Under the pieces are notes generated by a model. That model was given only the letters and a program-made list of their open reading frames with translations. It made no database searches and had not been told where the DNA came from. 64,000 nucleotides of DNA, taken from Candidatus Nomurabacteria bacterium (lineage in GTDB: Bacteria > Patescibacteriota > Minisyncoccia > Phycocordibacterales > SBAW01). The stretch covers positions 223,900 to 287,899 of the forward strand of contig CALREW010000001.1 in the NCBI GenBank assembly GCA_943356415.1, written 5' to 3'. Numbering within the stretch: the first letter of the stretch is position 1; every line of letters starts with the position of its first letter. A program made the position numbers and the translations under genes. Shown here piece by piece: positions 1 through 64,000 of the stretch.

Positions 1-233
1 TTAAATGCGGTCGCGACTTTATCTACTTTTGTCTTAATTTCTATCTTCCGGAAACGTTCAACCCGCACGCCCTAACCCCGGTAGAAATAGATCGCCAGCA
101 TCTCTTTGGCATCCCAGTACCTAAATACCTTGCGTGGACTCAGCTGCAATTTCTGTATTTACCAAATTATCTTGCGTCAAAAAAACTCTCGCTGTTTATA
201 AACAACAGAAAAATAGAATCGTATTTTAGCTTC

Positions 234-536
234 GTGTTCGGGAACCTCTTTTCTCGGATTTCATACGAAGAGGCAATGGCCAGTATTGAACACTGCGTGC
301 GACAAAACACTGCGTGTGCTATTGATATCCCCATACGAAAAATTGGCCCCGCGCTTTTAGATCACGTGCTTTTTGTTCACGGGTTTGATGCTGAAAACTT
401 GTACGTATGCGACACCCTCACCGTGCCTGATCTTGAGTATCAGAAAATAAATCAATCGGTGCATTATTACAAACTATCTAGAAGCGTAATCAGGAAAAAC
501 TGGTCTATTTTTGGGAGAGTCTGGCGAGTGGAGTAA
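234..536 (+). CDS. hypothetical protein (100 aa, GTG start)
   Basis: Intact ORF in AT-richer backbone; no recognisable motif. Confidence 0.3.
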   Translation: MFGNLFSRISYEEAMASIEHCVRQNTACAIDIPIRKIGPALLDHVLFVHGFDAENLYVCDTLTVPDLEYQKINQSVHYYKLSRSVIRKNWSIFGRVWRVE

Positions 537-617
537 CCTCCCATTTTCGAAGCTGACACTTTTTAAAACCCGTGGTACAGTCTTCCCCGGTACCTCGCAC
601 ACAGGAGAAGTGCGCAC

Positions 618-1013
618 ATGTCTGACGTTCGTGGCGTTCCCAAACGCGACTTTTCCATCGTGTTCTGGGTTCATCTGGCGTTGATCCTGACCATCTGGGC
701 GTCGCCAGTCCTGTTCCCCTGGTCGGCGATTGCGATCGGGATTCCCCTCTACTACCTGCAGATCGGGGTTCTCGGAGAGTGTGTGCTGACAAGGGCCGAG
801 TTCGGCACCTTCAAGCCCACCTATGGCTTCTATGGCCATTACTCCAAGTACATCGGCCTCGGCCGCTACGCCCGGCAGATCGACTGGGCAACCGGATGGA
901 TCCTGCCAGGAGCACTCGGGATCCTGGGCTTCGTTCTCCAATACCTCGCAGGATTCGGCCCGGTTATCCGGATCGGTTTCCTACACCGTCTCGAACAATA
1001 CATCTTGCCGTAA
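618..1013 (+). CDS. small multi-TM membrane protein, DUF2784-like (tentative)
   Basis: ATG preceded by AGGAGA. Hydrophobic helices around a G-E-C-V-L-T-x-x-E motif resemble the C-P-L-T core of DUF2784. G+C-rich CDS followed by its own hairpin terminator. Confidence 0.45.
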   Translation: MSDVRGVPKRDFSIVFWVHLALILTIWASPVLFPWSAIAIGIPLYYLQIGVLGECVLTRAEFGTFKPTYGFYGHYSKYIGLGRYARQIDWATGWILPGALGILGFVLQYLAGFGPVIRIGFLHRLEQYILP

Positions 1014-1037
1014 CGTCCACTGTTCGGCAGCAAAAGG

Positions 1038-1075
1038 CCTCCCAACATCTATGGTTGGGAGGATCGTCGTTTTAA
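1038..1075 (+). terminator. intrinsic terminator
   Basis: cctcccaac-loop-gttgggagg followed by a T-tract directly after the stop at 1013. Confidence 0.55.
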
Positions 1076-1122
1076 TGGAACCGATGCCACTAAACTCTGC
1101 CCACTGGCGTTATACTTTTTAT

Positions 1123-1677
1123 ATGAGGAAGGGTAAAATAGTACACTTGAAAATAATAGGCGTCGTCGGGATGCTCGACAACCCACATGTAGGAGCGCGT
1201 TTGTGGCAGTTTATGGGGGAAGCATTTTTGCACGAGTTCCCCGACGCGACATTTACTACAGAACACTTATTCTACTTTCCCTGGCAGAAATCTAAGATAC
1301 AACGTCTTGCAGAGAAAATTTTAGACAAGCACGACACTGGGGAAGAACTTATTTTACTAGGACATAGCCTCGGTGGCATAATCGCATGCGCCATTGCTCC
1401 AAAATTCAAACACAGCAAAGTAAAGTGCGTCGTAACAGTAAGTTCTCCTCATAAACTACACTTCTTATACCGTTTCCTCGATGCTGAACCTACGCAACTT
1501 CCCTTTCCGGTGATTACCTTTGCAGATACTTTTGACACGGTAGTCCCGTCATTCCTCTCACGTTACCCGGGAAGCATCCATGGCAGCCTCCTTGCAGATC
1601 ACTTGTTCTGGTTTCTGTTTAGCAAACGTCCATCAACGATCATCGCAAAAAAGGTACGAGCCCTGGTTCCTAAGTAG
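1123..1677 (+). CDS. alpha/beta-hydrolase fold esterase/lipase-like
   Basis: G-H-S-L-G-G nucleophile-elbow motif. Upstream in-frame ATGs (1051/1075) lie inside the preceding terminator hairpin, so the start at 1123 is preferred. Confidence 0.5.
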   Translation: MRKGKIVHLKIIGVVGMLDNPHVGARLWQFMGEAFLHEFPDATFTTEHLFYFPWQKSKIQRLAEKILDKHDTGEELILLGHSLGGIIACAIAPKFKHSKVKCVVTVSSPHKLHFLYRFLDAEPTQLPFPVITFADTFDTVVPSFLSRYPGSIHGSLLADHLFWFLFSKRPSTIIAKKVRALVPK

Positions 1678-2012
1678 CCTTCTGCGCTTACTTTATCGAT
1701 GCGGGCAGCCGGCCCAGCAGCACGGACGGCGCATGCCTGATTTCAACTTCGAAAGACCTTTCTTAATTCTGATGCCTCTTGTCTCTAATTTCTTGCCAGA
1801 TGTAACCCAACATATCCACTCATTGCGAGCGAGCGGCGTAATATCCTTCCATACCGCCAACGCCGCAGGAGTTGCTGCAAGAGCTTTTCGTAGATCTGTG
1901 GGCAACGTATGTGCGACACCCGTGGAGACTCCTTTTTTAGCCATTGAGACTATCCTACCAAATCGCAGTAGAATGTATCCGCGTGAGAATCTTTCGACTC
2001 ATCGGAAACGCG

Positions 2013-2627
2013 ATGGCAGGCTCTCTTGACGTGGGTGTCGGGATGCTTATTGCCGCTTCCCTCTCCTTTGCATATGGCCTCGAGGTACACCCACCGTACG
2101 TTCTCGTTTTTGGCGCACTTTTTGCATTGCTGCCCGATTTCGACATTGTGCTACCGATACTCAAAGGAAACATCGAAGGAAATCACCGGCTTACACTATT
2201 TCACGCACCACTTCTTACGCTTGGGATTGTGGCTTTTTTTGGAGCCATCGGAAGTTTCTACGCAGGAAATATTTTCTGGCTGGTGTGTCCATTAGTCTGC
2301 GTACTGTGGCACTACATACACGACACTGAAGGTTGGTTTCTTGGAAACGGCGCCATCGCCTGGGCATGGCCCTATCGCAAAACAACATACACCTTTAAAG
2401 GCCCCACAATCCTTGAGGAAGGCTCCCATGACGAGTGGCTCACTACAAATTGGCTTAAACCAGCATCTCTTTCTATAAAAGAACTCGGGCTTGGTGCCCT
2501 GTTTGTCGGTGCAGCAATAGCGTTCTTTTATGGTTCATTCTGGGGATGCGTCGCTTTTGCGGCTGCCATTCTTTCAGTGATTGTGGCCTGGATTTCTTAT
2601 TCCTTCTTTTCAAGAGGGTTCTTCTGA
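2013..2627 (+). CDS. membrane-bound metal-dependent hydrolase (DUF457/YdjM-like)
   Basis: Several TM helices with His/Asp-containing segments (LFHAPLL, HYIHDTEGW) typical of the DUF457 family. The start is uncertain (ORF opens at 1944). Confidence 0.45.
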   Translation: MAGSLDVGVGMLIAASLSFAYGLEVHPPYVLVFGALFALLPDFDIVLPILKGNIEGNHRLTLFHAPLLTLGIVAFFGAIGSFYAGNIFWLVCPLVCVLWHYIHDTEGWFLGNGAIAWAWPYRKTTYTFKGPTILEEGSHDEWLTTNWLKPASLSIKELGLGALFVGAAIAFFYGSFWGCVAFAAAILSVIVAWISYSFFSRGFF

Positions 2628-2703
2628 ATTCTCCCTCCGATCAGCATCAACAAACGTTCACGGTGTTAGTAGATTCGTGGACGGAACGGGAAAGGAGGAA
2701 ACC

Positions 2704-3147
2704 ATGAAATCCTTGTTCCTCGCGGCAATCGCCCTCGCCGCAATCGGCACGCTGATGGGATGTTCACCTGAGCCCCCGGCAGTGCCTAACAATCCCCCGG
2801 CAGATCTCCGGACACTCACGAAGGAGGATTCGGCCGACTTCAAGCGGATGGCCGGGCAGATGAAGGAGGCGACGGGCACGCAGCTCGACGTCCTCGTCGT
2901 CGAAAATTTGGGACGCCGAAGCATCGAACAATATGCGGCAAGCGTCACCAAGCATTGGGCCATCGGTGAGACGGACCGGATCGTGCTCGTCCTCGCGGTG
3001 AAGGCGCGCGCCTTCAGGGTCGAGTACGGCCCGGATGCGCCTGAGAAATCCGTCGAGTACTTCAGACGCATCCTGGCCAACTTCGTCGGCTGGCTGCAAG
3101 GCGTGGCATGCTACCACGACGAACTCGGCACCACTTGCCGCGGGTAG
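2704..3147 (+). CDS. TPM-domain lipoprotein
   Basis: GGAGG 8 nt upstream of the ATG. Signal peptide with lipobox (LMGC). LVVENLGRRSIEQYAASV...RIVLVLAVKARAFRVEYG matches the TPM phosphatase-domain core. G+C-rich CDS. Confidence 0.55.
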   Translation: MKSLFLAAIALAAIGTLMGCSPEPPAVPNNPPADLRTLTKEDSADFKRMAGQMKEATGTQLDVLVVENLGRRSIEQYAASVTKHWAIGETDRIVLVLAVKARAFRVEYGPDAPEKSVEYFRRILANFVGWLQGVACYHDELGTTCRG

Positions 3148-3170
3148 CGTCACACACCGTCACTTTGGGC

Positions 3171-3220
3171 GGGACAGGAAGATTTGCTTCCTGTCCCTCG
3201 CGGGGTGGCGGTTTTTCTTT
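3171..3220 (+). terminator. intrinsic terminator
   Basis: Perfect 11-bp stem gggacaggaag/cttcctgtccc, then ggcggtttttcttt. Confidence 0.6.
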
Positions 3221-3276
3221 AGCATTAACAATCAGCACTTAGTTTAAAGAATGCTTCGAAACTCAACCCACAATAT

Positions 3277-3305
3277 TTGACAATACAAAAAATAAATGCA
3301 TAATA
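3277..3305 (+). promoter_or_regulatory. near-consensus sigma70-type promoter (TTGACA-N17-ATAATA)
   Basis: Exact TTGACA, a 17-nt spacer and ATAATA, ending 14 nt before the GTG at 3319. Confidence 0.5.
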
Positions 3306-3318
3306 TACTCGTGCCATC

Positions 3319-3888
3319 GTGCAGTATAAACTTTCTGTAGGAGAACGTCCTTTGGAAATTATCTACCCGGTGCCCAAAAGCCCCCATAGATTGGGACGTG
3401 TCGGGAAGCGGGAGTTTCAGGACTGGTATCAAAGCGTGATCGCGGCAAAAATGCTACTCGAACAAAGCCGCAGCGCGCAGGTACATGCAAAAGTACTCCT
3501 CCTGACCGCAACGAACATCGCAGGCCAAAAGCCTGAAATCGAAATCTATCTCGACGCACTGAAGGAACTCGGCGTCGAAGATGACGACACACTCGTCGTA
3601 AGAAAGGGTTTTGAGACCATTGGCCACCTGGAAGCGGCGATGGAAGTCGCACGCAAACATAAGGCACGGCTGGTTGTCATCTCAACTCTTTTGCACTCGC
3701 CACGAGTAAGGTGGTTGTGCCGAAGAAACAAGGAAGTCCATCACCGGACGGTGATTGGGATCCCCAGACCCAAAGAAGCCGTAACTGACTTAGTTCTGAG
3801 TGTTCTATTCCCTCTCATCGACATATGTGGTGGCAGGGCATGGTTCCTGGGCAAAGTTGGTGCGCGGCGCACTCACGGCAGACTGTAA
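3319..3888 (+). CDS. hypothetical protein, possible DUF218 (YdcF/SanA-like) domain
   Basis: The C-terminal half (ETIGHLEAA...LVVISTLLHSPRVRWL) resembles the DUF218 T-x-x-N / VTS-x-x-H-x-x-R core. GTG start almost leaderless; the true start may lie downstream. Confidence 0.35.
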   Translation: MQYKLSVGERPLEIIYPVPKSPHRLGRVGKREFQDWYQSVIAAKMLLEQSRSAQVHAKVLLLTATNIAGQKPEIEIYLDALKELGVEDDDTLVVRKGFETIGHLEAAMEVARKHKARLVVISTLLHSPRVRWLCRRNKEVHHRTVIGIPRPKEAVTDLVLSVLFPLIDICGGRAWFLGKVGARRTHGRL

Positions 3889-3904
3889 GAAGAGGCACCC
3901 AAGC

Positions 3905-3966
3905 TGCCACCCTAACGAGACGAAAAGCCAAAGCTTCGTCTCACGACGGGGTGGCGGTTTTTCAAT
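3905..3966. terminator. bidirectional terminator between convergent genes
   Basis: Nested hairpins gagacgaa...ttcgtctc and gccaccc...gggtggc, followed by ggttttt. Confidence 0.5.
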
Positions 3967-4016
3967 TGCATCGCTCGCTAATCCAACATGCTTCGTGCGC
4001 GTATTATTTTATGCGG

Positions 4017-5132
4017 CTAATTTTCAGTACTTACAACTCCAACATCATGAGTAAGATCGATGTGCTCAAAATTGTGCGCTTCACAATATTTTTTTTCAAA
4101 ATCGTCCAGACCGAAACAGAGGCGCGGAGCATTCGCGTGCGCTGCTTCCCTACGCAATTGCGTAAATGCCCACGACCAACACGCAACGCGCCCAACTGCC
4201 GTACCTGAAACCGCTGCGCAGGCATCTACCGTTGCGGTTGCGTCGTAGTTTGTGACTAACGGCGCCGCATATCCTACCCCCTTGAAGCAACTTTCAACCG
4301 CAGAAGAAGAGAGCGTTATTGCACTATCACAATGTGCTCCCATCAGTGAATACAATTCATGTCTTTCTTTTGAATCAAGTAGTCGACGCCACCAAAACGG
4401 CTGCCAAAACATACACGCGTCTTGATACTGACTACTTACGCTCGTGCATGGTTGAAGAAACTCGACACCAGAGGAAGGCTGTTTTGGTGCTGTCTCATTA
4501 AATTGCAACATAACGTGCAAGTTATATTCCATAAAAACTCCGCCGTAACAACCTAATCCCAAATCGGTATGACGCTCCAGATTTGCACATTGCGTCAAAG
4601 ATTCTTGTAAGGCATCCGACGTATATCCCATATAACTTTCAATCGCATGCCCTATGCCGTGGTCACAGGTTCTCCTCTCCGCAATAGAATCTTCCTCAGC
4701 GCATCGTCGCTCAAGTTGACTGAGGCCAGCTTGTAACCCACTGCCCTTTACAAGCGTGGTAAAAAAAGCGTGCCAACAGCCTTGTCCAAATTGGTTGTCG
4801 CACACCGTAAACCCTTCTACGGGTTCGCGTTTGTAGAGTGCTTCACCGAAGGTATGTGCTTCAACGTGTTGATCCAAAATTGAAAATCTTGAAATTCCAG
4901 ATGCAAGTTCCTCATACGCTGCCTTGCCGCCCATTTCAGCGATTCTGCCTTCCCAGTATGTGACTTCTTCACTGTAGTCAGTTTTTCCTAACGATACGTG
5001 ACGAATGAAGTGCGAAGGACTAAATGTCTTCCGCATCGTATCTGGAAGAACATATATAAGAACTCCCAAACAAACGAGTAAGGTTGCTAAAAGGAGCCAA
5101 GCCAGGCCCGAGCACCACCGCGACTTCGACAT
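4017..5132 (-). CDS. Cys-rich membrane-anchored hypothetical protein (371 aa)
   Basis: One N-terminal TM helix, then a domain with about 14 regularly spaced cysteines. No known catalytic motif. Confidence 0.45.
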   Translation of the reverse strand: MSKSRWCSGLAWLLLATLLVCLGVLIYVLPDTMRKTFSPSHFIRHVSLGKTDYSEEVTYWEGRIAEMGGKAAYEELASGISRFSILDQHVEAHTFGEALYKREPVEGFTVCDNQFGQGCWHAFFTTLVKGSGLQAGLSQLERRCAEEDSIAERRTCDHGIGHAIESYMGYTSDALQESLTQCANLERHTDLGLGCYGGVFMEYNLHVMLQFNETAPKQPSSGVEFLQPCTSVSSQYQDACMFWQPFWWRRLLDSKERHELYSLMGAHCDSAITLSSSAVESCFKGVGYAAPLVTNYDATATVDACAAVSGTAVGRVACWSWAFTQLRREAAHANAPRLCFGLDDFEKKYCEAHNFEHIDLTHDVGVVSTEN

Positions 5133-5220
5133 ACAAGCATAGTAACAAAGACGAACTCAGCAGCGAGAATCCATCGCAGATGCAAAATAATACCGTATAC
5201 AAACATGATACGATCGGAGC

Positions 5221-5886
5221 GTGAGACAGGTCGCACCATGGATCAGGCGTTCCCTCTGGCGTGCGTTTGCTATTGCAGTAGGGCTTATTTCTATAGTCTC
5301 GTGCATCATCTATGCCACCGCCCCTGAGTTCGTGCACACACTGGAAAATCAGGTACGAACCTACTTTTTAAACGAGGCGCCTGTTCCCTGTCTTGGGTTG
5401 GATAAGCGACCACGTTCAATATGCTGGAACAAAGAAATACACTCGGCACTTAAAAAGAGCGTCATTGCGGCCTTTAACGGCATCACAAGCTCGCTTATCC
5501 AAGTGCCAATTCTCATCGGCCTCTGGAAGTTCAAGCGACTTCTGTGGTGGGAAAAGACGCTGTTTTTCGTCTTCCCATTTATGCCGGCAATCATGTGGTT
5601 CTCCCCGCCCGAAGCAAAGGACAACCTGTTTTTGGCCCTTACTCTCATCACGTTGGTACCGGCCTGCAGGCAGCCCTATGAGATGTGGAGGGCGGGTACG
5701 AGAGGAGCGGTCGAGATTAAGTTCTTCGGCACCCAGTTGATCAATTGCGCCGTCTGGATGGCGTTCGCTTTTTCCATCGGAACATGGGTCGTTATCTTGT
5801 GCCAGTCGCTTATGACGCTCACGGTCATCGCCACCGTCGCGCTGTGGTGCTGGTACCGCGCCAAAGAACCTAACCCGCCGAAGTAG
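5221..5886 (+). CDS. hypothetical integral membrane protein
   Basis: Five to six predicted TM helices; no motif. Confidence 0.4.
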   Translation: MRQVAPWIRRSLWRAFAIAVGLISIVSCIIYATAPEFVHTLENQVRTYFLNEAPVPCLGLDKRPRSICWNKEIHSALKKSVIAAFNGITSSLIQVPILIGLWKFKRLLWWEKTLFFVFPFMPAIMWFSPPEAKDNLFLALTLITLVPACRQPYEMWRAGTRGAVEIKFFGTQLINCAVWMAFAFSIGTWVVILCQSLMTLTVIATVALWCWYRAKEPNPPK

Positions 5887-5978
5887 CTCACGCCACTTAC
5901 GGCTAACGCCTAACGGCTCATCGCCGCACTGAAGGTCGCCAATCCGGCCATCCACTGGTGCGGCGATCTTCTTTACCA

Positions 5979-6488
5979 CTACGACACGAGTTTCTCGACG
6001 ATATATTTGAAGTGTCTTTCCGATACCGGCATAACGGAGAGTCGCGAACCTTTTGCAAGAACCAACATACCGCCAAGTTCCCTTTCGGCTTTCAGCTCAA
6101 CAAGTGATACAGGGCGCTTAAACTTTTTTACAAACTGCACGTCCACACACATCCAGATAGGATTTTCTTTGGTCGACTTCGGATCATAGTGCTCGTCTTT
6201 CTTGTCCTGAGCCGTCAAATCAGCATGTGGCTTGCTTGCCACTTTTGCGATGCCATAAATACCTGGTTCTGCGACTGAGTGGTAGAAGAGGCAGAGGTCA
6301 CCTACTTTCATACCATCGCGTATAAAGTTGCGCGCTTGGTAGTTGCGTATCCCCGTCCACGGCACGCGTTTGTCACGCGCCAGGTCGTCTATCGAATACA
6401 TCGCTGCCTCAGTTTTGATAAGCCAGTAGTTCACGAAAGGAACTATAGCAGATGACTTACCTTGTCCTGGATACGAAAAAACCGCCAT
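5979..6488 (-). CDS. EVE (PUA-like) domain protein
   Basis: WLIKTE...YSIDDL...W.GIRNYQARNF.R.MKVGDL.LFYHS...GIYGIAKV...VDVQFVKKF.RPVSL.ELKA...VLAKGSRLSVMPV is the EVE-domain signature. Confidence 0.75.
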   Translation of the reverse strand: MAVFSYPGQGKSSAIVPFVNYWLIKTEAAMYSIDDLARDKRVPWTGIRNYQARNFIRDGMKVGDLCLFYHSVAEPGIYGIAKVASKPHADLTAQDKKDEHYDPKSTKENPIWMCVDVQFVKKFKRPVSLVELKAERELGGMLVLAKGSRLSVMPVSERHFKYIVEKLVS

Positions 6489-6523
6489 GAGGCGGCTCTT
6501 CGTTCTTCACTACCTAAACGGAC

Positions 6524-6778
6524 TTAGCTAAGGTGCTTGGAGACCAACTTGGTCATCTCAAACATGTTGACCTCTGCCTTTCCACCGAAGACAACCTTGA
6601 GCTTGTCGTCAGCCTTGATATTGCGCTTGTTCTTCGGGTCCTGAAGATCATGCTTCTTGATATATGCCCAAAGTGCCTTCACCACCTCCGAGCGAGGCAT
6701 CGGGCCCTTACCTACAACTGCCTCGAGCTCTTCGCTGAGCTTCATAGGCTTCATGAACGCTGAGTTTGCTTGTGCCAC
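6524..6778 (-). CDS. SWIB/MDM2 domain protein
   Basis: LSEELEAVVGK..MPRSEVVKALWAYIKKHDLQDPKNKRNIKADDKLKVVFG matches the SWIB domain. GTG start at 6778; the internal ATG at 6754 is also possible. Confidence 0.75.
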   Translation of the reverse strand: MAQANSAFMKPMKLSEELEAVVGKGPMPRSEVVKALWAYIKKHDLQDPKNKRNIKADDKLKVVFGGKAEVNMFEMTKLVSKHLS

Positions 6779-6882
6779 GAAAATATGACTTAGCTGTTAT
6801 TACGCCCTGTGCCCTCTAGTATATACGAGGGAGAAAATACGCAATAGGGCTATCCCGTTCACGGGAATAAAACTTAACTTAC

Positions 6883-6912
6883 TTGACAAGTAACTAAAAA
6901 TATAGTAAAAAC
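6883..6912 (+). promoter_or_regulatory. putative promoter for 6943..7374
   Basis: TTGACA followed by an AT-rich -10 region, then GAGGAG 8 nt before the ATG. Confidence 0.35.
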
Positions 6913-6942
6913 AGTTTTGGAGAAAAGATTGAGGAGAAGTCG

Positions 6943-7374
6943 ATGGCGCAAGCCACAGAGCCGAGATATCAGCTGCAGAGCGTCATGAGCTACGAAAATG
7001 CGCTCACGGTGGTTGACCGCCTTGCCGACGGCCTCGGCAAGGCGATTGACGAGAAGATCCGGCCGCTCGTCGCGGTCATGATCATGTGCGACATCGAGAC
7101 ACGGATGTCGTGCGAGGGGCATGCGACGCGCAGCCGACCGCACCCCTGGGTCACCGTGTCGCTCGGCCAAGAGGCGAAGCTCAACTGCCTGCTCGGCTGG
7201 CAGAATCGCCCGGGACCGGCGAACAACCCCAACCACAACCAGTGGGTGCTCGAGAGCCATCCACACGGATGGTGCGTCACCCCCCGGAACCTAGACCAGC
7301 CCCTCGACGTGCTCCAGCGCTACGCGCTCGAGTTCGCCGAACGAATCCAGTTGATGCTCAACATCTCGAGGTAA
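6943..7374 (+). CDS. hypothetical protein (143 aa, G+C-rich)
   Basis: Clean ORF with SD and a downstream hairpin plus T-tract. Cys/His-containing; no recognised family. Confidence 0.45.
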   Translation: MAQATEPRYQLQSVMSYENALTVVDRLADGLGKAIDEKIRPLVAVMIMCDIETRMSCEGHATRSRPHPWVTVSLGQEAKLNCLLGWQNRPGPANNPNHNQWVLESHPHGWCVTPRNLDQPLDVLQRYALEFAERIQLMLNISR

Positions 7375-7391
7375 GAAATCCTCGAGCCGAA

Positions 7392-7428
7392 CCCGTCCGC
7401 AGACTATCGCGGGCGGGTTTTGCATTTC
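7392..7428 (+). terminator. intrinsic terminator overlapping the last codons of the convergent SET gene
   Basis: cccgtccgc...gcgggcggg then ttttgcatttc. The right arm lies inside the SET C-terminal codons. Confidence 0.45.
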
Positions 7429-7880
7429 AGACACCGGCACCCTTTTGGCTTGATATGTTCGTTCCAATATTCCTTGCCGTAGTCGTACGTGAGCTCTTCG
7501 CCTTCCTTGATGTTGCGTCGCGCCATGATAAACACACGATGCTTGCGCACTTCAATCTCGCAGTTGGGGCGACACGAGTGATTGATGTACCCTGCTTTGT
7601 TTATCTTTGGCCGTCCATCGATAGTTACCTTCGAATTAACTTCGAAAAGATAGAGGCTATTGCTTGTATATTCTTCCGCCTGCGAAATAAAACGGCCGAC
7701 ATACTCAATGACACACGAACCCTTAGGTATTTCACTAAACGTATAGAGACCCAAGCCTGCACTTGAGCGCTTAACTTTCAAATCAAAGTTCCCGGGATCA
7801 AATTTTAACTTTCTTTTCTTGGGTTTCGTTTTCATAGCAGAAATTAAATGGGCGCGTCGTGTACGCGCCATATCTATCAA
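7404..7880 (-). CDS. SET-domain protein-lysine methyltransferase-like
   Basis: GLGLYTFSEIPKGSCVIEYVG..., NHSCRPNCEI, ELTYDYG.EYW and a C-terminal C.C..C post-SET cluster. ORF opens with TTG at 7880; the ATG at 7871 is the likely start. Confidence 0.7.
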   Translation of the reverse strand: MIDMARTRRAHLISAMKTKPKKRKLKFDPGNFDLKVKRSSAGLGLYTFSEIPKGSCVIEYVGRFISQAEEYTSNSLYLFEVNSKVTIDGRPKINKAGYINHSCRPNCEIEVRKHRVFIMARRNIKEGEELTYDYGKEYWNEHIKPKGCRCLKCKTRPR

Positions 7881-8008
7881 TGCACGTCTGCGAGTATACC
7901 AGAGCTTTTTTGGTTTGTAGATTTATTTCTGATTTTTAGTACGCTAGCTGCGGCGTTTATGTAAGCGGCCGCGGCTTCCCAGCGGTAAATGACAGACATG
8001 GAGCCATC

Positions 8009-8671
8009 ATGGCCCCGAGCACATCGCAGCAGTCTCCCCGGCGAATCATCGCTTCAGTGAGCGACAAGGGAGGCCTCGGCTTCCTCAAGCGCTTCACCGA
8101 CACTGGTGGCTGGCAGGTCATCTCCACCGGCGGCACGTTGAAGCAGCTCAAGGAGCTCGATGTCCCCTGCACCGACGTCGAAGAGATGACCGGCATGCCG
8201 GAGATGATGGGAGGGCGGGTGAAGACTCTCCATCCCATCATCCATGGTTCGGTGCTGGCACGCCCGAGCACCAACGACATGGACCAGCTCCGGATGTACG
8301 TCAACGGCCTCGGTCTTCCGGTGGCAGACGTCGTCCCCATCGAGCTGGTCGTCGTGAACTTCTACCCGTTCCGCGCAACGGTCGAGCTGTTCAAGGAAGA
8401 CAAGGTGAGCGACGCCGACGTTGTCGAGCAGATCGACATCGGAGGGCCCGCATTGGTGCGCGCCGCCGCTAAGGCGTGCAATGCCGACGGTGGACCGCTG
8501 GTGGTCGTGGACCCGAGGGACTACGAGTGGGTGGCAGACGCGCTGCTCTCCGGCACCATCCCACCCGAGTTGCGCAGGCAGCTCATGTACAAGGCCTACG
8601 CGGCGACGGCCGACTACGACATGGCCATCGCTGCCTGGACGATCACCCGTCTCGGCGGCAGCGCTCACTGA
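8009..8671 (+). CDS. stand-alone IMP cyclohydrolase (MGS-like, PurH N-terminal) domain protein
   Basis: IASVSDKGGL..., VISTGGT, GRVKTLHP.IHG, VVVNFYPF and IDIGGP.LVRAAAK match the PurH N-terminal domain. The ORF stops after about 220 aa with no AICAR transformylase domain. G+C-rich. Confidence 0.55.
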   Translation: MAPSTSQQSPRRIIASVSDKGGLGFLKRFTDTGGWQVISTGGTLKQLKELDVPCTDVEEMTGMPEMMGGRVKTLHPIIHGSVLARPSTNDMDQLRMYVNGLGLPVADVVPIELVVVNFYPFRATVELFKEDKVSDADVVEQIDIGGPALVRAAAKACNADGGPLVVVDPRDYEWVADALLSGTIPPELRRQLMYKAYAATADYDMAIAAWTITRLGGSAH

Positions 8672-8694
8672 CACGGTCGAAGAGGCAATGGAAC

Positions 8695-8732
8695 GGGCCG
8701 CCCGACATACTGTGGCGGCCCGTTCTCTTTTC
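8695..8732 (+). terminator. intrinsic terminator
   Basis: gggccgcc-loop-ggcggccc followed by gttctcttttc. Confidence 0.55.
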
Positions 8733-8831
8733 TAAATAAAATTGAAGTACTGAAACGAAAACCCCCCCGCCCGTGCGCTTGCGCGCTAGGCGAGGGGTTT
8801 CCCGTTTACGCGGTCGGGACCGCTTCCTACT

Positions 8832-9221
8832 TCAGGCTTCGCCGGCGATGCGATCGAGCGTGCCGAGCGCGGTGACCGTGGTGCGATCGCCCTTGCAGTC
8901 GCAGGCCAGCTCATGGACGTCGCCCTCGGTGAGGTGCGCCGCATCCATCGTGTCGCCGATCGTGTTCGGCACATCCTTGACGGCGCCCAACGCGTGCGCG
9001 GCCATCGCGACCGACTCGAGCGCCGAGCCACGCACCGGAAGAGCACGCAGTTCATCGAGCTCCAGCGTCTCGCCGAGGCTGATGGACTTCAGCTTGCTGA
9101 ACCCCGGGAACTTGATCCGGATGGCAGCGGCAGCCGCAGCGGCGATTTCCTGCTTCGTGACTTCCTTCGGGATGAAGCTGGTAGCGCCGGCCAGCGGCCG
9201 GGTAGCGAGTTTGGTCGTCAT
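8832..9221 (-). CDS. hypothetical protein (130 aa, G+C-rich)
   Basis: ATG 6 nt after AGGAGA. The longer ORF (to 9437) runs into AT-rich DNA and is less likely. No family recognised. Confidence 0.4.
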   Translation of the reverse strand: MTTKLATRPLAGATSFIPKEVTKQEIAAAAAAAIRIKFPGFSKLKSISLGETLELDELRALPVRGSALESVAMAAHALGAVKDVPNTIGDTMDAAHLTEGDVHELACDCKGDRTTVTALGTLDRIAGEA

Positions 9222-9372
9222 GACGGGTCTCCTCGAGTTGGTCAGGATAGGGGGAATCCCCACCTGCCATAGACGACTGGGCGCACTTTCGAACGTGTAC
9301 TCGCCCAATCCACTATTAATGCTAGCACCGACTATTTTACAGGCAAGCCTTAGCCTGTGCTGAACACACACC

Positions 9373-10005
9373 TTGCGGCATACTACGTTTGTGAACGAAT
9401 TCACAAAAAGAGAACTCGCCACTCTCAAACGTCTCAATACCCCTGCAAAAATCCAGGATTACCTCAACGCACTTGCCTTTAATTTTGAAAAGCGCGGAGA
9501 CACGCTGATGTCGCCGCGAAAAGTTCTCGAAAAGAAAGCGGCACATTGTTTTGAAGGGGCACTCTTTGCAGCAGCAACATTGTGGGTGAACGGCCACAAA
9601 CCACTACTCCTCGACCTTGTTCCTGATATGAAAAAAGATGATGCACATGTTGTTACTCTCTATAAAGTAAACGGGTATTGGGGGGCGATCTCAAAAACCA
9701 ACCACGCAGTACTTCGTTTCCGTGACCCCATCTACAAAACAGTGCGCGAACTCGCCCTCTCCTACTTTCACGAATACTTCCTCAATACCACGGGCGAGAA
9801 AACGTTGAAGACTTTTGCTGGTCCCATCGACATGAGTCGCTTTGGAACAGCATGGCTCACCGATGAGGACGATTTGATGTATCTGCACAAGAAATTCGAC
9901 CGTCTCCCCCACACCTCATTTGTGCCGACAAAAAATAAAAAACTGCTGCGTAAAGCCGACAATGTTGAACGTAAGGCTGGTTTAATTGTGGAACAAAAAA
10001 GATAG
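9373..10005 (+). CDS. hypothetical protein with a possible transglutaminase-like Cys/His/Asp core
   Basis: AHCFEGALFAAATL then DDAHVVTLY...GYWGAI resembles the papain/transglutaminase-like fold. TTG start; weak call. Confidence 0.4.
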   Translation: MRHTTFVNEFTKRELATLKRLNTPAKIQDYLNALAFNFEKRGDTLMSPRKVLEKKAAHCFEGALFAAATLWVNGHKPLLLDLVPDMKKDDAHVVTLYKVNGYWGAISKTNHAVLRFRDPIYKTVRELALSYFHEYFLNTTGEKTLKTFAGPIDMSRFGTAWLTDEDDLMYLHKKFDRLPHTSFVPTKNKKLLRKADNVERKAGLIVEQKR

Positions 10006-10127
10006 AGTTATTTACGTGGTACGCATTTTATAGCTCTGCTATAGTGCCCCTCGGAGAGGCTTGCGTAGGTGGCCTAGGACATAAAACGCGTTCGTGCGTA
10101 ACAACTGGAAACGACTGAGAGGACGTT

Positions 10128-11438
10128 ATGGCAAAGAGAAGATCGTACCGAGTCCTTGTCGTCGGAGGTGACGGCAGGGCGCACGCGCTTTACAAGGCGT
10201 GCGAAATGAGTCCGCTTGCAGGCGAAGTGCTCTGCACTCCTGGCAATGGTGGTATCCGTACCATGAAGCGCCGCGATGTCGGTGTCATGGACTTCGTCGG
10301 ACTCGTCGCGCTGTGCGCGAACGAAGCCATCGACATCGTGGTCGTGAGTCCCGAAGCACCGCTGTGCGGTGACGGCACGATGGGCATCGTCGACTACTTC
10401 AAGGAACATGCACCCGGCGTGATGGTCTTTGGGCCAAGTGCTGGCGCGGCGCGGCTCGAAGGCTCGAAGCGCTTCTGCAAGCAACTGTGCGTCGAGAACC
10501 TCATTCTCACGGCACGCTACGACGAAGTGACCGCGACCGAACAGATCGAGCGAGTTCTCGCGACCCACGGCGTTCCCACCGTCGTCAAGGAAGACGGGCT
10601 CGCCGGCGGCAAAGGCGTTACGGTCGCTATGACGGTCGAAGATGCTCGTGCCGCCGCCATTCGCGGCATTGTGAAGGGGCCGGTCATCATGGAAGACGTG
10701 GTCACTGGTCGCGAAGTGTCGTTCATCTGCCTCAGCGACGGCAAGGACGTTCTCCCGCTGCGACCGGCGCGCGACTATAAACGCGCGTTCGACAACGACA
10801 AGGGTCCGAACACCGGCGGCATGGGTTGCTACAGCCCACTGCCGGAGTACCCGGAAGACGGCCCGGTCTATGCGCAACTGCTCACCATGGCAAATGCCGT
10901 TGCCGATGGCATCGCAGTGGAAGACTTCCCCTTCGTGGGACTTCTCTACGTCGGCGCTATGGTGGACCGCGAAGGCACGCCCTGGCTTCTCGAGGTCAAT
11001 TGCCGCGGCGGCGACCCCGAGACCGAAGTATTGCTCAATGGCTTTAAGGGCGACTTCTTCGAGTACATCGTCGCGTGCTGCGAAGGCACACTCGCGGATA
11101 TGCCGACGCCGCAGTTTGCGGGGGCGTCAGCCTGCGTTGTAGTTGCTTCGGAGGGTTACCCCGAGAAGCCTGCGCCGCACGGCCTCATCTCGCAAGACTG
11201 GCTCGCCCACATGGCGGCTCGCGGCGTCGAGGTGTTCCACGCGGGCACGACCGAAATCGCCGAAGGCGTGAAGCCTACTGGGGGCCGCGTGTTGGTGCTC
11301 TGCGCCAACGCCGCAACACACGAAGAGGCGCGTCACAAGATCTACGACGCCCTCAACTCGATACCACACCCCTTCCCAGGGGCATGGTGGCGCACCGACA
11401 TAGCCAAAGGTGCCGCACAACTCGCGCTCGACTTGTAG
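10128..11438 (+). CDS. purD: phosphoribosylamine--glycine ligase
   Basis: RVLVVGGDGRAHAL N-terminus, ATP-grasp core, length 436 aa. G+C-rich. Confidence 0.85.
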   Translation: MAKRRSYRVLVVGGDGRAHALYKACEMSPLAGEVLCTPGNGGIRTMKRRDVGVMDFVGLVALCANEAIDIVVVSPEAPLCGDGTMGIVDYFKEHAPGVMVFGPSAGAARLEGSKRFCKQLCVENLILTARYDEVTATEQIERVLATHGVPTVVKEDGLAGGKGVTVAMTVEDARAAAIRGIVKGPVIMEDVVTGREVSFICLSDGKDVLPLRPARDYKRAFDNDKGPNTGGMGCYSPLPEYPEDGPVYAQLLTMANAVADGIAVEDFPFVGLLYVGAMVDREGTPWLLEVNCRGGDPETEVLLNGFKGDFFEYIVACCEGTLADMPTPQFAGASACVVVASEGYPEKPAPHGLISQDWLAHMAARGVEVFHAGTTEIAEGVKPTGGRVLVLCANAATHEEARHKIYDALNSIPHPFPGAWWRTDIAKGAAQLALDL

Positions 11439-11467
11439 TCGAAGCGCCAACCCAAACAAGGGCACGG

Positions 11468-11500
11468 CCCTCCTGCGCAAGCGGGAGGGCCGGGTTCTTT
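11468..11500. terminator. bidirectional terminator (purD / glucokinase convergent)
   Basis: ccctcc tgcgcaagc gggaggg followed by a T-tract. Confidence 0.5.
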
Positions 11501-11509
11501 CTACTTCTT

Positions 11510-12385
11510 CTATTTGCTCTTCAGCGCGTACGCGAGTGCGCCGTGCAGTCCTGCGGCATCACCAAGTTTTGCGAGCGCAAACGCAGGCGTGCGCGGCAAA
11601 AAGTTCAAATGCTCGCGCACCATGCGCTCAACGTCACGTATTGGTATTGAATTTTCACCGAGCATGATGGAGCCGCCCATCACCACCACGTCTGGCGACC
11701 AATGCAATATCGTGTTGGTAACACCAACGGCAAGCGTATGTGCTAATTCACCAATAATCTTTGCATCACTTAAATATTTTGGTGCGATATTGAAGCGACG
11801 TTCAATAGCAGAGCCCGATGCAAGCGTTTCTAGTTCTCCCTTTCCTTCCGCATCAAACGTATTCATATCTACCACTTGATGTCCGGGTTCAAACCCAACC
11901 GCTTTCATATCAATACGTCCTTCAACGATACGTGCGCCACCGATACCCGTTGAAACAGTGAGGTATGCAACGATCGGGTGCCCGCGCCCCGCACCGTAGA
12001 CAGCTTCACCAAGACCTGCGAGCGCTGCGTCGTTTTCCAAGCGTATCGGACACATAAACATATCGCGCATTTTCTCGACCAGCGGCTTTTCAGACCACAA
12101 GGGCAAATGGGGGCTCGAATAAAGCGTAGTACCGCCAGAAGCGAGAATGCCTGCAATGCCAACAACCACTAAACGTGGTGATTCGCCGTTAAGTGCACGC
12201 GCTCCCAGCTCACCTGCAAGCTTCATCGCTTGATCAAAGTCCTGAATATTTGGCGCAACAACGGGTTCTTCAAGCGTCACGCCATCGCGACAAACTGCCG
12301 CGCGCATTTTAGTACCACCCATGTCAAAGAGGAGGATGGGTCCAGACGTACTGGGAAGGCGGTTTTTTCTAAGGAATTGCATCAT
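11510..12385 (-). CDS. ROK-family glucokinase
   Basis: ILLFDMGGTKMR N-terminus, LENDA.ALAGLGE, and a Gly-rich ATPase fold. Confidence 0.75.
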   Translation of the reverse strand: MMQFLRKNRLPSTSGPILLFDMGGTKMRAAVCRDGVTLEEPVVAPNIQDFDQAMKLAGELGARALNGESPRLVVVGIAGILASGGTTLYSSPHLPLWSEKPLVEKMRDMFMCPIRLENDAALAGLGEAVYGAGRGHPIVAYLTVSTGIGGARIVEGRIDMKAVGFEPGHQVVDMNTFDAEGKGELETLASGSAIERRFNIAPKYLSDAKIIGELAHTLAVGVTNTILHWSPDVVVMGGSIMLGENSIPIRDVERMVREHLNFLPRTPAFALAKLGDAAGLHGALAYALKSK

Positions 12386-13389
12386 ATGGCGGTCGGTGAA
12401 GATTCAAAGAGTGTTTGCATCCGCTTCCACATGCGTGCATCGTTCTGAACTTCTTTCATGTAGTACCACCATTCTGCACCCCAGAGGTACTGCTCGCTAA
12501 AACCAGTTTGTCTCGCGAATGCAAGTATCTCCTCTATCGTATCAGGACTCATCCGCGCCAACTGTTCATCGCGCGACGCTTGGGCAATCGGCTTGTTGAG
12601 CCACGGCTCAAGTCCAAGTTCGATAAGTAATGATGGCTTTTTGCCGTACAAAAATTCGATAACGTTTTGCTTAATACGGAAAAACCACGGACCAATGGGG
12701 TAACGTATGGATCCAAACGGGTTGTACCACACATAGAGATAAACGCTTGTCCCAAACACGTCTCCTGCCTGCCAAGAGCCGTGCCACTTCCCCATTTCAC
12801 CAGAGTCAGTTACTAAAACTTTTTTGTTGGGCGCAAGCGTGTGCACCAGGTCAACTTCTTTTTTGAGAAATACCGGGTCAAATTCACCGCAGTATTGCGG
12901 GGCAAACTTCAAGTACGGTTCATTCTCGACTTGGAAATACTTCAAGTTGGGTGCGTCTTTGTAGCGCATCACGACTGCCGTGATATATTCGAGCACCTTT
13001 GCATCGCGCTCTTCTTTCGAAAGGTTGAGCGCCCAATCAGGCACGTGACACTCAGGCCACCCTGGTGCACGTCGACCGACCGCAAGTATCACGTCAGCTC
13101 CCTTCATCTCTGCCATCTGTACTTGGTAGTCGAGGTCTGCAAAGCCAAAGACTCCGTTTTTTGGCTCTACCATGGGCCAATGCGCGGAGAGGCGCAGATG
13201 CTCGGGCTTAAGCTCGGTCAAGATACCGTAATACACATCTTTCCAATTGAGACCGAGTTCTTCGGAATGGAGCTTGCTAAAGGAGAGGCCGTACGTGATG
13301 TCTTTTGGTATATCACGATGCGACAGCGCGTACCCTAAAACAAATAAGGTAGCGAGCACGGCGAGGATACTATAAACGGCTTTTCGCAT
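12382..13389 (-). CDS. membrane-anchored glycoside hydrolase (clan GH-A, GH5-like)
   Basis: N-terminal TM anchor; a VENEP acid/base motif and aromatic-rich TIM-barrel segments. The start at 13389 avoids overlap with the upstream gene (ORF opens at 13425). Confidence 0.5.
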   Translation of the reverse strand: MRKAVYSILAVLATLFVLGYALSHRDIPKDITYGLSFSKLHSEELGLNWKDVYYGILTELKPEHLRLSAHWPMVEPKNGVFGFADLDYQVQMAEMKGADVILAVGRRAPGWPECHVPDWALNLSKEERDAKVLEYITAVVMRYKDAPNLKYFQVENEPYLKFAPQYCGEFDPVFLKKEVDLVHTLAPNKKVLVTDSGEMGKWHGSWQAGDVFGTSVYLYVWYNPFGSIRYPIGPWFFRIKQNVIEFLYGKKPSLLIELGLEPWLNKPIAQASRDEQLARMSPDTIEEILAFARQTGFSEQYLWGAEWWYYMKEVQNDARMWKRMQTLFESSPTAI

Positions 13390-13393
13390 GTGA

Positions 13394-14311
13394 TTAGACG
13401 AACAAGAACGCAACGCCGATGACAATGCAGATAACTCCTACAAGCTTGTGCGGAAATTTGTGAGGATGTATCTCGCCGTGAAAGATATCCGGAAATACAT
13501 TGCCGAAAACGTATGCAAACGCTAAGAGAAAGACAAATTGAAGTCCTGAGAGCGCGTTTACGATGGAGACTGAACCAAGTTGTATTGCAAAGAGGACAAG
13601 CGCGAAAGCAACACCCGCAAGTACTTTGTTAAACACCACCACTGACCGCAGGCCTTTCGACGAGCTGTGGTAACCACGATGTATGGCCGCCCACGTACCA
13701 GGGAGTGCGAGTAGCAAAAGTGCCCCGACAACATTGGCCATGCGTGTCCAAAAAAATCCATCAATAAACGACGTCTCGGCAAAAATAAGTTTTATAAGGA
13801 ATGCAGAGAGGCCGAAAAGTGCTCCACCGAGAAGCGCATAGAGAAAAGAGGGCGTCGTAAAACGAAAGTGCGAAATAAAAAGCGTACCAACAACCAAAAA
13901 GATAAAGGCCAGTACGAACGATGCAGGAAGTGGCGTATCAAGCCAGGTGTGTTCAAGGATAAACGCCATAAGCGCTGACGTTCCGCCAACAACCGGTATC
14001 ACGTCCGAGGGATTCGTGAGCTTAAGCGCCGTATAGAGCAATACGATTGAGGCAATATAAGACGCGGCCGTTAACAGTGAGAGCCCGAGCACTACATACG
14101 ATGGTATCGATATATATCCAAACGGAACCAACACCAGCACAAATCCAGACAATAGACTTACGTAAAATGCGTACACCACCGGCTTGCCGATGCCTCCACT
14201 GCGCGCAAGAACGTATTTATCAATAACAACCGTGGCTGCGTTAATAGCCTGTGCCAATACAACGAGACTCACCCATATAGCCATTGTCGATGTGAGGAAT
14301 GTCTCAGGCAT
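13394..14311 (-). CDS. DMT/EamA-like permease
   Basis: About 10 TM helices arranged as two repeated halves; no other motif. Confidence 0.45.
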   Translation of the reverse strand: MPETFLTSTMAIWVSLVVLAQAINAATVVIDKYVLARSGGIGKPVVYAFYVSLLSGFVLVLVPFGYISIPSYVVLGLSLLTAASYIASIVLLYTALKLTNPSDVIPVVGGTSALMAFILEHTWLDTPLPASFVLAFIFLVVGTLFISHFRFTTPSFLYALLGGALFGLSAFLIKLIFAETSFIDGFFWTRMANVVGALLLLALPGTWAAIHRGYHSSSKGLRSVVVFNKVLAGVAFALVLFAIQLGSVSIVNALSGLQFVFLLAFAYVFGNVFPDIFHGEIHPHKFPHKLVGVICIVIGVAFLFV

Positions 14312-14326
14312 GAGAGAAATAACGTA

Positions 14327-15508
14327 CTAAAGTGCGTTCGCGCGTGCGATGGTTTCAAACACGCGAGCAGACGCTCTTACCGTACGAGTAAGCGTAGCAT
14401 AATCTATCGCTACCAAACCAAATCGCGGCCAAAATCCTTCAGCCCATTCGTAATTATCAAGAAGCGACCAGTGTAAATACCCTCGCACATCGGCGCCGTC
14501 AGTTATTGCGCGGTGTACTGCACCAACATATCCGGTGATGTAGGAGGCGCGATGTACATCTTTACTATCGGCAAGTCCGCTTTCCGTTATGTAGATGGGC
14601 ACGTTATACCGAACAAGGCCCACACTCAATCGATAGAGCGACTCGGGGTGTATCTCCCACCCCATGTCTGAGCGAGGAGCGTCTTTGGCTGCACGCTTCC
14701 CAATGGGATGATGAAAATAATGGTTAAGACCAATAAAGTCGTGACATCCTTTGGTCTTTAAAAGAAAGCGGTGATTCCAGAACCAATCCAAAAATCCCGC
14801 CAGATACCGTGCCAATACATTTTCTGCAGGATCAAAATCAATATTATGGGTTGCGATGCCAACTTGTACGTTTGAGTTCGTCGCTTTGATAGCTCGGTAT
14901 GCGGCGACGTGCGCTTTCATAAGTGCCGACAATACACGCAGGTAGGAAATAAGGTTACGCGCAAACGGCGGAAATTTACCTTTTAAGTATCCGTCGCCCG
15001 CAAAAACTTGCGGTTCATTGATGGTCATCCAAAATTCCGCCTCGCTACCTAGTCGATCAACAACAAAGCTGCAGTACCGTGCAAACACTTGCGCGGCACC
15101 TGCATGTAAAAATCCACCTCTTTCTGAGAACCACATCGGCTGCGTAAAGTGCCACAGTGTGACAAACGGAGTTAGTCCGCGCGCTTTTAGTGCACGCAAC
15201 ACTGCGCGGTAGTGCTCAATCTCTTTTTCATCAAACTTCCCTTCTTCAGGTTCGATACGGGACCACTCTATAGAAAAACGGTGTGCGTTGTGGCCAAGAT
15301 CTTTTGCGATATCAAAATCCGATTCAAAGCGACTGTAGTGATCGCATGCACGTCCGCATAGCGGCGCTTTTCCTTGCCGTGCCGCTTCAGCCCAATCGTT
15401 GTTAGAAATACCACCTTCAACTTGGAATGAGGCGGTACTAGCGCCCCACAGAAATCCCTCCGGAAAAGAACGAACTTCTCCTATTTTTTTATTTTCCACT
15501 TCTTCCAT
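14327..15508 (-). CDS. GH1 beta-glucosidase
   Basis: FPEGFLWGASTASFQVEGG, TINEP and ITESG catalytic motifs. Confidence 0.85.
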   Translation of the reverse strand: MEEVENKKIGEVRSFPEGFLWGASTASFQVEGGISNNDWAEAARQGKAPLCGRACDHYSRFESDFDIAKDLGHNAHRFSIEWSRIEPEEGKFDEKEIEHYRAVLRALKARGLTPFVTLWHFTQPMWFSERGGFLHAGAAQVFARYCSFVVDRLGSEAEFWMTINEPQVFAGDGYLKGKFPPFARNLISYLRVLSALMKAHVAAYRAIKATNSNVQVGIATHNIDFDPAENVLARYLAGFLDWFWNHRFLLKTKGCHDFIGLNHYFHHPIGKRAAKDAPRSDMGWEIHPESLYRLSVGLVRYNVPIYITESGLADSKDVHRASYITGYVGAVHRAITDGADVRGYLHWSLLDNYEWAEGFWPRFGLVAIDYATLTRTVRASARVFETIARANAL

Positions 15509-16065
15509 TATCCGATTACAGAAAGACCACCGAGATCTTCTTTTGCGATACTTGTGTAGTTTGAATTCCGCATCAAAGCAGGAACACCATTGTCTTCAAC
15601 AATGTAGTAGGCCATGCCGTGCATCCGACGAATAGGCTCGTAGTCTGCGTGTGGCTTTGATGGATCGTTCGAAGGACTGTCGTCGATGGTTACAAGAAGG
15701 CCTGAACCGGTATTTACCAAAATATGTCCGTAGCCTATGGGCATTTCAAGAACGTCGCCTGCTTTTACGTGTACCACTCTGACATCTTCAAGTGCTTCAT
15801 CCTCCGCGCTCGCGCGTTTCTGGAACAGGGCGATTCCTTCACCTGCAAGTATCCGATACGTCTCTTTAAAGTCCCACGTATGATAGTGACCGAGCGTCTT
15901 TATATACTCACGACCCGCTCGCCCAGGCTCCCAGATAGTGACGTTTCCTTTCTCGGGTCCACCGCGGAGCATGTGATAGAAGGTCTCTGGTGCGGGAGCC
16001 TCCGGCTCAAGGAGTACCTCTTTCATAGCCTCGTGCGTGCGCGTTGAATACGGGTTTGATGTCAT
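15508..16065 (-). CDS. cupin-type glucose-6-phosphate isomerase (archaeal cPGI-like)
   Basis: T-L-G-H-Y-H...E-T-Y metal-binding motif of the cupin PGIs; about 185 aa. Confidence 0.65.
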   Translation of the reverse strand: MTSNPYSTRTHEAMKEVLLEPEAPAPETFYHMLRGGPEKGNVTIWEPGRAGREYIKTLGHYHTWDFKETYRILAGEGIALFQKRASAEDEALEDVRVVHVKAGDVLEMPIGYGHILVNTGSGLLVTIDDSPSNDPSKPHADYEPIRRMHGMAYYIVEDNGVPALMRNSNYTSIAKEDLGGLSVIG

Positions 16066-16076
16066 GGCAGAAATTA

Positions 16077-16107
16077 TACCCCGTGAGATAGGCTATCTCA
16101 TGGGGTA
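16077..16107 (-). promoter_or_regulatory. inverted repeat TACCCCGTGAGATA-ggc-TATCTCATGGGGTA overlapping the cPGI promoter
   Basis: 14-bp arms with one mismatch, 12 nt upstream of the cPGI ATG. On the sense strand the proximal arm runs into TATAAT. Confidence 0.5.
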
Positions 16108-16263
16108 TACGCCATCTACGCGCACGACGGGCATCTGCGCTCGCTCGGCATTGACATATACAAAAGGGTGTAGTACTTTGCCTCTTGCCTACGGGGCATT
16201 TTTTATGACCGTACGTGCTTGGGGAAAGACCCCAAGCTGCACACCACACTGCGAGGAAGCAAC

Positions 16264-16668
16264 GTGACCAATCAGACCCCCGGCACCGCCGGTTCGAAGA
16301 TCGCCGTCATCATCGCCAACATCAACGGCATCAAGGTTCCCACGCACAACAACAAGTCGGGCGCCCGCAAGGCCCTGCTGAGCGCCATCGGCGGCGACAA
16401 TGCCAAGCTGCTCGAGACCTCCACCAAGGTGGAGCTCGGCGAGGTCAAGACCGCCATCGGCGGCCTGCTCAGCAAGATGTACAACACGCCGGCGGCGATC
16501 GTGCGCTCCGGCATCGCCGAGGAGCCCGCGCTCTCGAACTTCCGGAAGTTCGCGATGCTGAAGGACCTCGACTTCGATCTGACCGACGAGCTCGGCTGGA
16601 TCTGGCGGGCGGCCGAGACGCCGCGCAGCGACCGCCTCGGCGACGAGCGCGCCGGCGCTCCCCGCTGA
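16264..16668 (+). CDS. hypothetical protein (134 aa, G+C-rich)
   Basis: GTG with GAGGAAG 6 nt upstream; the alternative TTG at 16219 is in AT-rich DNA. No family recognised. Confidence 0.4.
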   Translation: MTNQTPGTAGSKIAVIIANINGIKVPTHNNKSGARKALLSAIGGDNAKLLETSTKVELGEVKTAIGGLLSKMYNTPAAIVRSGIAEEPALSNFRKFAMLKDLDFDLTDELGWIWRAAETPRSDRLGDERAGAPR

Positions 16669-16749
16669 CCTGCGTCTTCGCCTCAGTGCAAGACGGGAGG
16701 GCCCTCTTCGGAGGGCCCTTTTCAGTTAAAGTGCGCTACACTTTTACCT

Positions 16750-17469
16750 ATGACACTTACCCTTATTACACTCGCAACCGTTCTCTCTACCCTCTTCGGA
16801 GGACTCTTTGCACTTAAGTTTCGCGACAAACTACACCTTATATTAGGTTTTAGCGCAGGCGCTGTTATCGGTGTCGCTTTTTTTGATCTCCTCCCTGAGG
16901 CGCTCGAACTCTCGGCAAGCTCCTATGACACATCAGTAGTAACCGGCATTGTTGCATTGGGTTTTCTTTTCTATATGGTGCTCGACCGCATTGTCACACT
17001 TCATGCGCACGACCATGACGAAGACGGTCACTCACACCGCGGCACCCTCGGCGCAGGTTCGTTCGCACTCCACAGCTTTCTTGACGGCATCGCCATCGGT
17101 CTCGCCTTCCAAGTATCAGCTGCTGTTGGTGTTGTCGTTGCCGTAGCGGTGTTGGTGCACGATTTTTCAGACGGCATTAACACCGTGAGCGCCATATTGC
17201 GAAGCGGCGGCACAAAAGCGCGCGCATTTGGTTGGCTCATTGCCGGTGCCATGGCTCCCGTCCTCGGCGTCATTGCAACCCGTTTCTTTATGCTCAACAC
17301 AGGCACTCTCGGACTGGTACTCGCAAGCTTCTGTGGATTCTTTCTCTATATAGGAGCGTCCGACCTTCTCCCAGAGAGCCACCACCAGCATCCAACATGG
17401 CTAACAAGTGGCATGACCCTCCTTGGCGTAGGGGCACTCTACGTAGCCATCACGCTTACTGGCATATAA
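16750..17469 (+). CDS. ZIP-family metal transporter
   Basis: HDFSDGI..., HHQH, a His-rich loop (HAHDHDEDGHSH) and 8 TM helices. Confidence 0.75.
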   Translation: MTLTLITLATVLSTLFGGLFALKFRDKLHLILGFSAGAVIGVAFFDLLPEALELSASSYDTSVVTGIVALGFLFYMVLDRIVTLHAHDHDEDGHSHRGTLGAGSFALHSFLDGIAIGLAFQVSAAVGVVVAVAVLVHDFSDGINTVSAILRSGGTKARAFGWLIAGAMAPVLGVIATRFFMLNTGTLGLVLASFCGFFLYIGASDLLPESHHQHPTWLTSGMTLLGVGALYVAITLTGI

Positions 17470-17536
17470 AACTTGCACGTTTTTCAAGCGGTGTTTTGAT
17501 AAAGGAAGCAGTATCACGTAGCCGGGGGAACATATT

Positions 17537-17797
17537 ATGTCGCTTCGCCTGCAGCTCAGGGACTACCGTCTCACGACGGCGGAAATCCTGTACTTCATGC
17601 TCGACCACCGTCACCTCCTGCAGACGTACATCTGGCAGGAACTCGACATCGCGCCTCGATTCCCTGTTCTGACGAAATTCCTGGATTTCTGGCAGAACAA
17701 TCTCGATGGCAAGCTCTTCGAGGTGAAGGTCGCAAGCGCCGGGCTCATCCAGCCCGCCGAATTCAAGTATGCGGAGATGCTCCGCACGCTCCACTGA
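17537..17797 (+). CDS. Usg-family protein
   Basis: YRLTTAEILYFMLDH..LLQTYIWQ..D.AP.FP.L..FL.FW...L.G matches the Usg family (PF06233) as recalled from memory. G+C-rich. Confidence 0.5.
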   Translation: MSLRLQLRDYRLTTAEILYFMLDHRHLLQTYIWQELDIAPRFPVLTKFLDFWQNNLDGKLFEVKVASAGLIQPAEFKYAEMLRTLH

Positions 17798-17842
17798 CCA
17801 CTTCCACGCGCCCCCGCAAACTGCTGCGGGGGCGAGGCGCTT

Positions 17843-19060
17843 TTAGGACTGCATTTTCTTCATAACGATAAAAAGGGTCGCCCAAGAACAAACAATAAGG
17901 GTCGAGCCAATAAGAAGCGGCGCTTGTATGCCGAGCACACTTGAACCGACCCCAGCGATAAGCGGCGCGAGTCCTTGCGAGAGCGCTAAGAGCGAGCCGT
18001 TTATGCCGAGCGCTGCTCCCTGCTTTTGTGGAGATACTCCTTTACTCACCAGCGCCGTCATATTTGCCATCGTGAGGCCGTTGCCGATAGCAACAAGCGG
18101 CAACACCATATACATCAAAGCGAGCGTCGGGATAAACGGATAGAGCGCGAGGCCAGAGGCAACCATCAACATCGAGACGCGCAATATTTGCTTCTCATGA
18201 AAACGTCGCGTGAGTAGGCGCAAAATGACCAACTGCGTAAAGACAATAAAAATGCCGGAGGTGGCAAAAAATGTTCCGACTCCGGCTTCAGAGAGGTGGA
18301 ACTTTGCAACAACGAGCACTCCTATAAATGAGGTAAAGAACGAAAAGCCTGCAAGAAAAAGAAAGCTCGTGAGGTATACCAAGCGCGCGTCAACATCGGT
18401 GAGTGCCGCACGGATATTGTGTATGCCTTTGAGCCATGTAAATGCGTGCGCTTCCCTTCTGTTGTGATGCGTTTCTGGCAAAAAAAGCGAAACGGAAATG
18501 ACGTTAAAAATGCCGAGAATACCCGCGACGTAAAATGGAGAAGCCGCGACGCCGGTAAGTGCCGATATCCATCCACCAAGAAGCGGTCCGAGAATAAAAC
18601 CGATCCCAAAAGCTGCACCAATAAGACCAAAATTCTTTGCTCGATCTTTCGGGTCAGTAACATCCGCAATGGTCGCCTGCGCGATGGCAAAGTTTCCACC
18701 AGCAAGCCCTGCAACCATGCGGCTGATAAATATAAGGGCAAGCGAACCTATCGTTATTGAAAAGGCAAACAACAAGTTTGAAAGCGCTAATACGGCAACA
18801 CCTACGGTGAGAAGTTTTTTGCGTCCATACACATCGGAAAGCTCACCAAGTATCGGCGCCGCGATAAATTGCATAAACCCAAAGACCGAAACAATGAGTC
18901 CCGCAAGCAAAAGTTGCATGCTCGTCGAATACCCCTGGAGTAAAAATGCAGGAGACGACGGTTCAGTAAAGAGAACAGGGATGAGAGGAAAAATCATCCC
19001 AAACCCGATCATGTCGATAAGGAGTGTGCCGAAAAGTATTGGTATTGCTCGTTTTGCCAT
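17843..19060 (-). CDS. MFS transporter (drug:H+ antiporter-like)
   Basis: 12 TM helices; the G.LSD..GRK motif between TM2 and TM3. Confidence 0.75.
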
Positions 19061-19138
19061 TCGTGCAGTTTAGCAGAAACGTTCGCGGGCCGGCCTCTCG
19101 TGGAGGCCGGCCCGTTTCGAACATGGTTGGTCCGTGGG

Positions 19139-20131
19139 CTACATGCCCATGAACTCGCGTTGGAATGTGGCGAGTGGCATCTGCGTGAGCCGCTCGAAGA
19201 TGGTGTGGTAGAGGCCCGTGGTCTGCGCGAGCACGTCCTTGGGCACGTACTGCTCGCGTACCCATGCGTAGTCGGCGTTCACCTCAGGCTTCCTGCGCTG
19301 GATGCCGAGCGTGCGCCCCCAGGTGCGGACGAACTCCTTGTCGTGGGACTTCGGTGTCCGGCCCTCACGCAGTGCGAGGTTCCAGTCGGTCTCGTCCCAG
19401 AAGCGGCTCGAGTCCGGCGTCAGATATTCATCGCCGAGAACAAGACGACGATCCTTGTCATAGCCGAACTCGAACTTCGTGTCGGCGATGATGACCTGGC
19501 GAAGCGCAGCGTGTATCCGGCCGACCTTGTAGATCTCCCATGCGAGATCACCGAGCTCGCCGCCGTACTTCTCGTCGACCGACTGCGCCGTGATGTGCTC
19601 GTCGTGACCCACCGTGACCTTGGTCGTCGGTGTGAAGAGCGGATTGTCGAACTGCGACCCATCCACCAGACCAGGAGGAAGCGAATGGCCGCACAACAGG
19701 TGCTTCGGCGCCGTTTCCTTGTAGGCGGTGAGTCCCGAGCCCGTGAGATAACCCCGGATGATGCACTCGACCGGGATCATCTCGAGCTTGCGGACGACGA
19801 CCGCGCGTGCGTGAAGGTCGCCCTTGTTGAGCTGGGCCTTCGGGAGATACTTGTCGATCTCAGCGCCTGCGGCGACGAAATCGGTCAGCACACCGTTGGG
19901 GTTCAGGAGAGCCTTGTCCCAGAAGACCTTGAGCGCCGTCAGGATTTCGCCCTTGTCGCGCACAAAATCCCCGAGCACGAAGTCGAAGATCGAGATGCGG
20001 TCGCTCGCGACAACCAGCATGAGGTCGTCGTGTCCCGGCAGTTCGTAGCTGTCGCGGACCTTACCACGATTCAACAGCTTGAGGCCGGGAACCTTCGGAC
20101 CGAACGTTGTCATGTCCACCATGAACTTCCC
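19139..20131 (-). CDS. purC: SAICAR synthetase, long form
   Basis: GKVRDSY, DRIS.FD, PVECI.RGY, KFEFG and LGDE.LTPDSSRFW. Start uncertain (20113, 20131 or 20215). G+C-rich. Confidence 0.8.
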   Translation of the reverse strand, partial: GKFMVDMTTFGPKVPGLKLLNRGKVRDSYELPGHDDLMLVVASDRISIFDFVLGDFVRDKGEILTALKVFWDKALLNPNGVLTDFVAAGAEIDKYLPKAQLNKGDLHARAVVVRKLEMIPVECIIRGYLTGSGLTAYKETAPKHLLCGHSLPPGLVDGSQFDNPLFTPTTKVTVGHDEHITAQSVDEKYGGELGDLAWEIYKVGRIHAALRQVIIADTKFEFGYDKDRRLVLGDEYLTPDSSRFWDETDWNLALREGRTPKSHDKEFVRTWGRTLGIQRRKPEVNADYAWVREQYVPKDVLAQTTGLYHTIFERLTQMPLATFQREFMGM

Positions 20132-20272
20132 CATTACACAGTATTGATGCTGCACACCCTGCAGCTGGTACATACAACCCACTGGTGAGCCTAAACAACC
20201 AGTGCCAAATTGCAAACGAAAACGCCGGCCCCCGAATGCAGAGGGCCGGCGTCGTATTTCAGGCGGCGAGGT

Positions 20273-21691
20273 CTAGACCTCGCCGCGGGCGATCGCGGGG
20301 GCGATGCCGATGTAATTGAGCGGCGTGATGCGCATGATTTCCGCCTTCACGCCGTCGTTAACGTCGAGCGTGGCCACGAAGGACCGGAGGTCGTCGAGGC
20401 TCACCGCCTTCCCACGCGCCACATCCTTGAGGATGTTGTAGGCACCGCCGACGCCTTCGCGCCGGAGGATGACCTGGATCGCCTCGGTGATGACCTCGGG
20501 GTGTTCCCAGAGCGCCTTGGCCATGGCCTCAGCATTCGGGGACGACTTACCGAGACCACGCATGACCGCCTTGTAGGCGATCAGGCTCCAGCCGAACGCG
20601 ATGCCGAAGTTGCGCATCACAGTGGAGTCCGAGAGATCGCGCTGGAGGCGCGACTTGGTGAGCTTGCGGGCGAAGAGTTCAAACAGCGCGTTCGCGAGCT
20701 CGAGGTTGCCTTCCCCATTCTCCCAGTCGATCGGGTTGACCTTGTGGGGCATGGCAGACGATCCCGACTCACTCGCCACAGCGCGCTGCGTGATCCAGCC
20801 GTCGCTGATGTAGCGCCACGTATCCTGCGCCAGATCTTCGACGATGTTGTTGATGCGGATCATCACCTGGAACAGCTCGGCATAGCTGTCGTGCGGTTCG
20901 ATCTGCGTGGTGTAGTGGTTTGCCACGATAACCGGATCGCTCGACGTGAAGCGGCTGAGCGTCGCGATGAAGCTCGATGCAAACTTCGGCCAGTCCACGT
21001 TCGGAAACGCAACGAACTCTGCGTTGTGGTTGCCAGTGGCACCGGAGAACTTGGCGTCTATGGTAACCCGGTACAGCTTGTTGAGCTCCCGTTCGAGGCG
21101 TTCCTTGAACACGCGCATTTCCTTGCCGAACGTCGTTGGCGACGCCGACTGACCGTGCGTGCGTGCGAGCATCGGAAGCTCCGCATGCTCGACCGAGAGT
21201 TTCTCGAGCGTGTCGTTTAGCTCGAAGAGCTGCGGCAGAATGACCTTCGAGATGGCATCGCACAGCATGAGCGCGTACGCGCAGCTGTTGATGTCCTCGG
21301 AGGTACGGCCGAAGTGTAGCCACGGCAACAGGTCCGCCATCGAGGTCTGCCGCAGCTTCATCTGAAGCCAGAGCTCGACGGACTGCACGTCGTGGTTTGT
21401 GGGGCCGAGCTTCATCTCGCCGTCCACATAGCCTTTGCGTTCGATTTGCTGAATGACGATGGCGTCGTCGAGCGAGAAATCGGCCACGAGCTTGTCGAGG
21501 AATTCCGCCTCGCTTTCGGTGAGCGGACGCACCGGCACCCCGGGGAAATCCGCGAGATGCTCGATGAACGCGACCTTGACGGTCACGCGATACCGCACGA
21601 GCGCGCCTTCGCTCATGCGCTGCGCTAGAGCTGCGACCGCCTTTGCATAGCGCCCGTCAACCGACGAGAGCCTCTCCAGTGGATGTGCCAT
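20273..21691 (-). CDS. purB: adenylosuccinate lyase
   Basis: SPVDGRY N-terminus, HFG.TSEDIN and THGQ.A.PTT.GKE signature; 472 aa. G+C-rich, with its own terminator. Confidence 0.85.
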   Translation of the reverse strand: MAHPLERLSSVDGRYAKAVAALAQRMSEGALVRYRVTVKVAFIEHLADFPGVPVRPLTESEAEFLDKLVADFSLDDAIVIQQIERKGYVDGEMKLGPTNHDVQSVELWLQMKLRQTSMADLLPWLHFGRTSEDINSCAYALMLCDAISKVILPQLFELNDTLEKLSVEHAELPMLARTHGQSASPTTFGKEMRVFKERLERELNKLYRVTIDAKFSGATGNHNAEFVAFPNVDWPKFASSFIATLSRFTSSDPVIVANHYTTQIEPHDSYAELFQVMIRINNIVEDLAQDTWRYISDGWITQRAVASESGSSAMPHKVNPIDWENGEGNLELANALFELFARKLTKSRLQRDLSDSTVMRNFGIAFGWSLIAYKAVMRGLGKSSPNAEAMAKALWEHPEVITEAIQVILRREGVGGAYNILKDVARGKAVSLDDLRSFVATLDVNDGVKAEIMRITPLNYIGIAPAIARGEV

Positions 21692-21944
21692 CTCTTAACC
21701 CTCTTCCTTCTTCAAAAAACGTTGTATCCCTTGCTCCATAAACGCGGAGCAACCAAACGGACTCTACTAGAGTCCAACGAACAAGTCTAGACAAACCTTT
21801 AGTTTAATTTCATATTGTCCTTATGCGGCATATATACCGCGGTATGGATACGGGCTGTACGCCTTCGATCGTCAAGATCGAGGCGCTTGCCTATGTCTAT
21901 AGCCGTGGTGTTTTGCAAAGCTAATCTCCTACGCACAGGAAGCT

Positions 21945-21990
21945 CTCGAAACCCCTCGGCTGGATGCGAAGCCGAGGGGTTTTCGTTTCC
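21945..21990 (+). terminator. hairpin plus T-tract inside the purB/GNAT divergent leader
   Basis: aaacccctcggc tggatgcga agccgaggggtttt cgtttcc. Confidence 0.4.
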
Positions 21991-22026
21991 AGCATGACTG
22001 ATCCTTAACAAGAGAAGGCCAAACCG

Positions 22027-22641
22027 ATGAGCAAGCGTATCAACCGCGTGGTTTTCAAAGACCACCCGAAGTCGAAAGTATTTCTCTCGCCTATCGAGAT
22101 GGGCGACGTCGATCGCTACTACGCGTGGACCAACGACCACGACGTAACTCGCTTCCTGATGATCCGCTTCCCCACCACACGCAAGCAGGAAGAGACCTGG
22201 TGTGCGGGGTCAGCGGCCAGTGCCCAACTGGAGAACATCGTGTTGGCGATTATCGAGAAGAAAGGGGGCACACACATCGGAAGCATCGGGTTGCATCGCA
22301 TCAGTTGGGGCAACCGTTCGGCAACAACGGGTGCGATGATCGGCGACAAACGCTTCTGGGGTGCAGGCTACGGCAGCCACGCCAAAGTGCTCCTGTTGAA
22401 GTACGCCTTCGACGAACTCGGGCTGCACTCCATTGAGTCCCGGGTAGCCGCCTTCAATGGCCGGAGCGCTGCCTACAACAAGAAGTGCGGCTACCTCGAA
22501 GTTGGTCGCATGCCGGAGCGGACATTCCGCGACGGAAAATTCCACGACGAAATCGTCATGGAGACACGGCCCACATTGTTCCGTCCTATCTGGAAGAGTT
22601 TCGAGGCCGGCACGTTCGGACCCTCGAAGCGCAAGAAATAG
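22027..22641 (+). CDS. GNAT N-acetyltransferase (RimJ/RimL-like)
   Basis: Acetyl-CoA-binding fold (IGSIGLHRI...R/Q..G.G.G..A). G+C-rich. Confidence 0.65.
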   Translation: MSKRINRVVFKDHPKSKVFLSPIEMGDVDRYYAWTNDHDVTRFLMIRFPTTRKQEETWCAGSAASAQLENIVLAIIEKKGGTHIGSIGLHRISWGNRSATTGAMIGDKRFWGAGYGSHAKVLLLKYAFDELGLHSIESRVAAFNGRSAAYNKKCGYLEVGRMPERTFRDGKFHDEIVMETRPTLFRPIWKSFEAGTFGPSKRKK

Positions 22642-22762
22642 CTTCGTACGAAAATGATGGACGCCCCCGCGACTGCGGGGGCGTTTTCATTTGAACTAAC
22701 CCTACTAAAAAGTCTGAGGGCCCGGCGGTGAAGCCGGGCCCTCGAACCTCTCGAGTCTAAGA

Positions 22763-23839
22763 CTAGCTGTGCAGCGGGACTGGCACCAGCTCGTTGTGGA
22801 GAACCTCCGGCGATCGGCCGCCACGGCCCGGGCGGATCATGGTGAGGCGGACCGCAAGCAGCTGAGGGCCCTCCGCCCTCCACGCTTCAACGATCCTCAA
22901 CGCCCGCTTGATGGCGTTGTCGATCGCTTCCTTCTCCGTCATGATCTTGCTCGTCCACTCGCCTTCGGAGCCAGGCCAGTTGAACGTGTACGTCGCGCCG
23001 TTGATCGAATCAGCGCGGAGCGACGTCATCTTCCACGGATGAGCGCCGATCTCGCAGAGCCGCCCTTCAAGTTCACGAGCAGGCTGCGCGAACGTCCGCA
23101 TAGCCCACTCGGTGTATTTCGAAACCAACTCCCATTCCAGCACGCGCTCACCTTCGATACCAACGGCGTTGACGATGCGTGCGACGCCAGCGAGGGCATC
23201 GTGCCGCACCGCCAAGTCTTTGGCGAACGCGACTGTTGCCGTATCGCAGACGTCGTTGTGAACATCTGCCTTTGAGAGCTCAACCATCGCGAGCATCATC
23301 CGAGCGCGGCGTGATGGATCCGCACGGAAGTTATTGTCGCGGATGAGCCGCGAGATGAGCTCGTGATGGACCACTTGGTCGGCGCACTTAGCCGCTTCCA
23401 CCAGAAAACGGCAGAGCTCGTCGGCTTCGGCCTCGTCTTCACTCTCCGCCCACCGACGCACGACGAGCGTGAGCAGCTTTTCGCGTGTTTTCAAATGGGG
23501 CGACTTGTTGTCCGAAGGCAGGAGCGTGTAGATCTCCATGATCTCCTTGAGCTGCTCCACCCTAACGGCGACCATCATCTGTTCCGCCGGCTGACGCGCC
23601 TTACGACCAGCTTCGCGGTTCTTCTCGTAGATCGCAGCCAGCAAGTAGCCAACGTGCCCCGAAATGATCCCGTCGACTTTCTTGTCCTCCGCGTCAGAGA
23701 CGTCTTGCGCGGCCAGCCCGAGGACGATCTCGCGGAGCCGCACGACACGCTCCTCGTGCGAGAGCTCCTTGAGCGCCAGCCACGTTACGCCATCAAGTGG
23801 GTTGAAGATTTCGTCCAACCGCTTCAGGTGGTCCTTCAT
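22763..23839 (-). CDS. hypothetical protein (358 aa, G+C-rich)
   Basis: ATG 7 nt after GGAGA. Predicted mostly helical N-terminal part and a mixed C-terminal part. No family recognised. Confidence 0.45.
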   Translation of the reverse strand: MKDHLKRLDEIFNPLDGVTWLALKELSHEERVVRLREIVLGLAAQDVSDAEDKKVDGIISGHVGYLLAAIYEKNREAGRKARQPAEQMMVAVRVEQLKEIMEIYTLLPSDNKSPHLKTREKLLTLVVRRWAESEDEAEADELCRFLVEAAKCADQVVHHELISRLIRDNNFRADPSRRARMMLAMVELSKADVHNDVCDTATVAFAKDLAVRHDALAGVARIVNAVGIEGERVLEWELVSKYTEWAMRTFAQPARELEGRLCEIGAHPWKMTSLRADSINGATYTFNWPGSEGEWTSKIMTEKEAIDNAIKRALRIVEAWRAEGPQLLAVRLTMIRPGRGGRSPEVLHNELVPVPLHS

Positions 23840-24057
23840 TTCACGTCTCCTCTGTGACCGTAGCCACGGTAGCCTTATCCCCGTAGGGCAAGGTGGCAGT
23901 GGGGCATATCCCTTCTGCCAACGAAAGCACAAGCGCTTCCGGCAACACTGTACAACGCTAGTTTAACTTCGTCAAAACATATTTTTATCCTGACCATTCC
24001 ATACCTCTCTGGTATAGTCGACTTCGGAAAGGCGCTCATATAGAGCGGACGGGAAAC

Positions 24058-25155
24058 ATGGGCAAGGCCATTGGCATCCTCGGCGGTGGCCAGCTTGGCC
24101 GCATGACCGCCGCGGCCGCTGCGAAGCTCGGCGTCAAGACGGTCGTCTACTGCAAGAGCGAGGAGGAATGCGGGACGTTCATCGCGTGGAAGAAAATCAT
24201 CGCGGACTATGACAACGAGAAGGCGCTCCTCGAGTTCGCAAGCCTCGTCGACGTCATCACCTGCGAATGGGAAAGCGTCGACAAGCGCACGCTCGAGTTT
24301 CTCGAGCGTCTCGGACGCAAGCCCGTGAACCCAAGCTCGCTTGTCTTCGCTACGGCGCAAGACCGGCTGCTCGAGAAGAGGGCTGCCCAAGCGGTGGGTA
24401 TGGAGACGGCGAAATTCTGGGCGTTTCAAACCCCCCAGGAGCTCCATGACGCTGGCTTCTTTGTCGGCTTCCCCGCCATCATGAAGACCCGCTTCGGCGG
24501 CTACGACGGCAAGGGACAGCGGCGTGTGAAAAGCGTCGAAGAAGCCCGACGCGCATGGGAAGAACTCGGGCACGTCCCCTGCATCCTCGAAGCATTCGTC
24601 AACTTCAAGCACGAGGCGTCCATCATGGTCTACCGCAACAGTCGCGGCAAGACCGGCTGCTTCCCCATGGTGGTCAACACGCATGAGAACGGCATCCTCC
24701 GACAGACATTGTTCCACCAAGAAGCGTTCGGTGGAGCACCGTTCTGGACGAAGCATGAACAAGGGCCGAAGCGGCTCGCCGAGCAACTGAAACTCGTTGG
24801 TCTCACCTGTGTGGAGCTTTTCTTCACACAAGACGAGAAGTTCATTTTCAACGAGATGGCTCCGCGGCCGCACAACAGCTACCACTGGACAATCGAAGGC
24901 TGCAACGTCAGCCAGTTCGAGCAGCTGGTCCGCATCCTCGCAGATCTGCCGCTCGTCGAGCCGTACAGTCCGTTTCGTTCGGTCACTATGACCAACCTAC
25001 TCGGACACGAAGCTGACAAGAGCGTGCCAGCGCTTCTGAGCCTGCCTAAAGTTTCGGTGACGCTGTACGACAAGCCTCACCGAGATCCAAAGCCCGGTGA
25101 ACCGCCTCGCAAACGCGGGCACTGGGTCGCCGTCGAGCCGTATCATCGTCACTGA
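24058..25155 (+). CDS. purK: N5-carboxyaminoimidazole ribonucleotide synthase
   Basis: IGILGGGQLGRM N-terminus and ATP-grasp core; 365 aa. G+C-rich. Confidence 0.75.
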   Translation: MGKAIGILGGGQLGRMTAAAAAKLGVKTVVYCKSEEECGTFIAWKKIIADYDNEKALLEFASLVDVITCEWESVDKRTLEFLERLGRKPVNPSSLVFATAQDRLLEKRAAQAVGMETAKFWAFQTPQELHDAGFFVGFPAIMKTRFGGYDGKGQRRVKSVEEARRAWEELGHVPCILEAFVNFKHEASIMVYRNSRGKTGCFPMVVNTHENGILRQTLFHQEAFGGAPFWTKHEQGPKRLAEQLKLVGLTCVELFFTQDEKFIFNEMAPRPHNSYHWTIEGCNVSQFEQLVRILADLPLVEPYSPFRSVTMTNLLGHEADKSVPALLSLPKVSVTLYDKPHRDPKPGEPPRKRGHWVAVEPYHRH

Positions 25156-25224
25156 GGCTCCGACCTATCGCAACGAAAGGCCGCCCGTCTGGGCGGCCTT
25201 TTCGCGTGGTATAGACTAATTCGT

Positions 25225-26289
25225 ATGCAACAGTTTTCTCTCTACCACCACAACACCTTATGCTGGCAGGCCATTACTTCGGCACTTGAGTCGGCAACGC
25301 AGACCATAGACATCGAACATTTTATTTTCAAACAAGGTGGCATCGGTGACGAGCTGCTTTCTATCCTGTATCGCAAAGCAGCTGCGGGTGTGAAAGTACG
25401 TTTATTGCTCGACGCTATCGGCAGCGATGAGCTTGCGGTAAGCAATCTTGTAGCAAGGTGCACGGATGCAGGTATCGAGCTGCGTTTTTTTAACTCCATC
25501 ATTCCCCTCCGACTCAGTCACCACACGCCTATTTTCTTCCGCGATCACCAAAAGCTTATCGTGGTAGACAAGCGCACCGGCCTCACTGGCGGCGTGTGTA
25601 TCGACGAGCGCATGCGCGCGTGGCGCGACACGCTTATCATTTTTGAAGGAGCCGCTGTTTCTGATATGCAGCGAGCGTTTGACTGCATGTGGAAGATTGC
25701 CCACAAAGAAATGCGCCTACGTGACATGCCGAAATATAAAGTGGCGCCCGAACAATATCTTCTCGATATTCCCTTCTCTCTGCGACGCCCTGCCTACCGC
25801 GCACTTCGTCGAGCCATTCGTGCTGCAAAACGATATATCTACCTTGAAACCCCATACTTTGTTCCGCCGCATCTTTTGGTGAGACTCCTCAAAAGCGCGC
25901 GACGCAGAGGAGTAGACGTGCGTCTTATCCTTCCGGAGCGCTCAGATGCGAGCATCGCCGACCTCGCGGCTGAGAGCTATTTTGAAAATCTGCTCACCGC
26001 CGGCGTACGCATCTATCGCTACATACCTTCAACCTTACACGCCAAGATAGCAGTTATCGATGGCTCGTTTTCTATGCTCGGAAGCCACAACCTCGACCAC
26101 CTCAGTTTCCAATACAACTTCGAAGGAAGTCTCATTTCAAACGATAGCGCGCTGGCAAAAGTACTTACCGAACAACTTACGGTGGATATGGCGCACAGTT
26201 CCGAGTTGCAGTTTGCGCAGTGGTATAAACGCGGCTATGTCGCTCGTTTTATGGAAACGCTTATCTGGCCGCTCAGTTTTTTGATGTAA
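25225..26289 (+). CDS. phospholipase D-family protein (cardiolipin synthase-like)
   Basis: Two HKD motifs (HQKLIVVD..., HAKIAVID...GSHNLD). Confidence 0.75.
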   Translation: MQQFSLYHHNTLCWQAITSALESATQTIDIEHFIFKQGGIGDELLSILYRKAAAGVKVRLLLDAIGSDELAVSNLVARCTDAGIELRFFNSIIPLRLSHHTPIFFRDHQKLIVVDKRTGLTGGVCIDERMRAWRDTLIIFEGAAVSDMQRAFDCMWKIAHKEMRLRDMPKYKVAPEQYLLDIPFSLRRPAYRALRRAIRAAKRYIYLETPYFVPPHLLVRLLKSARRRGVDVRLILPERSDASIADLAAESYFENLLTAGVRIYRYIPSTLHAKIAVIDGSFSMLGSHNLDHLSFQYNFEGSLISNDSALAKVLTEQLTVDMAHSSELQFAQWYKRGYVARFMETLIWPLSFLM

Positions 26290-26333
26290 GAGTAACGATC
26301 ACCAGTAGGGTCCTGGCGCGTTAGACTATATAT

Positions 26334-26870
26334 ATGAAAGCAACAATCGCTATTGCCCTTGTTCTAGTGCTGCTCGCCGGAGGCGCCTATTGGTATATGC
26401 ATAAAGCGGCAACGGCAAAAAGTATTGCAAAAATAAGTTCATTTGAGGAATGCGGAGCCCTCTATCCAGTGATGGAAAGCTACCCGCCAAGATGTGCCAC
26501 TCCAGATGGTCGCTCCTTTACGCAAGACGTTGGAAACGAGCTTTCAAAAATGGACCTCATCACCATAGACGCACCACGTCCTACGGCCAAAATCTCTTCA
26601 CCGCTTACCGTCACTGGGAAAGCTCGCGGCACCTGGTATTTCGAAGCGAGCTTTCCCGTTGAACTTCAAGACGCGCAAGGAAATGTGATTGTTCAAACTC
26701 ATGCCGAAGCACAAAGTGACTGGATGACTGAAGACTTTGTGCCATACAAACTCACTCTCACCTTCCCCACACAACCAGCAGGGAGTCACGGCAAACTTAT
26801 CTTGCGCAAAGACAACCCATCGGGCGACCCTGCCAAAGATGACTCGCTTGTTGTTCCCGTTGTTTTCTAA
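26334..26870 (+). CDS. Gmad2 immunoglobulin-like domain protein
   Basis: N-terminal TM/signal anchor; GKARGTWYFEASFPVELQDAQGNVI pattern. Confidence 0.55.
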   Translation: MKATIAIALVLVLLAGGAYWYMHKAATAKSIAKISSFEECGALYPVMESYPPRCATPDGRSFTQDVGNELSKMDLITIDAPRPTAKISSPLTVTGKARGTWYFEASFPVELQDAQGNVIVQTHAEAQSDWMTEDFVPYKLTLTFPTQPAGSHGKLILRKDNPSGDPAKDDSLVVPVVF

Positions 26871-26955
26871 GCAGAGTTATCCACAGCCTACGTTTTCTCA
26901 AAAAATAAAGGACATCTCGTAAAGAGATGTCCTTTATTTGTCCTTTACGACGCCT

Positions 26956-27492
26956 CTAGTTACCGTCTGGGCGCACCTGCCCTTCTGTTTTTGCCGAAAC
27001 ATCGAGCTTGAGGCTCTCTGCCCTCCACCCAATGGCATTGGCAATAAGCTGCATAACGTTACCTACCGCTGCAATGGCAAGGACCAAAATGAGGTACCAA
27101 GAGAACGCAAAGGCGTAATAGGCGAAAACAACGACGAGTGTCGCCCACATACCCGTACACCACGGACACTGAAGAAGGTCCGAAATAGTCCTCAGTGGTC
27201 CCCCGGGGTACGCAGAGCGCTCTACATAGACCCTTCCATCGTCTCCAAGGAGCTCTCGACTTCGCAAAAAGCTATCTCGTAAGAACTGGGTAATCTTGTC
27301 GTACACCACCAAACGGGTGATGCGGAAAATGGCGAGTGAAATCAAAGCAAAGTCTGCCAGGGGTATGTAGCGCGGTATGACCCGGTAGGCCGCATAGAAG
27401 TACCAAAGCGAAAGCCCAAGAAGAACGGCAAAAAGAGCGGAAAAGATGAGGTTCCAAAAATTCTGATCGTCCTTTGGGCGAATGGTATTCAT
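26956..27492 (-). CDS. DUF1360 membrane protein
   Basis: LADFALISLAIFRITRLVVYDKIT ... CPWCTGMWA signature. Confidence 0.55.
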   Translation of the reverse strand: MNTIRPKDDQNFWNLIFSALFAVLLGLSLWYFYAAYRVIPRYIPLADFALISLAIFRITRLVVYDKITQFLRDSFLRSRELLGDDGRVYVERSAYPGGPLRTISDLLQCPWCTGMWATLVVVFAYYAFAFSWYLILVLAIAAVGNVMQLIANAIGWRAESLKLDVSAKTEGQVRPDGN

Positions 27493-27962
27493 ACAAAAAG
27501 CTTACTGCGTTACGGTTTTGAGTGCTAGCGCTACAGGTTTGCGAAAACCGAACACCGGTAACCAAAACCGAGCTGAAGTGGGACAAAACCAACGTCGCAC
27601 AACACGTTTTTTATAGCAAAGTGGGAGGACTTGACCACTTATCTCTTTGTGTGTCCCTAAAAACGCCTGTTTTTAAACCTATTTTAAAGAGAAACCGTAA
27701 AAAATATTGACTCTCGCTCACAATAGTTACCTTGTGCCCATTTTTTACTTATCAACAAGGCAAAAATGGCCGTTGTTGACGATAATAGACGTCCGACCGA
27801 AACACGCGAAAAATGGCCAGAATGCTATACTTTAGACACATCCAACCGTTCCATTCAGACACCTTTTTTACGCTTTCCAACTACAAGAGAAAACGTCCTT
27901 GTACGTGAGAAAAATCGTTCAAGCACGCGCAAAAAATCACTACCAGCGAAACGAACAGCTAC

Positions 27963-30900
27963 ATGCCACTCACGCAGAAAATAAAAAAGCGCAACGGTGA
28001 AATCGCTGATTTCCATCGTGAAAAAATCGCCATCGCAATAAGCAAAGCGTTTCTTTCTGTTCTTCGCGATCCACACACTGAAGAGTCTGCCGCAATCGGT
28101 CGCACGGTGATTGAAGCGATCGAGCGCAAGTACGGTGAGAACCCGTCCATCATTCCTTCGGTTGAAGATATTCAAGACCTCGTAGAAAACGCACTCATGA
28201 GTCGTGGGTACTTTGCGGTTGCAAAGCACTACATCATCTATCGATACGAACATCAGAAAGAACGCGAGGCACGCAAAGAAGAAGTAAAACAACTTATCGC
28301 AACGCGTCAGTTGTCGGTGCGCAAGCGTGACGGACGCACGGAAGCATTTTCTTTGGAAAAAGTTCGTACGTCGCTCATGTTCGCGGTCGCCGGACAATCC
28401 GGCATCGACATCGACACGCTCGTGCGCCAAGTTGAAATGGAAGTGTTCGACGGTATCGAAACAAAAGACATCACGCGCACCCTCATCATGGTGACGCGTT
28501 CGATGATCGAAATTGAACCGGGCTACTCCAAAGTTGCAGCACGCCTCCTTCTCTCTTCTATTAATGGAGAGACTATGGGGCATGGCTTTGACTACACGCA
28601 GTTCGATGCACTCTATCGCCAAGCGTTTATTGCAAACGTCCGCAAAGCAGTTGAGTTGAAGAAGCTCGATCCAGAGCTTCTTACCTTTGATCTTGAAGCT
28701 ATCGCTAAGATGCTACGCCCGGAACGCGATGACAACCTGCTCTATCTCGGTCTACAAACCCTCGCCGACCGCTACTTTGTACGTGTGTCAGATAAAGGAG
28801 CGCTTCTTGAGAGTCCTCAATACTTCTTTATGCGTGTGGCCATGGGACTTGCCCTCGCTGAGAAAAAGGAAGTACGTATGAAATGGACCGAGGAGTTCTA
28901 CGACGTTATGTCACAACTTCACTATGTTCCTTCTACCCCGACCCTCTTTAACGCTGGTACTCCAGTAGCCCAGCTCTCCTCTTGTTACCTCAACACGGTG
29001 ATGGATGACTTGAGCCACATATTTAAGGTATATGGCGATAACGCTCAGCTCTCCAAGTGGACGGGCGGCATCGGCACCGACTACACCAACCTCCGCGGCA
29101 CGGGCGCCCGTATTGGTTCTACGACCGGCATGACCAGCCAGGGCGTCGTTCCCTTCCTTAAGATCTCAAACGACGTCACGGTGGCTATTAACCGTTCGGG
29201 ACGCCGCCGCGGTGCCACCTGCGCATACCTCGAGACCTGGCACTACGACATCGAAGACTTCATCGAACTTCGCAAGAACACCGGTGACGAGCGCCGCCGC
29301 ACCCACGACATGAACACGGCCAACTGGGTGCCGGACCTCTTTATGAAGCGCATCCGTGAAGATGGCGAATGGACACTCTTCTCTCCTGAAGAAGTTCCTG
29401 AACTCCACCACCTCTACGGTCGCGCATTTGAAGAAGCGTACGTTGCCGCAGAAGCTCGCGCTGATCAAAAGTCGATCAAGCTCTTCAAGCGCATGAAAGC
29501 GCGTGATCTCTGGAAGAAGATGCTCACACAGCTCTTCGAGACTGGACATCCGTGGATTACGTTCAAAGATCCGTCCAACATTCGCTCTCCGCAAGATCAC
29601 GCTGGTGTCGTGCATAACTCCAACCTCTGCACCGAAATCACACTCAACACCTCTGCTGAAGAAACCGCAGTCTGCAACCTCGGTTCCGTTAACTTTGCAC
29701 GTCACATAAAGGAAGGAGCGTTCGACGGCGAGAAAGTTGCTCGCACGGTCACAACCGCGATGCGCATGCTCGACAACGTTATCGACATCAACTTCTACCC
29801 CACCAAGGAAGCAAAGACTTCCAACATGCGTCATCGCCCGGTTGGTCTTGGCATCATGGGTTTCCAAGATGCGCTCTATCAACTCGGTATCAACTTCGAC
29901 AGCAATGAATGCGTAGACTTCGCAGACCGTTCGATGGAAATCGTTTCCTACTACGCAATACTCGGCTCTTCGCAACTTGCCAAAGAACGCGGTGCGTACG
30001 AATCGTTCAAAGGTTCCAAATGGGATCGCAACATCTTCCCGGTGGACACACTCGGTCTTCTTGAGCGCGAGCGCGGTGAAGCTATCGCCACCAACCGCAC
30101 AGAGCGCCTCGACTGGAGCGTAGTGCGCGCGTCGGTCAAAGAAAACGGCATGCGAAACAGTAACTGCATGGCTATCGCTCCGACTGCAACTATCTCCAAT
30201 ATCTCTGGCTGCACCGCAACCATTGAGCCCATGTACAAAAACATCTACGTCAAATCAAACATCTCAGGAGACTTCACAGTGGTAAATCCTTACCTCATTG
30301 AGGATCTCCGCCGCCTCGGCCTTTGGGATGCGGAGATGCTGGGTAAGCTGAAGTACCACGATGGCTCCATTGCACAGATACTCGAAATACCAGAAGAGAT
30401 ACGCGCCCGCTATAAAGAGACCTTCGAAGTAGATATGCAGTGGGTCATCAACGCCGCCGCCCATCGTGGCAAGTGGATAGACCAGTCGCAGTCCCTCAAC
30501 ATTTACTTTAAAGGCCAGTCAGGCAAGGACCTCTCGGATATCTATTTCCTAGCCTGGAATATGGGCCTTAAAACGACCTATTACCTCCGTACCGTTGCCG
30601 CCTCACAGGTTGAAAAGTCTACCGTCAGCATCGCTGAACACGGCGCAACCCACCTCCGCAAAAAGGATGAATCCTCTAATTCCTCAATGCCAGCACCAGT
30701 CACCCCCGTTGTCCCAATAGCTGCTTCGTCCATTCATGCGCAGTCTCCGGTTGTTGAAGGCGTAAAGATGAGTGCCGTTGCAGCCGCTGTTGGTGTCATT
30801 GCACCTATGTCCTCGGCAGCATCTATAACCACCGCCGTTAATGCCGCAAAGGCTGTCCACGTCCCTGGTGCAGAAGCCATTGCTTCGCCTATCAAAGCTG

Positions 30901-30989
30901 CTGATGTTACCCCGGTTCCCGTTGCTCAACCAAAAAAGGAGTACAAGATAGAAGTCATTGGAGACGCAGTGTGCGAAGCGTGCGAGTAA
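27963..30989 (+). CDS. nrdA: ribonucleoside-diphosphate reductase alpha subunit, with ATP-cone and a long C-terminal tail
   Basis: N-terminal ATP-cone and the NLCTEI active-site loop. An Ala/Val/Pro-rich C-terminal extension of about 110 aa ends in C-E-A-C-E. Confidence 0.85.
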   Translation: MPLTQKIKKRNGEIADFHREKIAIAISKAFLSVLRDPHTEESAAIGRTVIEAIERKYGENPSIIPSVEDIQDLVENALMSRGYFAVAKHYIIYRYEHQKEREARKEEVKQLIATRQLSVRKRDGRTEAFSLEKVRTSLMFAVAGQSGIDIDTLVRQVEMEVFDGIETKDITRTLIMVTRSMIEIEPGYSKVAARLLLSSINGETMGHGFDYTQFDALYRQAFIANVRKAVELKKLDPELLTFDLEAIAKMLRPERDDNLLYLGLQTLADRYFVRVSDKGALLESPQYFFMRVAMGLALAEKKEVRMKWTEEFYDVMSQLHYVPSTPTLFNAGTPVAQLSSCYLNTVMDDLSHIFKVYGDNAQLSKWTGGIGTDYTNLRGTGARIGSTTGMTSQGVVPFLKISNDVTVAINRSGRRRGATCAYLETWHYDIEDFIELRKNTGDERRRTHDMNTANWVPDLFMKRIREDGEWTLFSPEEVPELHHLYGRAFEEAYVAAEARADQKSIKLFKRMKARDLWKKMLTQLFETGHPWITFKDPSNIRSPQDHAGVVHNSNLCTEITLNTSAEETAVCNLGSVNFARHIKEGAFDGEKVARTVTTAMRMLDNVIDINFYPTKEAKTSNMRHRPVGLGIMGFQDALYQLGINFDSNECVDFADRSMEIVSYYAILGSSQLAKERGAYESFKGSKWDRNIFPVDTLGLLERERGEAIATNRTERLDWSVVRASVKENGMRNSNCMAIAPTATISNISGCTATIEPMYKNIYVKSNISGDFTVVNPYLIEDLRRLGLWDAEMLGKLKYHDGSIAQILEIPEEIRARYKETFEVDMQWVINAAAHRGKWIDQSQSLNIYFKGQSGKDLSDIYFLAWNMGLKTTYYLRTVAASQVEKSTVSIAEHGATHLRKKDESSNSSMPAPVTPVVPIAASSIHAQSPVVEGVKMSAVAAAVGVIAPMSSAASITTAVNAAKAVHVPGAEAIASPIKAADVTPVPVAQPKKEYKIEVIGDAVCEACE

Positions 30990-31073
30990 AAATCAGATAA
31001 TAGAAAGTAGAAATCAGAATATTATAGAAAAACGCTCTTCCTCTCTACTATCTAATCTCTAAATTCTACTCAT

Positions 31074-32108
31074 ATGGCCATACAGAGAAATGCCCCGCCC
31101 GTAGACGTCAACCAACGCCGCATCATGGGCGGTACTGAAGCCGACGTCATCCAGCTGTATCCCATGAAGCACAAGTTCGCTTGGGAGTACTACAACACCG
31201 CCAACGCCAACCACTGGCTTCCGACCGAAATCTCCATGCAGCTCGATATCGAGCAATGGAAATCCCCGACCGCGCTTTCTGCTGACGAAAGGCGGGCGTT
31301 CGAGACCGTGCTCGGTTTCTTCACCACCGCAGACTCCATCGCCGCAAACAACATCGTGATGGGTTTCTACAAGCACGTCTCCTCGCCTGAGGTGCGCATG
31401 TACTTGCTGCGCCAGGCATACGAAGAGGCCATCCACACACACGCGTACCAATACATCGTTGAATCGCTCGGTCTCAACCAGGCCAAGATCTTCAACATGT
31501 ACCGCGAGATTGACTCCATCTACAACAAAGAGGAGTTTATCCTCGGCTTCAACGAAGGTATCTTCGACGGCGACTTCAAGATGGACACGTTCGAGAATAA
31601 ACAAAAGTTCCTTGAGAACTGGTGTGTATTCTCACTTATCCTCGAAGGTATCTTCTTCTATTCGTCCTTTGCGGTAATGCTCGGCTTCCAGCGCCAACAC
31701 AAACTGACTGGCTCTGCAGAGCAGATTCAATACATCATGCGCGACGAGTCGATGCACCTAAACTTCGGCGTTGAAGTCATCAACACCATCAAGGAAGAAA
31801 ATCCGGAACTTTGGACCAATGACTTCGCTCGCAAAATTATCGAGCTCGTTAAGAAGGCCGTGGTGCTTGAATATACGTTCGCTAAAGAAGTCTTCCCGAC
31901 CGGCATCTTCGGTATGAACGCCGATGGCTTCAAGCAGTACATCGAGTACATCGCCGACCGCCGCTTGCAGCGCGTAGGCCTCACACCGCAATACAACGTC
32001 CAAAACCCATTCCCCTGGATGTCTGAAGCGATTGACCTATCCAAGGAGAAGAACTTCTTCGAAACCAGGGTCATCGAATATCAGGTCGGTGGTCAACTAA
32101 ACTGGTAA
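31074..32108 (+). CDS. nrdB: ribonucleoside-diphosphate reductase beta subunit
   Basis: E..H iron ligands (EEAIHTHAYQYI, DESMHLNFG) and the radical-site Tyr context. Confidence 0.85.
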   Translation: MAIQRNAPPVDVNQRRIMGGTEADVIQLYPMKHKFAWEYYNTANANHWLPTEISMQLDIEQWKSPTALSADERRAFETVLGFFTTADSIAANNIVMGFYKHVSSPEVRMYLLRQAYEEAIHTHAYQYIVESLGLNQAKIFNMYREIDSIYNKEEFILGFNEGIFDGDFKMDTFENKQKFLENWCVFSLILEGIFFYSSFAVMLGFQRQHKLTGSAEQIQYIMRDESMHLNFGVEVINTIKEENPELWTNDFARKIIELVKKAVVLEYTFAKEVFPTGIFGMNADGFKQYIEYIADRRLQRVGLTPQYNVQNPFPWMSEAIDLSKEKNFFETRVIEYQVGGQLNW

Positions 32109-32247
32109 CTAGAACTTTCTAAAAGTCTCACCTGCTGTGTTGCGGGGCCCCAAGCACTCGTCACCGTATACGAGATACGTCTCCTCGTACTTATCCCCGC
32201 GCCTTGCATCTGAAAACTTTTAGAGAGTTCCGAGACTCCAAACACAT

Positions 32248-32646
32248 ATGCGACATATCACATTTCGACTAAAGGGCGGACAGCTTCTAAAAGAAGAAAT
32301 TGAGCTACAAGCGAAGAATATTCCTGCAGGAGTCTTGCTTTCTGTCGTCGGCGCCCTTGAGAACGTGAATCTGCGTATGGCAGGTGCAACGCCTGACCGA
32401 CAAGATATTCGAAATCTTGAAGGTCCTTTTGAAATCGTCTCGGGTATCGGAACAGTTTCAAGTAGTGGATGCCACCTCCACCTTTCTGTTTCTGACAAAG
32501 AAGGAAGGGTACTGGGAGGCCACCTCAAGGAGGGTTGTCGTGTTGGGGTAACGGTGGAGGTGGTTATAGGTGTACTTGAAGGCACGACTTACAGACGAAC
32601 CCTGGACGAAGACACAGGGTTTAAAGAGTTAGAAACCCAAACATGA
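32248..32646 (+). CDS. PPC (DUF296) domain protein
   Basis: GPFEIVSGIGTVS..G.HLHLSVSD.EGRVLGGHL core. Stop overlaps the next start (ATGA). Confidence 0.55.
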   Translation: MRHITFRLKGGQLLKEEIELQAKNIPAGVLLSVVGALENVNLRMAGATPDRQDIRNLEGPFEIVSGIGTVSSSGCHLHLSVSDKEGRVLGGHLKEGCRVGVTVEVVIGVLEGTTYRRTLDEDTGFKELETQT

Positions 32647-33125
32647 CCCAGCACGACAGTGAGACGCCGGCAGAAGGTAAGCAGGTTATAACTGCGTGCG
32701 CGTTTATTCATCACAACTTTGATGGCGTAGAGAAAGTTTTTCTACCCAAGCGTGCTGCGACGAAGAAGTTTCTGCCGAATGTGTTTGAGCTACCTGGCGG
32801 ACATATAGACTTCGGTGAAGATATTGTAGAAGGATTGAAGCGCGAAGTGATGGAGGAACACGGTATGAATATCTCCGTGGGAGACCCGTTTGCGGTTTTT
32901 ACGTATCTAAACAAAGTAAAAGGCTCGCACTCCGTTGAGGCAGTGTATTTTGCCTCCTTCACCGACCCGCTCGAAAATATCCGCCTAAACCCAGAAGACC
33001 ATTCAGAGTACCGTTGGGCAGCTGAAGAAGAAATTGAGGCTTTAACGGAACTAAGCGGCGAAGAGCGAGACAATACCTACAAGGGCTTTGCTCTCCTTCG
33101 CGGCGAACCTCATATATTTGGGTGA
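32643..33125 (+). CDS. Nudix hydrolase
   Basis: Nudix box GGHIDFGEDIVEGLKREVMEEHG. Confidence 0.7.
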   Translation: MTQHDSETPAEGKQVITACAFIHHNFDGVEKVFLPKRAATKKFLPNVFELPGGHIDFGEDIVEGLKREVMEEHGMNISVGDPFAVFTYLNKVKGSHSVEAVYFASFTDPLENIRLNPEDHSEYRWAAEEEIEALTELSGEERDNTYKGFALLRGEPHIFG

Positions 33126-33128
33126 TGT

Positions 33129-33656
33129 ATGAATAAGGAAGACCGACAAAATCTCACCGCCCTCATTGAGGCAAACGGAGGTGCCGATTGGTGGGACCCG
33201 CAGGAGTTTCAGGCTTCTGTTCGCGCAAAACTCCCCACACAGCTCCAGATACTTTCTGTTCCTCCGTCTCCTGCATCAAACTACAATTGTTTCGTATACG
33301 CCCTCGGCCTCGAAGGTCGTAAGGCATTCCTTGGAGGCAATAACCCAGTCCAAAAGGAATTTATTCAACATCTCCTAAATAAAGGTGTACTCGGGCTAGT
33401 TGAAAAGCCTACAGAAGGTGATCTTATTTTTTATAAAGATGAAGGTGGCACAATAACCCACGGCGGGATTGTAAGCGCCGGCGGAAAAATATCTTCAAAA
33501 TGGATGTGGGGCGCACTCTTCTCCCACGAAACCTGGGATGTTCCTTCTTCTTTCGGAGATATTGTTTTCTATACAAACAGACCTCTACCTGAAGTGCTAG
33601 AAAAAGAATACGAGGATTACAAAAACAGTGGAGCCATCATTAATCCAATTCAATAA
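33129..33656 (+). CDS. papain-fold Cys/His hydrolase-like protein (NlpC/P60 or CHAP-type), tentative
   Basis: Y-N-C-F-V-Y-A-L-G, then GDLIFY...ITHGGIV, follows the Cys...His order of NlpC/P60. Family not certain. Confidence 0.35.
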   Translation: MNKEDRQNLTALIEANGGADWWDPQEFQASVRAKLPTQLQILSVPPSPASNYNCFVYALGLEGRKAFLGGNNPVQKEFIQHLLNKGVLGLVEKPTEGDLIFYKDEGGTITHGGIVSAGGKISSKWMWGALFSHETWDVPSSFGDIVFYTNRPLPEVLEKEYEDYKNSGAIINPIQ

Positions 33657-34099
33657 TGGCTGAACATTTTAAAATTATGCCAGCGGTGTTCTTAGTTCTT
33701 ATCAAGGACGGTACCGTTCTACTTGCTCGGCGAGCCAATACTGGCCATCAAGATGGAAACTACGGCCTCCCTGCTGGGCACCTCGAGCAAGGAGAGTCAG
33801 TGCGTGAAGGCATTGTTCGTGAAGCGCGGGAGGAGGTAGCCGTTATTCTCGAGACTGAGGATATGAGCGTCGTACACGTCATGCAGCGCAACAAAGATGT
33901 TCCAGGTAAGGAATACGTAGACTTCTATCTCACTGCCAATCACTGGGCCGGTGAACCTAAAAATAACGAGCCCGAAAAGTGCGACGACGTCGCTTGGTTT
34001 CCACTCGACAACTTGCCTCCAAACACTATTCCCTACGTGCGCCAAGCCATAGACTGCATCCGCCGCAATCAACACTTCTCCGAATTCAACTTCAACTAA
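33656..34099 (+). CDS. Nudix hydrolase
   Basis: Nudix box GHLEQGESVREGIVREAREEVAV. Start overlaps the previous stop (TAATGG). Confidence 0.7.
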   Translation: MAEHFKIMPAVFLVLIKDGTVLLARRANTGHQDGNYGLPAGHLEQGESVREGIVREAREEVAVILETEDMSVVHVMQRNKDVPGKEYVDFYLTANHWAGEPKNNEPEKCDDVAWFPLDNLPPNTIPYVRQAIDCIRRNQHFSEFNFN

Positions 34100-34177
34100 C
34101 AAAGCTAGCGTATTTAAAAAAACACACTCCTTGTCGCTATAGAGACAAGGAGTGTGTTTTTGCTTTTACCTAATGAA

Positions 34178-34636
34178 TTAGGCCGCTTTGGGCAAATCTC
34201 TCTCTATCATATGGTCACCCAAGATGCTCTCTATCTCATGCATGCGCTCATTCGCATCAAACGAGTCCTTCGTCTCACTAGAAAGCAACCGATCGAATGT
34301 GGGGGCAACTGCATCAAGTGCTCCTTTAAGCTTTTCTGCCGCTTTTGGGTCTGAAAGAGTCGCAAGATGCGCCTTTAAAGCACTTTGGTACGCAGCCGCC
34401 TCTTCCTTTATAAAAGGCATTTGCTCTTCTCCACCTTCAAGATTACCGAATGCAACTTTAAAGTAATTGGCTGAGGTTGCGACATTCTGTGGAATGATTC
34501 TAATCGCCAACTCGAAACCTTTTTTAGCACGCACCTGATCTCGACTAAGTCCTGAGTCATTCGCCTCTATGCGAGGAGGTCTATTCATGTTCATAGCAAT
34601 AACTATATGCCGGCCTGCTTCGTTTGCAATAGGCAC
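34178..34636 (-). CDS. hypothetical protein (152 aa)
   Basis: Intact ORF upstream of truB; no motif. Confidence 0.35.
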   Translation of the reverse strand: MPIANEAGRHIVIAMNMNRPPRIEANDSGLSRDQVRAKKGFELAIRIIPQNVATSANYFKVAFGNLEGGEEQMPFIKEEAAAYQSALKAHLATLSDPKAAEKLKGALDAVAPTFDRLLSSETKDSFDANERMHEIESILGDHMIERDLPKAA

Positions 34637-34644
34637 ATTCGCCT

Positions 34645-35412
34645 TTATTTCAAGGCTTTTTCGGCAGTGTGTTCCCCTACTTTAGTACGCAAAATATGGA
34701 GCGCGAGCGCTGGTACACCCAAAGATTCACCGAGGCGATTTGCGATACTTCTCATATAGGAGCCACTCGAGCACGAGACGCGTACCGAAACGCATGGGTA
34801 TTCGCGCGTACCGTCGGCAAATAGTTTCTGCTTCCATAAGCGCATCACTTCTTCTTGTCTAAAATCTCCCTGCACCCGATCGATAGAATCCTCGATATAG
34901 GCGAGTAGTTGTGGTTCTTTAATTTTGTATCCTTTCTCAAGATCAATCTGGTGGATGGTCACCGTGCGCTGGGGCAGCATCATTGCTTCAATCGCGCCAC
35001 TGCGCGCCCACGACCACAGCGACTTTCCTTCTACCGTCTTGCTTGAAAACGGCGGGTACTCTTGGCTCAGCGTTCCTCGAAATTGGTTTAAGCCCATTCG
35101 TACTTCTTTGAGGCTAAGTCCCTCTGGTTCAGCCGCTTGCCGCACTTTACCGAGGATGTCGTAGGAGTCGGTCGAAAATCCGAAAAGAATATCGAGTACG
35201 TACTCTTTTGAAAGTTCCAGGTATTCGTCGCGTCTTTTGTTTTCAGGACCCACCAAACACAGCAATACCCCCTCGGCCATAGGGTCGAGACGACCGGCGT
35301 ACGAGAGCACTTCGGTCGCATATTGGGGCTTCTGGACACGCAGGCGCTCCAAGCGCTCCCGGGGTGTTTCCCCGAGCTGTTTGTATAGATTGACTACGCC
35401 CGCGCTTTTCAT
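34645..35412 (-). CDS. truB: tRNA pseudouridine(55) synthase
   Basis: GRLDPMAEGVLL catalytic Asp motif and TruB fold; 255 aa. Confidence 0.8.
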   Translation of the reverse strand: MKSAGVVNLYKQLGETPRERLERLRVQKPQYATEVLSYAGRLDPMAEGVLLCLVGPENKRRDEYLELSKEYVLDILFGFSTDSYDILGKVRQAAEPEGLSLKEVRMGLNQFRGTLSQEYPPFSSKTVEGKSLWSWARSGAIEAMMLPQRTVTIHQIDLEKGYKIKEPQLLAYIEDSIDRVQGDFRQEEVMRLWKQKLFADGTREYPCVSVRVSCSSGSYMRSIANRLGESLGVPALALHILRTKVGEHTAEKALK

Positions 35413-35438
35413 ACGTTTCTGCTACAATAGCTCACAAC

Positions 35439-36689
35439 ATGGCAGATAGCCAAAAAAAGCTTTCTACTGAGGCCTATAAGGGTGTTCGCGACTTCTACCC
35501 CGAGGAACAAGCGGTTCAGAACTTCATGTTCGACACGCTCAAACGCTTTGTTGAAAAAGTGGGGTACGTTGAGTATGGCGCCTCCATTCTTGAGCCAGCC
35601 GAGCTCTACCGCAGCAAGGGGGCAGAAAATGCCGAGATGGTAAACGAGCAGACGTACACCTTCACCGATCGAGGTGACCGCGAAGTAACGCTGCGCCCTG
35701 AGATGACCCCAACCGTTGCCCGCATGGTGGCGGCAAGGCGTCGCGACTTGGGCTTCCCGCTTCGTCTCTACTCGATCCCAAATGTCTTCCGCTATGAGCG
35801 CCCGCAAAAAGGACGCCTCCGCGAACACTGGCAACTTAACGTCGACATTTTCGGTACTAAATCCTCATATGCAGATGCGGAGATACTCGGTGTTGCATAC
35901 GGCATCATGCGAACCTTTGGTGCTAAAGAGAGCGATTTTGTTATCAAAGTAGGTTCACGCTCATACCTTGATGCATTTGCAAAGGAGCGTGGTTTAACTG
36001 ACGAGCAGTACAAAACTCTGCGTCGTCTTCTTGATGCAAAGGACAAGATGACCGCTCAAGAATTTGAAGCGGGCTTAAGTGAGCTCGAGATAGAACCAGG
36101 CATGCTTTCTGCAGACAATCCTCCTGCAGATATCGAACAGATGCTGAAAGAGTTTGCCGCTGCAAATATCAACAATATTGTGTACGACCCATCTATTGTT
36201 CGCGGCTTCGACTACTACACTGGCATGGTGTTTGAAGTCTTTAATACCAACCCAGAAAATAGACGTGCCCTCTTCGGTGGTGGCCGCTACGACAACCTCA
36301 CCGCGCTCTTTGACGACGAGCCGTGCCCTGGCGTTGGTTTTGGTATGGGCGACGTTACGCTGCGGGATTTCCTTGCTTCTCGCAATCTTATCCCGGCATA
36401 TGTGCCACCCACACACGTCTACATTGCGATTACTTCACCAGAACTTGCCGGCAAGGCGCAGACGTTTGCCGGAGACTTACGCGAGGCCGGTGTTAACGTT
36501 GCGATCGACTTTGGCGACAGAAAACTTGCAGACCAGATACGCATGGCAAGCAAGCACAAAATCCGTCACCTTATCGTGCTCGGTGAAGATGAAATCACCT
36601 CGGGCAATATCAAAATAAAGGATATGGAGTCTGGCGATGAGAGTCTGCTCTCTAAAGCAGATGTTGCTGCGTTCTTGCTTAAGGCGTAA
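35439..36689 (+). CDS. hisS: histidine--tRNA ligase
   Basis: GVRDFYPEE, class II motifs 1-3 and a C-terminal anticodon-binding domain. Confidence 0.85.
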   Translation: MADSQKKLSTEAYKGVRDFYPEEQAVQNFMFDTLKRFVEKVGYVEYGASILEPAELYRSKGAENAEMVNEQTYTFTDRGDREVTLRPEMTPTVARMVAARRRDLGFPLRLYSIPNVFRYERPQKGRLREHWQLNVDIFGTKSSYADAEILGVAYGIMRTFGAKESDFVIKVGSRSYLDAFAKERGLTDEQYKTLRRLLDAKDKMTAQEFEAGLSELEIEPGMLSADNPPADIEQMLKEFAAANINNIVYDPSIVRGFDYYTGMVFEVFNTNPENRRALFGGGRYDNLTALFDDEPCPGVGFGMGDVTLRDFLASRNLIPAYVPPTHVYIAITSPELAGKAQTFAGDLREAGVNVAIDFGDRKLADQIRMASKHKIRHLIVLGEDEITSGNIKIKDMESGDESLLSKADVAAFLLKA

Positions 36690-36700
36690 CAATCTTCCGT

Positions 36701-37282
36701 ATGGCCGCGCCGCGTAAAATTACTTTTGACATTGAGACGTCTAATGAATTTATAGGCGGAGATTTCAACCCACTAAAACTCGATTTAGCACTTGTTGGTA
36801 TCCACGATAGCGCGAATGACGAATACTCAAGCTACACCCAGGAAGAACTGCCGAAGCTCTGGCCTATTATCGAAAAGGCCGACATCCTGATCGGCTACAA
36901 CTCAGACCACTTCGATATTCCCTTGCTCGGCAAATACTATCCGGGTGACCTCACCAAAATAAAGAGTATCGACCTGCTCAAAGAAGTGCGCGCCGTGCTT
37001 GGACGCCGTCTTAAACTCGATTCTCTTGCCGAGGCAACCTTGGGACGGAAAAAGATAGGCGACGGCCTTCAATCCATCCGCTGGTGGAAGGAGGGCAAAG
37101 TAGAGGAAGTTCGTAAGTATTGCATCGAAGACGTCCGTATCACTAAAGATATCTACGACTACGCGCGTGCGAACAAACGCCTTAAATATATGGATTACGA
37201 AGGTGTGCGTGAGATAAAAATAGACTCATCAAAATGGGAGAAGGGGGCGGATCATGCACTCACTCATACGTTGCCATTTTAA
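36701..37282 (+). CDS. DEDD-type 3'-5' exonuclease-like protein
   Basis: FDIETS (Exo I), YNSDHFDIPLL (Exo II), YCIEDVRITKDIYDY (Exo III). Confidence 0.55.
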   Translation: MAAPRKITFDIETSNEFIGGDFNPLKLDLALVGIHDSANDEYSSYTQEELPKLWPIIEKADILIGYNSDHFDIPLLGKYYPGDLTKIKSIDLLKEVRAVLGRRLKLDSLAEATLGRKKIGDGLQSIRWWKEGKVEEVRKYCIEDVRITKDIYDYARANKRLKYMDYEGVREIKIDSSKWEKGADHALTHTLPF

Positions 37283-37303
37283 CGTTACGCTACGACTGAG
37301 TAG

Positions 37304-38086
37304 TTAGAGGCTGGCGGCAAGAATAATAAGAGCGGCCAGTCCGAGCCGATACCAGACAAACGGCAATAAAGAATGCGTACGCAAAAACTTGAGCATAAAG
37401 TGGATGGCCGTAAAGCCTGAAATAAACGCCGCAAGCGCGGCAATAGCAATCGGAGTTGCATCCGCACCCAGCGTCCCACTTTGGTTGAGTTCGAGTAGAC
37501 CCTTCAGTCCCGCGCCAAAAATAAGCGGTGCAGAAAGTAAGAACGCAAAACGCGTAGCTGCCTCACGGGTAAGTCCCACTAAAAGACCTCCGACAATGGA
37601 CATACCGGAGCGACTCATGCCGGGAATAAGTGCGAGCGCTTGGAAGAGTCCTACAAGAAATCCTTTTTTCGCAGAAAGTTCAGCCCTCCCATTTGCATAT
37701 CGCTCTCCAATGATAAAAAGTGCTGAGCCAGCGATAAGCCCAGCTGCTACCCAAAGCGAACTGCGAAATGTGGTGGCAATCGCTCCTTCGGCAAAAAAAC
37801 CAACCGCTGCAGCGGGTATCGTGCCGAGGATAAGTGCAAAAAGAAGCGTTCGTTCCTCACGTTCACCGCGCAAGGTTCCGACTACGATGTCGACAATATC
37901 TCGAAAGAAATAAACGACCACCGCCAGCACCGCGGCCATATTAAGGACGGCGTCTACGGCCAACCCTGAGGAAATCTGTAGGCCTAGGAGGTCTCGAACG
38001 ACTATGAGGTGCCCAGTTGAGGATACCGGCAAAAACTCAGTAAGGCCTTCTACAAGGCCCAATATAAGGCCGTCTATTAGGGTCAT
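37304..38086 (-). CDS. uppP: undecaprenyl-diphosphatase
   Basis: LGLVEGLTEFLPVSSTGHL signature and 8 TM helices. Confidence 0.8.
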   Translation of the reverse strand: MTLIDGLILGLVEGLTEFLPVSSTGHLIVVRDLLGLQISSGLAVDAVLNMAAVLAVVVYFFRDIVDIVVGTLRGEREERTLLFALILGTIPAAAVGFFAEGAIATTFRSSLWVAAGLIAGSALFIIGERYANGRAELSAKKGFLVGLFQALALIPGMSRSGMSIVGGLLVGLTREAATRFAFLLSAPLIFGAGLKGLLELNQSGTLGADATPIAIAALAAFISGFTAIHFMLKFLRTHSLLPFVWYRLGLAALIILAASL

Positions 38087-38136
38087 TTGTGCTAGAATCG
38101 TACCATACCCGTATAGGGAGATAAGCCTTAAAACAC

Positions 38137-38856
38137 ATGACTAGAGACCAACTACTCGTCCCCATCGCTATCATCGTCGCCGGCGTCATCATTGCGGTCG
38201 CCGTCTACTTTATTAATCGCAAAGCAGTAACTGTTCCCCCAGGCCAAGTAAACAACACGGCGGTACGTGCGTACGACCCGTCACAAGACCATATCTTCGG
38301 TAACCCAAGCGCCCCAATAAAAATCATCGAATACTCGGACATGGAGTGCCCGCACTGCAAAACCTACGCCGTAACGCTTAAGGCGCTTGTCGAAGAGTAC
38401 GGACCGACTGGGGAAATCGCTTGGGTGTATCGCCACTTCCCTATTGTTGAACTTCACGCAAAAGCGCCAAAGGAATCTGAAGCTGCAGAATGCGCCGCAG
38501 ACGTAGGCGGTGGAGACGCGGCATTCTTCAAATTTATCGATCGCGTGTATGAAGTAACTCCATCAAACAACGGACTCGACTTGGCAGCACTTCCTGATAT
38601 TGCAGCAGCAGTTGGAATCGACAAAGAAAAATTCAAAGCCTGCCTTGATAGCAATAAATACAAAGACAAGGTTGCTTCACAGGTAAAAGAAGCGCTCGAC
38701 CTTGGCATCCGCGGCACCCCGCACAGCTTTATCTCGGTTGCAGGCAACTTCCTTCCTGTCGAAGGAGCACAGTCGGTAAGCGCTATGCGCTCGGCTCTAA
38801 ACGCCATCATCGCCGAACTCCACAATACGACTGGCACGTCTACGCCCACTCAATAA
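38137..38856 (+). CDS. DsbA-like thiol:disulfide oxidoreductase
   Basis: TM anchor plus a CPHC thioredoxin-fold active site. Confidence 0.7.
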   Translation: MTRDQLLVPIAIIVAGVIIAVAVYFINRKAVTVPPGQVNNTAVRAYDPSQDHIFGNPSAPIKIIEYSDMECPHCKTYAVTLKALVEEYGPTGEIAWVYRHFPIVELHAKAPKESEAAECAADVGGGDAAFFKFIDRVYEVTPSNNGLDLAALPDIAAAVGIDKEKFKACLDSNKYKDKVASQVKEALDLGIRGTPHSFISVAGNFLPVEGAQSVSAMRSALNAIIAELHNTTGTSTPTQ

Positions 38857-38868
38857 GAGGAGGCTGTC

Positions 38869-39723
38869 CTACTCGTCCGCTCCTTCACTCTCGTCTACAA
38901 GACCGAGGCGATAAATATCGAACGAATTTTCCCCTTCAAACATGTCAGAGGGGTTAGGAAGAAATACGCGCGTGCGTGATATTTCTGTCGTTGCATCGTT
39001 AATGAGTCGGTGGAAGACAGCAAACTCATGCCGGCACTGCGTAAAATCAAGCGCGTAGCGACGGAGCTGTTTTTTACCGTCTGCATTCCGAGACTTCTTG
39101 CACTCGTACACGATAAAGCGTCGCACCGGTCTGCCAAGGAGCGCTTTGACCGTGTAGTAATTAAAAAGTGCTTGTATGACAAAGAGCGTCTTCGCTTCTT
39201 TAAGGCTGCTGTAGCTGTCGACAAATTTATGATCAACAATATCGACCTCGCCAGGGTAGCCTTTTGATTCGACGACCAAGTCTGAAACTGCCTTAAGGGG
39301 CAACGCAAGTCCTTCTACTTCCGTTGACGCCTTTACTTCAACAGCAAGCACTTTGTGTTTCGGTGCCTTTTCAAGATAAAAACCAATGACTTGGGTATAT
39401 TCGCGCTCCATATGAGCACGCTTTTTCTTTTTTTCTGCACGAGTTTTATGGCGACCAAAGTTGATATCAAAGTCGGCTATCGACTGCAGATATGAGAGCC
39501 CTGCGGCTATAGCCACCTCCTTGTCTGCACCTTCATAAAAGTGCTGTAGCGCCAGGTGTCCCGCACGACCCACGTAAGACGCTGGGCCAGATGGGGTGTC
39601 ATATACGTGCTCTACGTAGCGTTTGTACCAGGCCAGAGGGTTCCTGAGGTACGCCATAAGAGAGGAGTGGCTCCAATGGCCTATTGGGGCCTTTCTATAA
39701 GGCTTTCTAACCTCATCCTCCAT
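38869..39723 (-). CDS. PD-(D/E)XK nuclease superfamily protein (Cas4/RecB-nuclease-like)
   Basis: GRAGHLALQ, DIVDHK, and Q-x-x-x-Y (IQALFNYY) spacing typical of RecB-family nuclease domains. Confidence 0.45.
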   Translation of the reverse strand: MEDEVRKPYRKAPIGHWSHSSLMAYLRNPLAWYKRYVEHVYDTPSGPASYVGRAGHLALQHFYEGADKEVAIAAGLSYLQSIADFDINFGRHKTRAEKKKKRAHMEREYTQVIGFYLEKAPKHKVLAVEVKASTEVEGLALPLKAVSDLVVESKGYPGEVDIVDHKFVDSYSSLKEAKTLFVIQALFNYYTVKALLGRPVRRFIVYECKKSRNADGKKQLRRYALDFTQCRHEFAVFHRLINDATTEISRTRVFLPNPSDMFEGENSFDIYRLGLVDESEGADE

Positions 39724-39828
39724 ACCCTTGCAGTATAGCCTTATTTGACAATATATATTTTAGTATGTATAGTTAGCTCGAATGTTAGGTGCGGCGTCCT
39801 GCCTCACCCCTTCAAAGAGAGACGATCG

Positions 39829-40521
39829 ATGCCGAAAAGAATGACCATCCTGGTCATGGTTGCCGTGGCGCTGATTGCTGCGCTGGCAACCTTCCTTCTG
39901 TTGGGACCCCGAACTGATGTGTTCGCCCAGAACACTACAGGCAAGGCCCAGGCGACCACTCCGTTCGTGCGGCACATCGCCAATCCGCCGACCTTCACGT
40001 ATGCCGGGAAGGTGAAAGTCCCCGCCCAGGCGAAGTTTCACCTCAACGCGGACTTCTGGGCCAAGCGATTCTCCCGCGGGTTCAAAATGGCCGTGTCGAT
40101 CGAAGATAACCTCCGGGTCAGCAATAACCGGATGGAATACTTCTACGATTTGGTGGAACTGCCCACACCCGCCGCCACGCTGAAGGTTAGCTACGTCAGC
40201 GGCCGCACGCACGACGAAGACCTCAGAGGTCAGTTCAAGGTCAAGCCCGTCACGCTGGGACAGTTCTTCTATCTGCACACCCTGCAGCCCAATGGCGAGA
40301 AGGGGCTGCTGCGGACCCAGCACGACAAGGACTGCCGATTCTTCGAGGACATCGCGTGCGTGAACATCGTTCACTACACTCTCGCCGACGGGACGGTCGC
40401 CATGTTCCGCTCGCTTTGGATGCGCGGCGAGGGTGGCTGGAGCTTCACCTTCGGCGGCCTGTGCGACCAGTATCGCAACAGTGGATGCGACCGGCATGGT
40501 TCTGCCGTGGTCCACCCCTGA
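39829..40521 (+). CDS. secreted hypothetical protein (230 aa, G+C-rich)
   Basis: ATG with an upstream purine-rich SD; N-terminal signal peptide; four Cys in the C-terminal region. The ORF opens at 39745 in AT-rich DNA. No family recognised. Confidence 0.45.
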   Translation: MPKRMTILVMVAVALIAALATFLLLGPRTDVFAQNTTGKAQATTPFVRHIANPPTFTYAGKVKVPAQAKFHLNADFWAKRFSRGFKMAVSIEDNLRVSNNRMEYFYDLVELPTPAATLKVSYVSGRTHDEDLRGQFKVKPVTLGQFFYLHTLQPNGEKGLLRTQHDKDCRFFEDIACVNIVHYTLADGTVAMFRSLWMRGEGGWSFTFGGLCDQYRNSGCDRHGSAVVHP

Positions 40522-40584
40522 CACCCCTTCGCTGACTTCGGTCAGCGCGCACCGCCGCCTTCTTTCGAAGGCGGCGGGTTTCGT

Positions 40585-41858
40585 TTAATAACTTCTTAGA
40601 CGCTTAGCTTTATCGTGCGTGCGTATTCGTTCAAGTGCCTTTGCTTCAATCTGACGTATACGCTCGCGAGTCACACCAAACTCCTTCCCCACTTCTTCAA
40701 GAGTGTGATACACGCCATTGATAAGGCCGTGTCTCATTTCTAATATCTTCCTCTCTTTGGGCGACAACTCATCCATAATCTCACCAAGTTGGTCCGCAAG
40801 AATGCGGCGCGCTACTTCCTGGTCAGGAGAGAGAATTTTGTCATCCTTAATGAAGTCCCCGAGTACTGACTTACCTTCATCTTCATCACCCACTGGCGAC
40901 TCAAGCGAAACAGTATCCTGGTCAATTTTTTCTATTTGATAGATCTTGTCTACGTCGACACCCATTTCAAGTGCAATCTCTTCCGGCATCGGATCGCGAC
41001 CGAGATCTTGGCTCAAACGACGAACAATCTGCTTATATTTTGCGATGGTCTCAACCATGTGCACTGGGATGCGGATGGTGCGGGATTGGTCAGCAAGCGC
41101 ACGCGTAATAGCCTGACGTATCCACCAGGTCGCATAAGTGCTGAACTTATACCCTTTGGTGTAGTCAAACTTTTCTACCGCCTTAAAGAGACCGAGATTT
41201 CCTTCTTGGATTAAGTCGAGAAGTGTGAGGTCCGGGCTTCGGCCGACATACTTTTTTGCAATCGAAACCACCAAGCGGAGGTTAGCGCGGGCAAGAAGAT
41301 TTTTTGCTTCTTCATCACCTTCAGTGATGCGCTTAGCTAAGTCGCGTTCTTCTTGTGCATTGAGGAGTGGGTAGCGACCTATCTCACGGAGATACATTTG
41401 GATCGAGTCATAGGAAGAGTCACCGCGTGAGTAAGTGTTTGGTTCTTCTTCAGCAACATCGAGCATTCCGCCGCCTTCAAGGACGTCGATGGCTGCTGTT
41501 GAAAGCTTCTCGTACAACTCTTCAAGAAACGCGACGTCGTCTTCAATCGTAGGAAATTGCTTCAATATTTCGTCATAGGTAACAAAACCGCGTTCGCGGC
41601 CGTGTGCGAGGAGCGCTTGAGCTTTCTTCTCTTTTTCAGCAGCCTTCTTATCAACCTTAACTGGGACGACTTTTACTTTCGCCGCAGCCTTTACAACTTT
41701 CTTTTTTGGCAAAACTTTTGCACGACGAGATGCCGCCAATGACGAGAGGCGTTTACGCTGCGAAGCACCCGCGCGGGCTCCTTTTGCCTTGGCGCGCGGC
41801 TTTTGCATCTTTTTTGCCCCGCTTGCACGGGTGGATTTCTTTTTTGCCTTCTTAGCCA
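40585..41858 (-). CDS. rpoD: RNA polymerase sigma-70 factor with Lys-rich N-terminal extension
   Basis: Regions 1.2 to 4.2 present (DLIQEGN..., helix-turn-helix 4.2). The ORF opens with GTG at 41907, but the ATG at 41858 (MAKKAKKK) is the likely start. Confidence 0.85.
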
Positions 41859-41874
41859 TACTTGAGTGTGAAGT

Positions 41875-41935
41875 ATACCCCGTGAGATAAGCGATTCCAA
41901 GAACCACTTTTTGCGAACTTTTTATCTCACGGGGT
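41875..41935 (-). promoter_or_regulatory. inverted repeat TACCCCGTGAGATA-N33-TATCTCACGGGGTA in the rpoD leader/promoter
   Basis: Exact 14-bp arms, the same as at 16077..16107. On the sense strand the proximal arm runs into TATACT, 13 nt before the ATG. Confidence 0.5.
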
Positions 41936-41976
41936 AGATCTTATTGGACTACTAAAATGCTACTGTCGACCGTCTG

Positions 41977-43680
41977 TTATGCGCCGTGCTTGCGTCGTGA
42001 AAGTTTTTGTAATTCGTCGACGAGCGCGTCTTTTTCTTCAGTATTTCCTTCTATTTCCGCTTGTTTAATTTCCCTCCGTAACGCCTCGAGTCTCCGATTG
42101 ACAAGTTCCTCGTCAACGGAGGCCATAAGTTCACCAACACTTGCTGGTGTACCATCCCGCTCTAACGAGAACAATAATCGTTCGCGATACGTGGCTGCCG
42201 CTTCTTCAGCTTCTGCCAATTGCTCCGGACTAAGTTGTGTCCGTAGTGAATTGACCGCTTCAACATCGTTGAGCACAAACACAAGCGCCGCCGCATGGAT
42301 TAGACGGCTCAGCGGCTCGTCTGCCAATGCCTCTGGATTCGCAATCTTCTCTTCCTTTTTCGGCAACCGCGCGGCGGCAACAGAAGCCCGCACTGACTCT
42401 TCAGGAAGGTCGAGTGCCCGAGCAGCAATCTGGGTGAAATGCGCCTGATCCATAGCCGAACTCATGGTGGCAATGAGTGGTATGACTTCTTCTTCAGCGA
42501 CACGACGCACGGCGCGTTCATCCTTGCCTTCTTTCCGAGCACTTTCAAGGAAGTATTCAACCGCGGTCTTTGCTTCACGCACCGCTTTGCGCAAATCTTC
42601 GACGCTCTCGCGCCCAACATCTGCCGGATCTTTCCCCGAAGGAAACGCCGCGACACGCACATCAAACCCCTCCGCAATGGCAAGCTGTGCCGAGCGCAAT
42701 GCCGACTTCTGTCCTGCCGCGTCTGAGTCGAGTGCAAGAACTAAGCGTTTGGCTAAATGCGATATGGCCTTGAGATGCTCAATCGTGAGCGCCGTACCCG
42801 AAGCAGCAACCGCTGTTGGAAAACCGCTTTGATGCATCATGAGCAAGTCCATCTGCCCTTCGACCAATATGGCGAAGTCGTGCCGGCGCATCGTGGCTTT
42901 TGCCTTATCGAGGCCGTAGAGAACTTTTGATTTTCGAAAGAGCGGTGTCTCTGGTGAATTCACGTACTTTGCCGGAGCGTCCCCTTCTTTGACGGGCATA
43001 TCCTTCATGTTCTCAAAGTGCCGTCCAGAGAATGCAATAATGCGTCCTCCAACATCGCCGATTGGGAACATGATGCGTCCCCGGAAACGATCGTAGATGG
43101 TTGATTCGCCTCCTTTGTCCGCCTTAATAGCCAGCCCAGACTGAAGCAATTCTGCATCCGTGAACCCTTTGCCGCGCAGATTTTCCGTTAGTGAGCGCCA
43201 TTCAGGAGCTGCGTAACCGATACGCCATTTGGCGATGGTGTCATCAGTTAACCCGCGCTTTTTCAGATATTCGCGTACGTCCTCGCGCGTACCTAAAACT
43301 TCTTCGAAGTGTTTGGTTGCTTTCTCGTGAAGTTCGTAGAGCCTTTCTTTTTCATCACGACTCGGTCCCCGCTCACCTTTGTATTCCGTGAGTGGAACGC
43401 CCGCACGTTCTGCAAGCGCTTTGAGTGCATCGCGGAACTCGAGACCATCTATTTTTTCAACGAACGTAAAGATGTCGCCTTTCTCACCGCACCCAAAGCA
43501 GTAAAACGTTCCACGCTCAGGTGAGACGTAAAAAGACGCTGTCCGCTCTTTATGGAACGGGCATCGAGCGCGAAGGCTTTTGCCTGCGCGCTCGAGCTTT
43601 ACGTAGCCGCCAACCACATCAGCAATCGGGAGTCGGTCCTTAATTTGCTCGGTAGTAGTGTCGGCCATATGTATGAGCAA
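41977..43680 (-). CDS. dnaG: DNA primase
   Basis: CPFHKERTASF...YCFGCG zinc finger, TOPRIM domain (EGQMD). Confidence 0.85.
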   Translation of the reverse strand: MLIHMADTTTEQIKDRLPIADVVGGYVKLERAGKSLRARCPFHKERTASFYVSPERGTFYCFGCGEKGDIFTFVEKIDGLEFRDALKALAERAGVPLTEYKGERGPSRDEKERLYELHEKATKHFEEVLGTREDVREYLKKRGLTDDTIAKWRIGYAAPEWRSLTENLRGKGFTDAELLQSGLAIKADKGGESTIYDRFRGRIMFPIGDVGGRIIAFSGRHFENMKDMPVKEGDAPAKYVNSPETPLFRKSKVLYGLDKAKATMRRHDFAILVEGQMDLLMMHQSGFPTAVAASGTALTIEHLKAISHLAKRLVLALDSDAAGQKSALRSAQLAIAEGFDVRVAAFPSGKDPADVGRESVEDLRKAVREAKTAVEYFLESARKEGKDERAVRRVAEEEVIPLIATMSSAMDQAHFTQIAARALDLPEESVRASVAAARLPKKEEKIANPEALADEPLSRLIHAAALVFVLNDVEAVNSLRTQLSPEQLAEAEEAAATYRERLLFSLERDGTPASVGELMASVDEELVNRRLEALRREIKQAEIEGNTEEKDALVDELQKLSRRKHGA

Positions 43681-43750
43681 TACCGTGTTAGAGCAGTAGA
43701 CGCTAGGCGTTGTAAGCTCCCTAAAAGCTATCCACCTAAAGCCTCACTCC

Positions 43751-50605
<6,855 letters not shown>

Positions 50606-50950
50606 GGTTTGCGTTTAGCGGTGGGTAAGGGGCACCAAATAAGCGCACTTTTATAAACAGAAAAAGGAAGTCGGAGAACGCATAAGTCCTCCACTTCGTG
50701 GGTGTTCGCGAACCGCTATAAGAGTGGCAAAGCGCCACAGATGTCTTTTGAAACCTAGCTGGTTGCCCTCCCGCAACTCATCCGCGCTCCCTGTAGGTTT
50801 ACCCCATTGTACTCACGCTAACCTCACTGTCAAATGGCTGTCCACAGACCTCATTTTCTTCTCTCCAATTATTGACTTTTGAATAAAAAATTGTATTATT
50901 ACTTCAGGAGGTCAGTAGGCGGTAACCATATAAGACCGCTGAAATAAAAG

Positions 50951-51166
50951 ATGGGCGTCTCAAATGAGCCCGGCATCGACCGGGGCGAACTGGGCAGCGG
51001 AACCATCGTTCCGACCTGGCCGTCGCGCAAGTATCGGCGTTTCAACGATCCGCTCAACTGGCGGTTTATCTTCACCATCGGGATCGGCATCGTCGGCATC
51101 GGCGTCGCCACGGGCTGGTTCTTCTTCTCCCTGGTGACGCTGGGTCGCTTCAAGAAGAAGTCGTAA
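50951..51166 (+). CDS. small membrane protein (71 aa, G+C-rich), hypothetical
   Basis: One TM helix and a Lys-rich C-terminus; the SD is distant (about 36 nt). Weak. Confidence 0.3.
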   Translation: MGVSNEPGIDRGELGSGTIVPTWPSRKYRRFNDPLNWRFIFTIGIGIVGIGVATGWFFFSLVTLGRFKKKS

Positions 51167-51218
51167 GACTTCAGCGTTCGCGCAGATGCGCGGCCTTCAC
51201 AGGCCGCGCATTGCTCGT

Positions 51219-51869
51219 TTATACCCCGCCACTGCGTCTCCGCGCACGCCAAGCATCTATCTCTTTGTGATTGCCCGAAAGTAATACTTTTGGAACGCGA
51301 TGCTTCTTTCCTTTATGCACAAAAACTTCTGGTCTGGTGTACACATCGTGGGACGCCACTCGACTCTCTTCTATTGATTCAAATTTTCCCAGTACACCGG
51401 GAATATGGCGCGCCGTAGCATCGATGATTGCAAGCGCCGGTACTTCCCCGCCAGTGAGCACGTAGGGACCCACTGAAACTTCTTCCGCTTTTAATATCTT
51501 CGTTGCGCGCGCGTCGATGCCTTCATAGCGACCGCAAACGATAATCACTTGGTCAAACTTCTTTACGAGCGTCTTTGCGTACGCATTGGTGAGAAGTTTT
51601 CCTCCAGCAGACGTCATAATGACTTTCGTCTTTGCGCCTTTCTTCTTTGCCTTTTCCACTGCGCGAACAATAGATTCCGCTTCAAGCACCATGCCAGGAC
51701 CTCCGCCGTAGGGACGAAAGTCCACTTGGCTCCATTTGTGCTTCGAGGAGTCGCGCATCTGATGTGCTTTTACCTTAACGAGCTTGGCCTTCTGTGCGCG
51801 ACCAAGAATCGACGCATTGGTATACGCCTCAATCGTCTCGGGAAAAAGAGTTATGACGTCGAATCTCAT
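51219..51869 (-). CDS. trmD: tRNA (guanine37-N1)-methyltransferase
   Basis: MRFDVITLFPE N-terminus and SPOUT-knot motifs. Confidence 0.8.
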   Translation of the reverse strand: MRFDVITLFPETIEAYTNASILGRAQKAKLVKVKAHQMRDSSKHKWSQVDFRPYGGGPGMVLEAESIVRAVEKAKKKGAKTKVIMTSAGGKLLTNAYAKTLVKKFDQVIIVCGRYEGIDARATKILKAEEVSVGPYVLTGGEVPALAIIDATARHIPGVLGKFESIEESRVASHDVYTRPEVFVHKGKKHRVPKVLLSGNHKEIDAWRARRRSGGV

Positions 51870-51881
51870 AGGGGCACCCTA

Positions 51882-52502
51882 CTATTCTTTCCAGAAAATA
51901 TCACGGCGTACTAGATCGTTTGAAATCACCTCAACAAAACGCTTCATAACTGGGTACTGCGCGACCGGCTTAAATTTGTTTGAAACGTTCATTTCGTACG
52001 TAATCTTCAAACGCTTAAGGGACTTCTCATTGACCGGATCGAGTAATTCAAAAAGCGGTTCCATCTTATCGATGGCGTATGCAAAATGACTCTCGGGAGT
52101 TTTTTGTTCCTCGTATTCAATCCAGTAGTCGTAGCCGATTTTTTGTAGCGGAGGCGGCAACGCTGCAAATACTTCATTTGCCGCAGCCTGCTCTCGCTCT
52201 ACATCCTCATTTGTCTTATGGTACGTAACAATATCTCCGTGCTTTATCTCGCCAAAGTCATGAAAGAGAAGGATGCTTTTAACCTTTTGTGCATCAAGCG
52301 AAGGGCCAATCGGCTCTACTTCCAAAAAGTAGTGCGCCAAAAATGTAATGGCGAAGACATGTTCCGCGACTGATTCAGCGTGGAGATTTTTATCACGCGC
52401 CGTTCCATACCGAATCGTTTTCTTCAACGCATAGGCACTTACTAATTGATGTGCAATGGTGAGGATTTCTTCGTCTGTGCAGGTCAGTGGCGATGTGTCC
52501 AT
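51882..52502 (-). CDS. HD-domain phosphohydrolase (YfbR-like 5'-deoxynucleotidase)
   Basis: ESVAEH...LLFHDFGEIKHGD...DKMEP motifs. Confidence 0.65.
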   Translation of the reverse strand: MDTSPLTCTDEEILTIAHQLVSAYALKKTIRYGTARDKNLHAESVAEHVFAITFLAHYFLEVEPIGPSLDAQKVKSILLFHDFGEIKHGDIVTYHKTNEDVEREQAAANEVFAALPPPLQKIGYDYWIEYEEQKTPESHFAYAIDKMEPLFELLDPVNEKSLKRLKITYEMNVSNKFKPVAQYPVMKRFVEVISNDLVRRDIFWKE

Positions 52503-52506
52503 AGAG

Positions 52507-52932
52507 TTATCGTAATTCCTCGCGCAATTTCATCCAAAGTTTCCCCATTTCATTGCGACCCAAACCGTCGAGACCATCGCCCCAAAAACGGTCGGCCTGG
52601 TGCTTTACGATTGTCTGCTCTCCCGACGCCACGAGCGCCTCGTGCACATCGGCATGCTGCTCGAGCTTTGCACGGAATAGCTCTTCCATTACCTCAAGCT
52701 TGCGGTCATCCCAATCGAGGATCTGCATCTGCTTATGCTGCTGCGATACCTCCCATGCAAGGTAAGCACTGCGGGCTGCAAGCACTTCTTCGATAATGGC
52801 CGGATCCTCGTACCGCTGCGCGTGGTACGCGTGCTCAACCGTCGGATAGACATATCCTTGAAATTCGAGCATGTGGCCAGAAAACGGCGCAAAATATTTC
52901 TCGAAAGTCTCAAATGGCAATATATCCCTCAT
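52507..52932 (-). CDS. NADAR (YbiA/DUF1768) domain protein
   Basis: F.PFSGH...F.GYVYPTVEHAYHAQ...ADRFWGDGLDG.G.N.MGKLWM. The upstream ORF extension to 53214 runs through G+C-rich DNA and is unlikely to be coding. Confidence 0.6.
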   Translation of the reverse strand: MRDILPFETFEKYFAPFSGHMLEFQGYVYPTVEHAYHAQRYEDPAIIEEVLAARSAYLAWEVSQQHKQMQILDWDDRKLEVMEELFRAKLEQHADVHEALVASGEQTIVKHQADRFWGDGLDGLGRNEMGKLWMKLREELR

Positions 52933-53028
52933 TGCACCATTACAGTGCCATACTTTGCACCACCTCGACAGGTGCGTTACGGTGACTGAGATTGCACACC
53001 ACAGAGGACCTTGGCTGGAGGTTAATCC

Positions 53029-53208
53029 ATGTTCATTCGACATCTCGCTATCGCGCTCGTTGCGTGCACTGTTTGCACCGGCTGCGACACGGTGGCCAAG
53101 CTTGTCACCGCACTTGCCGACAGCGAGACCAGGCCGCCGGCCTGGGACAAGCCAACCGGCAGCTATCATCCAGACAGGCTCAGAAAGGGCTACACGCCCC
53201 CGAAGTAG
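53029..53208 (+). CDS. 59-aa putative lipoprotein, not in the supplied ORF track
   Basis: GGAGG 8 nt upstream of the ATG; translation MFIRHLAIALVACTVCTGCDT...; followed by a hairpin plus T-tract. G+C-rich. Confidence 0.35.
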   Translation: MFIRHLAIALVACTVCTGCDTVAKLVTALADSETRPPAWDKPTGSYHPDRLRKGYTPPK

Positions 53209-53280
53209 AGCCACTCGATCGAGACGAAAAACGCCCCACGGGTTTCCCGGGGGCGTCTTTCCATTTTGACGAAAGAAAAT

Positions 53281-53652
53281 TTAAAGCTCGAGCTCGGCCA
53301 TGGCCTCGTCCACAGTCTTCATGGTGTGCGTTTGTGGTTCGCTGCGATACGTCGTCGGGGCTCCTGCTTCAGCAGTGTCAGAAGTTCGTGATGGACCCTT
53401 TCCACCTTCAGGTTCGTTTATTTTGAGATTAACGCGGGCGTTGTGCTTCATACCAACAACGCGAAGGAGCGTACGGATAGCCTTTGCCGTATTGCCCTGG
53501 CGACCGATAACCTTACCCATGTCGTCTGGGTGAATGTCGAGTGTGAGGAGTACCCCCATCTCATCAACCACACGGTGTATCTTTACGCTCTCAGGCTGAT
53601 CAACAAGACCCTTTATCACAAACTCCAAAAACTCCTGATCCTTCTCAGTCAT
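53281..53652 (-). CDS. KH-domain RNA-binding protein (YlqC-like)
   Basis: VIGRQGNTAKAIRTLL is a GXXG KH motif, and the gene sits between rpsP and trmD as in many bacteria. Confidence 0.65.
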   Translation of the reverse strand: MTEKDQEFLEFVIKGLVDQPESVKIHRVVDEMGVLLTLDIHPDDMGKVIGRQGNTAKAIRTLLRVVGMKHNARVNLKINEPEGGKGPSRTSDTAEAGAPTTYRSEPQTHTMKTVDEAMAELEL

Positions 53653-53720
53653 TGCAGTATCTTACGGATATATAAAGGCACTCAGTAAATTGTAGCAGAA
53701 CTCGCCCAAGAAAAGCCGGG

Positions 53721-54137
53721 TTATTCAGCTGCAGCTTCAGTCGCAGCGGGGGCTTCCGGAGCAGCTTCGGCTACGACAGGCTCAGCAGCTACCTCAGCCA
53801 CCGGCGCCTCTTCAGAAACCACGGGGGCTGCTGGTGCAGTTTCAGCAACCACTTCAGGTTTAGCAACTGTCTTCTTAGGAAGGACGTTACGCTTTTTGCC
53901 CTCAACAATGCCCTTTGAAACAAGGAGGTTGTGGACCGTATCTGAAACCTGAGCACCCTGGCTCATCCAGTGCTTGATGCGTTCGGCTTCAAGTTCAACA
54001 CGATCGGTGCGTGCATCATAGGAACCAACCATCTCGAGGTATTTGCCGGTCTTTGGGCCCTTTTTGCTATCCAATACAAGCACGCGGAACGAGGGGTCGT
54101 TCTTGCGGCCACGGCGCTGTAGACGAATCGTTAACAT
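53721..54137 (-). CDS. rpsP: 30S ribosomal protein S16 with Ala/Pro/Glu-rich C-terminal tail
   Basis: MLTIRLQRRGRKN..FRVLV.DS core; the start at 54137 is preferred over the ORF opening at 54233. Confidence 0.75.
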   Translation of the reverse strand: MLTIRLQRRGRKNDPSFRVLVLDSKKGPKTGKYLEMVGSYDARTDRVELEAERIKHWMSQGAQVSDTVHNLLVSKGIVEGKKRNVLPKKTVAKPEVVAETAPAAPVVSEEAPVAEVAAEPVVAEAAPEAPAATEAAAE

Positions 54138-54184
54138 GGGCGCCATCGTAACAGACATGAGAAGCGGGGTCAAACGAAGAACGG

Positions 54185-54230
54185 CGGCCACAGGGGCCGC
54201 CGTCGCTGGTGCCGGGTCCACCCGGCGGAT
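54185..54230 (-). terminator. orphan tandem-hairpin terminator on the minus strand
   Basis: gccgggtggacccggc, ggcggcccctgtggccgcc, then gttcttcgtttg. It lies immediately upstream of rpsP with no coding ORF feeding into it. Confidence 0.35.
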
Positions 54231-54560
54231 CAAGATCGTAAAGTACGGATACGCGGCGTAAAGGTACCGCTCCGTTGCGTGGCGTTGGTTTGACCAGAGT
54301 GGTCACACCTCAGCATTCGAGTTCAAGCATTCAATCCAACGAGTGGTAGAGAACGGATTGAAACACGGACGCTTCGTCGATGCCGGAGATACACACCTCG
54401 ATATCTTGAGATGTAACCCCTCCGATTCCCCGCGGGCTCTCGCCGCACACATGATTGAGTGACAAACCAGTCGCCCATGTGTGGCACATACGTCTCGAAC
54501 AAAGAAAAATATAAAGCACATCGTCCACAATGCAAGCCCATATGCTATAGTTTTCCACAT

Positions 54561-56564
54561 ATGGCAGGTCATCGCGCTCCCCGCGGGCGCGCTTCAGGTG
54601 CCGGCAACGGCGCGTCGCACACATCTGACAAGAGTGCTCCTCTCCCTCGAAAGAAAGAATTTGAGGGCATTATTGCCGTGAGCGCACGCGGCACTGGCTA
54701 CCTGACGTGGGAGGCAAGTGAGACGCTCGGCGATATCGAAATCCCGAAAGATAAACTCGCTCCGGCACTAAATGGCGACACCGTGCAGGTAAAAACCCTC
54801 ACGGTGGTTCAAGGCCGCATGCAAGGCGAAGTAACTAAGGTTATTGAGCGCGCAAAAGAAGCGTTCGTGGGTAATGTCGCCGAGCGTGACGGCATCCAAG
54901 TATTGGTACCCGATGACAAGCGAGTGTACTTGCCTATCCGTATTGAAACTGACAAAAAAATAATCCCAGGGACTAAAGTGTTGGTGCACCTTTCTGGGTG
55001 GGACGAAAAAGGACCAGTGGGATACATCGAAGAAGTCATCGGGCGCGCAGGAGAACACCGTGTCGAAATGAACGCAATTGTTCTTGAACACGGTTTTCGT
55101 ACTGACTTCCCTGCCGAAGTCGCGCGCGAAGCGCGCGAAATAGAAGAGAATCACACCCAAAGCATCGCTACAGAAGCGCCAAATCGCCTCGACTTCCGCG
55201 ACACCACCACCTTCACCATCGACCCAGTTGATGCCAAAGACTTTGACGACGCACTTTCAATCAAAGAACTGCCTGATGGTCTGTATGAAATAGGTATCCA
55301 TATCGCCGACGTAACCTTCTTTGTACGTCCCGGCATGGCGCTTGAAAACGAGGCGCGCAAACGCGCAACAAGTATCTATCTTGTTGATGCGACCATCCCC
55401 ATGCTTCCACATGAGCTTTCAGGAAACGTATGTTCATTGCGCGAAGCAGAAGACCGCCTCACCTATGCCGCCATTTTCATAGTAGATAAAGAAGGACGCG
55501 TAAAAGAACGCACCTTTGCTCGCACCATCATCAACTCAAACAAACGCTTCACCTACGAAGAGGCGCAAGGCGTACTCGATGCAAAGAAGGGTCCGTATCT
55601 GCACGAGCTCACGACGCTGCGCGATATTGCTCGCAAACTGAACGCACAGCGCAAACGTGAAGGCGCGATCGAGTTTGACCAAGACGAAGTAAAATTTGTC
55701 CTCGATGACCGAGGTGTTCCTATCAAAGTGGTACGCAAGGTGCGCATTGAGACCAACAGCCTTATCGAGGAGTTTATGTTGCTCGCAAACCGTGAAGTAG
55801 CCGCCTACGTCAGCAAACTTGCAGAGAAAGTGCCCGAGCAAAAAATGGCGTTTATTTACCGCATCCACGATATTCCAAAAGAAGATCGCATTGAAGAACT
55901 CTCGACGTACCTGCGCGCTATTGGCTACGAACTCGAAAAGAAAAAAGGTAAGCGTCTCACGGCTCGCGATATCAACGAACTATTTGCAGAAATAGCTGGC
56001 ACCCCCGAAGAGCAGCTTATCAAGACGGCTACCATCCGCTCTATGGCTAAAGCCATCTATTCGACGCGAAATATCGGACACTTCGGTCTCTCTTTCACGT
56101 ACTACACACACTTCACATCTCCCATCCGCCGCTATCCTGACATGTTGGTACATCGCGCACTCTCCACGCACCTGCACGGCGAGCCAATAGGCCGCGACGA
56201 ATACACGACACTCGAAAAGCTTGCGCTCCACTCTTCAGAACAAGAAGCGAAGGCGGTATCTGCAGAACGCGACTCCATCAAATACAAACAGGTTGAGTAT
56301 CTTGCACCGAAAATTGGTCAAACATTCGATGCGCTTGTTTCAGGCGTTGCCGACTGGGGCGTCTACGTTGAAGAAGCTGAATCAAAAGCCGACGGGCTTA
56401 TCCGTGTGCGCTCGCTTGGTGGTGATTATTTTCAGTACGACAAAAAGAAATACGCAATGGTGGGCTCGCGCACCGGCAAAAAGTTTAGTCTTGGTGACAA
56501 AGTAAAAGTAAAACTAATCGGTGCAGACCTCGCGACACGCCAACTTGAGTTCGCACTAGCTTAA
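54561..56564 (+). CDS. rnr: ribonuclease R
   Basis: Cold-shock/OB N-terminus, RNB catalytic domain (DFDDALS...) and S1 C-terminus. The ATG at 54561 is preferred to the ORF opening at 54459. Confidence 0.8.
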   Translation: MAGHRAPRGRASGAGNGASHTSDKSAPLPRKKEFEGIIAVSARGTGYLTWEASETLGDIEIPKDKLAPALNGDTVQVKTLTVVQGRMQGEVTKVIERAKEAFVGNVAERDGIQVLVPDDKRVYLPIRIETDKKIIPGTKVLVHLSGWDEKGPVGYIEEVIGRAGEHRVEMNAIVLEHGFRTDFPAEVAREAREIEENHTQSIATEAPNRLDFRDTTTFTIDPVDAKDFDDALSIKELPDGLYEIGIHIADVTFFVRPGMALENEARKRATSIYLVDATIPMLPHELSGNVCSLREAEDRLTYAAIFIVDKEGRVKERTFARTIINSNKRFTYEEAQGVLDAKKGPYLHELTTLRDIARKLNAQRKREGAIEFDQDEVKFVLDDRGVPIKVVRKVRIETNSLIEEFMLLANREVAAYVSKLAEKVPEQKMAFIYRIHDIPKEDRIEELSTYLRAIGYELEKKKGKRLTARDINELFAEIAGTPEEQLIKTATIRSMAKAIYSTRNIGHFGLSFTYYTHFTSPIRRYPDMLVHRALSTHLHGEPIGRDEYTTLEKLALHSSEQEAKAVSAERDSIKYKQVEYLAPKIGQTFDALVSGVADWGVYVEEAESKADGLIRVRSLGGDYFQYDKKKYAMVGSRTGKKFSLGDKVKVKLIGADLATRQLEFALA

Positions 56565-56627
56565 ACGAAAACGGAGGCCCTGCTGGGCCTCCGGGTTTGA
56601 GGAGGGGGTGAACGGAGGCGTTGCCGC

Positions 56628-56891
56628 CTAGTTCTTGGTGTTCTCGCCGCCGAGGTCCTCGATCGCAATGAGGACGCGCGAGGGGATCTCGTTGAGATCC
56701 TTGGGTCCGAGGGTCTCGGTGCCTGGGCTAGCCTCAGTGCCGCTGCTGAGCCAGCGCTTCAGGCTCCAGCTGCCATCCGGCTTGACCGTGCCGCGGTAGC
56801 TATAGTCGTTGACCGTAATGGCCACAGTCGTCCCACCGACGACTGGTGCGGCGGCCGCAGTGGCCAATCCGCTTGGTGATGCCTGTGTCAT
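56628..56891 (-). CDS. hypothetical protein (88 aa, G+C-rich)
   Basis: ATG 6 nt after AGGAAA; shares a bidirectional terminator with rnr. Confidence 0.35.
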   Translation of the reverse strand: MTQASPSGLATAAAAPVVGGTTVAITVNDYSYRGTVKPDGSWSLKRWLSSGTEASPGTETLGPKDLNEIPSRVLIAIEDLGGENTKN

Positions 56892-57089
56892 TTTCCTGAA
56901 TACTCCCCGTGGGAACTGCCGCGACCAGATGCGCGGTATTGTCATAGAACACCCGGGACGCAACGCTCGTCAAGACACTATTTGCGACACCTTCACCTTT
57001 TTGCTTTAGTTATCGTAGGTAGAGTAAGTTGCGTACGCGTCAAATGATTCAGTGAAAAGACCGGCCAAGGAGCCGGAAGGAGGTGACGC

Positions 57090-57368
57090 ATGTGCGTCGA
57101 CAACATACGAACGAGTACCCGGTTGCACATCAAGGTGCCTGGCGGAGTGACGGACGAGGTCTTCATCGACGTCCACACCTTTCTCGCATCTCGTGGAAAA
57201 GTAACCGAGAGTCAGCGTAGTGATCGGTACGACCCCAGTCTCATCATCGTGCAGTTCGATCATGAGCAGGACGAGCGTGAACTGATCGAAGCGCTACAGA
57301 TGGAACTGCGGACAAATCAGGGAGTTGATACTAATGTGGAAATTCAACCACCCCGCACGGCCGGATAA
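57090..57368 (+). CDS. hypothetical protein (92 aa, G+C-rich)
   Basis: AGGAGGTG 5 nt before the ATG; downstream GC hairpin. Confidence 0.4.
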   Translation: MCVDNIRTSTRLHIKVPGGVTDEVFIDVHTFLASRGKVTESQRSDRYDPSLIIVQFDHEQDERELIEALQMELRTNQGVDTNVEIQPPRTAG

Positions 57369-57428
57369 GCCGTTCCAAAGGGCCTGCCACCAAATCGATC
57401 CCCTTCGATCGGCAGGCCCTCAGCGCGT

Positions 57429-59681
57429 CTACTTTGCTACCGCCACCGCTTCCTCAAATTTCACCGACAATAATTTGGAGGCGCCCTCTGCACCCATCGT
57501 CACTCCATAAAGCACACTTGCACGAGACATCGTCTCGCGGTTATGAGTTATCACAATAAGTTGCGAGTGCTTCGCCAACGTTTCAATCATGTCACCGTAG
57601 CGGCGGCTGTTTGCCTCGTCGAGCGCAGCATCAGTTTCATCGAGTATCAAAAACGGTGGCGGGTTCACCTGGCTCATCGCGAAGATAAGCGCGATTGAAG
57701 TAAGTGCTCTCTCGCCACCCGAGAGCATGTGGAGGCCTTTGATACGCTTGTGCGGAAGCGAAACGCCAATTTCAATACCCTCTTCAATCTCCTCTTCGGG
57801 TTCTTCCTCCGGGGCATCCTCACCACCTTCTTCGGGTGCGCCTCGACGGCGCTTCGCTTCGCGAACCAAATTGAGGCTTGCCTCTCCACCGCCAAACATC
57901 ACTTTGAAAAACTCACTGAACGCATCGTTTACTTTTACGAGACCGGTATTGAAACGCGTCGTGAGCGTTGCGGTAAGTTCGTCAATAAGGCTACGCAGCG
58001 ATACTTGTGACGCGGCGAGGTCAGAGAGTTCGCGCTCAAGAAATTCATCGCGTTCTTTAGCTTCACGATGCTCTTTGAGTACCTCCTCCGAAGACGCACC
58101 TCCTTCGCTTTCGAGTTTTATTTTCATCTTCTCCAACTTGCGGCGACGCTCTTCCTGTACCGAGCGCTCCTCCGTCATCGCTTCAGCAGAAGACACCGGG
58201 TATTCCCCGTACGTCAAAAGCTCACGACCGATCAAGACAGCGCCTTCTTCTCGCTCCCGTTTAAAATCGTCTTCCTCACGAGAGAGCATCGCCTCCTTCG
58301 AGGAAATCGAGAGGATCGTTTGCTCTACCTCGCTGCGCTCGGTCATAAGGGTGAAGAGTTCTCGTTCAGCCTCACGTGCCCCTGCTTGCGCATCTTCCAT
58401 TTCTTTACGCATCGCTGAAACACGACTGCGTAGTGCCTTTTCTTCCTCTTCAGCCGAAGAGAGTTCTTTCGTAAGTTCGGTTATGCGCACTCTGCGCTCT
58501 TCAGCTTCTTTTGTTACCTGAGGCAATTCACCTGCTTCTTCTGGTTTTACCGACTGAGCAAAGCGCTCTGCGACGGAAAGTGCTTCAGTGACTGCGGCAG
58601 AAAGAAGTTCGAGTGTGCCCTTTTCACGGGCTTCCTTTAACCGACCAACAAGGTCAGAGAGAAACGTGCGCACTGACTTCAATGGCACCGTTGCAGCATC
58701 TTCATCTTGCGCGCGGCGAGAAAGCTCCGAGAGACGGCGAGAGAGAAACGCGTACTCGCCTTCAACGCGCGAAAGATCGCGAAGAAGACCCTCCTTGCGG
58801 TCACCCGCTTTACGCATGTCTGCCTCAAGCGCCATAACGGCAGAACTTCCCTTTGTTGCGGCTCCTGCTGCATCAAGTTCCGCACGTAGCGCAGAGATAC
58901 GATTGTCCATCGCTGCACGTTTAGTCTCTGGCTCGTGGCGCGCTTCTTTCAATTCCTCGCGACTATGGGTGAGATACAGGTCTTCGCGCCTCAAATACTC
59001 GCGGTACCGCTCTGAGAGTTCTGCACGCAAAATATTTACCTCTTCTATTTTCTTTACCTGGCGCTCAAGAAACCGCAGGTGTGGCGCAAGTTCGCGACGC
59101 AGGCTTTCAACCTGGCCCATATTTTCTCCAGTCTTCTGCAGTTTCCGTTCAGCTTCCTCACGCTTATAGAGATAGGCTTTAAGACCGAGCGCGTCCTCGA
59201 GCATTTCTCGGCGCTCGCGGTTAGTGGCAGAGAGAATGCGATCTGCTTCACCTTGGGAAATAATATGGTGTCCAGAAGCACCGATATTTGCCTGGGCCAA
59301 TAATTCTGCAATGTCACGCAAACGCACCGACGTACCATTAAGGAGATAGTCATTGACGCCATCACGATGAACGACACGCTCGATAGACACTTCATCAAAG
59401 TCGATATTGAAAAGACGGTCACCATTGTCAAAAAGTAGTTTTACCGCCGCACGATTGCCGCGAGGCACGAGTTTTGAGCCACCGAAAATAAGATCTTCGC
59501 CGCGCTTACCGCGCATGCTCTTCATTGACTGCTCGCCGAGTACAAAGCGGAAGCTCTCGGCAACGTTTGATTTGCCTGAACCGTTTGGACCCACAATCGA
59601 GGTGATAGTGGTTCCAAAATCGAGCGTTGTCTTTTTGGCGAACGACTTAAAGCCGTTAAGCTCTATGCTCTTGAGGCGCAT
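57429..59681 (-). CDS. smc: SMC-like chromosome partition ATPase (short, 750 aa)
   Basis: N-terminal Walker A (GPNGSGKSN), C-terminal signature LSGGE and Walker B, and a central coiled coil. No recognisable hinge. Confidence 0.7.
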   Translation of the reverse strand: MRLKSIELNGFKSFAKKTTLDFGTTITSIVGPNGSGKSNVAESFRFVLGEQSMKSMRGKRGEDLIFGGSKLVPRGNRAAVKLLFDNGDRLFNIDFDEVSIERVVHRDGVNDYLLNGTSVRLRDIAELLAQANIGASGHHIISQGEADRILSATNRERREMLEDALGLKAYLYKREEAERKLQKTGENMGQVESLRRELAPHLRFLERQVKKIEEVNILRAELSERYREYLRREDLYLTHSREELKEARHEPETKRAAMDNRISALRAELDAAGAATKGSSAVMALEADMRKAGDRKEGLLRDLSRVEGEYAFLSRRLSELSRRAQDEDAATVPLKSVRTFLSDLVGRLKEAREKGTLELLSAAVTEALSVAERFAQSVKPEEAGELPQVTKEAEERRVRITELTKELSSAEEEEKALRSRVSAMRKEMEDAQAGAREAERELFTLMTERSEVEQTILSISSKEAMLSREEDDFKREREEGAVLIGRELLTYGEYPVSSAEAMTEERSVQEERRRKLEKMKIKLESEGGASSEEVLKEHREAKERDEFLERELSDLAASQVSLRSLIDELTATLTTRFNTGLVKVNDAFSEFFKVMFGGGEASLNLVREAKRRRGAPEEGGEDAPEEEPEEEIEEGIEIGVSLPHKRIKGLHMLSGGERALTSIALIFAMSQVNPPPFLILDETDAALDEANSRRYGDMIETLAKHSQLIVITHNRETMSRASVLYGVTMGAEGASKLLSVKFEEAVAVAK

Positions 59682-59731
59682 TGCCCGCTATTGTAACAAA
59701 GAAAAAAGCCCCCTTGAGGGCCCTCTTCTGC

Positions 59732-60427
59732 CTACCAAGCTTTGGACTCTAAGGCATTCCGCGCCGCATCAGTCTCAGCCTCCTGCTTAGACTTGCCTTC
59801 TCCTTCTGCCACAAGCACCTCTTTCAAATAAACACCCACCACGAAACGTTTGTCGTGATCGGGACCAGTCTCGCGAATAGTTGCGTACGTAGGAGTCGCT
59901 CCTTCTTTGTCTTGTGCCTTCTCTTGGAAATGACTCTTCGGATCAAGCCACAGCTTTTTCTCAAGTATCTCTTCTATTTTGGTGAAGAGAACCTGCGAGA
60001 TAAAGCGGTCTGCAGCTTCAAAACCCTGATCAAGATAGACAGCCCCAACAAGTGCTTCAAAGGTATTCGCAAGCAAAAAGGCACGAGCGCGGCCAGTGTC
60101 TTTTGCTTCTCCCTTCGAGAGAAGTAAGTAGTCATTCATCTTGAGCGACGCTGCGGTCTCTGAGAGCGTGTTGGTGTTCACGAGAGCGCTACGCAGTGCC
60201 GTGAGGTCACCTTCGTTTTTTTCTGGAAATTTATTGTAGAGAAATGCGGTGGTCGCGAGCTCAAGAACCGCATCCCCTAAAAACTCAAGGCGCTCATTGT
60301 GTTCCAGCTTTTCAGAGCGGTGTTCGTTTAGGTATGAGCGGTGCGTAAACGCGCAACGCAAAAGCGCCTCGTCGCGAAAGACGAGGCCGACACTTCGTTC
60401 GAACTCACTAAAATCTTTATCGTTCAT
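59732..60427 (-). CDS. rnc: ribonuclease III
   Basis: ERLEFLGDAVLEL signature and a C-terminal dsRBD. Confidence 0.8.
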   Translation of the reverse strand: MNDKDFSEFERSVGLVFRDEALLRCAFTHRSYLNEHRSEKLEHNERLEFLGDAVLELATTAFLYNKFPEKNEGDLTALRSALVNTNTLSETAASLKMNDYLLLSKGEAKDTGRARAFLLANTFEALVGAVYLDQGFEAADRFISQVLFTKIEEILEKKLWLDPKSHFQEKAQDKEGATPTYATIRETGPDHDKRFVVGVYLKEVLVAEGEGKSKQEAETDAARNALESKAW

Positions 60428-60432
60428 ATCAA

Positions 60433-61380
60433 TTAGCGTTTCCGGTTCTTCGGTCGCTCAGTTACTCGAGGCATCTGAGAGGCCATCTCATCACCCACCA
60501 ACTTTCCCACCGCAAGCGTCACAATCGGCAACATGTCGCCGTAGAAGTTGAGATCGAGGCAATCTTTCACCTTAAACCAACGCGCATCATCGAGACCCCC
60601 TTTCTCTTCAAGCGTAATGTCGTCGTAGGGCGCTTCAGCCAAAAAGTATGTGACGTGTTTGCGCTTCTTTCCCACCTCTGGGTCTGACGCAATGTACTCG
60701 TTTTCTCCTATCTTCTCTTTCAACTCAACATCGAGCCCGAGTTCTTCTTTCATCTCGCGAATCGTTCCCTGCTCGATCGTCTCTCCTTCTTCAATCTTTC
60801 CTTTAGAGAGGGTCCAATGTCCGAAGATATCGTGAACGAGGGCCAGATAGACTTCGCCGTTATGGCGCGCGTATACCACTGCGCCACCGAGGTTTAGAAC
60901 GGGCATTTCCTCGTACGGAATTTCCTTTTTCTTTTTCTTGCTGGTCTCGTCTTTCCCAGGCTCGCCAAGTTCTTTGTACACCGCGCCAAGAACGCCGTTT
61001 ACAAACTTACCTGAAGTGTCTCCACCGTAACTTTTTGCCAGCTCTATCGCCTCATTGATGGCGACTTTTGCAGGCACTTGGTTTCGGTCTGAGAAAAGAA
61101 GCTCGTAGAGGCCGAGGCGCAATATATTGCGGTCGACCATAGCGATACGGTCGATAGGCCACTCAGGAGCGGCTTTTTCTATAACGAGATCGAGGTCCGG
61201 CCGGCGCGAAAGAATACCGCGCAGGAGTTCCTGCATAAACGGTACATCGCCTGCTTTAGGCGCGAACTCATTGGCATTGCGAATAAGCGCCTCGAGAGTT
61301 GCTTCCTGCGGCAATTCGCGGAAGTCCCACTCGAAGAGGGTTTGCATTACTACGGACCGTGAGAGGTGCCGATTCGCCAT
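60433..61380 (-). CDS. nusB: NusB-like antitermination domain fused to a Nudix hydrolase domain
   Basis: The N-terminal ~150 aa are NusB-like (R..AR..A.Q.L...). The C-terminal part carries a Nudix box (GKIEEGETIEQGTIREMKEELG). Confidence 0.6.
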   Translation of the reverse strand: MANRHLSRSVVMQTLFEWDFRELPQEATLEALIRNANEFAPKAGDVPFMQELLRGILSRRPDLDLVIEKAAPEWPIDRIAMVDRNILRLGLYELLFSDRNQVPAKVAINEAIELAKSYGGDTSGKFVNGVLGAVYKELGEPGKDETSKKKKKEIPYEEMPVLNLGGAVVYARHNGEVYLALVHDIFGHWTLSKGKIEEGETIEQGTIREMKEELGLDVELKEKIGENEYIASDPEVGKKRKHVTYFLAEAPYDDITLEEKGGLDDARWFKVKDCLDLNFYGDMLPIVTLAVGKLVGDEMASQMPRVTERPKNRKR

Positions 61381-61435
61381 GTCAATCAGTCAAAAGAGCG
61401 TTCAATGAACCTAATAGACCTGAAGGAGAACGGGG

Positions 61436-61660
61436 CTACTTCGCAGATTTCTTCGCTGCGCGCTTGATGGTCTTTGCGGCCTTTTTCGAGGCTGCACCGG
61501 CCATAGACTTACCGCGATACGAACCGCACGAAGGGCATGCACGATGGCGCATCGTTGGCGCTCCGCAGGAAGCACAATTCGCCACCGCAGCGGACACCAA
61601 CGCGTGGTGCGACCGGCGGTTGCGGGTATGAGCCCTGGTGTGGCGCATTCGGACTACCAT
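61436..61660 (-). CDS. rpmF: 50S ribosomal protein L32 (C4 zinc-ribbon form)
   Basis: MRHTRAHTRNRRSHHAL then C..C...C..C and a Lys-rich tail. The ORF opens at 61732 but the conserved start is near 61660. Confidence 0.6.
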   Translation of the reverse strand: MVVRMRHTRAHTRNRRSHHALVSAAVANCASCGAPTMRHRACPSCGSYRGKSMAGAASKKAAKTIKRAAKKSAK

Positions 61661-61805
61661 AAAGGGCACTATAGCCAAACCGTGCTTAAAACGCAACGCC
61701 AGACACCTGTATATGTTGTGAGGAAAAATCAATGCGCCGCCCGGAGGGGTCCGGACGGCGCGTGTAGGGCGGGCTTGGAGTCCGCTCTATATATTGTTGC
61801 CGAGC

Positions 61806-62066
61806 TCAGTGGCTCGGCGCGATGACAGGCGCCTTGACGCGCCGCAGCGCGAGGATATCTGGCGATGCCAGGGCGAAGTTGTCGCAAGTCTTGGGCGGCT
61901 TGTCGACATCAGCCCGTTTCCGGCAGCCAAACTTGCACTGCTTGCCGATGGTGACTTCGACACCATCGCAGCTCCTGCACGGCACATCGGGCGAAAACGC
62001 ACCGATGAAAAATGCAGTTGCCTTTTCGTCGACTGGCCCTGAGCCAGCGATCATACCCGTACTCAT
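61806..62066 (-). CDS. small four-Cys protein (C-x2-C...C-x3-C), DUF1289/YdhL-like? (G+C-rich)
   Basis: GGAGTG SD and ATG; PCRSCDG...CKFGC cysteine pattern. Confidence 0.35.
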   Translation of the reverse strand: MSTGMIAGSGPVDEKATAFFIGAFSPDVPCRSCDGVEVTIGKQCKFGCRKRADVDKPPKTCDNFALASPDILALRRVKAPVIAPSH

Positions 62067-62175
62067 CTCAGTTCACTCCCCAAACGCGATTGACACTTTT
62101 TTACAGCCCGCTTGTATCGCCTCAGCGACCTTCCCGAACTGCAAGCCTTAACTGTAGGCCGACAATTGGCCCTAG

Positions 62176-62769
62176 TCAACCGTGACAAAAACTCCGGCGG
62201 TGGATGTCGCAGAGACCAAATGTCCTCATAGCATCCTTATGTATTTTCGTCCCATACCCTTTGTGTATCTCAAATCCGTACTGCGGATACATAGAGGCAA
62301 ACCTTTTCATCAAACGGTCACGGCGTACTTTTGCCGCAATAGATGCAAGTGCAATCACTGGCTGAGACGCATCTCCACGAATAATGGTCTCCTGCCTTTT
62401 GTAATGGGAAGGTGCACGCAAGCCTCCATCTAGTAGTACGAGTGACTCCTCTGGGTCTGTATCGAGTCGCGACAGCGCACGATTGAGCGCTGACGTAACC
62501 GCCCAAACAATGCCACGACGGTCTATTACTTCGTTTGATGAATACTGGACTGAAAAACGGATGAGGCCACTTTGCTGCCAAGACTTCATGCGTCCGTACC
62601 ACTCCTCGCGCGCAGCTTCATTCAGCTGCTTACTATCACGCACGCCGGAGAGAAGTGTCTGATCAAAATGAGGCATCAAAAGTACCCCCCCTACTGAGAC
62701 AGGGCCGGCCAATGGGCCCCTACCTGCCTCATCAATCCCGATAAGATATGCCGCCACGCCTATAAGCAT
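62176..62769 (-). CDS. rnhB: ribonuclease HII
   Basis: IGIDEAGRGPLAGPV catalytic motif. The start at 62769 is preferred; the ORF opening at 62907 would overlap dnaE. Confidence 0.75.
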   Translation of the reverse strand: MLIGVAAYLIGIDEAGRGPLAGPVSVGGVLLMPHFDQTLLSGVRDSKQLNEAAREEWYGRMKSWQQSGLIRFSVQYSSNEVIDRRGIVWAVTSALNRALSRLDTDPEESLVLLDGGLRAPSHYKRQETIIRGDASQPVIALASIAAKVRRDRLMKRFASMYPQYGFEIHKGYGTKIHKDAMRTFGLCDIHRRSFCHG

Positions 62770-62802
62770 ACGTGACTTCGATGCTTCGACTATAATCGGG
62801 AC

Positions 62803-64000
62803 ATGTCTGGCTTTTCCCCGCTTCACGTCCACTCGCACTACTCCCTTCTTAAGGCGTTGCCTAAAGTTCCCAACCTTATCGCTAAAGCAAAGTCCGTCGG
62901 CGTCCACGCGCTTGCACTTACCGATATAGACAACCTCTACGGCGCCATCGAGTTTTACAAAGAGTGCAGAGAAGAGGACATCAAGCCTATTTTAGGTCTC
63001 GACGTAACATTGGAAGACAGAAAACGTCTTGTGCTTCTCGCTGAAAACAATACGGGGTACCAGAACTTGATGAGCATCGTGACGAAAACGCACGATGTTG
63101 AAGCAACTGGGGTACCACTTACGCCTCAGTTGCTAAGCGAACACAAAGATGGGCTGCTCGCGCTTGAAATAGCTACTGGTACGCCGGAGACATATCGTTC
63201 TATTTTTGATGCAAAAAATTGGTACGCCGCAGGCACTGTCGCACTGCCAGAAATTTACTACCTCGAACCAGATGACCGACGTGCGTGGGAAACAATATGT
63301 GCCATCGAACACCGCGGCGCACGCGACGAAGGCGGCATAACCTCAGGTGACGATGACTTCTACTTCCCTGCTGAAGCAGAAATGGAACGACGCTTCAGTC
63401 CTGAGCAACTCGCAAAAACAATCGAGGTAGCAGATAGGTGCGATGTCGAACTTACCATCGGCAAATTCATTTTCCCCGAATTTCCACTTCCGCCTGGCAA
63501 AACGACGGACGAACTGTTACGCGAACTCTGCCTCGAAGGACTCAAAGCCCGCGGTCTTACCGGCCGTGCTGACGTCCTCGAGCGTCTTGAATACGAGCTT
63601 GGCATCATCAAATTTAAAGGCTATGCCGCGTACTTCCTCGTGGTAGAAGACCTCATCCGTTTTGCGCGCGAACGCAATATCTACAACAACATCCGCGGAT
63701 CTGTCGCAGGCTCTATGACGACCTATCTGCTCCAAATTACGAAAATAGACCCACTCGAATATCAGATTCCCTTTGAGCGTTTCCTTAACCCTGAACGTCC
63801 ATCTGCGCCCGACGTTGATATGGACTTCGCCGACGATAGGCGTGACGAAGTGATTGAATACGCCAGAACTAAATACGGTGAAGATAAAGTTGCGCAGATA
63901 GGAACGTTCGGCACCATGCTCGCGCGCGGTGTCGTTCGCGACGTTGCGCGCGCGATGGGTTTCCCCTACGGCTTAGGTGACGCCATCGCAAAACAAATAC
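62803..64000 (+). CDS. dnaE: DNA polymerase III alpha subunit, 5' part (continues beyond the window)
   Basis: My own translation from the ATG at 62803 reads MSGFSPLHVHSHYSLLKAL...ALTDIDNLYG, the PHP domain. It is open to the window end and is not in the ORF track. Confidence 0.75.
   Translation, partial: MSGFSPLHVHSHYSLLKALPKVPNLIAKAKSVGVHALALTDIDNLYGAIEFYKECREEDIKPILGLDVTLEDRKRLVLLAENNTGYQNLMSIVTKTHDVEATGVPLTPQLLSEHKDGLLALEIATGTPETYRSIFDAKNWYAAGTVALPEIYYLEPDDRRAWETICAIEHRGARDEGGITSGDDDFYFPAEAEMERRFSPEQLAKTIEVADRCDVELTIGKFIFPEFPLPPGKTTDELLRELCLEGLKARGLTGRADVLERLEYELGIIKFKGYAAYFLVVEDLIRFARERNIYNNIRGSVAGSMTTYLLQITKIDPLEYQIPFERFLNPERPSAPDVDMDFADDRRDEVIEYARTKYGEDKVAQIGTFGTMLARGVVRDVARAMGFPYGLGDAIAKQI

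Follow-up and report, generated by a model that had tools for sequence, protein, structure and literature searches.

The 64-kb window analysed here, one stretch of 64,000 nucleotides of the genome, carries two interleaved classes of genes: a conserved, syntenic housekeeping backbone with GC3 of about 0.5 (class L), and about 17 accessory genes with high GC3 (class S), found either alone or grouped in a single 6-kb block, with backbone genes around them. Comparison with related lineages shows that this mosaic is old. Our preferred explanation, which we hold with even confidence, is that class S consists of anciently acquired lateral cassettes that have been inherited vertically, their GC3 upheld by a class-specific force.

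The window represents real chromosomal DNA from an uncultivated, ultra-small member of the Patescibacteria, in the class Paceibacteria and close to Candidatus Adlerbacteria. The lineage is marked by a fused RNA polymerase gene, 78-82% identical to those of Cand. Adlerbacteria and Paceibacterota genomes:

43751..50605, - strand: fused rpoB-rpoC, a backbone gene with 14 RNA-polymerase Pfam domains in a single ORF.

Pfam bore out the backbone synteny given in a preliminary description of this DNA (dnaG-rpoD, rpsP-KH-trmD, and rnc-smc). That description also raised the possibility of a chimeric assembly or bin, or of an engineered or generated sequence—a reading that fits the sharp, CDS-bounded switches in composition, but to which we assign practically no weight. 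The junctions are identical in the Logan assembly of ERR5863124 (100% identity to window positions 6615-21438), in the ENA assembly (99.97% identity to 7323-17223), and in the NCBI assembly, where the window's proteins are also present on a 425,570-bp contig. Moreover, colinearity extends over 16 kb, across 13 junctions, in a population of 95% identity from other sequencing runs (SRR247509xx), and three more distant lineages are colinear too. Together, these assemblies and colinear relatives refute an artefact in either form.

We recomputed GC3 for every ORF listed as G+C-rich in the preliminary description. Per-gene values were bimodal rather than continuous, with a two-component Gaussian mixture (means 0.51 and 0.78) preferred over a single component (BIC -79.8 vs -61.5), which upholds the proposed GC3-rich set. 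Class S genes span GC3 0.71-0.96, compared with 0.39-0.63 for backbone genes, while GC1 and GC2 are nearly equal between the two. Thirteen of the 14 listed single ORFs proved G+C-rich, as did the five genes of the block at 19139-25155, which is interrupted at about 21.7-22.0 kb by a spacer of lower GC. Among them are several purine genes (here and below, a terminator is a hairpin at least as stable as -10 kcal/mol with a T tract after it):

8009..8671, + strand: stand-alone IMP cyclohydrolase (N-terminal domain of PurH), GC3 0.85; Pfam MGS and AICARFT_IMPCHas, NCBIfam purH model covered at positions 4-195 of 510; terminator -27.9 kcal/mol; L004 ortholog 57.5% identical, GC3 0.84.
10128..11438, + strand: purD (GAR synthetase), GC3 0.74; Pfam GARS_N, GARS_A, and GARS_C; terminator -33.6 kcal/mol; orthologs at the same site in L004 and L005 with GC3 0.78 and 0.75.
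19139..20215, - strand: purC (SAICAR synthetase), in the block, GC3 0.80; PF01259; terminator -32.6 kcal/mol; GC3 0.78 and 0.86 in L096 and L097, where neighbouring genes have 0.40-0.66.
20273..21691, - strand: purB (adenylosuccinate lyase), in the block, GC3 0.83; Lyase_1 and ASL_C; SD -6.4 and terminator -26.8 kcal/mol.
24058..25155, + strand: purK (N5-CAIR synthetase), in the block, GC3 0.76; ATP-grasp, preATP-grasp, and PurK_C; SD -6.2 and terminator -21.5 kcal/mol; L097 ortholog GC3 0.83.

The remaining class S genes are as follows:

618..1013, + strand: 131-aa membrane-like protein without a family match in Pfam or NCBIfam, GC3 0.75; SD GGAG, -7.4 kcal/mol; promoter-like site at 553-581; hairpin terminator -17 kcal/mol.
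2704..3147, + strand: TPM-domain protein (PF04536, E = 2e-11), GC3 0.78; lipoprotein-type signal, judged by eye; SD AAGGAGG, -11.6 kcal/mol; terminator -23.8 kcal/mol.
6943..7374, + strand: 143-aa uncharacterised protein, GC3 0.85; SD GAGGAG, -9.3 kcal/mol; terminator -22 kcal/mol; dN/dS against L006 0.26.
8832..9221, - strand: 129-aa uncharacterised protein, GC3 0.84; SD GAGGAG, -8.9 kcal/mol; L004 ortholog 36% identical, GC3 0.94.
16264..16668, + strand: 134-aa uncharacterised protein, GC3 0.96, the most extreme; SD -5.9 and terminator -24.8 kcal/mol; dN/dS 1.04; positional counterparts with GC3 0.89-0.95 in L004 and 0.90 in L005.
17537..17797, + strand: Usg-family protein (PF06233, E = 6e-35), GC3 0.81; SD GGGGGA, -8.6 kcal/mol.
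22027..22641, + strand: GNAT acetyltransferase (PF13302), in the block, GC3 0.76; terminator -25.5 kcal/mol.
22763..23932, - strand: 389-aa uncharacterised protein without a match in Pfam or NCBIfam, in the block, GC3 0.75; promoter-like site at 23975-23947; terminator -30 kcal/mol.
39829..40521, + strand: 230-aa protein, GC3 0.80, between a PD-(D/E)XK nuclease gene and rpoD; N-terminal hydrophobic stretch, judged by eye; 11/12 promoter match at 39745-39773; terminator at 40552-40577.
50951..51166, + strand: 71-aa ORF, GC3 0.86, between rpoBC and trmD; promoter-like site at 50872-50899; terminator at 51185-51212; no SD, and no homolog found among relatives.
53029..53208, + strand: possible class S lipoprotein ORF of 59 aa, GC3 0.75 when read in the + frame, 0.55 when read in the - frame; it lies opposite an extension at the 5' end of a NADAR ORF on the - strand, in which the NADAR domain is limited to residues 113-235.
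56628..56891, - strand: 87-aa ORF, GC3 0.78; SD GGGGAG, -7.6 kcal/mol; terminator at 56593-56572; weak 36% match at the same gap in L063.
61806..62066, - strand: weak class S member, 86-aa ORF, GC3 0.71, P(rich) 0.99; SD GGGGAG, -8.0 kcal/mol; no terminator found.

Small secreted proteins are included among the class S products. Two further ORFs stand at the edge of the set, the first listed as G+C-rich in the preliminary description and the second absent from its list:

57090..57368, + strand: small SD-led ORF, not GC3-rich (GC3 0.61, P(rich) 0.10), with the strongest SD of the window (GGAAGGAGG, -13 kcal/mol).
5221..5886, + strand: borderline GC3-raised ORF (GC3 0.67), its + frame also called in L006 (75% identity there), with a proximal -10-like box that makes it leaderless-type.

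As an internal control for composition and divergence, we used a block of backbone genes whose L004 and L005 orthologs are 66-83% identical, with dN/dS of 0-0.05:

11510..16065, - strand: ROK, GH42-like, EamA, GH1, and cupin GPI genes, GC3 0.44-0.56.

Class S uses every G/C-ending codon indiscriminately. Usage of CTG, CGG, GGG, and CCC reaches 0.15-0.31 in these genes, compared with 0.01-0.05 in rpoBC and the ribosomal genes, so the bias is not one of translational selection. We therefore give very little credence to the reading in which class S is a highly expressed class, its GC3 raised by selection for C/G-ending codons. Raised GC3 of that kind is visible elsewhere in the window: rpoBC (GC3 0.61), the RNR small subunit (0.73), SWIB (0.69), and L32 all have it, and their codon choice is that of highly expressed genes—NNC, AAG, and CAG are preferred, as are GGT, CGC, and CGT in rpoBC. 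That set, however, almost wholly avoids the four codons above, and class S is fast-evolving (pooled dN/dS 0.28 [0.22-0.36], vs 0.08 [0.06-0.11] for the backbone), the opposite of what highly expressed genes show.

The two classes also differ in their expression signals. The SD sites attributed to the G+C-rich genes are real by median anti-SD duplex energy (-6.2 kcal/mol, vs -1.4 for the backbone; Mann-Whitney p = 0.001), and so are their own terminators, which 15 of the 17 genes in class S possess, compared with 13 of the 46 in the backbone (p = 3e-5). For 6943-7374, the overlap of its hairpin with the SET gene, whose stop end lies at 7404, was confirmed. The E. coli-like -35/-10 hexamers fared less well: 618, 23932, 24058, 39829, and 50951 have good matches upstream, but in total promoter-like matches showed no excess over shuffled sequence (16 vs 13.4, 10 vs 12.6, and 9 vs 11.3). 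None of the 17 starts in class S has a proximal -10 box, compared with 20 of the 44 in the backbone (TATAAT lies 7 nt upstream of the GPI start, for example) and 8% of random positions. In 10 related genomes, orthologous backbone starts number 74; 37 of these have such a box, but only four an SD. Leaderless starts are thus the predicted norm for backbone genes of the clade, and most class S genes are self-contained single-gene units with a leader, an SD, and a strong G+C hairpin terminator. Amid leaderless native genes, this anatomy looks imported; the split is also retained in L004, L005, L096, and L097.

Synteny and the GC3 contrast are preserved in the same four lineages. In L004 and L005, class S genes occupy the same syntenic sites with the same GC3 excess, though purD is only 53% identical, and fourfold identity of backbone orthologs (0.32-0.38, vs a chance expectation of 0.25) indicates near saturation. 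These observations refute massive recent horizontal transfer, put forward in the preliminary description, for the shared cassettes. Donor composition that had not yet ameliorated would account for the atypical GC3, codon usage, and cassette anatomy, and for a Usg of alphaproteobacterial type, yet we find this reading highly implausible: the nearest homologs from outside the subclade are only 43-55% identical (purD, purB) or 75-78% identical (Usg), the nearest named relatives of purB are Patescibacteria, and dS between the window and the 95%-identical L006 does not differ between the classes (0.10 vs 0.13).

If all substitution followed one shared process, our own decay calculation would leave each lineage with no more than about 35% of an initial GC3 excess, so that class S GC3 would not be expected to exceed about 0.66-0.69; the values observed in three lineages are 0.74-0.96. 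Since GC3 has not decayed despite this synonymous turnover, we infer that it is no relic but is actively upheld by a class-specific, G+C-favouring process. A mosaic of dS values (0-0.56) reveals recombination, which is no stronger in class S than in the backbone, so the idea of gene conversion lacks direct support.

As to where class S came from, at least one cassette, that of Usg, has evidence of horizontal transfer: the protein is 75-78% identical to Usg of Reyranellaceae and Dongiaceae (the Reyranellaceae contig has 68% GC and GC3 of 0.88-0.97) and is alphaproteobacterial. No donor was found for any other cassette, and no integrase, tRNA, flanking repeat, or other mark of mobility was detected. 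Outside the subclade, the named sequences nearest to purB come from Kaiserbacteria, Parcubacteria, and other Patescibacteria (51-55%). Kaiserbacteria and a further Paceibacteria contig also carry ordinary pur operons that show no GC3 excess. Some class S genes may thus be native rather than foreign, and the origin of the class appears to be mixed.

These purB and pur operon observations also favour a genome with two native regimes, in which mostly ancestral Patescibacteria genes, Usg excepted, became SD-led units of one gene each within the subclade, with GC3 raised by GC-biased gene conversion or another local force. Amino-acid composition is nearly equal between the classes, which is unexpected for proteins of 65-68% GC donors and so speaks against foreign origin, and the GC3 excess is stable across saturated synonymous divergence. 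Gene conversion also predicts the use of all G/C-ending codons and the raised dN/dS, and the range of backbone GC3 among syntenic relatives (0.47 to 0.90) points to a strong, variable GC-driving force in the clade. We nevertheless consider this account somewhat unlikely. It leaves unexplained why an SD and leader fall on exactly the GC3-rich genes in a leaderless clade; Usg is clearly of alphaproteobacterial type; beyond the subclade, identity to purD never rises above 43%, with no Patescibacteria among the named relatives; and Adlerbacteria-like genomes lack class S genes in the same gaps, that of 39829..40521 being empty or holding other ORFs.

Composition might instead be refreshed rather than upheld in place, cassettes in fixed gaps being overwritten repeatedly from a G+C-rich pool of relatives or hosts. 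The same gaps do hold differing class S genes in different lineages, syntenic G+C-rich relatives exist (L004, 61% GC; L011, 64% GC), class S proteins are far more divergent from their relatives (26-57% identity) than their neighbours are (66-85%), and the L097 Usg is closer to other sequences (71%) than to that of the window. A survey likewise found single-gene transfers in Patescibacteria to be mostly between Patescibacteria (PMC12455944). Against such replacement, which we judge distinctly improbable, a search of 5.8 billion proteins returned no closer donor allele for purD, purB, or Usg, the best matches being the syntenic orthologs; the equal dS against L006 points the same way, and the subclade's purD sequences are mutual nearest relatives.

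Under the preferred explanation, old lateral acquisition with upkeep, complete foreign cassettes from G+C-rich, SD-using bacteria would have entered the ancestor of the subclade, an entry evident in Usg and presumed for the other class S genes. The cassettes would afterwards have been inherited vertically under relaxed constraint, while a G+C-favouring, class-specific process, whose existence we infer, kept their GC3 high. This process might be GC-biased gene conversion, acting at flexible loci that recombine frequently, or else selection acting on the cassettes. Accessory genes that keep an odd composition for so long are not predicted by ordinary gene-transfer theory.

Against a baseline of about 50% G+C, a 400-bp composition profile of the window shows islands of 60-67% G+C at the places named in a preliminary description, and the open reading frames listed there are indeed G+C-rich at third codon positions (GC3 of 0.71-0.96, versus 0.39-0.63 for the backbone)—with the exception of 57090-57368, where GC3 is just 0.61. 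A gene absent from that list, 5221-5886(+), has a GC3 of 0.67. Per-gene GC3 is better described by a two-component Gaussian mixture (BIC -79.8) than by a single component (-61.5), with means of 0.51 and 0.78. Because GC1, GC2, and amino-acid composition are nearly equal between rich and backbone genes, the shift is synonymous, and amino-acid use can be rejected as its cause. An effect of strand or replication is likewise rejected: the roughly 17 GC3-rich accessory genes (class S) occur on both strands, which they share with the housekeeping backbone (class L), and the classes do not differ in third-position C/G or T/A skew. The two classes, together with several genes of unusual make-up, contain the following:

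Class S, purine genes: purD, purC, purB, purK, and a stand-alone IMP cyclohydrolase
Class S, others: a GNAT acetyltransferase, a Usg-family protein, and a TPM-domain protein
Class S, remainder: about nine small proteins without a family match
Backbone: fused rpoB-rpoC, rpoD, dnaG, hisS, truB, and class I ribonucleotide reductase
Backbone: trmD, a KH protein, rpsP, and RNase R or RNase II
Backbone: a short SMC, rnc, a NusB-NUDIX fusion, and rnhB
Backbone: SET, SWIB, and EVE proteins; a sugar block of ROK, GH1, and cupin-GPI
43751-50605, minus strand: rpoB and rpoC as one 2284-aa ORF
8009-8671, plus strand: stand-alone IMP cyclohydrolase domain (PurH N-terminal) without the AICAR transformylase part, an unusual architecture
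60433-61380, minus strand: the NusB-NUDIX fusion, an unusual architecture
57429-59681, minus strand: an SMC of only 750 aa, an unusual architecture
5979-7880: cluster of EVE, SWIB, and SET, eukaryote-type chromatin-domain proteins, conserved in a relative with a 53%-identical purD (L005; two SET genes) and in the 95%-identical sister population (L006)

By eye, several of the small class S proteins begin with a signal- or lipoprotein-like sequence. Long antisense ORFs run through GC3-rich genes at 8054-8674(-), 10074-10877(-), 19100-20188(+), 20210-21220(+), 23875-24885(-), and 39760-40524(-); at a related locus (L007, 7742-8533), an automatic gene caller took the antisense frame for IMP cyclohydrolase and missed the Usg ORF, even though this assembly does not differ from L006 in its DNA.

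Three codon patterns can be told apart in the window. Highly expressed genes (rpoBC, S16, L32, KH, RNR-S, and SWIB) favour GGT, CGC, CGT, and NNC and leave CTG, CGG, GGG, and CCC nearly unused (0.01-0.05), A/T endings at twofold codons are commonest in ordinary backbone genes, and class S genes raise every G/C-ending codon, including CTG (0.29), CGG (0.23), GGG (0.15), and CCC (0.31). The last four, at 0.15-0.31 versus 0.01-0.05, rule out that class S is highly expressed and translationally selected; conversely, the RNR small subunit, SWIB, and L32, with GC3 values of 0.67-0.73, follow the highly expressed pattern and do not belong to class S. That ordinary genes are shifted toward A/T relative to the selected genes indicates A/T-ward mutation pressure; class S is thus not simply the neutral state of the genome beside a backbone selected for A/T, since mutation pushes toward A/T and not toward G/C.

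The classes also differ in the signals at either end of their genes. Median anti-SD duplex energy is -6.2 kcal/mol for rich genes versus -1.4 kcal/mol for the backbone (Mann-Whitney p = 0.001), and a Shine-Dalgarno (SD) site of -6 kcal/mol or stronger precedes 9/17 rich versus 5/47 backbone genes (Fisher p = 9e-4). A TANNNT box that ends 4-13 nt upstream of the start codon, found at 8% of random positions, is present at 20/44 backbone starts and at none of the 17 rich ones (p = 5e-4). Such a proximal box is the signature of leaderless transcripts, and its occurrence—for example, without an SD at 16066-16090 (GPI), 35415-35438 (hisS), 59682-59705 (smc), and 39724-39745 (PD-(D/E)XK)—implies, as far as sequence signals go, that backbone mRNAs are leaderless. 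In ten Adlerbacteria-like genomes, a proximal -10 box occurs at 37 of 74 orthologous backbone starts and an SD at only 4, and leaderless starts thus appear to be the native norm of the clade. Downstream, a T-tract hairpin of -10 kcal/mol or stronger within 70 nt follows 15/17 rich versus 13/46 backbone genes (p = 3e-5), with median hairpin energies of -24.8 versus -4.0 kcal/mol. By these predictions, rich genes are set apart as units led by an SD and closed by a terminator of their own. We also find, as described earlier, that the hairpin following 6943-7374 reaches into the end of SET, the convergent gene. The promoters ascribed to the cassettes fared less uniformly: sigma-70-like sites do lie 35-60 nt upstream of several, but their total does not exceed shuffled expectation. 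The SD itself is rejected as the cause of high GC3, as the operon-internal backbone genes GH1, GH42-like, and HD have strong SDs and a GC3 of 0.44-0.56. A riboswitch or another known RNA in the leaders is likewise rejected, the window having no Rfam match.

Several other elements were observed in the spacers. Between a convergent NUDIX gene and a 152-aa ORF lies a perfect 18-bp stem with A and T runs on its sides (34118-34161), which resembles a bidirectional terminator. Upstream of GPI (16072-16096) and of rpoD (41871-41895) there is a shared 25-nt block (88% identity) with the sequence TATCTCACGGGGTATAAT/TATACT, probably an extended promoter that the two genes have in common. A 25-nt direct repeat (88% identity), of terminator tails at 3201-3225 and 3947-3971, brackets the DUF218 gene at 3319-3888. 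Finally, of a 39-nt repeat (16702-16740 and 16790-16828, 79% identity), the first copy spans the terminator of the ORF with a GC3 of 0.96 and the Zip promoter, and the second lies in the 5' coding region of Zip; the spacer directly upstream carries a 44-nt indel relative to L006.

The mosaic itself was confirmed and extended, and its first interpretation is partly supported. A chimeric assembly or bin, engineered or generated DNA, and recent massive horizontal transfer do not hold as explanations, which leaves a stable genome of two gene classes. Window positions 6615-21438 are 100% identical to the Logan assembly of ERR5863124, positions 7323-17223 are 99.97% identical to an ENA assembly, and the same proteins are also found on a 425,570-bp NCBI contig; an exact look-up for RNase R matched no record, and no paper was found for the run accessions. 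In addition, other sequencing runs (SRR247509xx) yielded a population of 95% identity whose DNA remains colinear over 16 kb, a stretch that takes in 13 class junctions. Junctions reproduced in identical assemblies and in a colinear 95% population exclude both chimerism and a synthetic origin. The genome is that of an Adlerbacteria-like member of the Patescibacteria/Paceibacteria: MAGs that bear the labels Candidatus Adlerbacteria, Paceibacterota, or Patescibacteria match its fused rpoBC at 78-82% identity, most of 80 Paceibacteria loci retrieved have the fusion at nearly full length as far as their contigs reach, and the orders smc-rnc-nusB and rpsP-KH-trmD-rpoBC-dnaG-rpoD-...-hisS-truB are shared. 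The order around rpoBC is kept in ten of the closest genomes, with overall GC3 of 0.47-0.90. Among related genomes with the same gene order and about 78% rpoBC identity (L009-L076), GC3 runs from 0.47 (L056) to 0.90 (L011), which shows that genome-wide G+C shifts fast in the clade.

Recent massive transfer is contradicted by the age of the contrast. The nearest relatives of purD are a 96% variant and then sequences of 56%, 53%, and 53% identity, all others being at most 43% identical. The contigs carrying the 53% purD share the order IMP cyclohydrolase, x, hyp210, (x), purD, ROK, GH42-like, EamA, GH1, GPI, x, Zip, and the contrast with it: in L005, GC3 is 0.75 for purD, 0.49 for ROK, and 0.90 for the ORF before Zip, and in L004 (61% GC) the same genes again rank at the top, with 0.78-0.95 versus 0.65-0.81. 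At two further related loci (L096 and L097), purB, purC, purK, IMPDH, and Usg have GC3 values of 0.76-0.87 beside neighbours of 0.40-0.66. The SD/leaderless split recurs in all four loci, with median SD energies of -7.9 versus -2.4 kcal/mol (p = 1e-5). Over this divergence, fourfold codons conserved in backbone orthologs have an identity of 0.32-0.38, against 0.25 by chance, so the contrast has been kept in lineages with near-saturated fourfold sites. A rough calculation from this identity, assuming a single shared substitution process, allows at most about one third of an initial GC3 excess to survive per lineage and hence an expected GC3 of at most ~0.66-0.69; because class S is observed at 0.74-0.96, its composition is maintained and not a relic. 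In more distant Paceibacteria, including a Kaiserbacteria contig, pur operons are ordinary and without GC3 excess, making the phenomenon specific to this subclade, and loci farther away within the Paceibacteria have no more than mild heterogeneity or the effects usual for ribosomal genes. A metagenome scan with the ROK alignment for further relatives returned only relatives of at most 43% identity.

Where the class S genes came from need not be the same for all. At 75-78% identity, the window's Usg is barely more distant from its counterparts in Reyranellaceae, Dongiaceae, and other Alphaproteobacteria than from its own ortholog in the sister population (80%). One of these counterparts lies on a Reyranellaceae contig of 68% G+C, with GC3 values of 0.88-0.97; Usg is thereby a clear case of inter-phylum capture from a G+C-rich donor. 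The Usg of L097 (6863-7126) is 71% identical to other database Usg versus below about 63% to that of the window, a possible sign that Usg was captured more than once or diverged very fast. Outside the subclade, purB finds named matches nearly all in Kaiserbacteria, Parcubacteria, and other Patescibacteria (51-55%), and purD at most 43% identity, with mixed and mostly alphaproteobacterial names, which makes purD ambiguous. Among the marks of alien genes, atypical base composition and codon usage (GC3 of 0.78 vs 0.51, bimodal) and patchy presence at syntenic sites were found, and mobility marks at the borders were not: the window contains no integrase or transposase among its Pfam matches, no tRNA, and no repeat family bounding the cassettes. 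Integron-type cassettes, which would be ORFs without promoters between attC repeats and beside an integrase, were rejected: there is no repeat family and no integrase, and some cassettes have promoter-like sites of their own. The small cassettes at 39-62 kb have no homolog in ten same-order Adlerbacteria-like genomes, bar a weak 36% match (L063), and gap content differs between subclade lineages, several gaps holding different class S genes. We favour, because of the cassette anatomy and the Usg case, a putative history in which the ancestor of the subclade long ago captured whole expression units of foreign origin, and we keep open that part of class S may be native, given purB and the unshifted amino-acid composition.

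Whichever the origin, a class-specific process favouring G+C has to be postulated. Compared with the 95% population—L006, L007, and L008 being identical, only two close haplotypes are available—pooled dN/dS is 0.28 for class S (95% CI 0.22-0.36) and 0.08 for class L (0.06-0.11), with equal dS (0.10 and 0.13), and over the greater distances class S proteins retain 26-57% identity, their neighbours 66-85%. Evolutionary rate alone is rejected as an explanation, as YdjM, DnaG, and DsbA are fast (45-54% identity) yet not GC3-rich. Recombination is evident from dS values of 0 to 0.56 along the locus, and is not stronger in class S. Within the locus, ROK, GH42-like, EamA, and GH1 (11510-15508) are 98.3-99.0% identical to L006 (dS 0.03-0.07), and the genes flanking this sugar block are 85-94% identical (dS up to 0.56), which suggests a recent recombination or sweep of the block. 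GC-biased gene conversion is a candidate for the process because it fits two observations, namely that G/C-ending codons rise indiscriminately and that dN/dS is raised (PMC4450053); all G/C-ending codons are raised here regardless of optimality. It is possible, though we regard it as rather unlikely, that one genome holds two synonymous-site equilibria, a leaderless one at a GC3 of about 0.5 and one of captured SD-led cassettes at 0.75-0.95 that outlasts saturation.

Regions of odd composition are routinely read as recent transfer or contamination and are removed by MAG curation tools. In the 64 kb and few related contigs analysed, accessory genes are compositionally alien in a way that is genuine, heritable, old, and tied to a second, independent property, SD-led cassettes versus a leaderless backbone, such that composition and transcript architecture appear persistently coupled. 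If one genome does hold two synonymous-site equilibria, this would imply a gene-class-specific G+C-driving force in bacteria—either strong gene conversion at flexible loci or selection tied to cassette expression—and would make composition-based 'recency' of transfer untrustworthy in these lineages. As a corollary, G+C-rich Alphaproteobacteria donors such as Reyranellaceae may mark the physical host of the episymbiont. In this subclade, genes of the purine pathway behave like accessory genes under loose constraint, as fits a nucleotide-scavenging symbiont. If genome-wide, the pattern would offer a clean natural system for studying whether mutation, gene conversion, or selection sets synonymous G+C, a marker of practical use for the Patescibacteria flexible gene pool, and possibly a host clue.

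Among known systems, class S resembles the 'class III' or alien genes that Medigue et al. are said to have recognised in 1991 by their atypical composition, being a minority with atypical GC3 and non-adaptive codons between conserved core genes, enriched in accessory or unknown functions and with at least one demonstrably foreign member; unlike them, it is G+C-rich and not A+T-rich. It differs from genomic islands in consisting mostly of single genes, with one 6-kb block, and in lacking integrase, tRNA, or repeat borders. Under the amelioration model reportedly put forward by Lawrence and Ochman for acquired genes, composition decays to the host value with time, so that strong contrast implies recency, whereas class S is un-ameliorated over a divergence that saturates synonymous sites. 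GeneMarkS-2 group C comprises genomes mixing leaderless and SD-led genes, such as Mycobacterium and Deinococcus; here, similarly, the first genes of backbone units are of leaderless type with a near -10 and operon-internal genes (GH1) use an SD, but single-gene SD-led units form a separate compositional class, a coupling that, to our knowledge, is known nowhere else. Among the papers searched, none joins leaderless, Shine-Dalgarno, and Patescibacteria.

Bacterial GC-biased gene conversion (Lassalle et al. 2015, PMC4450053) likewise affects all codon families independently of translational optimality and is accompanied by within-genome GC3 heterogeneity and raised dN/dS, and grasses, with their bimodal GC3, and vertebrate isochores are further parallels. 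The contrast described here is, however, far larger, sharper, and bounded by single genes, compared with bacterial effects of a few percent, and it coincides with transcript architecture, while the dS mosaic is not class-specific. In Patescibacteria, islands and genes transferred one by one are known to be numerous and to make up as much as 13% of genome length, most transfers being within the phylum and some from other phyla (PMC12455944). No split between SD-led and leaderless genes is described in that study, which states that ancient transfers ameliorate and so escape composition-based detection; the present case, in which old cassettes are still compositionally distinct, contradicts this assumption.

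Follow-up and report, generated by a model that had tools for sequence, protein, structure and literature searches.

A predicted SET-domain methyltransferase gene and its SWIB and EVE neighbors in a Paceibacteria genome

In a 64,000-nucleotide stretch of genomic DNA, hereafter the window, three small intact open reading frames (ORFs) lie next to one another on the minus strand and encode an EVE-domain protein, a SWIB/MDM2-domain protein, and a SET-domain protein (Table 1). A sequence-only reading of the DNA took this trio for a eukaryote-like chromatin toolkit, in which nucleoid proteins would be methylated and the mark read. The question is whether the three genes constitute such a system or share a neighborhood for other reasons.

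The genome belongs to Paceibacteria (Parcubacteria, CPR). The source-named relatives of SET and EVE are assigned to Paceibacterota, Parcubacteria, Adlerbacteria or Vogelbacteria; their identity of 64-76% suggests strong purifying selection and vertical inheritance. Orthologs of both proteins are plentiful in Paceibacteria (approximately 65-75% identity).

Table 1. Features of the locus, in coordinates of the window
Feature	Position	Strand	Basis or details
EVE (PUA-like) domain protein	5979-6488 as listed (169 aa); likely coding sequence 5979-6434 (151 aa)	-	Pfam, PDB relatives, ortholog starts
Intrinsic-terminator-like hairpin after SWIB	6473-6503	-	GC stem 6482-6495, U6 6476-6481, A-tract on the 5' side
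Stand-alone SWIB/MDM2 protein, lysine-rich	6524-6778	-	Pfam, NCBIfam, PDB relatives
GC-rich ORF, 143 aa	6943-7374	+	Between SWIB and SET, opposite strand
Terminator hairpin of the GC-rich ORF	7386-7423	+	RNA fold
SET-domain protein-lysine methyltransferase (predicted)	7404-7871	-	Pfam, motifs, PDB relatives, AF2
Sigma-70-like promoter candidate 5' of SET	7893-7921	-	TCTACA, 17-nt spacer, TATACT, extended -10 TG
CPR-C4 vasohibin-like cysteine protease homolog	9373-10005	+	PDB 7OB6/7PJO, E 2.3e-52

Gene layout and transcription

The gene layout was recovered in three independent assemblies (L002, L084, and L173). The locus is a mosaic in composition, with approximately 47% GC in the backbone versus 60-66% GC in the plus-strand ORF between SWIB and SET. 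An assembly chimera was considered as the source of this mosaic and rejected, as the junctions are reproduced in the independent assemblies. The GC-rich ORF has no Pfam match; sequence reading finds a promoter-like stretch containing TTGACA and a putative GAGGAG ribosome-binding site on its 5' side. Nor is the ORF a fresh insertion, since a 57%-identical homolog occupies the same position in the relative L086. A scan of the window for RNA genes returned no tRNA and no Rfam family.

The wedging of this ORF between SWIB and SET had been described correctly in the sequence-only reading, as had the overlap of its terminator with the end of SET: the minus-strand TAG stop codon (7404-7406) lies inside the hairpin loop. 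The hairpin folds at -26.2 kcal/mol (z -4.3) on the plus strand and at -21.2 kcal/mol (z -2.1) on the minus strand, where it has no U-tract, and it may act in both directions. On the other side of SWIB, the minus-strand fold of positions 6470-6530 reaches -20.9 kcal/mol (z -3.1), and the same palindrome was found by the terminator scan. A single SET-SWIB-EVE operon is ruled out by the opposite-strand ORF and hairpin between SET and SWIB and by the U6 hairpin between SWIB and EVE. The genes are adjacent and co-oriented, as had been claimed, but their collinearity does not amount to a transcription unit, and SET, SWIB and EVE are probably transcribed separately. The promoter candidate upstream of SET is the sole promoter-like match in positions 5800-8100; shuffled sequences average 1.2 matches, so there is no excess, and the candidate is a weak lead.

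Domain assignments and relation to known proteins

The SET, SWIB and EVE domain calls of the sequence-only reading were all confirmed, each scoring well beyond its Pfam cut-off. In the Pfam profile search, the SET protein matches PF00856 at E 2.9e-22 (79.5 bits; cut-off 22.4). Its start is ambiguous between ATG 7871 (155 aa) and ATG 7835 (143 aa), both of which are chosen by gene callers; residue numbers refer to the 155-aa form. The catalytic motifs are intact across 25 homologs. Invariant residues are G39, G41 and L42 in GLGLY (39-43), Y74, L75 and F76 in YLF (74-76), Y95, N97, H98 and C100 in YINHSC (95-100, with S99 nearly invariant), and E125, E126, Y129 and Y131 in EELTYDY (125-131, with D130 nearly invariant). 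The post-SET cysteine cluster that had been proposed is present as C145-x-C147-x2-C150, in which C145 and C147 are invariant like C100 and C150 is kept in at least 90% of the homologs; the three cysteines and C100 are candidate ligands of a zinc cluster. Judging by these motifs, the domain looks catalytically competent. A lysine-rich tail, KTKPKKRKLKF, is located at the N-terminus.

The best solved relatives are the SET plus post-SET regions of KMT2D and KMT2C (E 2.6e-18), with the YLF, NHSC and LTYDY motifs aligned. Compared to these enzymes (PDB ID: 4Z4P and 5F6K), the whole catalytic core is alignable at approximately 34% identity, including GxG, YxF, NHSC, ELTYDY, and the post-SET cysteines. 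The protein in the window is, however, a minimal stand-alone SET domain (143-155 aa) in which the SET-I insert is shortened and the post-SET spacing is CxCxxC instead of the eukaryotic CxCxxxxC (CxCx4C); it has neither WRAD-binding nor other accessory regions, and bacteria have no histone H3. The SET assignment is also backed by an AF2 model (pLDDT 80.6, pTM 0.70): its top Foldseek matches are the SET domains of MLL3, MLL1, EHMT1, and G9a (probability 1.0, TM 0.55-0.69), so that the predicted structure is that of a SET beta-fold.

The family is large. The search yielded 3813 relatives of SET, and such a relative is encoded in 586 of the 600 stretches scanned from species-representative genomes; the view of SET and SWIB as rare in bacteria and known mainly from Chlamydiae thus fails for Paceibacteria. 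A literature search found no link of the SET domain to Patescibacteria or CPR. Orthologs with 53-67% identity are also present in the free-living Hyphomonadaceae, Caulobacterales, and Methyloceanibacter, among them a strain of Methyloceanibacter marginalis that is in culture. Small SET enzymes of other prokaryotes comprise cpnSET/NUE from Chlamydia, RomA/LegAS4 from Legionella, and Go1-SET from Methanosarcina. Some of them methylate histone-like proteins of their own organism, and Methanosarcina Go1-SET acts on MC1-alpha. The only sequence link to these enzymes is an NCBIfam match to Legionella AnkI/LegAS4 that is weak and below threshold (33.6 bits, cut-off 550). The protein in the window contains no ankyrin or effector modules; its family is a separate and very large one, spread over Paceibacteria and Alphaproteobacteria.

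The SWIB protein covers the PF02201 profile completely, from position 1 to 74 of 74, at E 1.1e-32 (112.1 bits; cut-off 25), and starts either at GTG 6778 (84 aa) or at ATG 6754 (76 aa), the latter being the choice of gene callers. Among solved structures in the PDB, its relatives are UAF30 (E 2e-16) and SMARCD1, and it is 73-87% identical to SWIB proteins elsewhere in Paceibacteria. In NCBIfam it matches only SWIB modules located at the C-termini of fusions with topoisomerase III or topoisomerase I. Like Chlamydia CT460, Waddlia Wcw_0377 and the SWIB module of TopA, the protein consists of a single SWIB/MDM2 domain of approximately 80 aa; it differs from these in its phylum and in being encoded close to SET in some Paceibacteria. 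The Waddlia protein occupies DNA genome-wide, as detected by ChIP, and reaches the host nucleus (PMC6426960). By analogy to this protein and to the topoisomerase fusions, the SWIB protein in the window might associate with DNA or the nucleoid.

The EVE protein matches PF01878 over positions 1-144 of 145 (181 bits, E 1.6e-53) and has 7987 homologs; its PDB relatives include 2AR1 (E 1.8e-39), 2EVE, 2G2X, and human THYN1 (PDB ID: 3EOP, E 4.8e-30). The true start is probably GTG 6434, with the protein beginning MNYWLIK, because 26 orthologs begin alike and the Paceibacteria orthologs are 151-152 aa long with an MNYW start. The listed ATG (6486-6488) sits in the loop of the terminator hairpin. Residues Y3, W4, W26, R30, N31, R35, Y51, H52, and W94 are invariant in 27 orthologs. 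The single-domain architecture and the length are shared with PSPTO5229 (PDB ID: 2EVE), PP5205, and THYN1 (E 1e-30 to 1e-39), whereas the contexts of proteobacterial EVE genes, i.e., the TsaD-GpsA-YciI-EVE operon and the cell-division and 6S RNA contexts (PMC7641849), are missing here. The ligands of EVE domains are modified nucleobases and not methyl-lysine, and a survey of EVE gene contexts makes no mention of SET or SWIB (PMC7641849). In other Paceibacteria, DNA-repair-type genes adjoin EVE.

Neighborhood of SET in relatives

Conservation of the neighborhood was assessed in a SET-centered sample of 60 species-level Paceibacteria loci and 20 alphaproteobacterial loci, in an EVE-centered sample of 80 metagenome loci among the matches listed, and in 11 further contigs located by exact protein. 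The 60 Paceibacteria loci are phylogenetically related, so their counts are not independent; most EVE-centered loci have approximately 50% identity and are probably from other phyla, the informative ones being L090-L095.

Of the 60 Paceibacteria loci, 10 have SWIB no more than 1 kb from SET, and 13 have it no more than 10 kb away. For a genome of 0.5-1 Mb, the chance that one SWIB gene would fall within 1 kb of SET can be estimated as approximately 0.2-0.4%, and the proximity is far commoner than that. The two genes occur in three arrangements. The commonest is convergent (L008, L012, L013, L015, L022, L037, and L067), which excludes co-transcription of SET and SWIB at these loci. In three other loci SWIB comes first and SET follows on the same strand after 36-119 bp (L029, L078, and L080); in four the order is the opposite, with SET followed by SWIB on the same strand after 115-140 bp (L085, L087, L088, and L089). 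In 47 of the 60 Paceibacteria loci, SWIB is missing from the 10 kb around SET, and any link is therefore not obligatory. The SET-SWIB pair is partially conserved across relatives.

EVE behaves differently from SWIB. It was found within 10 kb of SET in none of the 60 Paceibacteria and none of the 20 alphaproteobacterial loci, and the latter (53-67% identity of SET) have none of the neighbors that SET has in Paceibacteria. Four more distant EVE orthologs from Paceibacteria (64-73% identity), located on long contigs, lack both SET and SWIB in the surrounding 10 kb. Contigs that carry all three genes are confined to a narrow clade, with four of them known (L085, L087, L088, and L089); the gaps between SWIB and EVE are approximately 0.7, 3.3, 5.5, and 0.7 kb there, with unrelated genes inside; overall, the SWIB-EVE distance ranges from 35 bp to 5.5 kb. 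A conserved SET-SWIB-EVE trio is ruled out by its absence from all 60 species-level loci and by these variable gaps. Among the EVE matches listed, EVE is followed by CPR-C4 on the reverse strand and then by SET in L090, while in L092 a distance of 3.5 kb separates EVE from SWIB; some weak association of EVE with the SET block is still conceivable. Of the neighborhood conservation expected by the sequence-only reading, the SET-SWIB part therefore survives in a fraction of the relatives and the EVE part does not.

The commonest neighbor of SET in relatives is CPR-C4: in 17 of the 60 Paceibacteria loci it is divergent from SET and no more than 300 bp away; in the window, a GC3-rich block (8009-9363) parts the two genes. 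The homolog in the window is a clear ortholog of the published CPR-C4 (PDB ID: 7OB6), with the positions of the Cys-His-Leu triad aligned (AHCFEGA, DAHVV, and HAVLR). Gene neighbors of CPR-C4 were uninformative in the published study (PMC9108980), whereas SET recurs here as its divergent neighbor. Other recurrent neighbors of SET are a VanY-like peptidase (16 loci), a 392-aa protein that is provisionally glycosyl-hydrolase-like (11 loci), and a 256-aa membrane protein that is provisionally UppP-like (8 loci). Such recurrence means that part of the SET-SWIB signal may reflect inherited synteny in small, slowly rearranging genomes.

Possible roles of the locus

The explanation that fits best, and is somewhat more probable than the others taken together, is that a SET lysine methyltransferase is loosely linked to a SWIB nucleoid-type protein while EVE is an unrelated neighbor. 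SET, SWIB and EVE would be separately transcribed, vertically inherited and highly conserved small genes of a lineage-specific syntenic block, the intergenic spacers of which would repeatedly have taken up unrelated GC3-rich genes. SET would be catalytically active, using SAM to methylate protein lysines, and would belong to the trithorax/MLL-like type that combines SET with post-SET. By analogy to MLL1 and DIM-5, the Tyr at the Phe/Tyr-switch position of ELTYDY might direct mono- or di-methylation. The most likely partner or substrate would be the lysine-rich SWIB protein itself, or another basic nucleoid-associated protein bound by SWIB, because the proximity of the two genes survives at least two rearrangements, SWIB modules of other bacteria are fused to topoisomerases, and the Waddlia protein is found on DNA genome-wide. 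EVE would act independently of the two, reading a modified RNA or DNA base, and its gene adjoins SWIB only in this clade.

A rather less likely view attributes the arrangement to synteny and nothing else: SET, SWIB, EVE, and CPR-C4 would be unrelated housekeeping genes that retain an ancestral order in small CPR genomes, with SET acting on, e.g., a ribosomal protein or a translation factor. The terminator or promoter context of each individual gene, the cell-wall-type genes that also recur beside SET, the different unrelated genes held by the spacers in different relatives, the majority of loci, in which SET has no SWIB in its surrounding 10 kb, and the 20 alphaproteobacterial loci devoid of these neighbors are all consistent with it. 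It accounts poorly, however, for SET and SWIB lying within approximately 1 kb of each other in three relative orientations, as if rearrangements had preserved their proximity, and for the operon-like spacing at the three loci in which SWIB precedes SET; besides, co-occurrence of SET and SWIB in bacteria, including Chlamydiae, is already on record (PMC6426960, citing Aravind et al. 2011). The writer, scaffold and reader module of the sequence-only reading is largely refuted by the neighborhood data and is very unlikely. The adjacency and common orientation in the window, the four contigs of the narrow clade, and the contexts in L090 and L092 agree with it, but EVE is absent near SET at all 80 species-level loci, the four other EVE genes have neither partner nearby, the SWIB-EVE spacing varies and includes a terminator, and no mechanism joins a SET mark to a domain that reads modified nucleobases (PMC7641849). 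Nothing ties EVE to protein lysine methylation.

Export to the chromatin of a eukaryotic host, as for Chlamydia NUE or Legionella RomA/LegAS4, would offer another role for SET and possibly SWIB, the PKKRK-type N-terminal cluster serving as a nuclear localization signal. The eukaryotic MLL-type domains as closest solved relatives, the basic cluster KPKKRKLK ahead of the SET domain, the weak LegAS4 match, and the entry of the Waddlia SWIB protein into the host nucleus (PMC6426960) speak for such effectors. They are nevertheless hardly probable: SET has no secretion signal or effector-type extra domain, its near-universal presence and its 64-76% identity among the closest Paceibacteria relatives are typical of a core function, and close orthologs occur in Hyphomonadaceae, Caulobacterales, and Methyloceanibacter. 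In addition, the majority of Paceibacteria probably depend on prokaryotic partners. A further possibility, improbable in our view, is that the loose clustering of SET, CPR-C4 and SWIB in Paceibacteria reflects a system for modifying a nucleoid or cytoskeletal protein of the bacterium, with CPR-C4 as eraser or trimmer, SET as lysine methyl writer, and SWIB as scaffold or substrate. If true, it would be a prokaryotic counterpart of the eukaryotic 'code'-type modification of protein tails and would provide the first functional context for the orphan protease CPR-C4.

The trio by itself is not a new system; SET, SWIB and EVE are new members of known families. Considering the tiny size of CPR genomes and the 65-85% identity across the lineage, SET, SWIB, EVE and CPR-C4 are probably important to the cells that carry them. 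The recurrence of SET beside SWIB and CPR-C4 suggests candidates: SET might methylate SWIB or HU-like proteins, and it might have a target in common with CPR-C4. Such candidates matter for a lineage that is mostly beyond culture. 'Eukaryote-like' chromatin domains are mainstream in Paceibacteria rather than curiosities of Chlamydiae, with close SET orthologs in several Alphaproteobacteria.

Domain assignments and gene boundaries

The three minus-strand genes within 5979-7880 are assigned unambiguously by Pfam to the EVE, SWIB/MDM2 and SET families; the SWIB and EVE domains are both complete, and the three proteins are ordinary family members, already so named in public annotation. Identical genes in independent assemblies (ENA ERZ27280315, Logan ERR5863123/4) keep the order SWIB, GC-rich ORF, SET, PurH-N; the arrangement is thus genuine, and an assembly artefact is ruled out. 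In domains, motifs and layout, the trio was described correctly by the sequence-only reading. No tRNA or Rfam family was found in the 64-kb window.

Features of the window around SET, and gene order in relatives
Feature	Position	Strand	Description
EVE	5979-6488 (as listed)	-	PF01878, E 1.6e-53
Hairpin 3' of SWIB stop codon	stem 6482-6495, U6 tract 6476-6481	-	intrinsic-terminator-like; -20.9 kcal/mol, z -3.1
SWIB/MDM2	6524-6778	-	PF02201, E 1.1e-32
GC-rich ORF	6943-7374	+	143 aa; GC 60-66% vs ~47% in local backbone
Strong hairpin 3' of GC-rich ORF	7386-7423	+	-26.2 kcal/mol, z -4.3
SET	7404-7880 (as listed)	-	PF00856, E 2.9e-22, 79.5 bits vs cut-off 22.4
PurH N-terminal half	in block 8009-9363		stand-alone IMP cyclohydrolase/MGS, 220 aa; PurH profile positions 4-195 of 510
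Orphan	in block 8009-9363	-	129 aa
CPR-C4 orthologue	9373-10005	+	PDB 7OB6/7PJO, E 2.3e-52; triad positions align
purD	10128-11438		after CPR-C4; GC-rich
L085 (SET 86% identical)			SET-A, SET-B, SWIB, 167-aa reverse gene, EVE
L086			CPR-C4 (reverse), SET, GC-rich ORF homologue (reverse, 57% identity), SWIB, contig end
L087			SET-A, SET-B, SWIB, four genes (~3.3 kb), EVE
L088			CPR-C4 (reverse), SET, SWIB, five genes (5.5 kb), EVE
L089			SET-A, SET-B, SWIB, 197-aa gene, EVE
L090 (outside window clade)			EVE, CPR-C4 (reverse), SET

The hairpin 3' of SWIB looks like an intrinsic terminator, and the listed EVE ATG at 6488 falls in its loop. Because 26 EVE orthologues begin with MNYW and measure 150-186 aa (mostly 151-155), the true EVE start is probably the GTG at 6434. 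On the other side of SWIB, the GC-rich ORF precedes a terminator that overlaps the SET stop codon, as had been noted: 7404-7406 lies inside the hairpin loop. Since an opposite-strand gene and hairpins intervene, SET, SWIB and EVE are predicted to form separate transcription units rather than a three-gene operon. Gene callers are split over the SET start (155 aa or 143 aa). The 155-aa frame opens with MARTRRAHL, its first codons forming a GC-rich hairpin at 7851-7869 (-) (window 7835-7871), and most orthologues begin at a lysine-rich segment (MK.K.KKRK.KF); the hairpin may be part of the SET 5' untranslated region.

The SET protein and its lineage

In an alignment with 24 homologues, G39, G41 and L42 of the GLGLY motif, Y74-F76 of YLF, Y95, N97, H98 and C100 of YINHSC, and E125, E126, Y129 and Y131 of EELTYDY are invariant, while C145, C147 and C150 at the C-terminus are invariant or nearly so. 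The catalytic Tyr and NHS motifs, on whose integrity the sequence-only reading depended, are therefore intact, and the proposed post-SET Cys cluster is present and conserved. Among solved sequences, human KMT2D and KMT2C come nearest with their SET and post-SET regions (E 2.6e-18); every catalytic motif and the C-terminal cysteines are covered by the alignment. With the AlphaFold model (mean pLDDT 80.6), Foldseek retrieves the SET domains of MLL3, MLL1, EHMT1 and G9a (probability 1.0, TM 0.55-0.69). Judging from sequence and model, the protein is apparently a methyltransferase in active form. In sequence, the family stands nearer to the MLL-type SET domains of eukaryotes than to characterised bacterial effectors, to which a sub-threshold match with LegAS4 is the sole link. 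The predicted zinc site differs in spacing, with CxCxxC in place of the eukaryotic CxCx4C. By analogy with MLL1 and DIM-5, the Tyr that opens YDY predicts a mono- or di-methylase here. A second, very divergent SET paralogue (NHSYEPN, ELTINY) lies directly upstream of the SET orthologue in three relatives (L085 9521-9994, L087 724-1230, L089 1-306) and was not found in the 64-kb window; in another homologue (P0004, 264 aa) two SET domains are fused.

The protein database holds 3813 SET relatives. The best 120 share 54-98% identity, and those among them with a source name are labelled Paceibacterota, Parcubacteria, Adlerbacteria or Vogelbacteria; the 7987 EVE relatives carry the same taxonomic labels. 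A SET relative is encoded in at least 586 of the 600 stretches listed (species-representative genomes). These labels and counts assign the window to the Paceibacteria, a CPR lineage in which such 'eukaryote-like' domains are common; in that lineage SET is not the rarity outside Chlamydiae it had been taken for. No report of SET domains in CPR was found in the literature searched.

Gene neighbourhood and GC-rich genes

Window proteins were compared by tblastn with 80 SET-centred loci (60 CPR and 20 alphaproteobacterial), each taken with up to 10 kb of flanking sequence. Among the CPR loci, 13 have SWIB within 10 kb of SET (10 of them within 1 kb), 24 have the 9373-10005 protein within 10 kb, and none has EVE in that range; in the 20 alphaproteobacterial loci, from Hyphomonadaceae, Caulobacterales and Methyloceanibacter, all three were missing from the vicinity of SET. 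The conserved neighbourhood expected of the trio thus holds in part for the SET-SWIB pair and fails for EVE. SWIB follows SET on the same strand in the clade of the window, precedes it on the same strand at 36-119 bp in L029, L078 and L080, and is convergent downstream in seven loci, every one arranged as CPR-C4 (reverse), SET (forward), SWIB (reverse). As the chance of one gene lying less than 1 kb from another in a 0.5-1 Mb genome is estimated at 0.2-0.4%, the SET-SWIB recurrence is well above chance, yet far from universal, and the counts come from related, non-independent loci. Inherited synteny may be part of this signal, since other genes within 4 kb of SET also recur in all-against-all clustering: a VanY-like peptidase in 16 loci, a protein of 392 aa in 11 and a membrane protein of 256 aa in 8, the last two provisionally read from sequence as glycosyl-hydrolase-like and UppP-like. 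The EVE link is loose and limited to one narrow clade. Outside it, SWIB and EVE are 3.5 kb apart in L092, and no SET or SWIB lies within 10 kb of four EVE orthologues on long contigs (64-73% identity).

CPR-C4 is the gene most often found beside SET; it encodes a cysteine protease of vasohibin-like fold whose triad is Cys-His-Leu, and the structural study drew no functional clue from its gene neighbours (PMC9108980). In 17 of the 60 Paceibacteria loci the two genes are divergent and no more than 300 bp apart, a pairing that appears previously unreported; the short intergenic region suggests a bidirectional promoter. CPR-C4 was noted beside SET in L005, L008, L011-L013, L015, L018, L019, L022, L028, L037, L046, L048, L054, L055, L060, L067 and L072. 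In the window, a 1.4-kb block (8009-9363; GC3 0.74-0.85) separates these two genes, which in relatives lie side by side; no AICARFT half was found further downstream of its PurH half. The SET/CPR-C4, SET/SWIB and SWIB/EVE spacers hold different, unrelated genes in different relatives.

The GC-rich ORF has no family match. Since its homologue occupies the same position in L086, a contig of ~60% GC throughout, recent insertion into the window genome is ruled out. A word-indexed search recovered these two proteins only, whereas a HMMER profile search gave 1183 distant relatives (~125-145 aa); those tested carry no informative Pfam domain, bar one fusion to an excisionase-type HTH_17. The two close members share an SCEGH motif. 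No tie from this ORF to SET or SWIB was found. Across the window GC3 is bimodal, with most genes at 0.40-0.60 and a subset at 0.73-0.85 (e.g., 8009-8671, 10128-11438, 20273-21691, 22027-25155, 31074-32108, 39745-40521, 50899-51252, and 56628-56963). Among the GC-rich genes checked, conservation is lower: purD shares 53% identity with the L085 copy, SET 86%. The bimodality could stem from gene transfer, from relaxed constraint during a GC-biased process, or from recombination with relatives richer in GC.

Possible roles of SET, SWIB and EVE

The inferred target of SET is lysine residues in some basic protein of the cell. The best candidate for this substrate, or for a targeting partner, is SWIB: rearrangements have left it close to SET, other bacteria carry SWIB modules fused to topoisomerases I and III, and in Waddlia a SWIB protein is found on DNA across the genome (PMC6426960). 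Co-occurrence of SET and SWIB in bacteria is attributed in that paper to Aravind et al. 2011. EVE domains read modified nucleobases, and their survey mentions neither SET nor SWIB (PMC7641849). No mechanism leading from lysine methylation to EVE is evident. With EVE within 10 kb of SET in 0/60 CPR loci and the genes in putatively separate transcription units, the proposed nucleoid module of writer, scaffold and reader is not supported; a looser association of SET with SWIB and with CPR-C4 is. In other Paceibacteria, EVE sits beside DNA-repair-type genes, which hints that CPR EVE might read damaged, alkylated or otherwise modified DNA bases in a role of its own. Three such EVE loci were noted (L171 9063-10462, L170 9626-10486, and that of protein P0132). 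One joins EVE and an 86-aa PF01035 (MGMT/ATL-like) gene in a run of overlapping genes resembling an operon; in a second, the gene 30 bp upstream is YgjP/SprT-like; the third has DNA_alkylation, PF01035 and DEAD helicase genes nearby.

SET might instead be a host-directed effector, as the LegAS4 match could recall; this is unlikely, because the family is near-universal in Paceibacteria and has orthologues in Alphaproteobacteria, which we take to be free-living. Alphaproteobacteria account for ~20 of the listed stretches (Hyphomonadaceae, Methyloceanibacter, Caulobacterales), with SET identities of 53-67% (L024, L026, L030, L031, L034, L053, L056, L057, L059, L062, L063, L070, L073, L075, L082); a cultured M. 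marginalis strain is among the Methyloceanibacter carriers. Such sequences imply a transfer of SET between CPR and Alphaproteobacteria, and the alphaproteobacterial carriers provide a culturable host for work on the SET family.

Follow-up and report, generated by a model that had tools for sequence, protein, structure and literature searches.

The genes for a cupin-type glucose-6-phosphate isomerase (cPGI) and for the primary sigma factor (rpoD) are both preceded by the same inverted repeat, which raises the question of whether the two promoters carry the binding site of one regulator or a sequence of another origin. The comparisons described here, made across the window (the whole 64-kb stretch of DNA analysed) and other genomes, indicate that the repeats most probably do not serve as the binding site of a regulator. 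We instead favour, with a probability of about 0.68, the interpretation that the two palindromes are gene-less, non-autonomous (MITE-like) copies of a mobile hairpin element associated with a GIY-YIG gene, an element that is apparently undescribed so far.

Two palindromes merge with the -10 boxes of cPGI and rpoD

Both palindromes consist of the arm TACCCCGTGAGATA paired with its own complement, and neither is assigned a strand. Copy 1, upstream of cPGI, is a 31-bp palindrome at 16077–16107, with one arm at 16077–16090 (plus strand, exact), a 3-nt spacer at 16091–16093 and a second arm at 16094–16107 (minus strand, one G→A mismatch). Copy 2, upstream of rpoD, is a 61-bp palindrome at 41876–41936 and is composed of an arm at 41876–41889 (plus strand, exact), a 33-nt loop at 41890–41922 and an arm at 41923–41936 (minus strand, exact). 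The preliminary description of this DNA had reported both palindromes and both were re-found, the first at the same interval, whereas the second had been placed one base off, at 41875–41935. Its statement that the window holds no further copy of the arm is also borne out, as none is present at 0–1 mismatches. At 2–3 mismatches, seven matches are seen against 3.1 expected, which is chance level, and all of them lie in coding sequence. The chance expectation for any given 14-mer in 64 kb on both strands is ∼5e-4, and the sub-motif CACGGGGTATA occurs four times in the window at ≤1 mismatch (0.36 expected), a count reached in 0 of 100 shuffles. The loops of the two copies contain no recognisable ORF remnant.

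The cPGI gene (15508–16065, minus strand; Pfam PF06560, GPI/cupin, E 6e-24) opens a cPGI-GH1-EamA operon, and this gene order is the same in the orthologous loci L238 and L239. The rpoD gene (40585–41859, minus strand) encodes 424 aa from the ATG at 41859, a start also used by homologs, with Pfam sigma-70 regions r1.1, r1.2, r2, r3 and r4; the primase gene dnaG (41977–43680, minus strand; Pfam DnaG domains) lies upstream, such that copy 2 is located in the dnaG-rpoD spacer, 40 nt past the dnaG stop. Read on the sense strand, the arm nearer the start codon continues into a -10 hexamer at both genes, as had been noted before: TATAAT at 16073–16078 (minus strand) for cPGI and TATACT at 41872–41877 (minus strand) for rpoD. 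The distance to the ATG, formerly given as 7–13 nt, measures 7 nt for cPGI (ATG at 16065) and 12 nt for rpoD. The near-leaderless layout proposed from these distances is supported, since it recurs in orthologs of both genes. Direct reading of the cPGI sequences, for which an automatic alignment of the three promoters was poor, reveals an uninterrupted TATACT-N6/7-ATG in L238 and L239 together with a conserved 13-aa N-terminal extension, and rpoD relatives exhibit TATAGT or TATAAT 8–13 nt upstream of the ATG. The first two bases of the cPGI hexamer (16077–16078) are the terminal TA of the element, and deletion of copy 1 in silico yields gcgTA/TAAT (here and below, the slash marks the insertion point), in which TATAAT is still intact. 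The rpoD hexamer likewise overlaps the terminal TA of copy 2. A -35-like TTGGAA at 41895–41900 (minus strand; 4/6 match to TTGACA) is found within the 33-nt loop, 17 nt upstream of TATACT, and may represent a -35 element carried by copy 2 itself.

The palindromes are absent from orthologous promoters

No arm is present upstream of rpoD at any of 80 related loci (63–77% aa identity), and the element is absent upstream of cPGI in the orthologs L238 and L239. The rpoD site is moreover polymorphic, being empty in a close strain with 98% identity in dnaG. In this empty allele (L240, L241) the trinucleotide CGA replaces window positions 41878–41942, and TATACT is already in place. The filled allele is found in the window, in L001 and in a contig of P0208, the last judged from the N-terminus. 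Empty and filled alleles share identical flanks of 68 nt and 39 nt, and thus display the presence/absence polymorphism with otherwise identical flanks that is characteristic of MITEs. The left junction is not clean (AAGATC versus CGATA), implying that either the event was imprecise or the empty allele is the footprint of an excision or deletion. The TA/TA flanks of the window copies are ambiguous with respect to target-site duplication.

The same hairpin is dispersed across phyla

Arms of the same 12 nt, separated by 3–33 nt, were located in at least 119 stretches of genome sequence, with several stretches per genome; these belong to CPR/Patescibacteria, Planctomycetota, Acidobacteriota, Verrucomicrobiota and other phyla. 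The instance set drawn from the matches listed comprises 125 hairpins with gaps of 3–33 nt, the two window copies included. The window holds two copies, and up to seven matching contigs are found per MAG among the matches listed; multiple dispersed copies are a further trait of MITEs. Tandem clusters of hairpins are present in L083 and L110. The short hairpins are nearly all intergenic and can be either present or absent at a given locus, with co-directional neighbouring gene pairs (49) outnumbering convergent (16) and divergent (9) ones, and they frequently lie 0–20 nt past a stop codon. The genes downstream at other loci encode HisRS, OTCase, GH1, an M16 peptidase, an AI-2E transporter, a T4SS coupling protein, an SLOG protein and others. 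A phage origin is unlikely, as only a single IMG/VR contig carries the motif.

The flanks of the hairpins read TT/AA in 45 of 125 instances and TA/TA in 11 of 125. Joined together, the flanks G-TA/ and /TA-CT of CPR copies give GTATACT, a box that is uninterrupted in relatives, and the geometry GGGG-TATACT-N6/7-ATG is sharply preferred. At the variable R/Y position, a comparison of G·U with A·C asymmetry, made as a test for a stem at the RNA level, gave no strand bias that was consistent with respect to genes; the test is confounded by the search pattern. A weak signal of ORF remnants (QRR/QSR before the arm) was seen in the loops of Planctomycetota-type short hairpins and is not relied on here.

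The hairpin arms are the ends of a GIY-YIG cassette

A survey of ORFs of ≥90 aa at the hairpin loci revealed no conserved neighbour family (432 ORFs, largest cluster 6), the reason being that the partner ORF, at ∼85 aa, falls below this cutoff and accompanies the hairpin at a minority of sites; reading of the tandem array in L083 brought it to light. The full-length form is a ∼300-bp cassette in which the same arms, in inverted orientation, flank a stand-alone GIY-YIG gene of ∼84 codons. The last four codons of the gene (Y-L-T-G) form the right arm, TAT-CTC-ACG-GGG, and the stop codon follows, whereas the left arm is an inverted copy just upstream of the ATG in 12/12 gene copies examined. Arms of 12–14 nt bracket the ORF in these 12 copies and are diverged or displaced in three of them (L083, L227 and L236): in L236 the arm lies a few codons further on, and in L227 diverged arms are found in flanking hairpins. 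The terminal inverted repeats of the short hairpins are therefore those of a longer element that bears a gene, as in MITEs, and the short hairpins also keep the flank asymmetry TTCA...TAAA of the gene copies. Short hairpins flank gene copies as well, in L082 and L227.

Hairpin-adjacent GIY-YIG genes (L083, L094, L030, L082 and L105) encode proteins with ∼60% aa identity across phyla that match Pfam PF01541 (E 1e-15 to 4e-17), measure 84–90 aa and retain the conserved catalytic GIY/YIG/R/H/E motifs. Their tail, KYLKTAWGKRYIKxRLxxYLTG, is specific to the hairpin-linked subfamily, and the C-terminal end is exactly Y-L-x-G in 78 of the 120 best homologs; the same count among 50%-identity representatives is uninformative, since many of these are ORF calls that run too long. 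At each of seven homolog loci retrieved independently, CCCCRTGAGATA or a divergent form of it precedes the ATG by 0–55 nt, and five of the seven end in TATCTCAYGGGG plus the stop codon, AT-rich genomes included. The closest relatives with solved structures are B. halodurans BH0048 (PDB 1zg2, E 4e-8) and E. faecalis EF2693 (PDB 1ywl, E 5e-7), members of the UPF0213/COG2827 family, which also includes E. coli YhbQ. This stand-alone family numbers 8,926 cluster representatives at 50% identity (E ≤1e-3). The 64-kb window itself contains no GIY-YIG ORF (best HMM E 0.5).

Insertion of a full cassette is directly visible in L225, where it splits a YhcG nuclease gene at CTT/AAA. On rejoining the flanks, a single YhcG_C match spanning profile positions 3–156 of 157 (E 7e-48) is obtained. 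Removal of the element alone restores the host ORF exactly, such that the cassette inserted with exact ends and no target-site duplication is present at this site.

Proposed origin of the short hairpins

On our interpretation, the short forms would derive from cassettes that lost their ORF and would have been moved in trans, probably through action of the GIY-YIG nuclease on ends in hairpin or cruciform form. The target would be a short A/T palindrome, entered at its midpoint: TT/AA in most lineages and TA/TA in CPR. The assignment of TT/AA as the target is based on one direct case and on flank statistics, and these bases could instead belong to longer arms. In the Kaiserbacteria-like CPR genome analysed here, the TA/TA sites would mostly be native GTATAMT -10 boxes of near-leaderless genes and, as the element ends in ...GGGGTA, its insertion would rebuild TA+TAAT or TA+TACT. 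Such insertions would be tolerated because promoters here seem to be independent of a -35 element, and the rebuilt hexamers would explain why both window copies resemble operators fused to a -10 box.

We put forward more tentatively, and hold to be rather doubtful, that the ∼300-bp cassette (14-nt inverted ends plus the 84-aa ORF, the last codons of which constitute one of the ends) may represent a new class of autonomous transposon, smaller than any other known in prokaryotes. Its transposase would be the GIY-YIG nuclease by itself, working on ends folded into hairpins or cruciforms; insertion would occur at TTAA or TATA and leave no duplication, and the gene-less hairpins derived from it would have colonised the -10 boxes that precede near-leaderless genes in reduced CPR genomes. 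To our knowledge, no prokaryotic transposase has the GIY-YIG fold, and the 84-aa protein has no obvious DNA-binding domain, which counts against the mobile-element reading, as do the lack of a GIY-YIG ORF in the 64-kb window, the unclean left junction at rpoD and the loops of the two window copies, devoid of recognisable ORF remnants.

Evaluation of alternative explanations

The preliminary description had offered a binding site for one regulator, a conserved promoter module of the lineage or an RNA stem at the 5′ end as explanations. An operator through which one transcription factor would co-regulate cPGI and rpoD is suggested by a perfect palindrome that overlaps the promoter spacer and is shared by two promoters, and yet it is contradicted by the absence of the palindrome from orthologous promoters and by the empty rpoD allele within the species. 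The half-site spacing also differs by 30 nt between the two copies, the neighbours in other genomes have no coherent function, and the same sequence is present in unrelated phyla, within a coding gene and as the ends of the GIY-YIG cassettes. A general promoter element would not be confined to two sites in 64 kb. The operator and promoter-module readings are thus largely refuted and we regard them as very improbable; a heat-shock or SOS regulon for rpoD is rejected in view of the unrelated gene set. Operators of the CIRCE/HrcA type resemble the hairpins in that a perfect inverted repeat of the same sequence is located at promoters in many phyla. CIRCE, however, has a fixed 9-nt spacer, orthologous chaperone promoters and a cognate repressor, whereas the hairpins exhibit variable spacing, no orthologous conservation and unrelated neighbours.

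A host-useful element, such as a 3′-end mRNA stabiliser, terminator, insulator or portable promoter module, that spreads and is retained for its function and serves as a target into which parasitic GIY-YIG genes home, rather than being derived from them, is unlikely in our view. The very stable folds, the location shortly past stop codons with few divergent gene pairs, the preferred CPR geometry and the short hairpins flanking gene copies are all in its favour. The stems, however, lack the T-run that marks canonical intrinsic terminators, both window loci can do without the hairpin, and the family-wide Y-L-T-G C-terminus identifies the arm as an ancient and integral component of the gene, the flank asymmetry of which persists in the short forms. 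Still less probable is a REP/REPIN-like palindrome moved by an unlinked transposase (RAYT, an IS200/IS605-type Y1 enzyme or another), with the GIY-YIG gene as a frequent passenger in the loop. Short extragenic palindromes in several copies per genome, their tandem clusters and a sequence-specific target that is not duplicated are indeed shared with REP/REPIN-RAYT and IS200/IS605 systems, as are hairpin-forming palindromic ends. GTAG and CGTC tags are nevertheless absent from the arms, HUH/Y1 genes do not recur in the vicinity of the hairpins, and the hairpin ends are true terminal inverted repeats that are identical across phyla, whereas REP sequences are species-specific; the arm is, in addition, GIY-YIG coding sequence in essentially every gene copy examined.

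Relation to known mobile elements

The mobile hairpin element that we favour resembles MITEs and their parent IS elements in organisation: the hairpins are short and gene-less, dispersed, mostly intergenic and polymorphic between strains, and may supply or rebuild promoter elements as do the Correia/NEMIS elements of Neisseria. They differ from MITEs in a length of only 31–61 bp, in that no target-site duplication was found, in a partner that is an 84-aa GIY-YIG nuclease rather than a DDE, HUH, serine or tyrosine transposase, and in that one of the inverted repeats encodes the C-terminus of the partner protein. Free-standing GIY-YIG homing endonuclease genes (T4 Seg, I-TevI-like) are likewise selfish cassettes that spread horizontally and insert between or within host genes. 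Homing enzymes of this type are ∼200–270 aa long with a separate DNA-binding domain, and enter one cognate site through recombination that relies on homologous flanks, whereas the cassette encodes a bare catalytic domain with no C-terminal DNA-binding domain, has its own inverted-repeat ends and is found at unrelated loci rather than at a single cognate site. Stand-alone UPF0213/COG2827 proteins, catalytic-domain relatives of Slx1, have the same size and motifs as the hairpin-linked subfamily. They are of uncharacterised function, and the tail is specific to the hairpin-linked subfamily. We know of no report that ties them to inverted repeats or mobility, and full-text literature searches on the arm sequence, on GIY-YIG with inverted repeats, MITEs or hairpins, and on UPF0213/COG2827 returned nothing relevant.

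If correct, our interpretation would give this very abundant and uncharacterised family a concrete biological context, in that the members of at least one large subfamily would be encoded by a minimal selfish element that has inverted-repeat ends of its own, leaves MITE-like offspring and passes between distant phyla. A nuclease fold would be added to the few enzyme types that mobilise DNA in prokaryotes, with a ∼300-bp system amenable to testing, and mobile DNA would remodel core promoters in reduced CPR genomes, that of the primary sigma factor included. For annotation, a perfect palindrome fused to a -10 box may be an insertion scar rather than an operator, and the 'shared operator' of cPGI and rpoD provides no basis for inferring a regulon.

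Folding of the window palindromes

As sense-strand RNA, the two palindromes fold far better than shuffled controls, with ΔG values of -20.4 (z -4.3) and -30.2 kcal/mol (z -5.9). An Rfam search at the gathering threshold over the window and 11 hairpin loci returned tRNA and no other family. The stable stems are followed by the 3′ flanks UAUAAUUUC and UAUACUUCAC; neither contains a U-run, and an intrinsic (Rho-independent) terminator was rejected on this basis. An RNA stem at the 5′ end is unlikely for cPGI and rpoD because transcription is predicted to start downstream of the stem, whereas the stem of copy 2 would be part of any dnaG read-through transcript.

Palindromes at the cPGI and rpoD promoters

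Copy 1 of the palindrome is located at 16077–16107, upstream of cPGI (15508–16065, minus strand), and consists of the arm TACCCCGTGAGATA, the spacer ggc and the arm TATCTCATGGGGTA, the latter with one G-to-A change. Copy 2, at 41876–41936, has both arms exact, with a 33-nt loop in between, and lies between rpoD (40585–41859, minus strand) and dnaG (41977–43680, minus strand), all three genes being assigned by Pfam. The arm sequences at both sites and the coordinates of copy 1 agree with the preliminary description, but its interval for copy 2 was off by one base. The absence of any other copy in the window, also stated there, is borne out with zero further copies at 0–1 mismatches in 64 kb, and the sub-motif CACGGGGTATA occurs four times at ≤1 mismatch versus 0.36 expected. 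Read in the sense direction, the start-proximal arm continues into TATAAT at cPGI (ATG 7 nt further) and into TATACT at rpoD (ATG 12 nt further), and both palindromes form much more stable folds than shuffled controls do. In silico removal of copy 1 (31 bp) gives gcgTA/TAAT (slashes mark junctions) with TATAAT intact, and both window sites have a reconstituted −10 hexamer. At copy 2, TTGGAA sits 17 nt upstream of TATACT. As promoters of this lineage have no conserved −35, the shift of upstream DNA by 31–61 bp is probably tolerated at these promoters.

Distribution across genomes

A scan for CCCCRTGAGATA-N{3,33}-TATCTCAYGGGG over one genome per GTDB species gave matches in at least 119 genome stretches, with about 0.5 chance matches expected by our own estimate. 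Among the matches listed, the CPR (Patescibacteria) hosts include Kaiser-, Nomura-, Adler-, Zambryski-, Levy-, Doudna-, Peregrini- and Saccharibacteria, and further hosts include Planctomycetota (Phycisphaerae, Pirellulales), Acidobacteriota (Pyrinomonadaceae), Verrucomicrobiota, Bacteroidota, Ignavibacteriales, Chlorobiota, Nitrospirota, Omnitrophota, Elusimicrobiota, Dehalococcoidia and Bifidobacterium-labelled bins; several single genomes have 4–7 contigs with a match. The 125 instances compared (123 from the matches listed and the two window copies) are mostly intergenic, and the palindrome is often prolonged into the flanks. No recurrent protein family is found among their 432 neighbour ORFs of ≥90 aa, and no Rfam family matches the palindrome. 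In IMG/VR, the motif is present on only one contig (IMGVR_UViG_3300044799_000709; L121–L123), which has three hairpins on 43.8 kb and may be either misclassified or part of a prophage-like region in a host rich in hairpins. Two hairpins also occur on a 4.7-kb contig assigned to an Asgard bin (L034, MBAA01000200.1, labelled Promethearchaeota); among the matches listed this is the sole archaeal occurrence, unless the contig is bacterial and was binned wrongly. A Kaiserbacteria-like member of the CPR is the probable source of the window: its GH1 shares 58% identity with the GH1 of a Kaiserbacteria MAG (L120), where a hairpin is also found directly upstream. Relatives of the window rpoD and cPGI come from groundwater and sediment metagenomes.

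The palindrome is absent from orthologous promoters

An operator shared by cPGI and rpoD, one of the readings initially proposed, is contradicted by orthology, by spacing and by regulon coherence. None of the 80 loci of rpoD relatives (63–77% identity) has the arm upstream of rpoD, and these relatives exhibit TATAGT or TATAAT 8–13 nt before the ATG without a palindrome. The arm is likewise missing at the cPGI orthologs of two retrieved stretches with the same cPGI–GH1 gene order as the window (L238, 75%; L239, 71%), where an uninterrupted TATACT lies 6–7 nt before an ATG that starts a conserved 13-residue N-terminal extension of cPGI. This uninterrupted box in orthologs devoid of the arm indicates that the near-leaderless cPGI promoter is ancestral and the palindrome an addition, as judged from the sequence comparison. 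Among the 125 instances, gaps between the arms are found in all size classes between 3 and 33 nt (peaks at 6, 9, 11, 16–17, 26 and 32–33). The GGGG-TATACT or GGGG-TATAAT-N6–7-ATG geometry of the window recurs in CPR in at least 12 cases, with unrelated genes downstream (HisRS, OTCase, GH1, M16 peptidase, AI-2E transporter, T4SS coupling protein, SLOG protein and others).

At rpoD, the palindrome is polymorphic within one species. Two retrieved stretches (L240 and L241) that are 98.0% identical to the window over dnaG have a dnaG–rpoD spacer of 55 nt, in which CGA replaces window 41878–41942 (65 nt) between flanks identical over 68 nt and 39 nt, and in this empty allele the TATACT of rpoD is already there. 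The filled allele is found in L001, another retrieved stretch, and on the contig that encodes P0208, a protein whose N-terminus is translated through the arm. On the right, the junction matches exactly (GGGGTA/TACT, equivalently GGGG/TATACT), and on the left it deviates at a few positions (AAGATC versus CGATA); thus, either the event was imprecise or the empty allele retains a footprint. Between the window strain and L240, the rpoD DNA (window 40570–41877 versus L240 1483–2792) is only 88% identical, between upstream dnaG at 98% and a downstream region at 96.7%, which suggests a recombination patch over rpoD, beside the hairpin polymorphism.

The arms bracket a GIY-YIG nuclease gene

The tandem hairpin array of one retrieved stretch (L083) adjoins a 90-aa ORF, and a ∼60% identical ORF lies beside hairpins in Verrucomicrobia, Pyrinomonadaceae, Peregrinibacteria and Patescibacteria loci. 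The hairpin-associated ORF encodes a GIY-YIG catalytic domain (PF01541, E 1e-15 to 4e-17), and its nearest relatives with a solved structure are the UPF0213 proteins 1zg2 and 1ywl, both uncharacterised. This subfamily comprises 1,657 clusters at E ≤ 1e-5. Of representatives at 50% identity, 8,926 have E ≤ 1e-3 and 1,470 have E ≤ 1e-10. In the best 120 homologs, the motifs Y, Y-x-G, R, H and E are invariant (120/120), and 78 terminate exactly in ...RLKN-Y-L-T-G (Y-L-x-G type), where the codons of Y-L-T-G-stop, TAT CTC ACG GGG TRA, are the arm sequence itself. In the encoding loci retrieved for seven independent homologs (L204–L237), CCCCRTGAGATA or a diverged variant is found 0–55 nt upstream of the ATG in all seven, and the gene ends in TATCTCAYGGGG plus stop in five, AT-rich genomes included; synonymous codons in AT-rich genomes are expected to drift. 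In L236 the arm lies a few codons past a diverged YL codon pair, and in L227 diverged arms build short hairpins on either side of the gene. With arms on both sides of the GIY-YIG gene, the full unit is a cassette of ∼300 bp whose ends are inverted. The window copies correspond to the cassette ends with 3 or 33 nt in between, intermediate spacings of 52–74 nt are also found, and the short hairpins retain the gene-copy polarity TTCA...TAAA. No GIY-YIG ORF is present within the 64-kb window.

Tandem arrays of 3–7 hairpin units occur in L083 (150–370), with a 37-nt period and directly abutting the GIY-YIG gene, and in another stretch, L110 (2990–3290); tight (TTTA) and wider (8–9 nt) spacers alternate. 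A variant subfamily (L227, 1130–1500) has the arms CCCCATTAGATA gctttg CATCTAACGGGG with a type I restriction-modification methylase gene alongside, and several cassettes adjoin R-M or other nuclease genes (HsdM, YhcG, RhuM). Downstream (∼60–330 nt) of the GIY-YIG ORFs of two different cassettes (L204–L223) are (GA)n/(CT)n microsatellites, which vary in length between samples and may be slippage-prone or phase-variable.

Insertion sites and a proposed mechanism

In two loci (L225 and L226), the cassette lies inside a YhcG/DUF1016 nuclease gene, and excising exactly CACCCC...GGGGTA fuses ...VAIEL/KLGDFKPEH... into a single ORF that matches YhcG_C over profile positions 3–156 of 157 (E 7e-48). 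That exact excision restores the YhcG ORF argues that the cassette ends are the 14-nt arms. The insertion target in this gene is CTT/AAA, and no target duplication is observed there. Immediately beyond the 14-nt arms, TT/AA flanks occur in 45 of the 125 instances and TA/TA flanks in 11, the latter being CPR copies. CPR copies have G-TA at the end of the distal flank and TA-CT at the start of the proximal one, together amounting to a GTATACT box that is intact in relatives. From these flanks, the palindromes are read as sitting at TA/TA within −10 boxes, the terminal TA restoring the hexamer, and such insertion accounts for the fusion of palindrome and −10 noted in the preliminary description.

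We propose that the short copies arose by deletion and are mobilised in trans, with the GIY-YIG nuclease as the putative enzyme responsible, which might recognise the structure of hairpin or cruciform ends as its Slx1 relatives do, and TTAA or TATA as the presumed target. Comparison at the sequence level demonstrates arms common to the short hairpins and the GIY-YIG cassettes, a dispersed, patchy, cross-phylum element that is missing from orthologous sites, and clean insertion of the full cassette without duplication. That the hairpin is instead a host-useful 3′-end or promoter module, parasitised by the nuclease gene, appears unlikely; a REP-like element with an unlinked enzyme as its mover is more improbable still. 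The proposed hairpin element would work like a MITE with an IS-like parent, and hairpin ends, lack of duplication and target specificity are common to it and IS200/IS605, but its protein consists of a GIY-YIG domain alone, a fold not known to serve as a transposase in prokaryotes. The hallmarks of REP/RAYT, free-standing homing endonucleases and intrinsic terminators are lacking. A search of the literature, with incomplete coverage of what is searchable, found no description of the element.

Other observations in the window

The spacer between cPGI and the plus-strand genes (16108–16215) holds a block conserved in L238 and L239, AAAAATGCCCCGTAGGCA...TACTACA...ATATGTCAAT, that on the plus strand reads TTGACA, a 17-nt spacer and TACTTT, followed by a short hairpin and a T-run. 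It may represent a divergent promoter together with a leader or small RNA; Rfam gave no match to the block at the gathering threshold. A 39-nt direct repeat (16702–16740 and 16790–16828; 79% identity, 88 nt apart) lies close to where the ZIP transporter ORF begins, and each copy of the repeat opens with a CCCTCTTCGGAGGG hairpin. Directly upstream of dnaG lies a very large ORF of 2,284 aa (43751–50605, minus strand).

Follow-up and report, generated by a model that had tools for sequence, protein, structure and literature searches.

Gene content of the locus

The window analysed is a stretch of 64,000 nucleotides from a contig of at least 425 kb, and the locus of interest is a block at positions 19139-25155. 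The block carries purC (SAICAR synthetase, 19139-20173, minus strand, 344 aa from the ATG at 20173, with an open frame that continues upstream to a TTG at 20215), purB (adenylosuccinate lyase of the E. coli type with ASL_C, 20273-21691, minus strand, 472 aa), a GNAT gene (Acetyltransf_3, RimJ/RimL/SpeG-like, 22027-22641, plus strand, 204 aa), a gene for a 358-aa protein without family (22763-23839, minus strand) and purK (N5-CAIR synthetase, 24058-25155, plus strand, 365 aa). Two more purine genes were found in the window, namely purD (GAR synthetase, 10128-11438, plus strand, 436 aa) and purJ, the stand-alone IMP cyclohydrolase domain of PurH (8009-8671, plus strand, 220 aa). These positions and identities had been proposed in the earlier note and are borne out by the profile matches. 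Its inventory of five purine enzymes with six steps absent was likewise correct. No further pur gene turned up in the 64-kb window when the remaining ORFs were scanned with Pfam and a PurE sequence served as tblastn query; purF, purN/T, purL, purM and purE are missing there, as is purV for the AICAR transformylase. The window also holds the core genes for fused rpoBC, sigma-70, dnaG and hisS. The best matches of its ribonucleotide reductase are largely CPR genomes, one of which has the same Gmad2-reductase order.

Each of the five block genes has its own terminator hairpin, so no operon joins them and they are separate transcription units. A terminator-like hairpin with a 13 bp stem, 10 G-C pairs and a T-rich tail lies between purB and purC (20221-20253, minus strand). 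The GNAT and 358-aa genes are convergent and end in back-to-back hairpins at 22661-22743 (22661-22684 for GNAT, 22716-22743 for the 358-aa gene). The divergent region between the 358-aa gene and purK (23840-24057) has promoter-like sites on both strands. A terminator hairpin read from the sequence stands after purK and before the adjacent PLD gene (25179-25202, plus strand), and another follows purD (11465-11492).

The starts of purB and GNAT are separated by a divergent intergenic region of 335 nt (21692-22026, GC 0.48). This region had been described as a leader following purB; its palindromes, terminator and lower G+C content were found as described, but its position was not, as it is the spacer between the two divergent genes. 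It folds much better than shuffled sequence (z=-7.0 for the plus and -4.5 for the minus strand). Two small palindromes are located near the purB start (21731-21752 and 21759-21775), and an imperfect hairpin of ~80 nt lies on the plus strand at about 21834-21912. An intrinsic-terminator-like hairpin on the plus strand (21948-21991; CCCCTCGGCT / AGCCGAGGGG then TTTTCGTTT) stands 37 nt before the GNAT ATG; it either ends a small transcript or attenuates GNAT expression. The region is 98% identical in a second strain, which shares the long hairpin. In a 33-codon ORF (21823-21924) both strain differences are non-synonymous. Rfam gave no match at gathering score for this region and only chance-level hits (E ~1 or above) in 21650-22070, and no further copies of the region were found elsewhere. 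The structured RNA of ~170 nt with its own terminator directly 5' of GNAT may be a regulatory RNA of a kind not yet described.

Identity of the purine enzymes

PurC matched SAICAR_synt (PF01259, E=2e-56) and the equivalog model NF010568 with 271.3 bits, above the cut-off of 251; its closest solved structure is 3r9r (179 bits). PurB, with Lyase_1 and ASL_C domains, scored 538 bits against the equivalog model NF006764 (cut-off 446) and 414 bits against its closest solved structure 3bhg. In the alignment the motifs RTHGQ and GSSAMPHKVNP are intact, which we take from E. coli PurB to be the fumarate-lyase signature and the catalytic His loop. PurD contains GARS_N, GARS_A and GARS_C and passed the equivalog cut-off of TIGR00877 (349 bits against 288). 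PurJ aligned solely to positions 4-195 of the 510-position PurH model, and alignment to PurH structures indicated that it retains GRVKTLHP, YPF, IDIGGP and RAAAK, presumably the active-site motifs as in ATIC/PurH. No purV or other AICAR transformylase that could partner purJ was detected within the window.

The domain layout of PurK is that of its family, with preATP-grasp (PF22660, 81 bits), ATP-grasp (PF02222, 165 bits) and a weak PurK_C match (PF17769, 21.7 bits). It is nearer to PurK than to PurT, with 216 bits for the solved PurK 4e4t and 62 bits for PurT. The protein scored under every curated equivalog cut-off (347.8 against 387, 309.3 against 326 and 301.6 against 318.4), and by these scores it appears divergent in sequence, yet close to the thresholds. 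Its best database matches, when its own strain variant is excluded, have 43-45% identity and are Alphaproteobacteria-like; no relatives between 94% and 45% identity were present among 5.8 billion proteins. The closest examined match lies in a proteobacterial purE-purK context. In the window, tblastn and Pfam scans located no purE beside purK or elsewhere.

The comparison with the second strain gave dN/dS values of 0.15 for purB, 0.16 for purK and 0.36 for purC, which show purifying selection on these genes. The GNAT value was 0.05. The ratios of purC and of the 358-aa gene (0.46), which are based on just 20-30 substitutions, seem relaxed. The enzymes look like ordinary orthologues and appear to be constrained.

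GNAT, the 358-aa protein and gene order in relatives

The membership of GNAT in its superfamily is clear (PF13302, 92 bits against a gathering score of 25.4). No NCBIfam model reached its cut-off for this protein, and the closest solved structures (1nsl, spermidine N-acetyltransferases) gave at most 37 bits. It has 77% identity to the GNAT located 5' of purK in a related species, L093, whose PLD is 67% identical and whose gene order is GNAT, purK, PLD. A comparable hairpin is likewise present 3' of purK in L093. L093, where GNAT and purK are thus adjacent, is the only related species for which the locus could be compared, while none of 21 more distant GNAT homologues has pur neighbours. No purine role is demonstrable for GNAT.

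The 358-aa protein had been noted as having no recognisable family, and this holds for Pfam, NCBIfam, PHROGs and PADLOC. Structure prediction, for which the earlier note had called, modelled the N-terminal ~190 residues as a HEAT/ARM-like helical repeat and the C-terminal third with low confidence. The model suggests a helical-repeat scaffold, unlike an enzyme fold. Its gene is missing from the same locus in L093 and therefore looks like a lineage-specific insertion between GNAT and purK.

Purine genes occur at the PLD locus in two relatives. Besides L093, an archaeal-type cyclohydrolase PurO adjoins PLD in L091 (PLD 46% identical). The PLD homologues form a graded identity series of 69, 67, 59, 58 and 46%. 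One PLD homologue in the database carries the label Patescibacteria, which together with the ribonucleotide reductase matches and the core genes supports the assignment of the bacterium to this group. The purK of L093 has just 29-34% identity to that of the window at the same locus, so the history of purK is not simple.

The earlier note preferred to see the purine-like enzymes as paralogs that had been recruited for a different function, with GNAT and the 358-aa protein embedded among them as the sign. In such a case they would serve a specialised pathway, for example to a modified nucleoside such as formycin or pyrazofurin, and the two other proteins would be extra components. The stand-alone cyclohydrolase and the PurB and PurC homologues do recall the formycin cluster, PurJ matches ForH (6nko, 216 aa) with 65 bits, and the GNAT-purK adjacency is retained in one relative. 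However, PurJ is far nearer to true PurH structures (127 bits), and PurB, PurC and PurD pass models built for the same function. Neither a C-glycoside synthase nor an N-N bond-forming enzyme nor a PurA homologue was found in the window, and the five genes are separate units of which two are convergent. The recruitment of paralogs finds no support, since the enzymes score as ordinary orthologues without an operon, the distant GNAT homologues never adjoin pur genes and the 358-aa gene is absent in the relative and predicted to encode a scaffold-like protein. We regard it as highly improbable, and we see no sign of a special new pathway.

Base composition and codon usage

The block was said to be G+C-rich, which agrees with its G+C content of 0.594 (59%) compared to 53% for the window, a value reached by only 2 of 580 windows of equal length. 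The GC3 of the block genes is 0.76-0.84 while that of 34 other genes is 0.52±0.06 (z = 4.1-5.4). The excess lies almost wholly at third codon positions, where G and C are both raised, with ordinary GC1 and GC2 and a distinct codon table. The further claim that this is the only place with adjacent G+C-rich genes did not hold, as purJ and a 129-aa ORF (8009-9221) also adjoin. The GC3-rich class comprises 11 genes between 6.9 and 25.2 kb, namely all five pur genes (purC 0.82, purB 0.835, purD 0.74, purJ 0.85), GNAT, a Usg-family protein and four proteins without family, the 358-aa protein among them. The Usg gene (17537-17797, plus strand, 86 aa, GC3 0.81, PF06233) encodes a protein with 59% identity to the Usg of a relative, L090, over 73 aligned residues. 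The other three ORFs without family lie at 6943-7374 (plus strand, 143 aa, GC3 0.85), 8832-9221 (minus strand, 129 aa, GC3 0.84) and 16264-16668 (plus strand, 134 aa, GC3 0.95). The GC3-rich genes alternate singly with ordinary genes across 18 kb.

The composition could be explained if the block had arrived recently in one horizontal transfer, as a genomic island whose donor was G+C-rich, for example an alphaproteobacterium, and whose composition has not yet drifted to that of the host; this concerns the origin of the genes and not their function. In favour of this, the block genes exceed the others by 4-5 sd in GC3 with third-position G and C both up, the named best PurK matches are Alphaproteobacteria, with the closest examined one in its purE-purK setting, and PurK lacks intermediate relatives whereas the adjacent PLD has its graded series. 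Against this, GNAT (GC3 0.74) and purK (0.84) are again GC3-rich in L093 and PLD (0.58) is again ordinary, despite saturation at synonymous sites between the two species (pS 0.68-0.74). GNAT and purK stand at the same locus in that species, from which only the 358-aa gene is absent. The one-by-one interleaving over 18 kb and the 48-51% G+C of the promoter-bearing spacers within the block also disagree with an island, and no tRNA, flanking repeat, integrase or transposase was found at the block or among the scanned ORFs. At just 45% identity, even the best PurK matches do not provide a close donor among those sampled. A single recent island is judged improbable, though less so than the recruitment of paralogs.

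The GC3-rich gene class, with its unexplained G/C-rich codon usage, is the real oddity of the region. The cause may be repeated replacement from G+C-rich donors, or else this set of genes may be subject to selection or biased gene conversion. Two unrelated purK genes at one locus in two species would fit replacement by host genes in an episymbiont. It is a tentative and rather doubtful proposal that the region holds a long-lived second codon-usage class in a reduced genome and, separately, that the ~170-nt structured RNA is a regulatory RNA not described before.

Discussion

The most probable reading, held with moderate confidence, is that these genes are functional and carry out housekeeping de novo purine synthesis in a Patescibacteria (CPR)-like bacterium with a small genome. 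According to the textbook reactions of these families, PurD would join phosphoribosylamine and glycine to GAR, PurK would carboxylate AIR to N5-CAIR, PurC and PurB would convert CAIR via SAICAR to AICAR, and PurJ would close the ring of FAICAR to give IMP; PurB would serve AMP synthesis too. Each pur gene would be expressed as its own unit from a promoter-like upstream region to an intrinsic terminator, the genes being dispersed among unrelated ones with no pur operon. The genes purF, purN/T, purL, purM, purE and purV would lie elsewhere on the chromosome. GNAT adjoins purK in one relative too, and the 358-aa gene is a probable lineage-specific insertion between the two. The genes with G/C-ending codons are probably foreign and were acquired long ago or repeatedly, purK being most like alphaproteobacterial purK.

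Six steps are absent from 64 kb, including purE, which is needed right after PurK, and this counts against the housekeeping reading. The pathway may instead be truly incomplete, with some steps kept (PurD; PurK, PurC and PurB; PurJ) and a host or community supplying the intermediates or products of the missing ones, and PurB would then be retained mainly for the conversion of IMP to AMP. Just five of ~11 steps are encoded in the window with no purE adjoining purK, PurK is divergent and under the curated cut-offs, and the constraint on purC seems relaxed, all of which would fit such a loss. However, steps 2, 6, 7, 8 and 10 alone make no usable sub-path, and we know of no exchange of phosphorylated purine intermediates between cells. 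Both strains carry the genes intact and under constraint, and scattered pur genes are common in bacterial genomes. CPR bacteria are commonly portrayed as organisms that live on hosts and lack nucleotide synthesis (PMC12455944), which favours incompleteness, but a complete de novo purine pathway has been reported in ~32% of 399 CPR genomes, about a third (PMC11608272). By this base rate the presence of the remaining pathway elsewhere is favoured. An incomplete pathway is considered unlikely, though more plausible than a recent island.

The purine genes themselves are ordinary and add one more small-genome bacterium that apparently keeps at least part of de novo synthesis. The point that could matter is the presence of two sharply separated codon-usage classes interleaved gene by gene. 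If genes were repeatedly imported from hosts, this would show how reduced symbionts rebuild their metabolism; if selection or biased gene conversion is the cause, the region offers an exceptionally clear natural example for studying the forces behind synonymous composition in bacteria.

Comparison with known systems

The canonical purK, purC, purB and purD of the E. coli or B. subtilis type belong to the same families with the same domain layouts, and the PurB motifs are kept. The window differs in its dispersed single-gene units, in the lack of purE next to purK, in a PurK below the cut-offs and in a pur codon composition unlike the rest of the genome. The splitting of purH into purJ and purV, often near purD, has been described in bacteria; purD and purN are the most frequent pur-gene neighbours of purJ and purV, and in the survey purJ is almost always accompanied by purV or purH (PMC6486802). 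The 220-aa PurJ likewise covers the N-terminal cyclohydrolase domain only and lies ~1.4 kb from purD, but the window differs in having no purV within 64 kb.

The formycin cluster (ForA, ForB, ForC, ForH; 6nko) similarly contains homologues of purine enzymes, including a stand-alone cyclohydrolase domain, encoded near one another. In contrast, the PurJ of the window is nearer to housekeeping PurH, the other enzymes that define the cluster are absent and the genes are not co-transcribed. The resemblance of the 358-aa protein to HEAT/ARM alpha-solenoids is one of generic fold only, with no sequence family and a C-terminal third that is not confidently modelled. Horizontally acquired genes and islands in Patescibacteria, where nucleotide-metabolism genes are reported among the gains, likewise show compositionally deviant genes in a reduced genome (PMC12455944). 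Unlike those islands, the window has no mobility genes or borders, its deviant genes are singly interleaved with ordinary ones and the deviation persists in a relative.

Purine genes of the window

The window was found to be bacterial chromosome, carrying a fused rpoB-rpoC, sigma-70, dnaG, hisS, trmD, S16, L32, RNase III, smc and a class I ribonucleotide reductase. The fused rpoB and rpoC form one 2284-aa ORF (43751-50605, minus strand) with all the Rpb2 domains followed by all the Rpb1 domains. A NusB-NUDIX fusion protein (60433-61380), an EVE-domain protein (5979-6488) and an unusually short SMC of 750 aa (57429-59681) are also encoded on the minus strand. The block at 19139-25155 contains purC and purB (minus strand), a GNAT acetyltransferase (plus), the gene of a 358-aa protein (minus) and purK (plus). 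Upstream of the block lie purD (10128-11438) and purJ (8009-8671), a 220-aa protein having only the IMP-cyclohydrolase domain of PurH. Pfam scans of every other sizeable ORF and a PurE sequence search revealed no further purine gene in the 64-kb window, so that the five enzymes listed in the earlier note are the correct inventory. A degraded AICAR transformylase after purJ was rejected, as the G+C-rich stretch at 8672-9363 instead holds, on the other strand, a 129-aa ORF without a family.

The earlier note had preferred the reading that these enzymes are paralogs recruited to another function. This was unsupported, since the scores of PurB (538 vs 446), PurC (271 vs 251) and PurD (349 vs 288) exceeded the curated NCBI same-function cut-offs and purJ was nearer to PurH than to ForH of the formycin pathway. 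PurB matched solved adenylosuccinate lyases with 414 bits and retained the RTHGQ and GSSAMPHKVNP motifs. The purJ cyclohydrolase scored 127 bits against true PurH N-domains, with the active-site motifs retained, and only 65 bits against ForH. The purK product narrowly missed every curated PurK cut-off; its scores against solved structures (216 bits for PurK, 62 bits for PurT) clearly point to PurK and not PurT. No PurK relative was found between the 94%-identical strain variant and 45% identity, and the closest match examined lies in an ordinary proteobacterial purE-purK neighbourhood. The dN/dS values against a second strain (97% DNA identity, gene order unchanged), which rest on small substitution counts, were 0.15 for purB, 0.16 for purK, 0.36 for purC, 0.05 for GNAT and 0.46 for the 358-aa gene.

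A separate G+C-rich hairpin followed by a T-rich tail closes each of the purB, purC, GNAT, 358-aa and purK genes. The 358-aa gene converges with GNAT and diverges from purK, and nothing was found to tie the five block genes into an operon.

GC3-rich gene class

The block has 59.4% G+C compared to 52.6% for the window; of 580 equally long windows just 2 attain the block's value, which confirms the G+C-rich block recognised earlier. The excess is at the third codon positions, GC3 being 0.76-0.84 for the five block genes and 0.52±0.06 for 34 other genes, with ordinary G+C at the first and second positions. Codons ending in G and those ending in C are both more frequent (AAG 0.85 vs 0.47, TTC 0.88 vs 0.40) and the amino-acid composition is similar in the two classes. 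Outside the block the class also includes purJ, purD, Usg and three small ORFs that match no Pfam or NCBIfam family (overall GC3 0.74-0.95), and its members alternate singly with the ordinary genes SET, ROK, GH1, GPI, EamA, ZIP and MFS. The small ORFs, at 6943-7374 (plus), 8832-9221 (minus) and 16264-16668 (plus), have GC3 within 0.84-0.95, and each is known only from the two strains of this species, at 90% identity or more. The SET-domain protein (155 aa, 7404-7871, minus strand) has an ordinary GC3 of 0.52 and is flanked by two GC3-rich genes. GC3 is 0.73 in the small subunit of ribonucleotide reductase (31074-32108, plus) and 0.585 in the large subunit (27963-30989), which directly precedes it on that strand.

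An expression effect was rejected as the cause of this pattern, as neither S16 (0.53) nor RpoBC (0.61) is GC3-rich and G- and C-ending codons rise together. Searches for tRNAs, mobility genes and border repeats were negative. A TGnTATAG(T/A) motif resembling an extended -10 element was observed upstream of purK (~24005-24018), purD (~10040-10048) and PLD (~25205-25213), the gene next downstream of purK, and also upstream of purK in L093, a locus of a related species. Since this motif is shared, the GC3-rich and ordinary genes appear to rely on one type of promoter.

Region between purB and GNAT

The earlier note had described a structured leader in this 335-nt region (21692-22026, 48% G+C). 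The structure was borne out, with a fold much stronger than that of shuffled sequence (z=-7.0 for the plus strand, -4.5 for the minus strand), as was the terminator hairpin; its position, though, is between the divergent starts of purB and GNAT. Along the plus strand the region has a promoter-like site (21788-21816), then a long imperfect hairpin and finally a classic terminator hairpin ending 37 nt before the GNAT start. This predicted layout would be in keeping with a small RNA or with attenuation of GNAT. The only copy for comparison is from a 98%-identical strain; both strain differences in a 33-codon ORF of the region alter the amino acid, and the hairpin is intact. A regulatory element shared by the pur genes was rejected, as the leader and its palindrome are single-copy in the window and absent upstream of the other pur genes, the fetched loci hold no further copy, and the Rfam search gave no riboswitch or other family.

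The 358-aa protein

The 358-aa protein matched only itself among 5.8 billion proteins and had no PHROG or PADLOC match, in accordance with the earlier statement that it has no recognisable family. A full HMMER run found three weak matches among 1.8 billion representatives, the best two being ~200-aa proteins aligned to its N-terminal half, and no match was found among species-representative genomes. The structure prediction and profile search proposed earlier yielded a generic helical repeat and no enzyme fold. Prediction from the one sequence gave a poor model (pLDDT 50), and the 4-sequence model resolved only the repeat: in this alignment-based prediction residues 20-150 form stacked helical hairpins at pLDDT 80-91, falling to ~70 by residue 190. 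The profile search of PDB sequences found nothing, and the predicted fold is that of a generic scaffold and not of an enzyme. A viral origin was likewise rejected, the protein having no IMG/VR or significant viral-structure match and two of the three small GC3-rich ORFs having no IMG/VR relatives.

History of the locus

Graded relatives of PLD were obtained (69, 67, 59, 58 and 46% identity, one labelled Patescibacteria), three of them readable at the locus. L093 (PLD 67% identical) has GNAT (77% identical), purK and PLD in order and lacks the 358-aa gene, which looks like a lineage-specific insertion. In L090 (58%) a GNAT remnant is followed by PLD and Gmad2, Usg lies close by and purK is missing; the locus thus has GNAT in both of the nearer relatives, and in L093 the gene is intact and adjacent to purK. 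L091 (46%, 418-kb contig) has an archaeal-type IMP cyclohydrolase, PurO (PF07826; 9156-9872, minus strand), divergent from PLD and occupying the position held by purK in the window. As pur genes stand next to PLD in L093 and L091, purine genes are recurrent at this locus within the clade. A metagenome scan revealed 21 loci with distant GNAT homologues (29-50% identical), none having pur or PLD neighbours, and a scan with the PLD clade alignment found nothing. Ribonucleotide reductase matches in species-representative genomes were at most 61% identical, none with pur genes in the flanks.

The purK genes of the window and L093, at the equivalent locus, are only 29-34% identical, and each has a better score with proteobacterial PurK than with its counterpart (for L093, 179 vs 108 bits). 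This mismatch is compatible with replacement, or with very rapid divergence along both lineages. In L093 a high GC3 recurs in GNAT (0.74) and purK (0.84) and an ordinary one in PLD (0.58), and L090 is GC3-rich throughout. A single old transfer drifting slowly to host composition is unlikely, because the pattern is kept in L093 although synonymous sites between the two species are saturated (pS 0.68-0.74). Over 12823-29327 of the window, synonymous divergence from the second strain is mosaic: most genes lie at 0.03-0.07, the large subunit of the reductase at 0.10, and GPI, ZIP, Usg, GNAT, purK and Gmad2 at 0.17-0.34, which suggests recombination tracts.

Comparison with known systems

From sequence, the best explanation would be that these genes, scattered as units of one gene each, serve housekeeping purine synthesis, the other steps being encoded elsewhere in the genome. 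Only two features merit follow-up, the class of GC3-rich genes and the structured RNA preceding GNAT. A complete purine pathway has been reported in about one third of CPR (Patescibacteria) genomes (PMC11608272). The stand-alone cyclohydrolase purJ is a known bacterial arrangement, usually partnered by a stand-alone transformylase, purV, and often near purD; the cyclohydrolase here is likewise stand-alone, as in that described split arrangement (PMC6486802).
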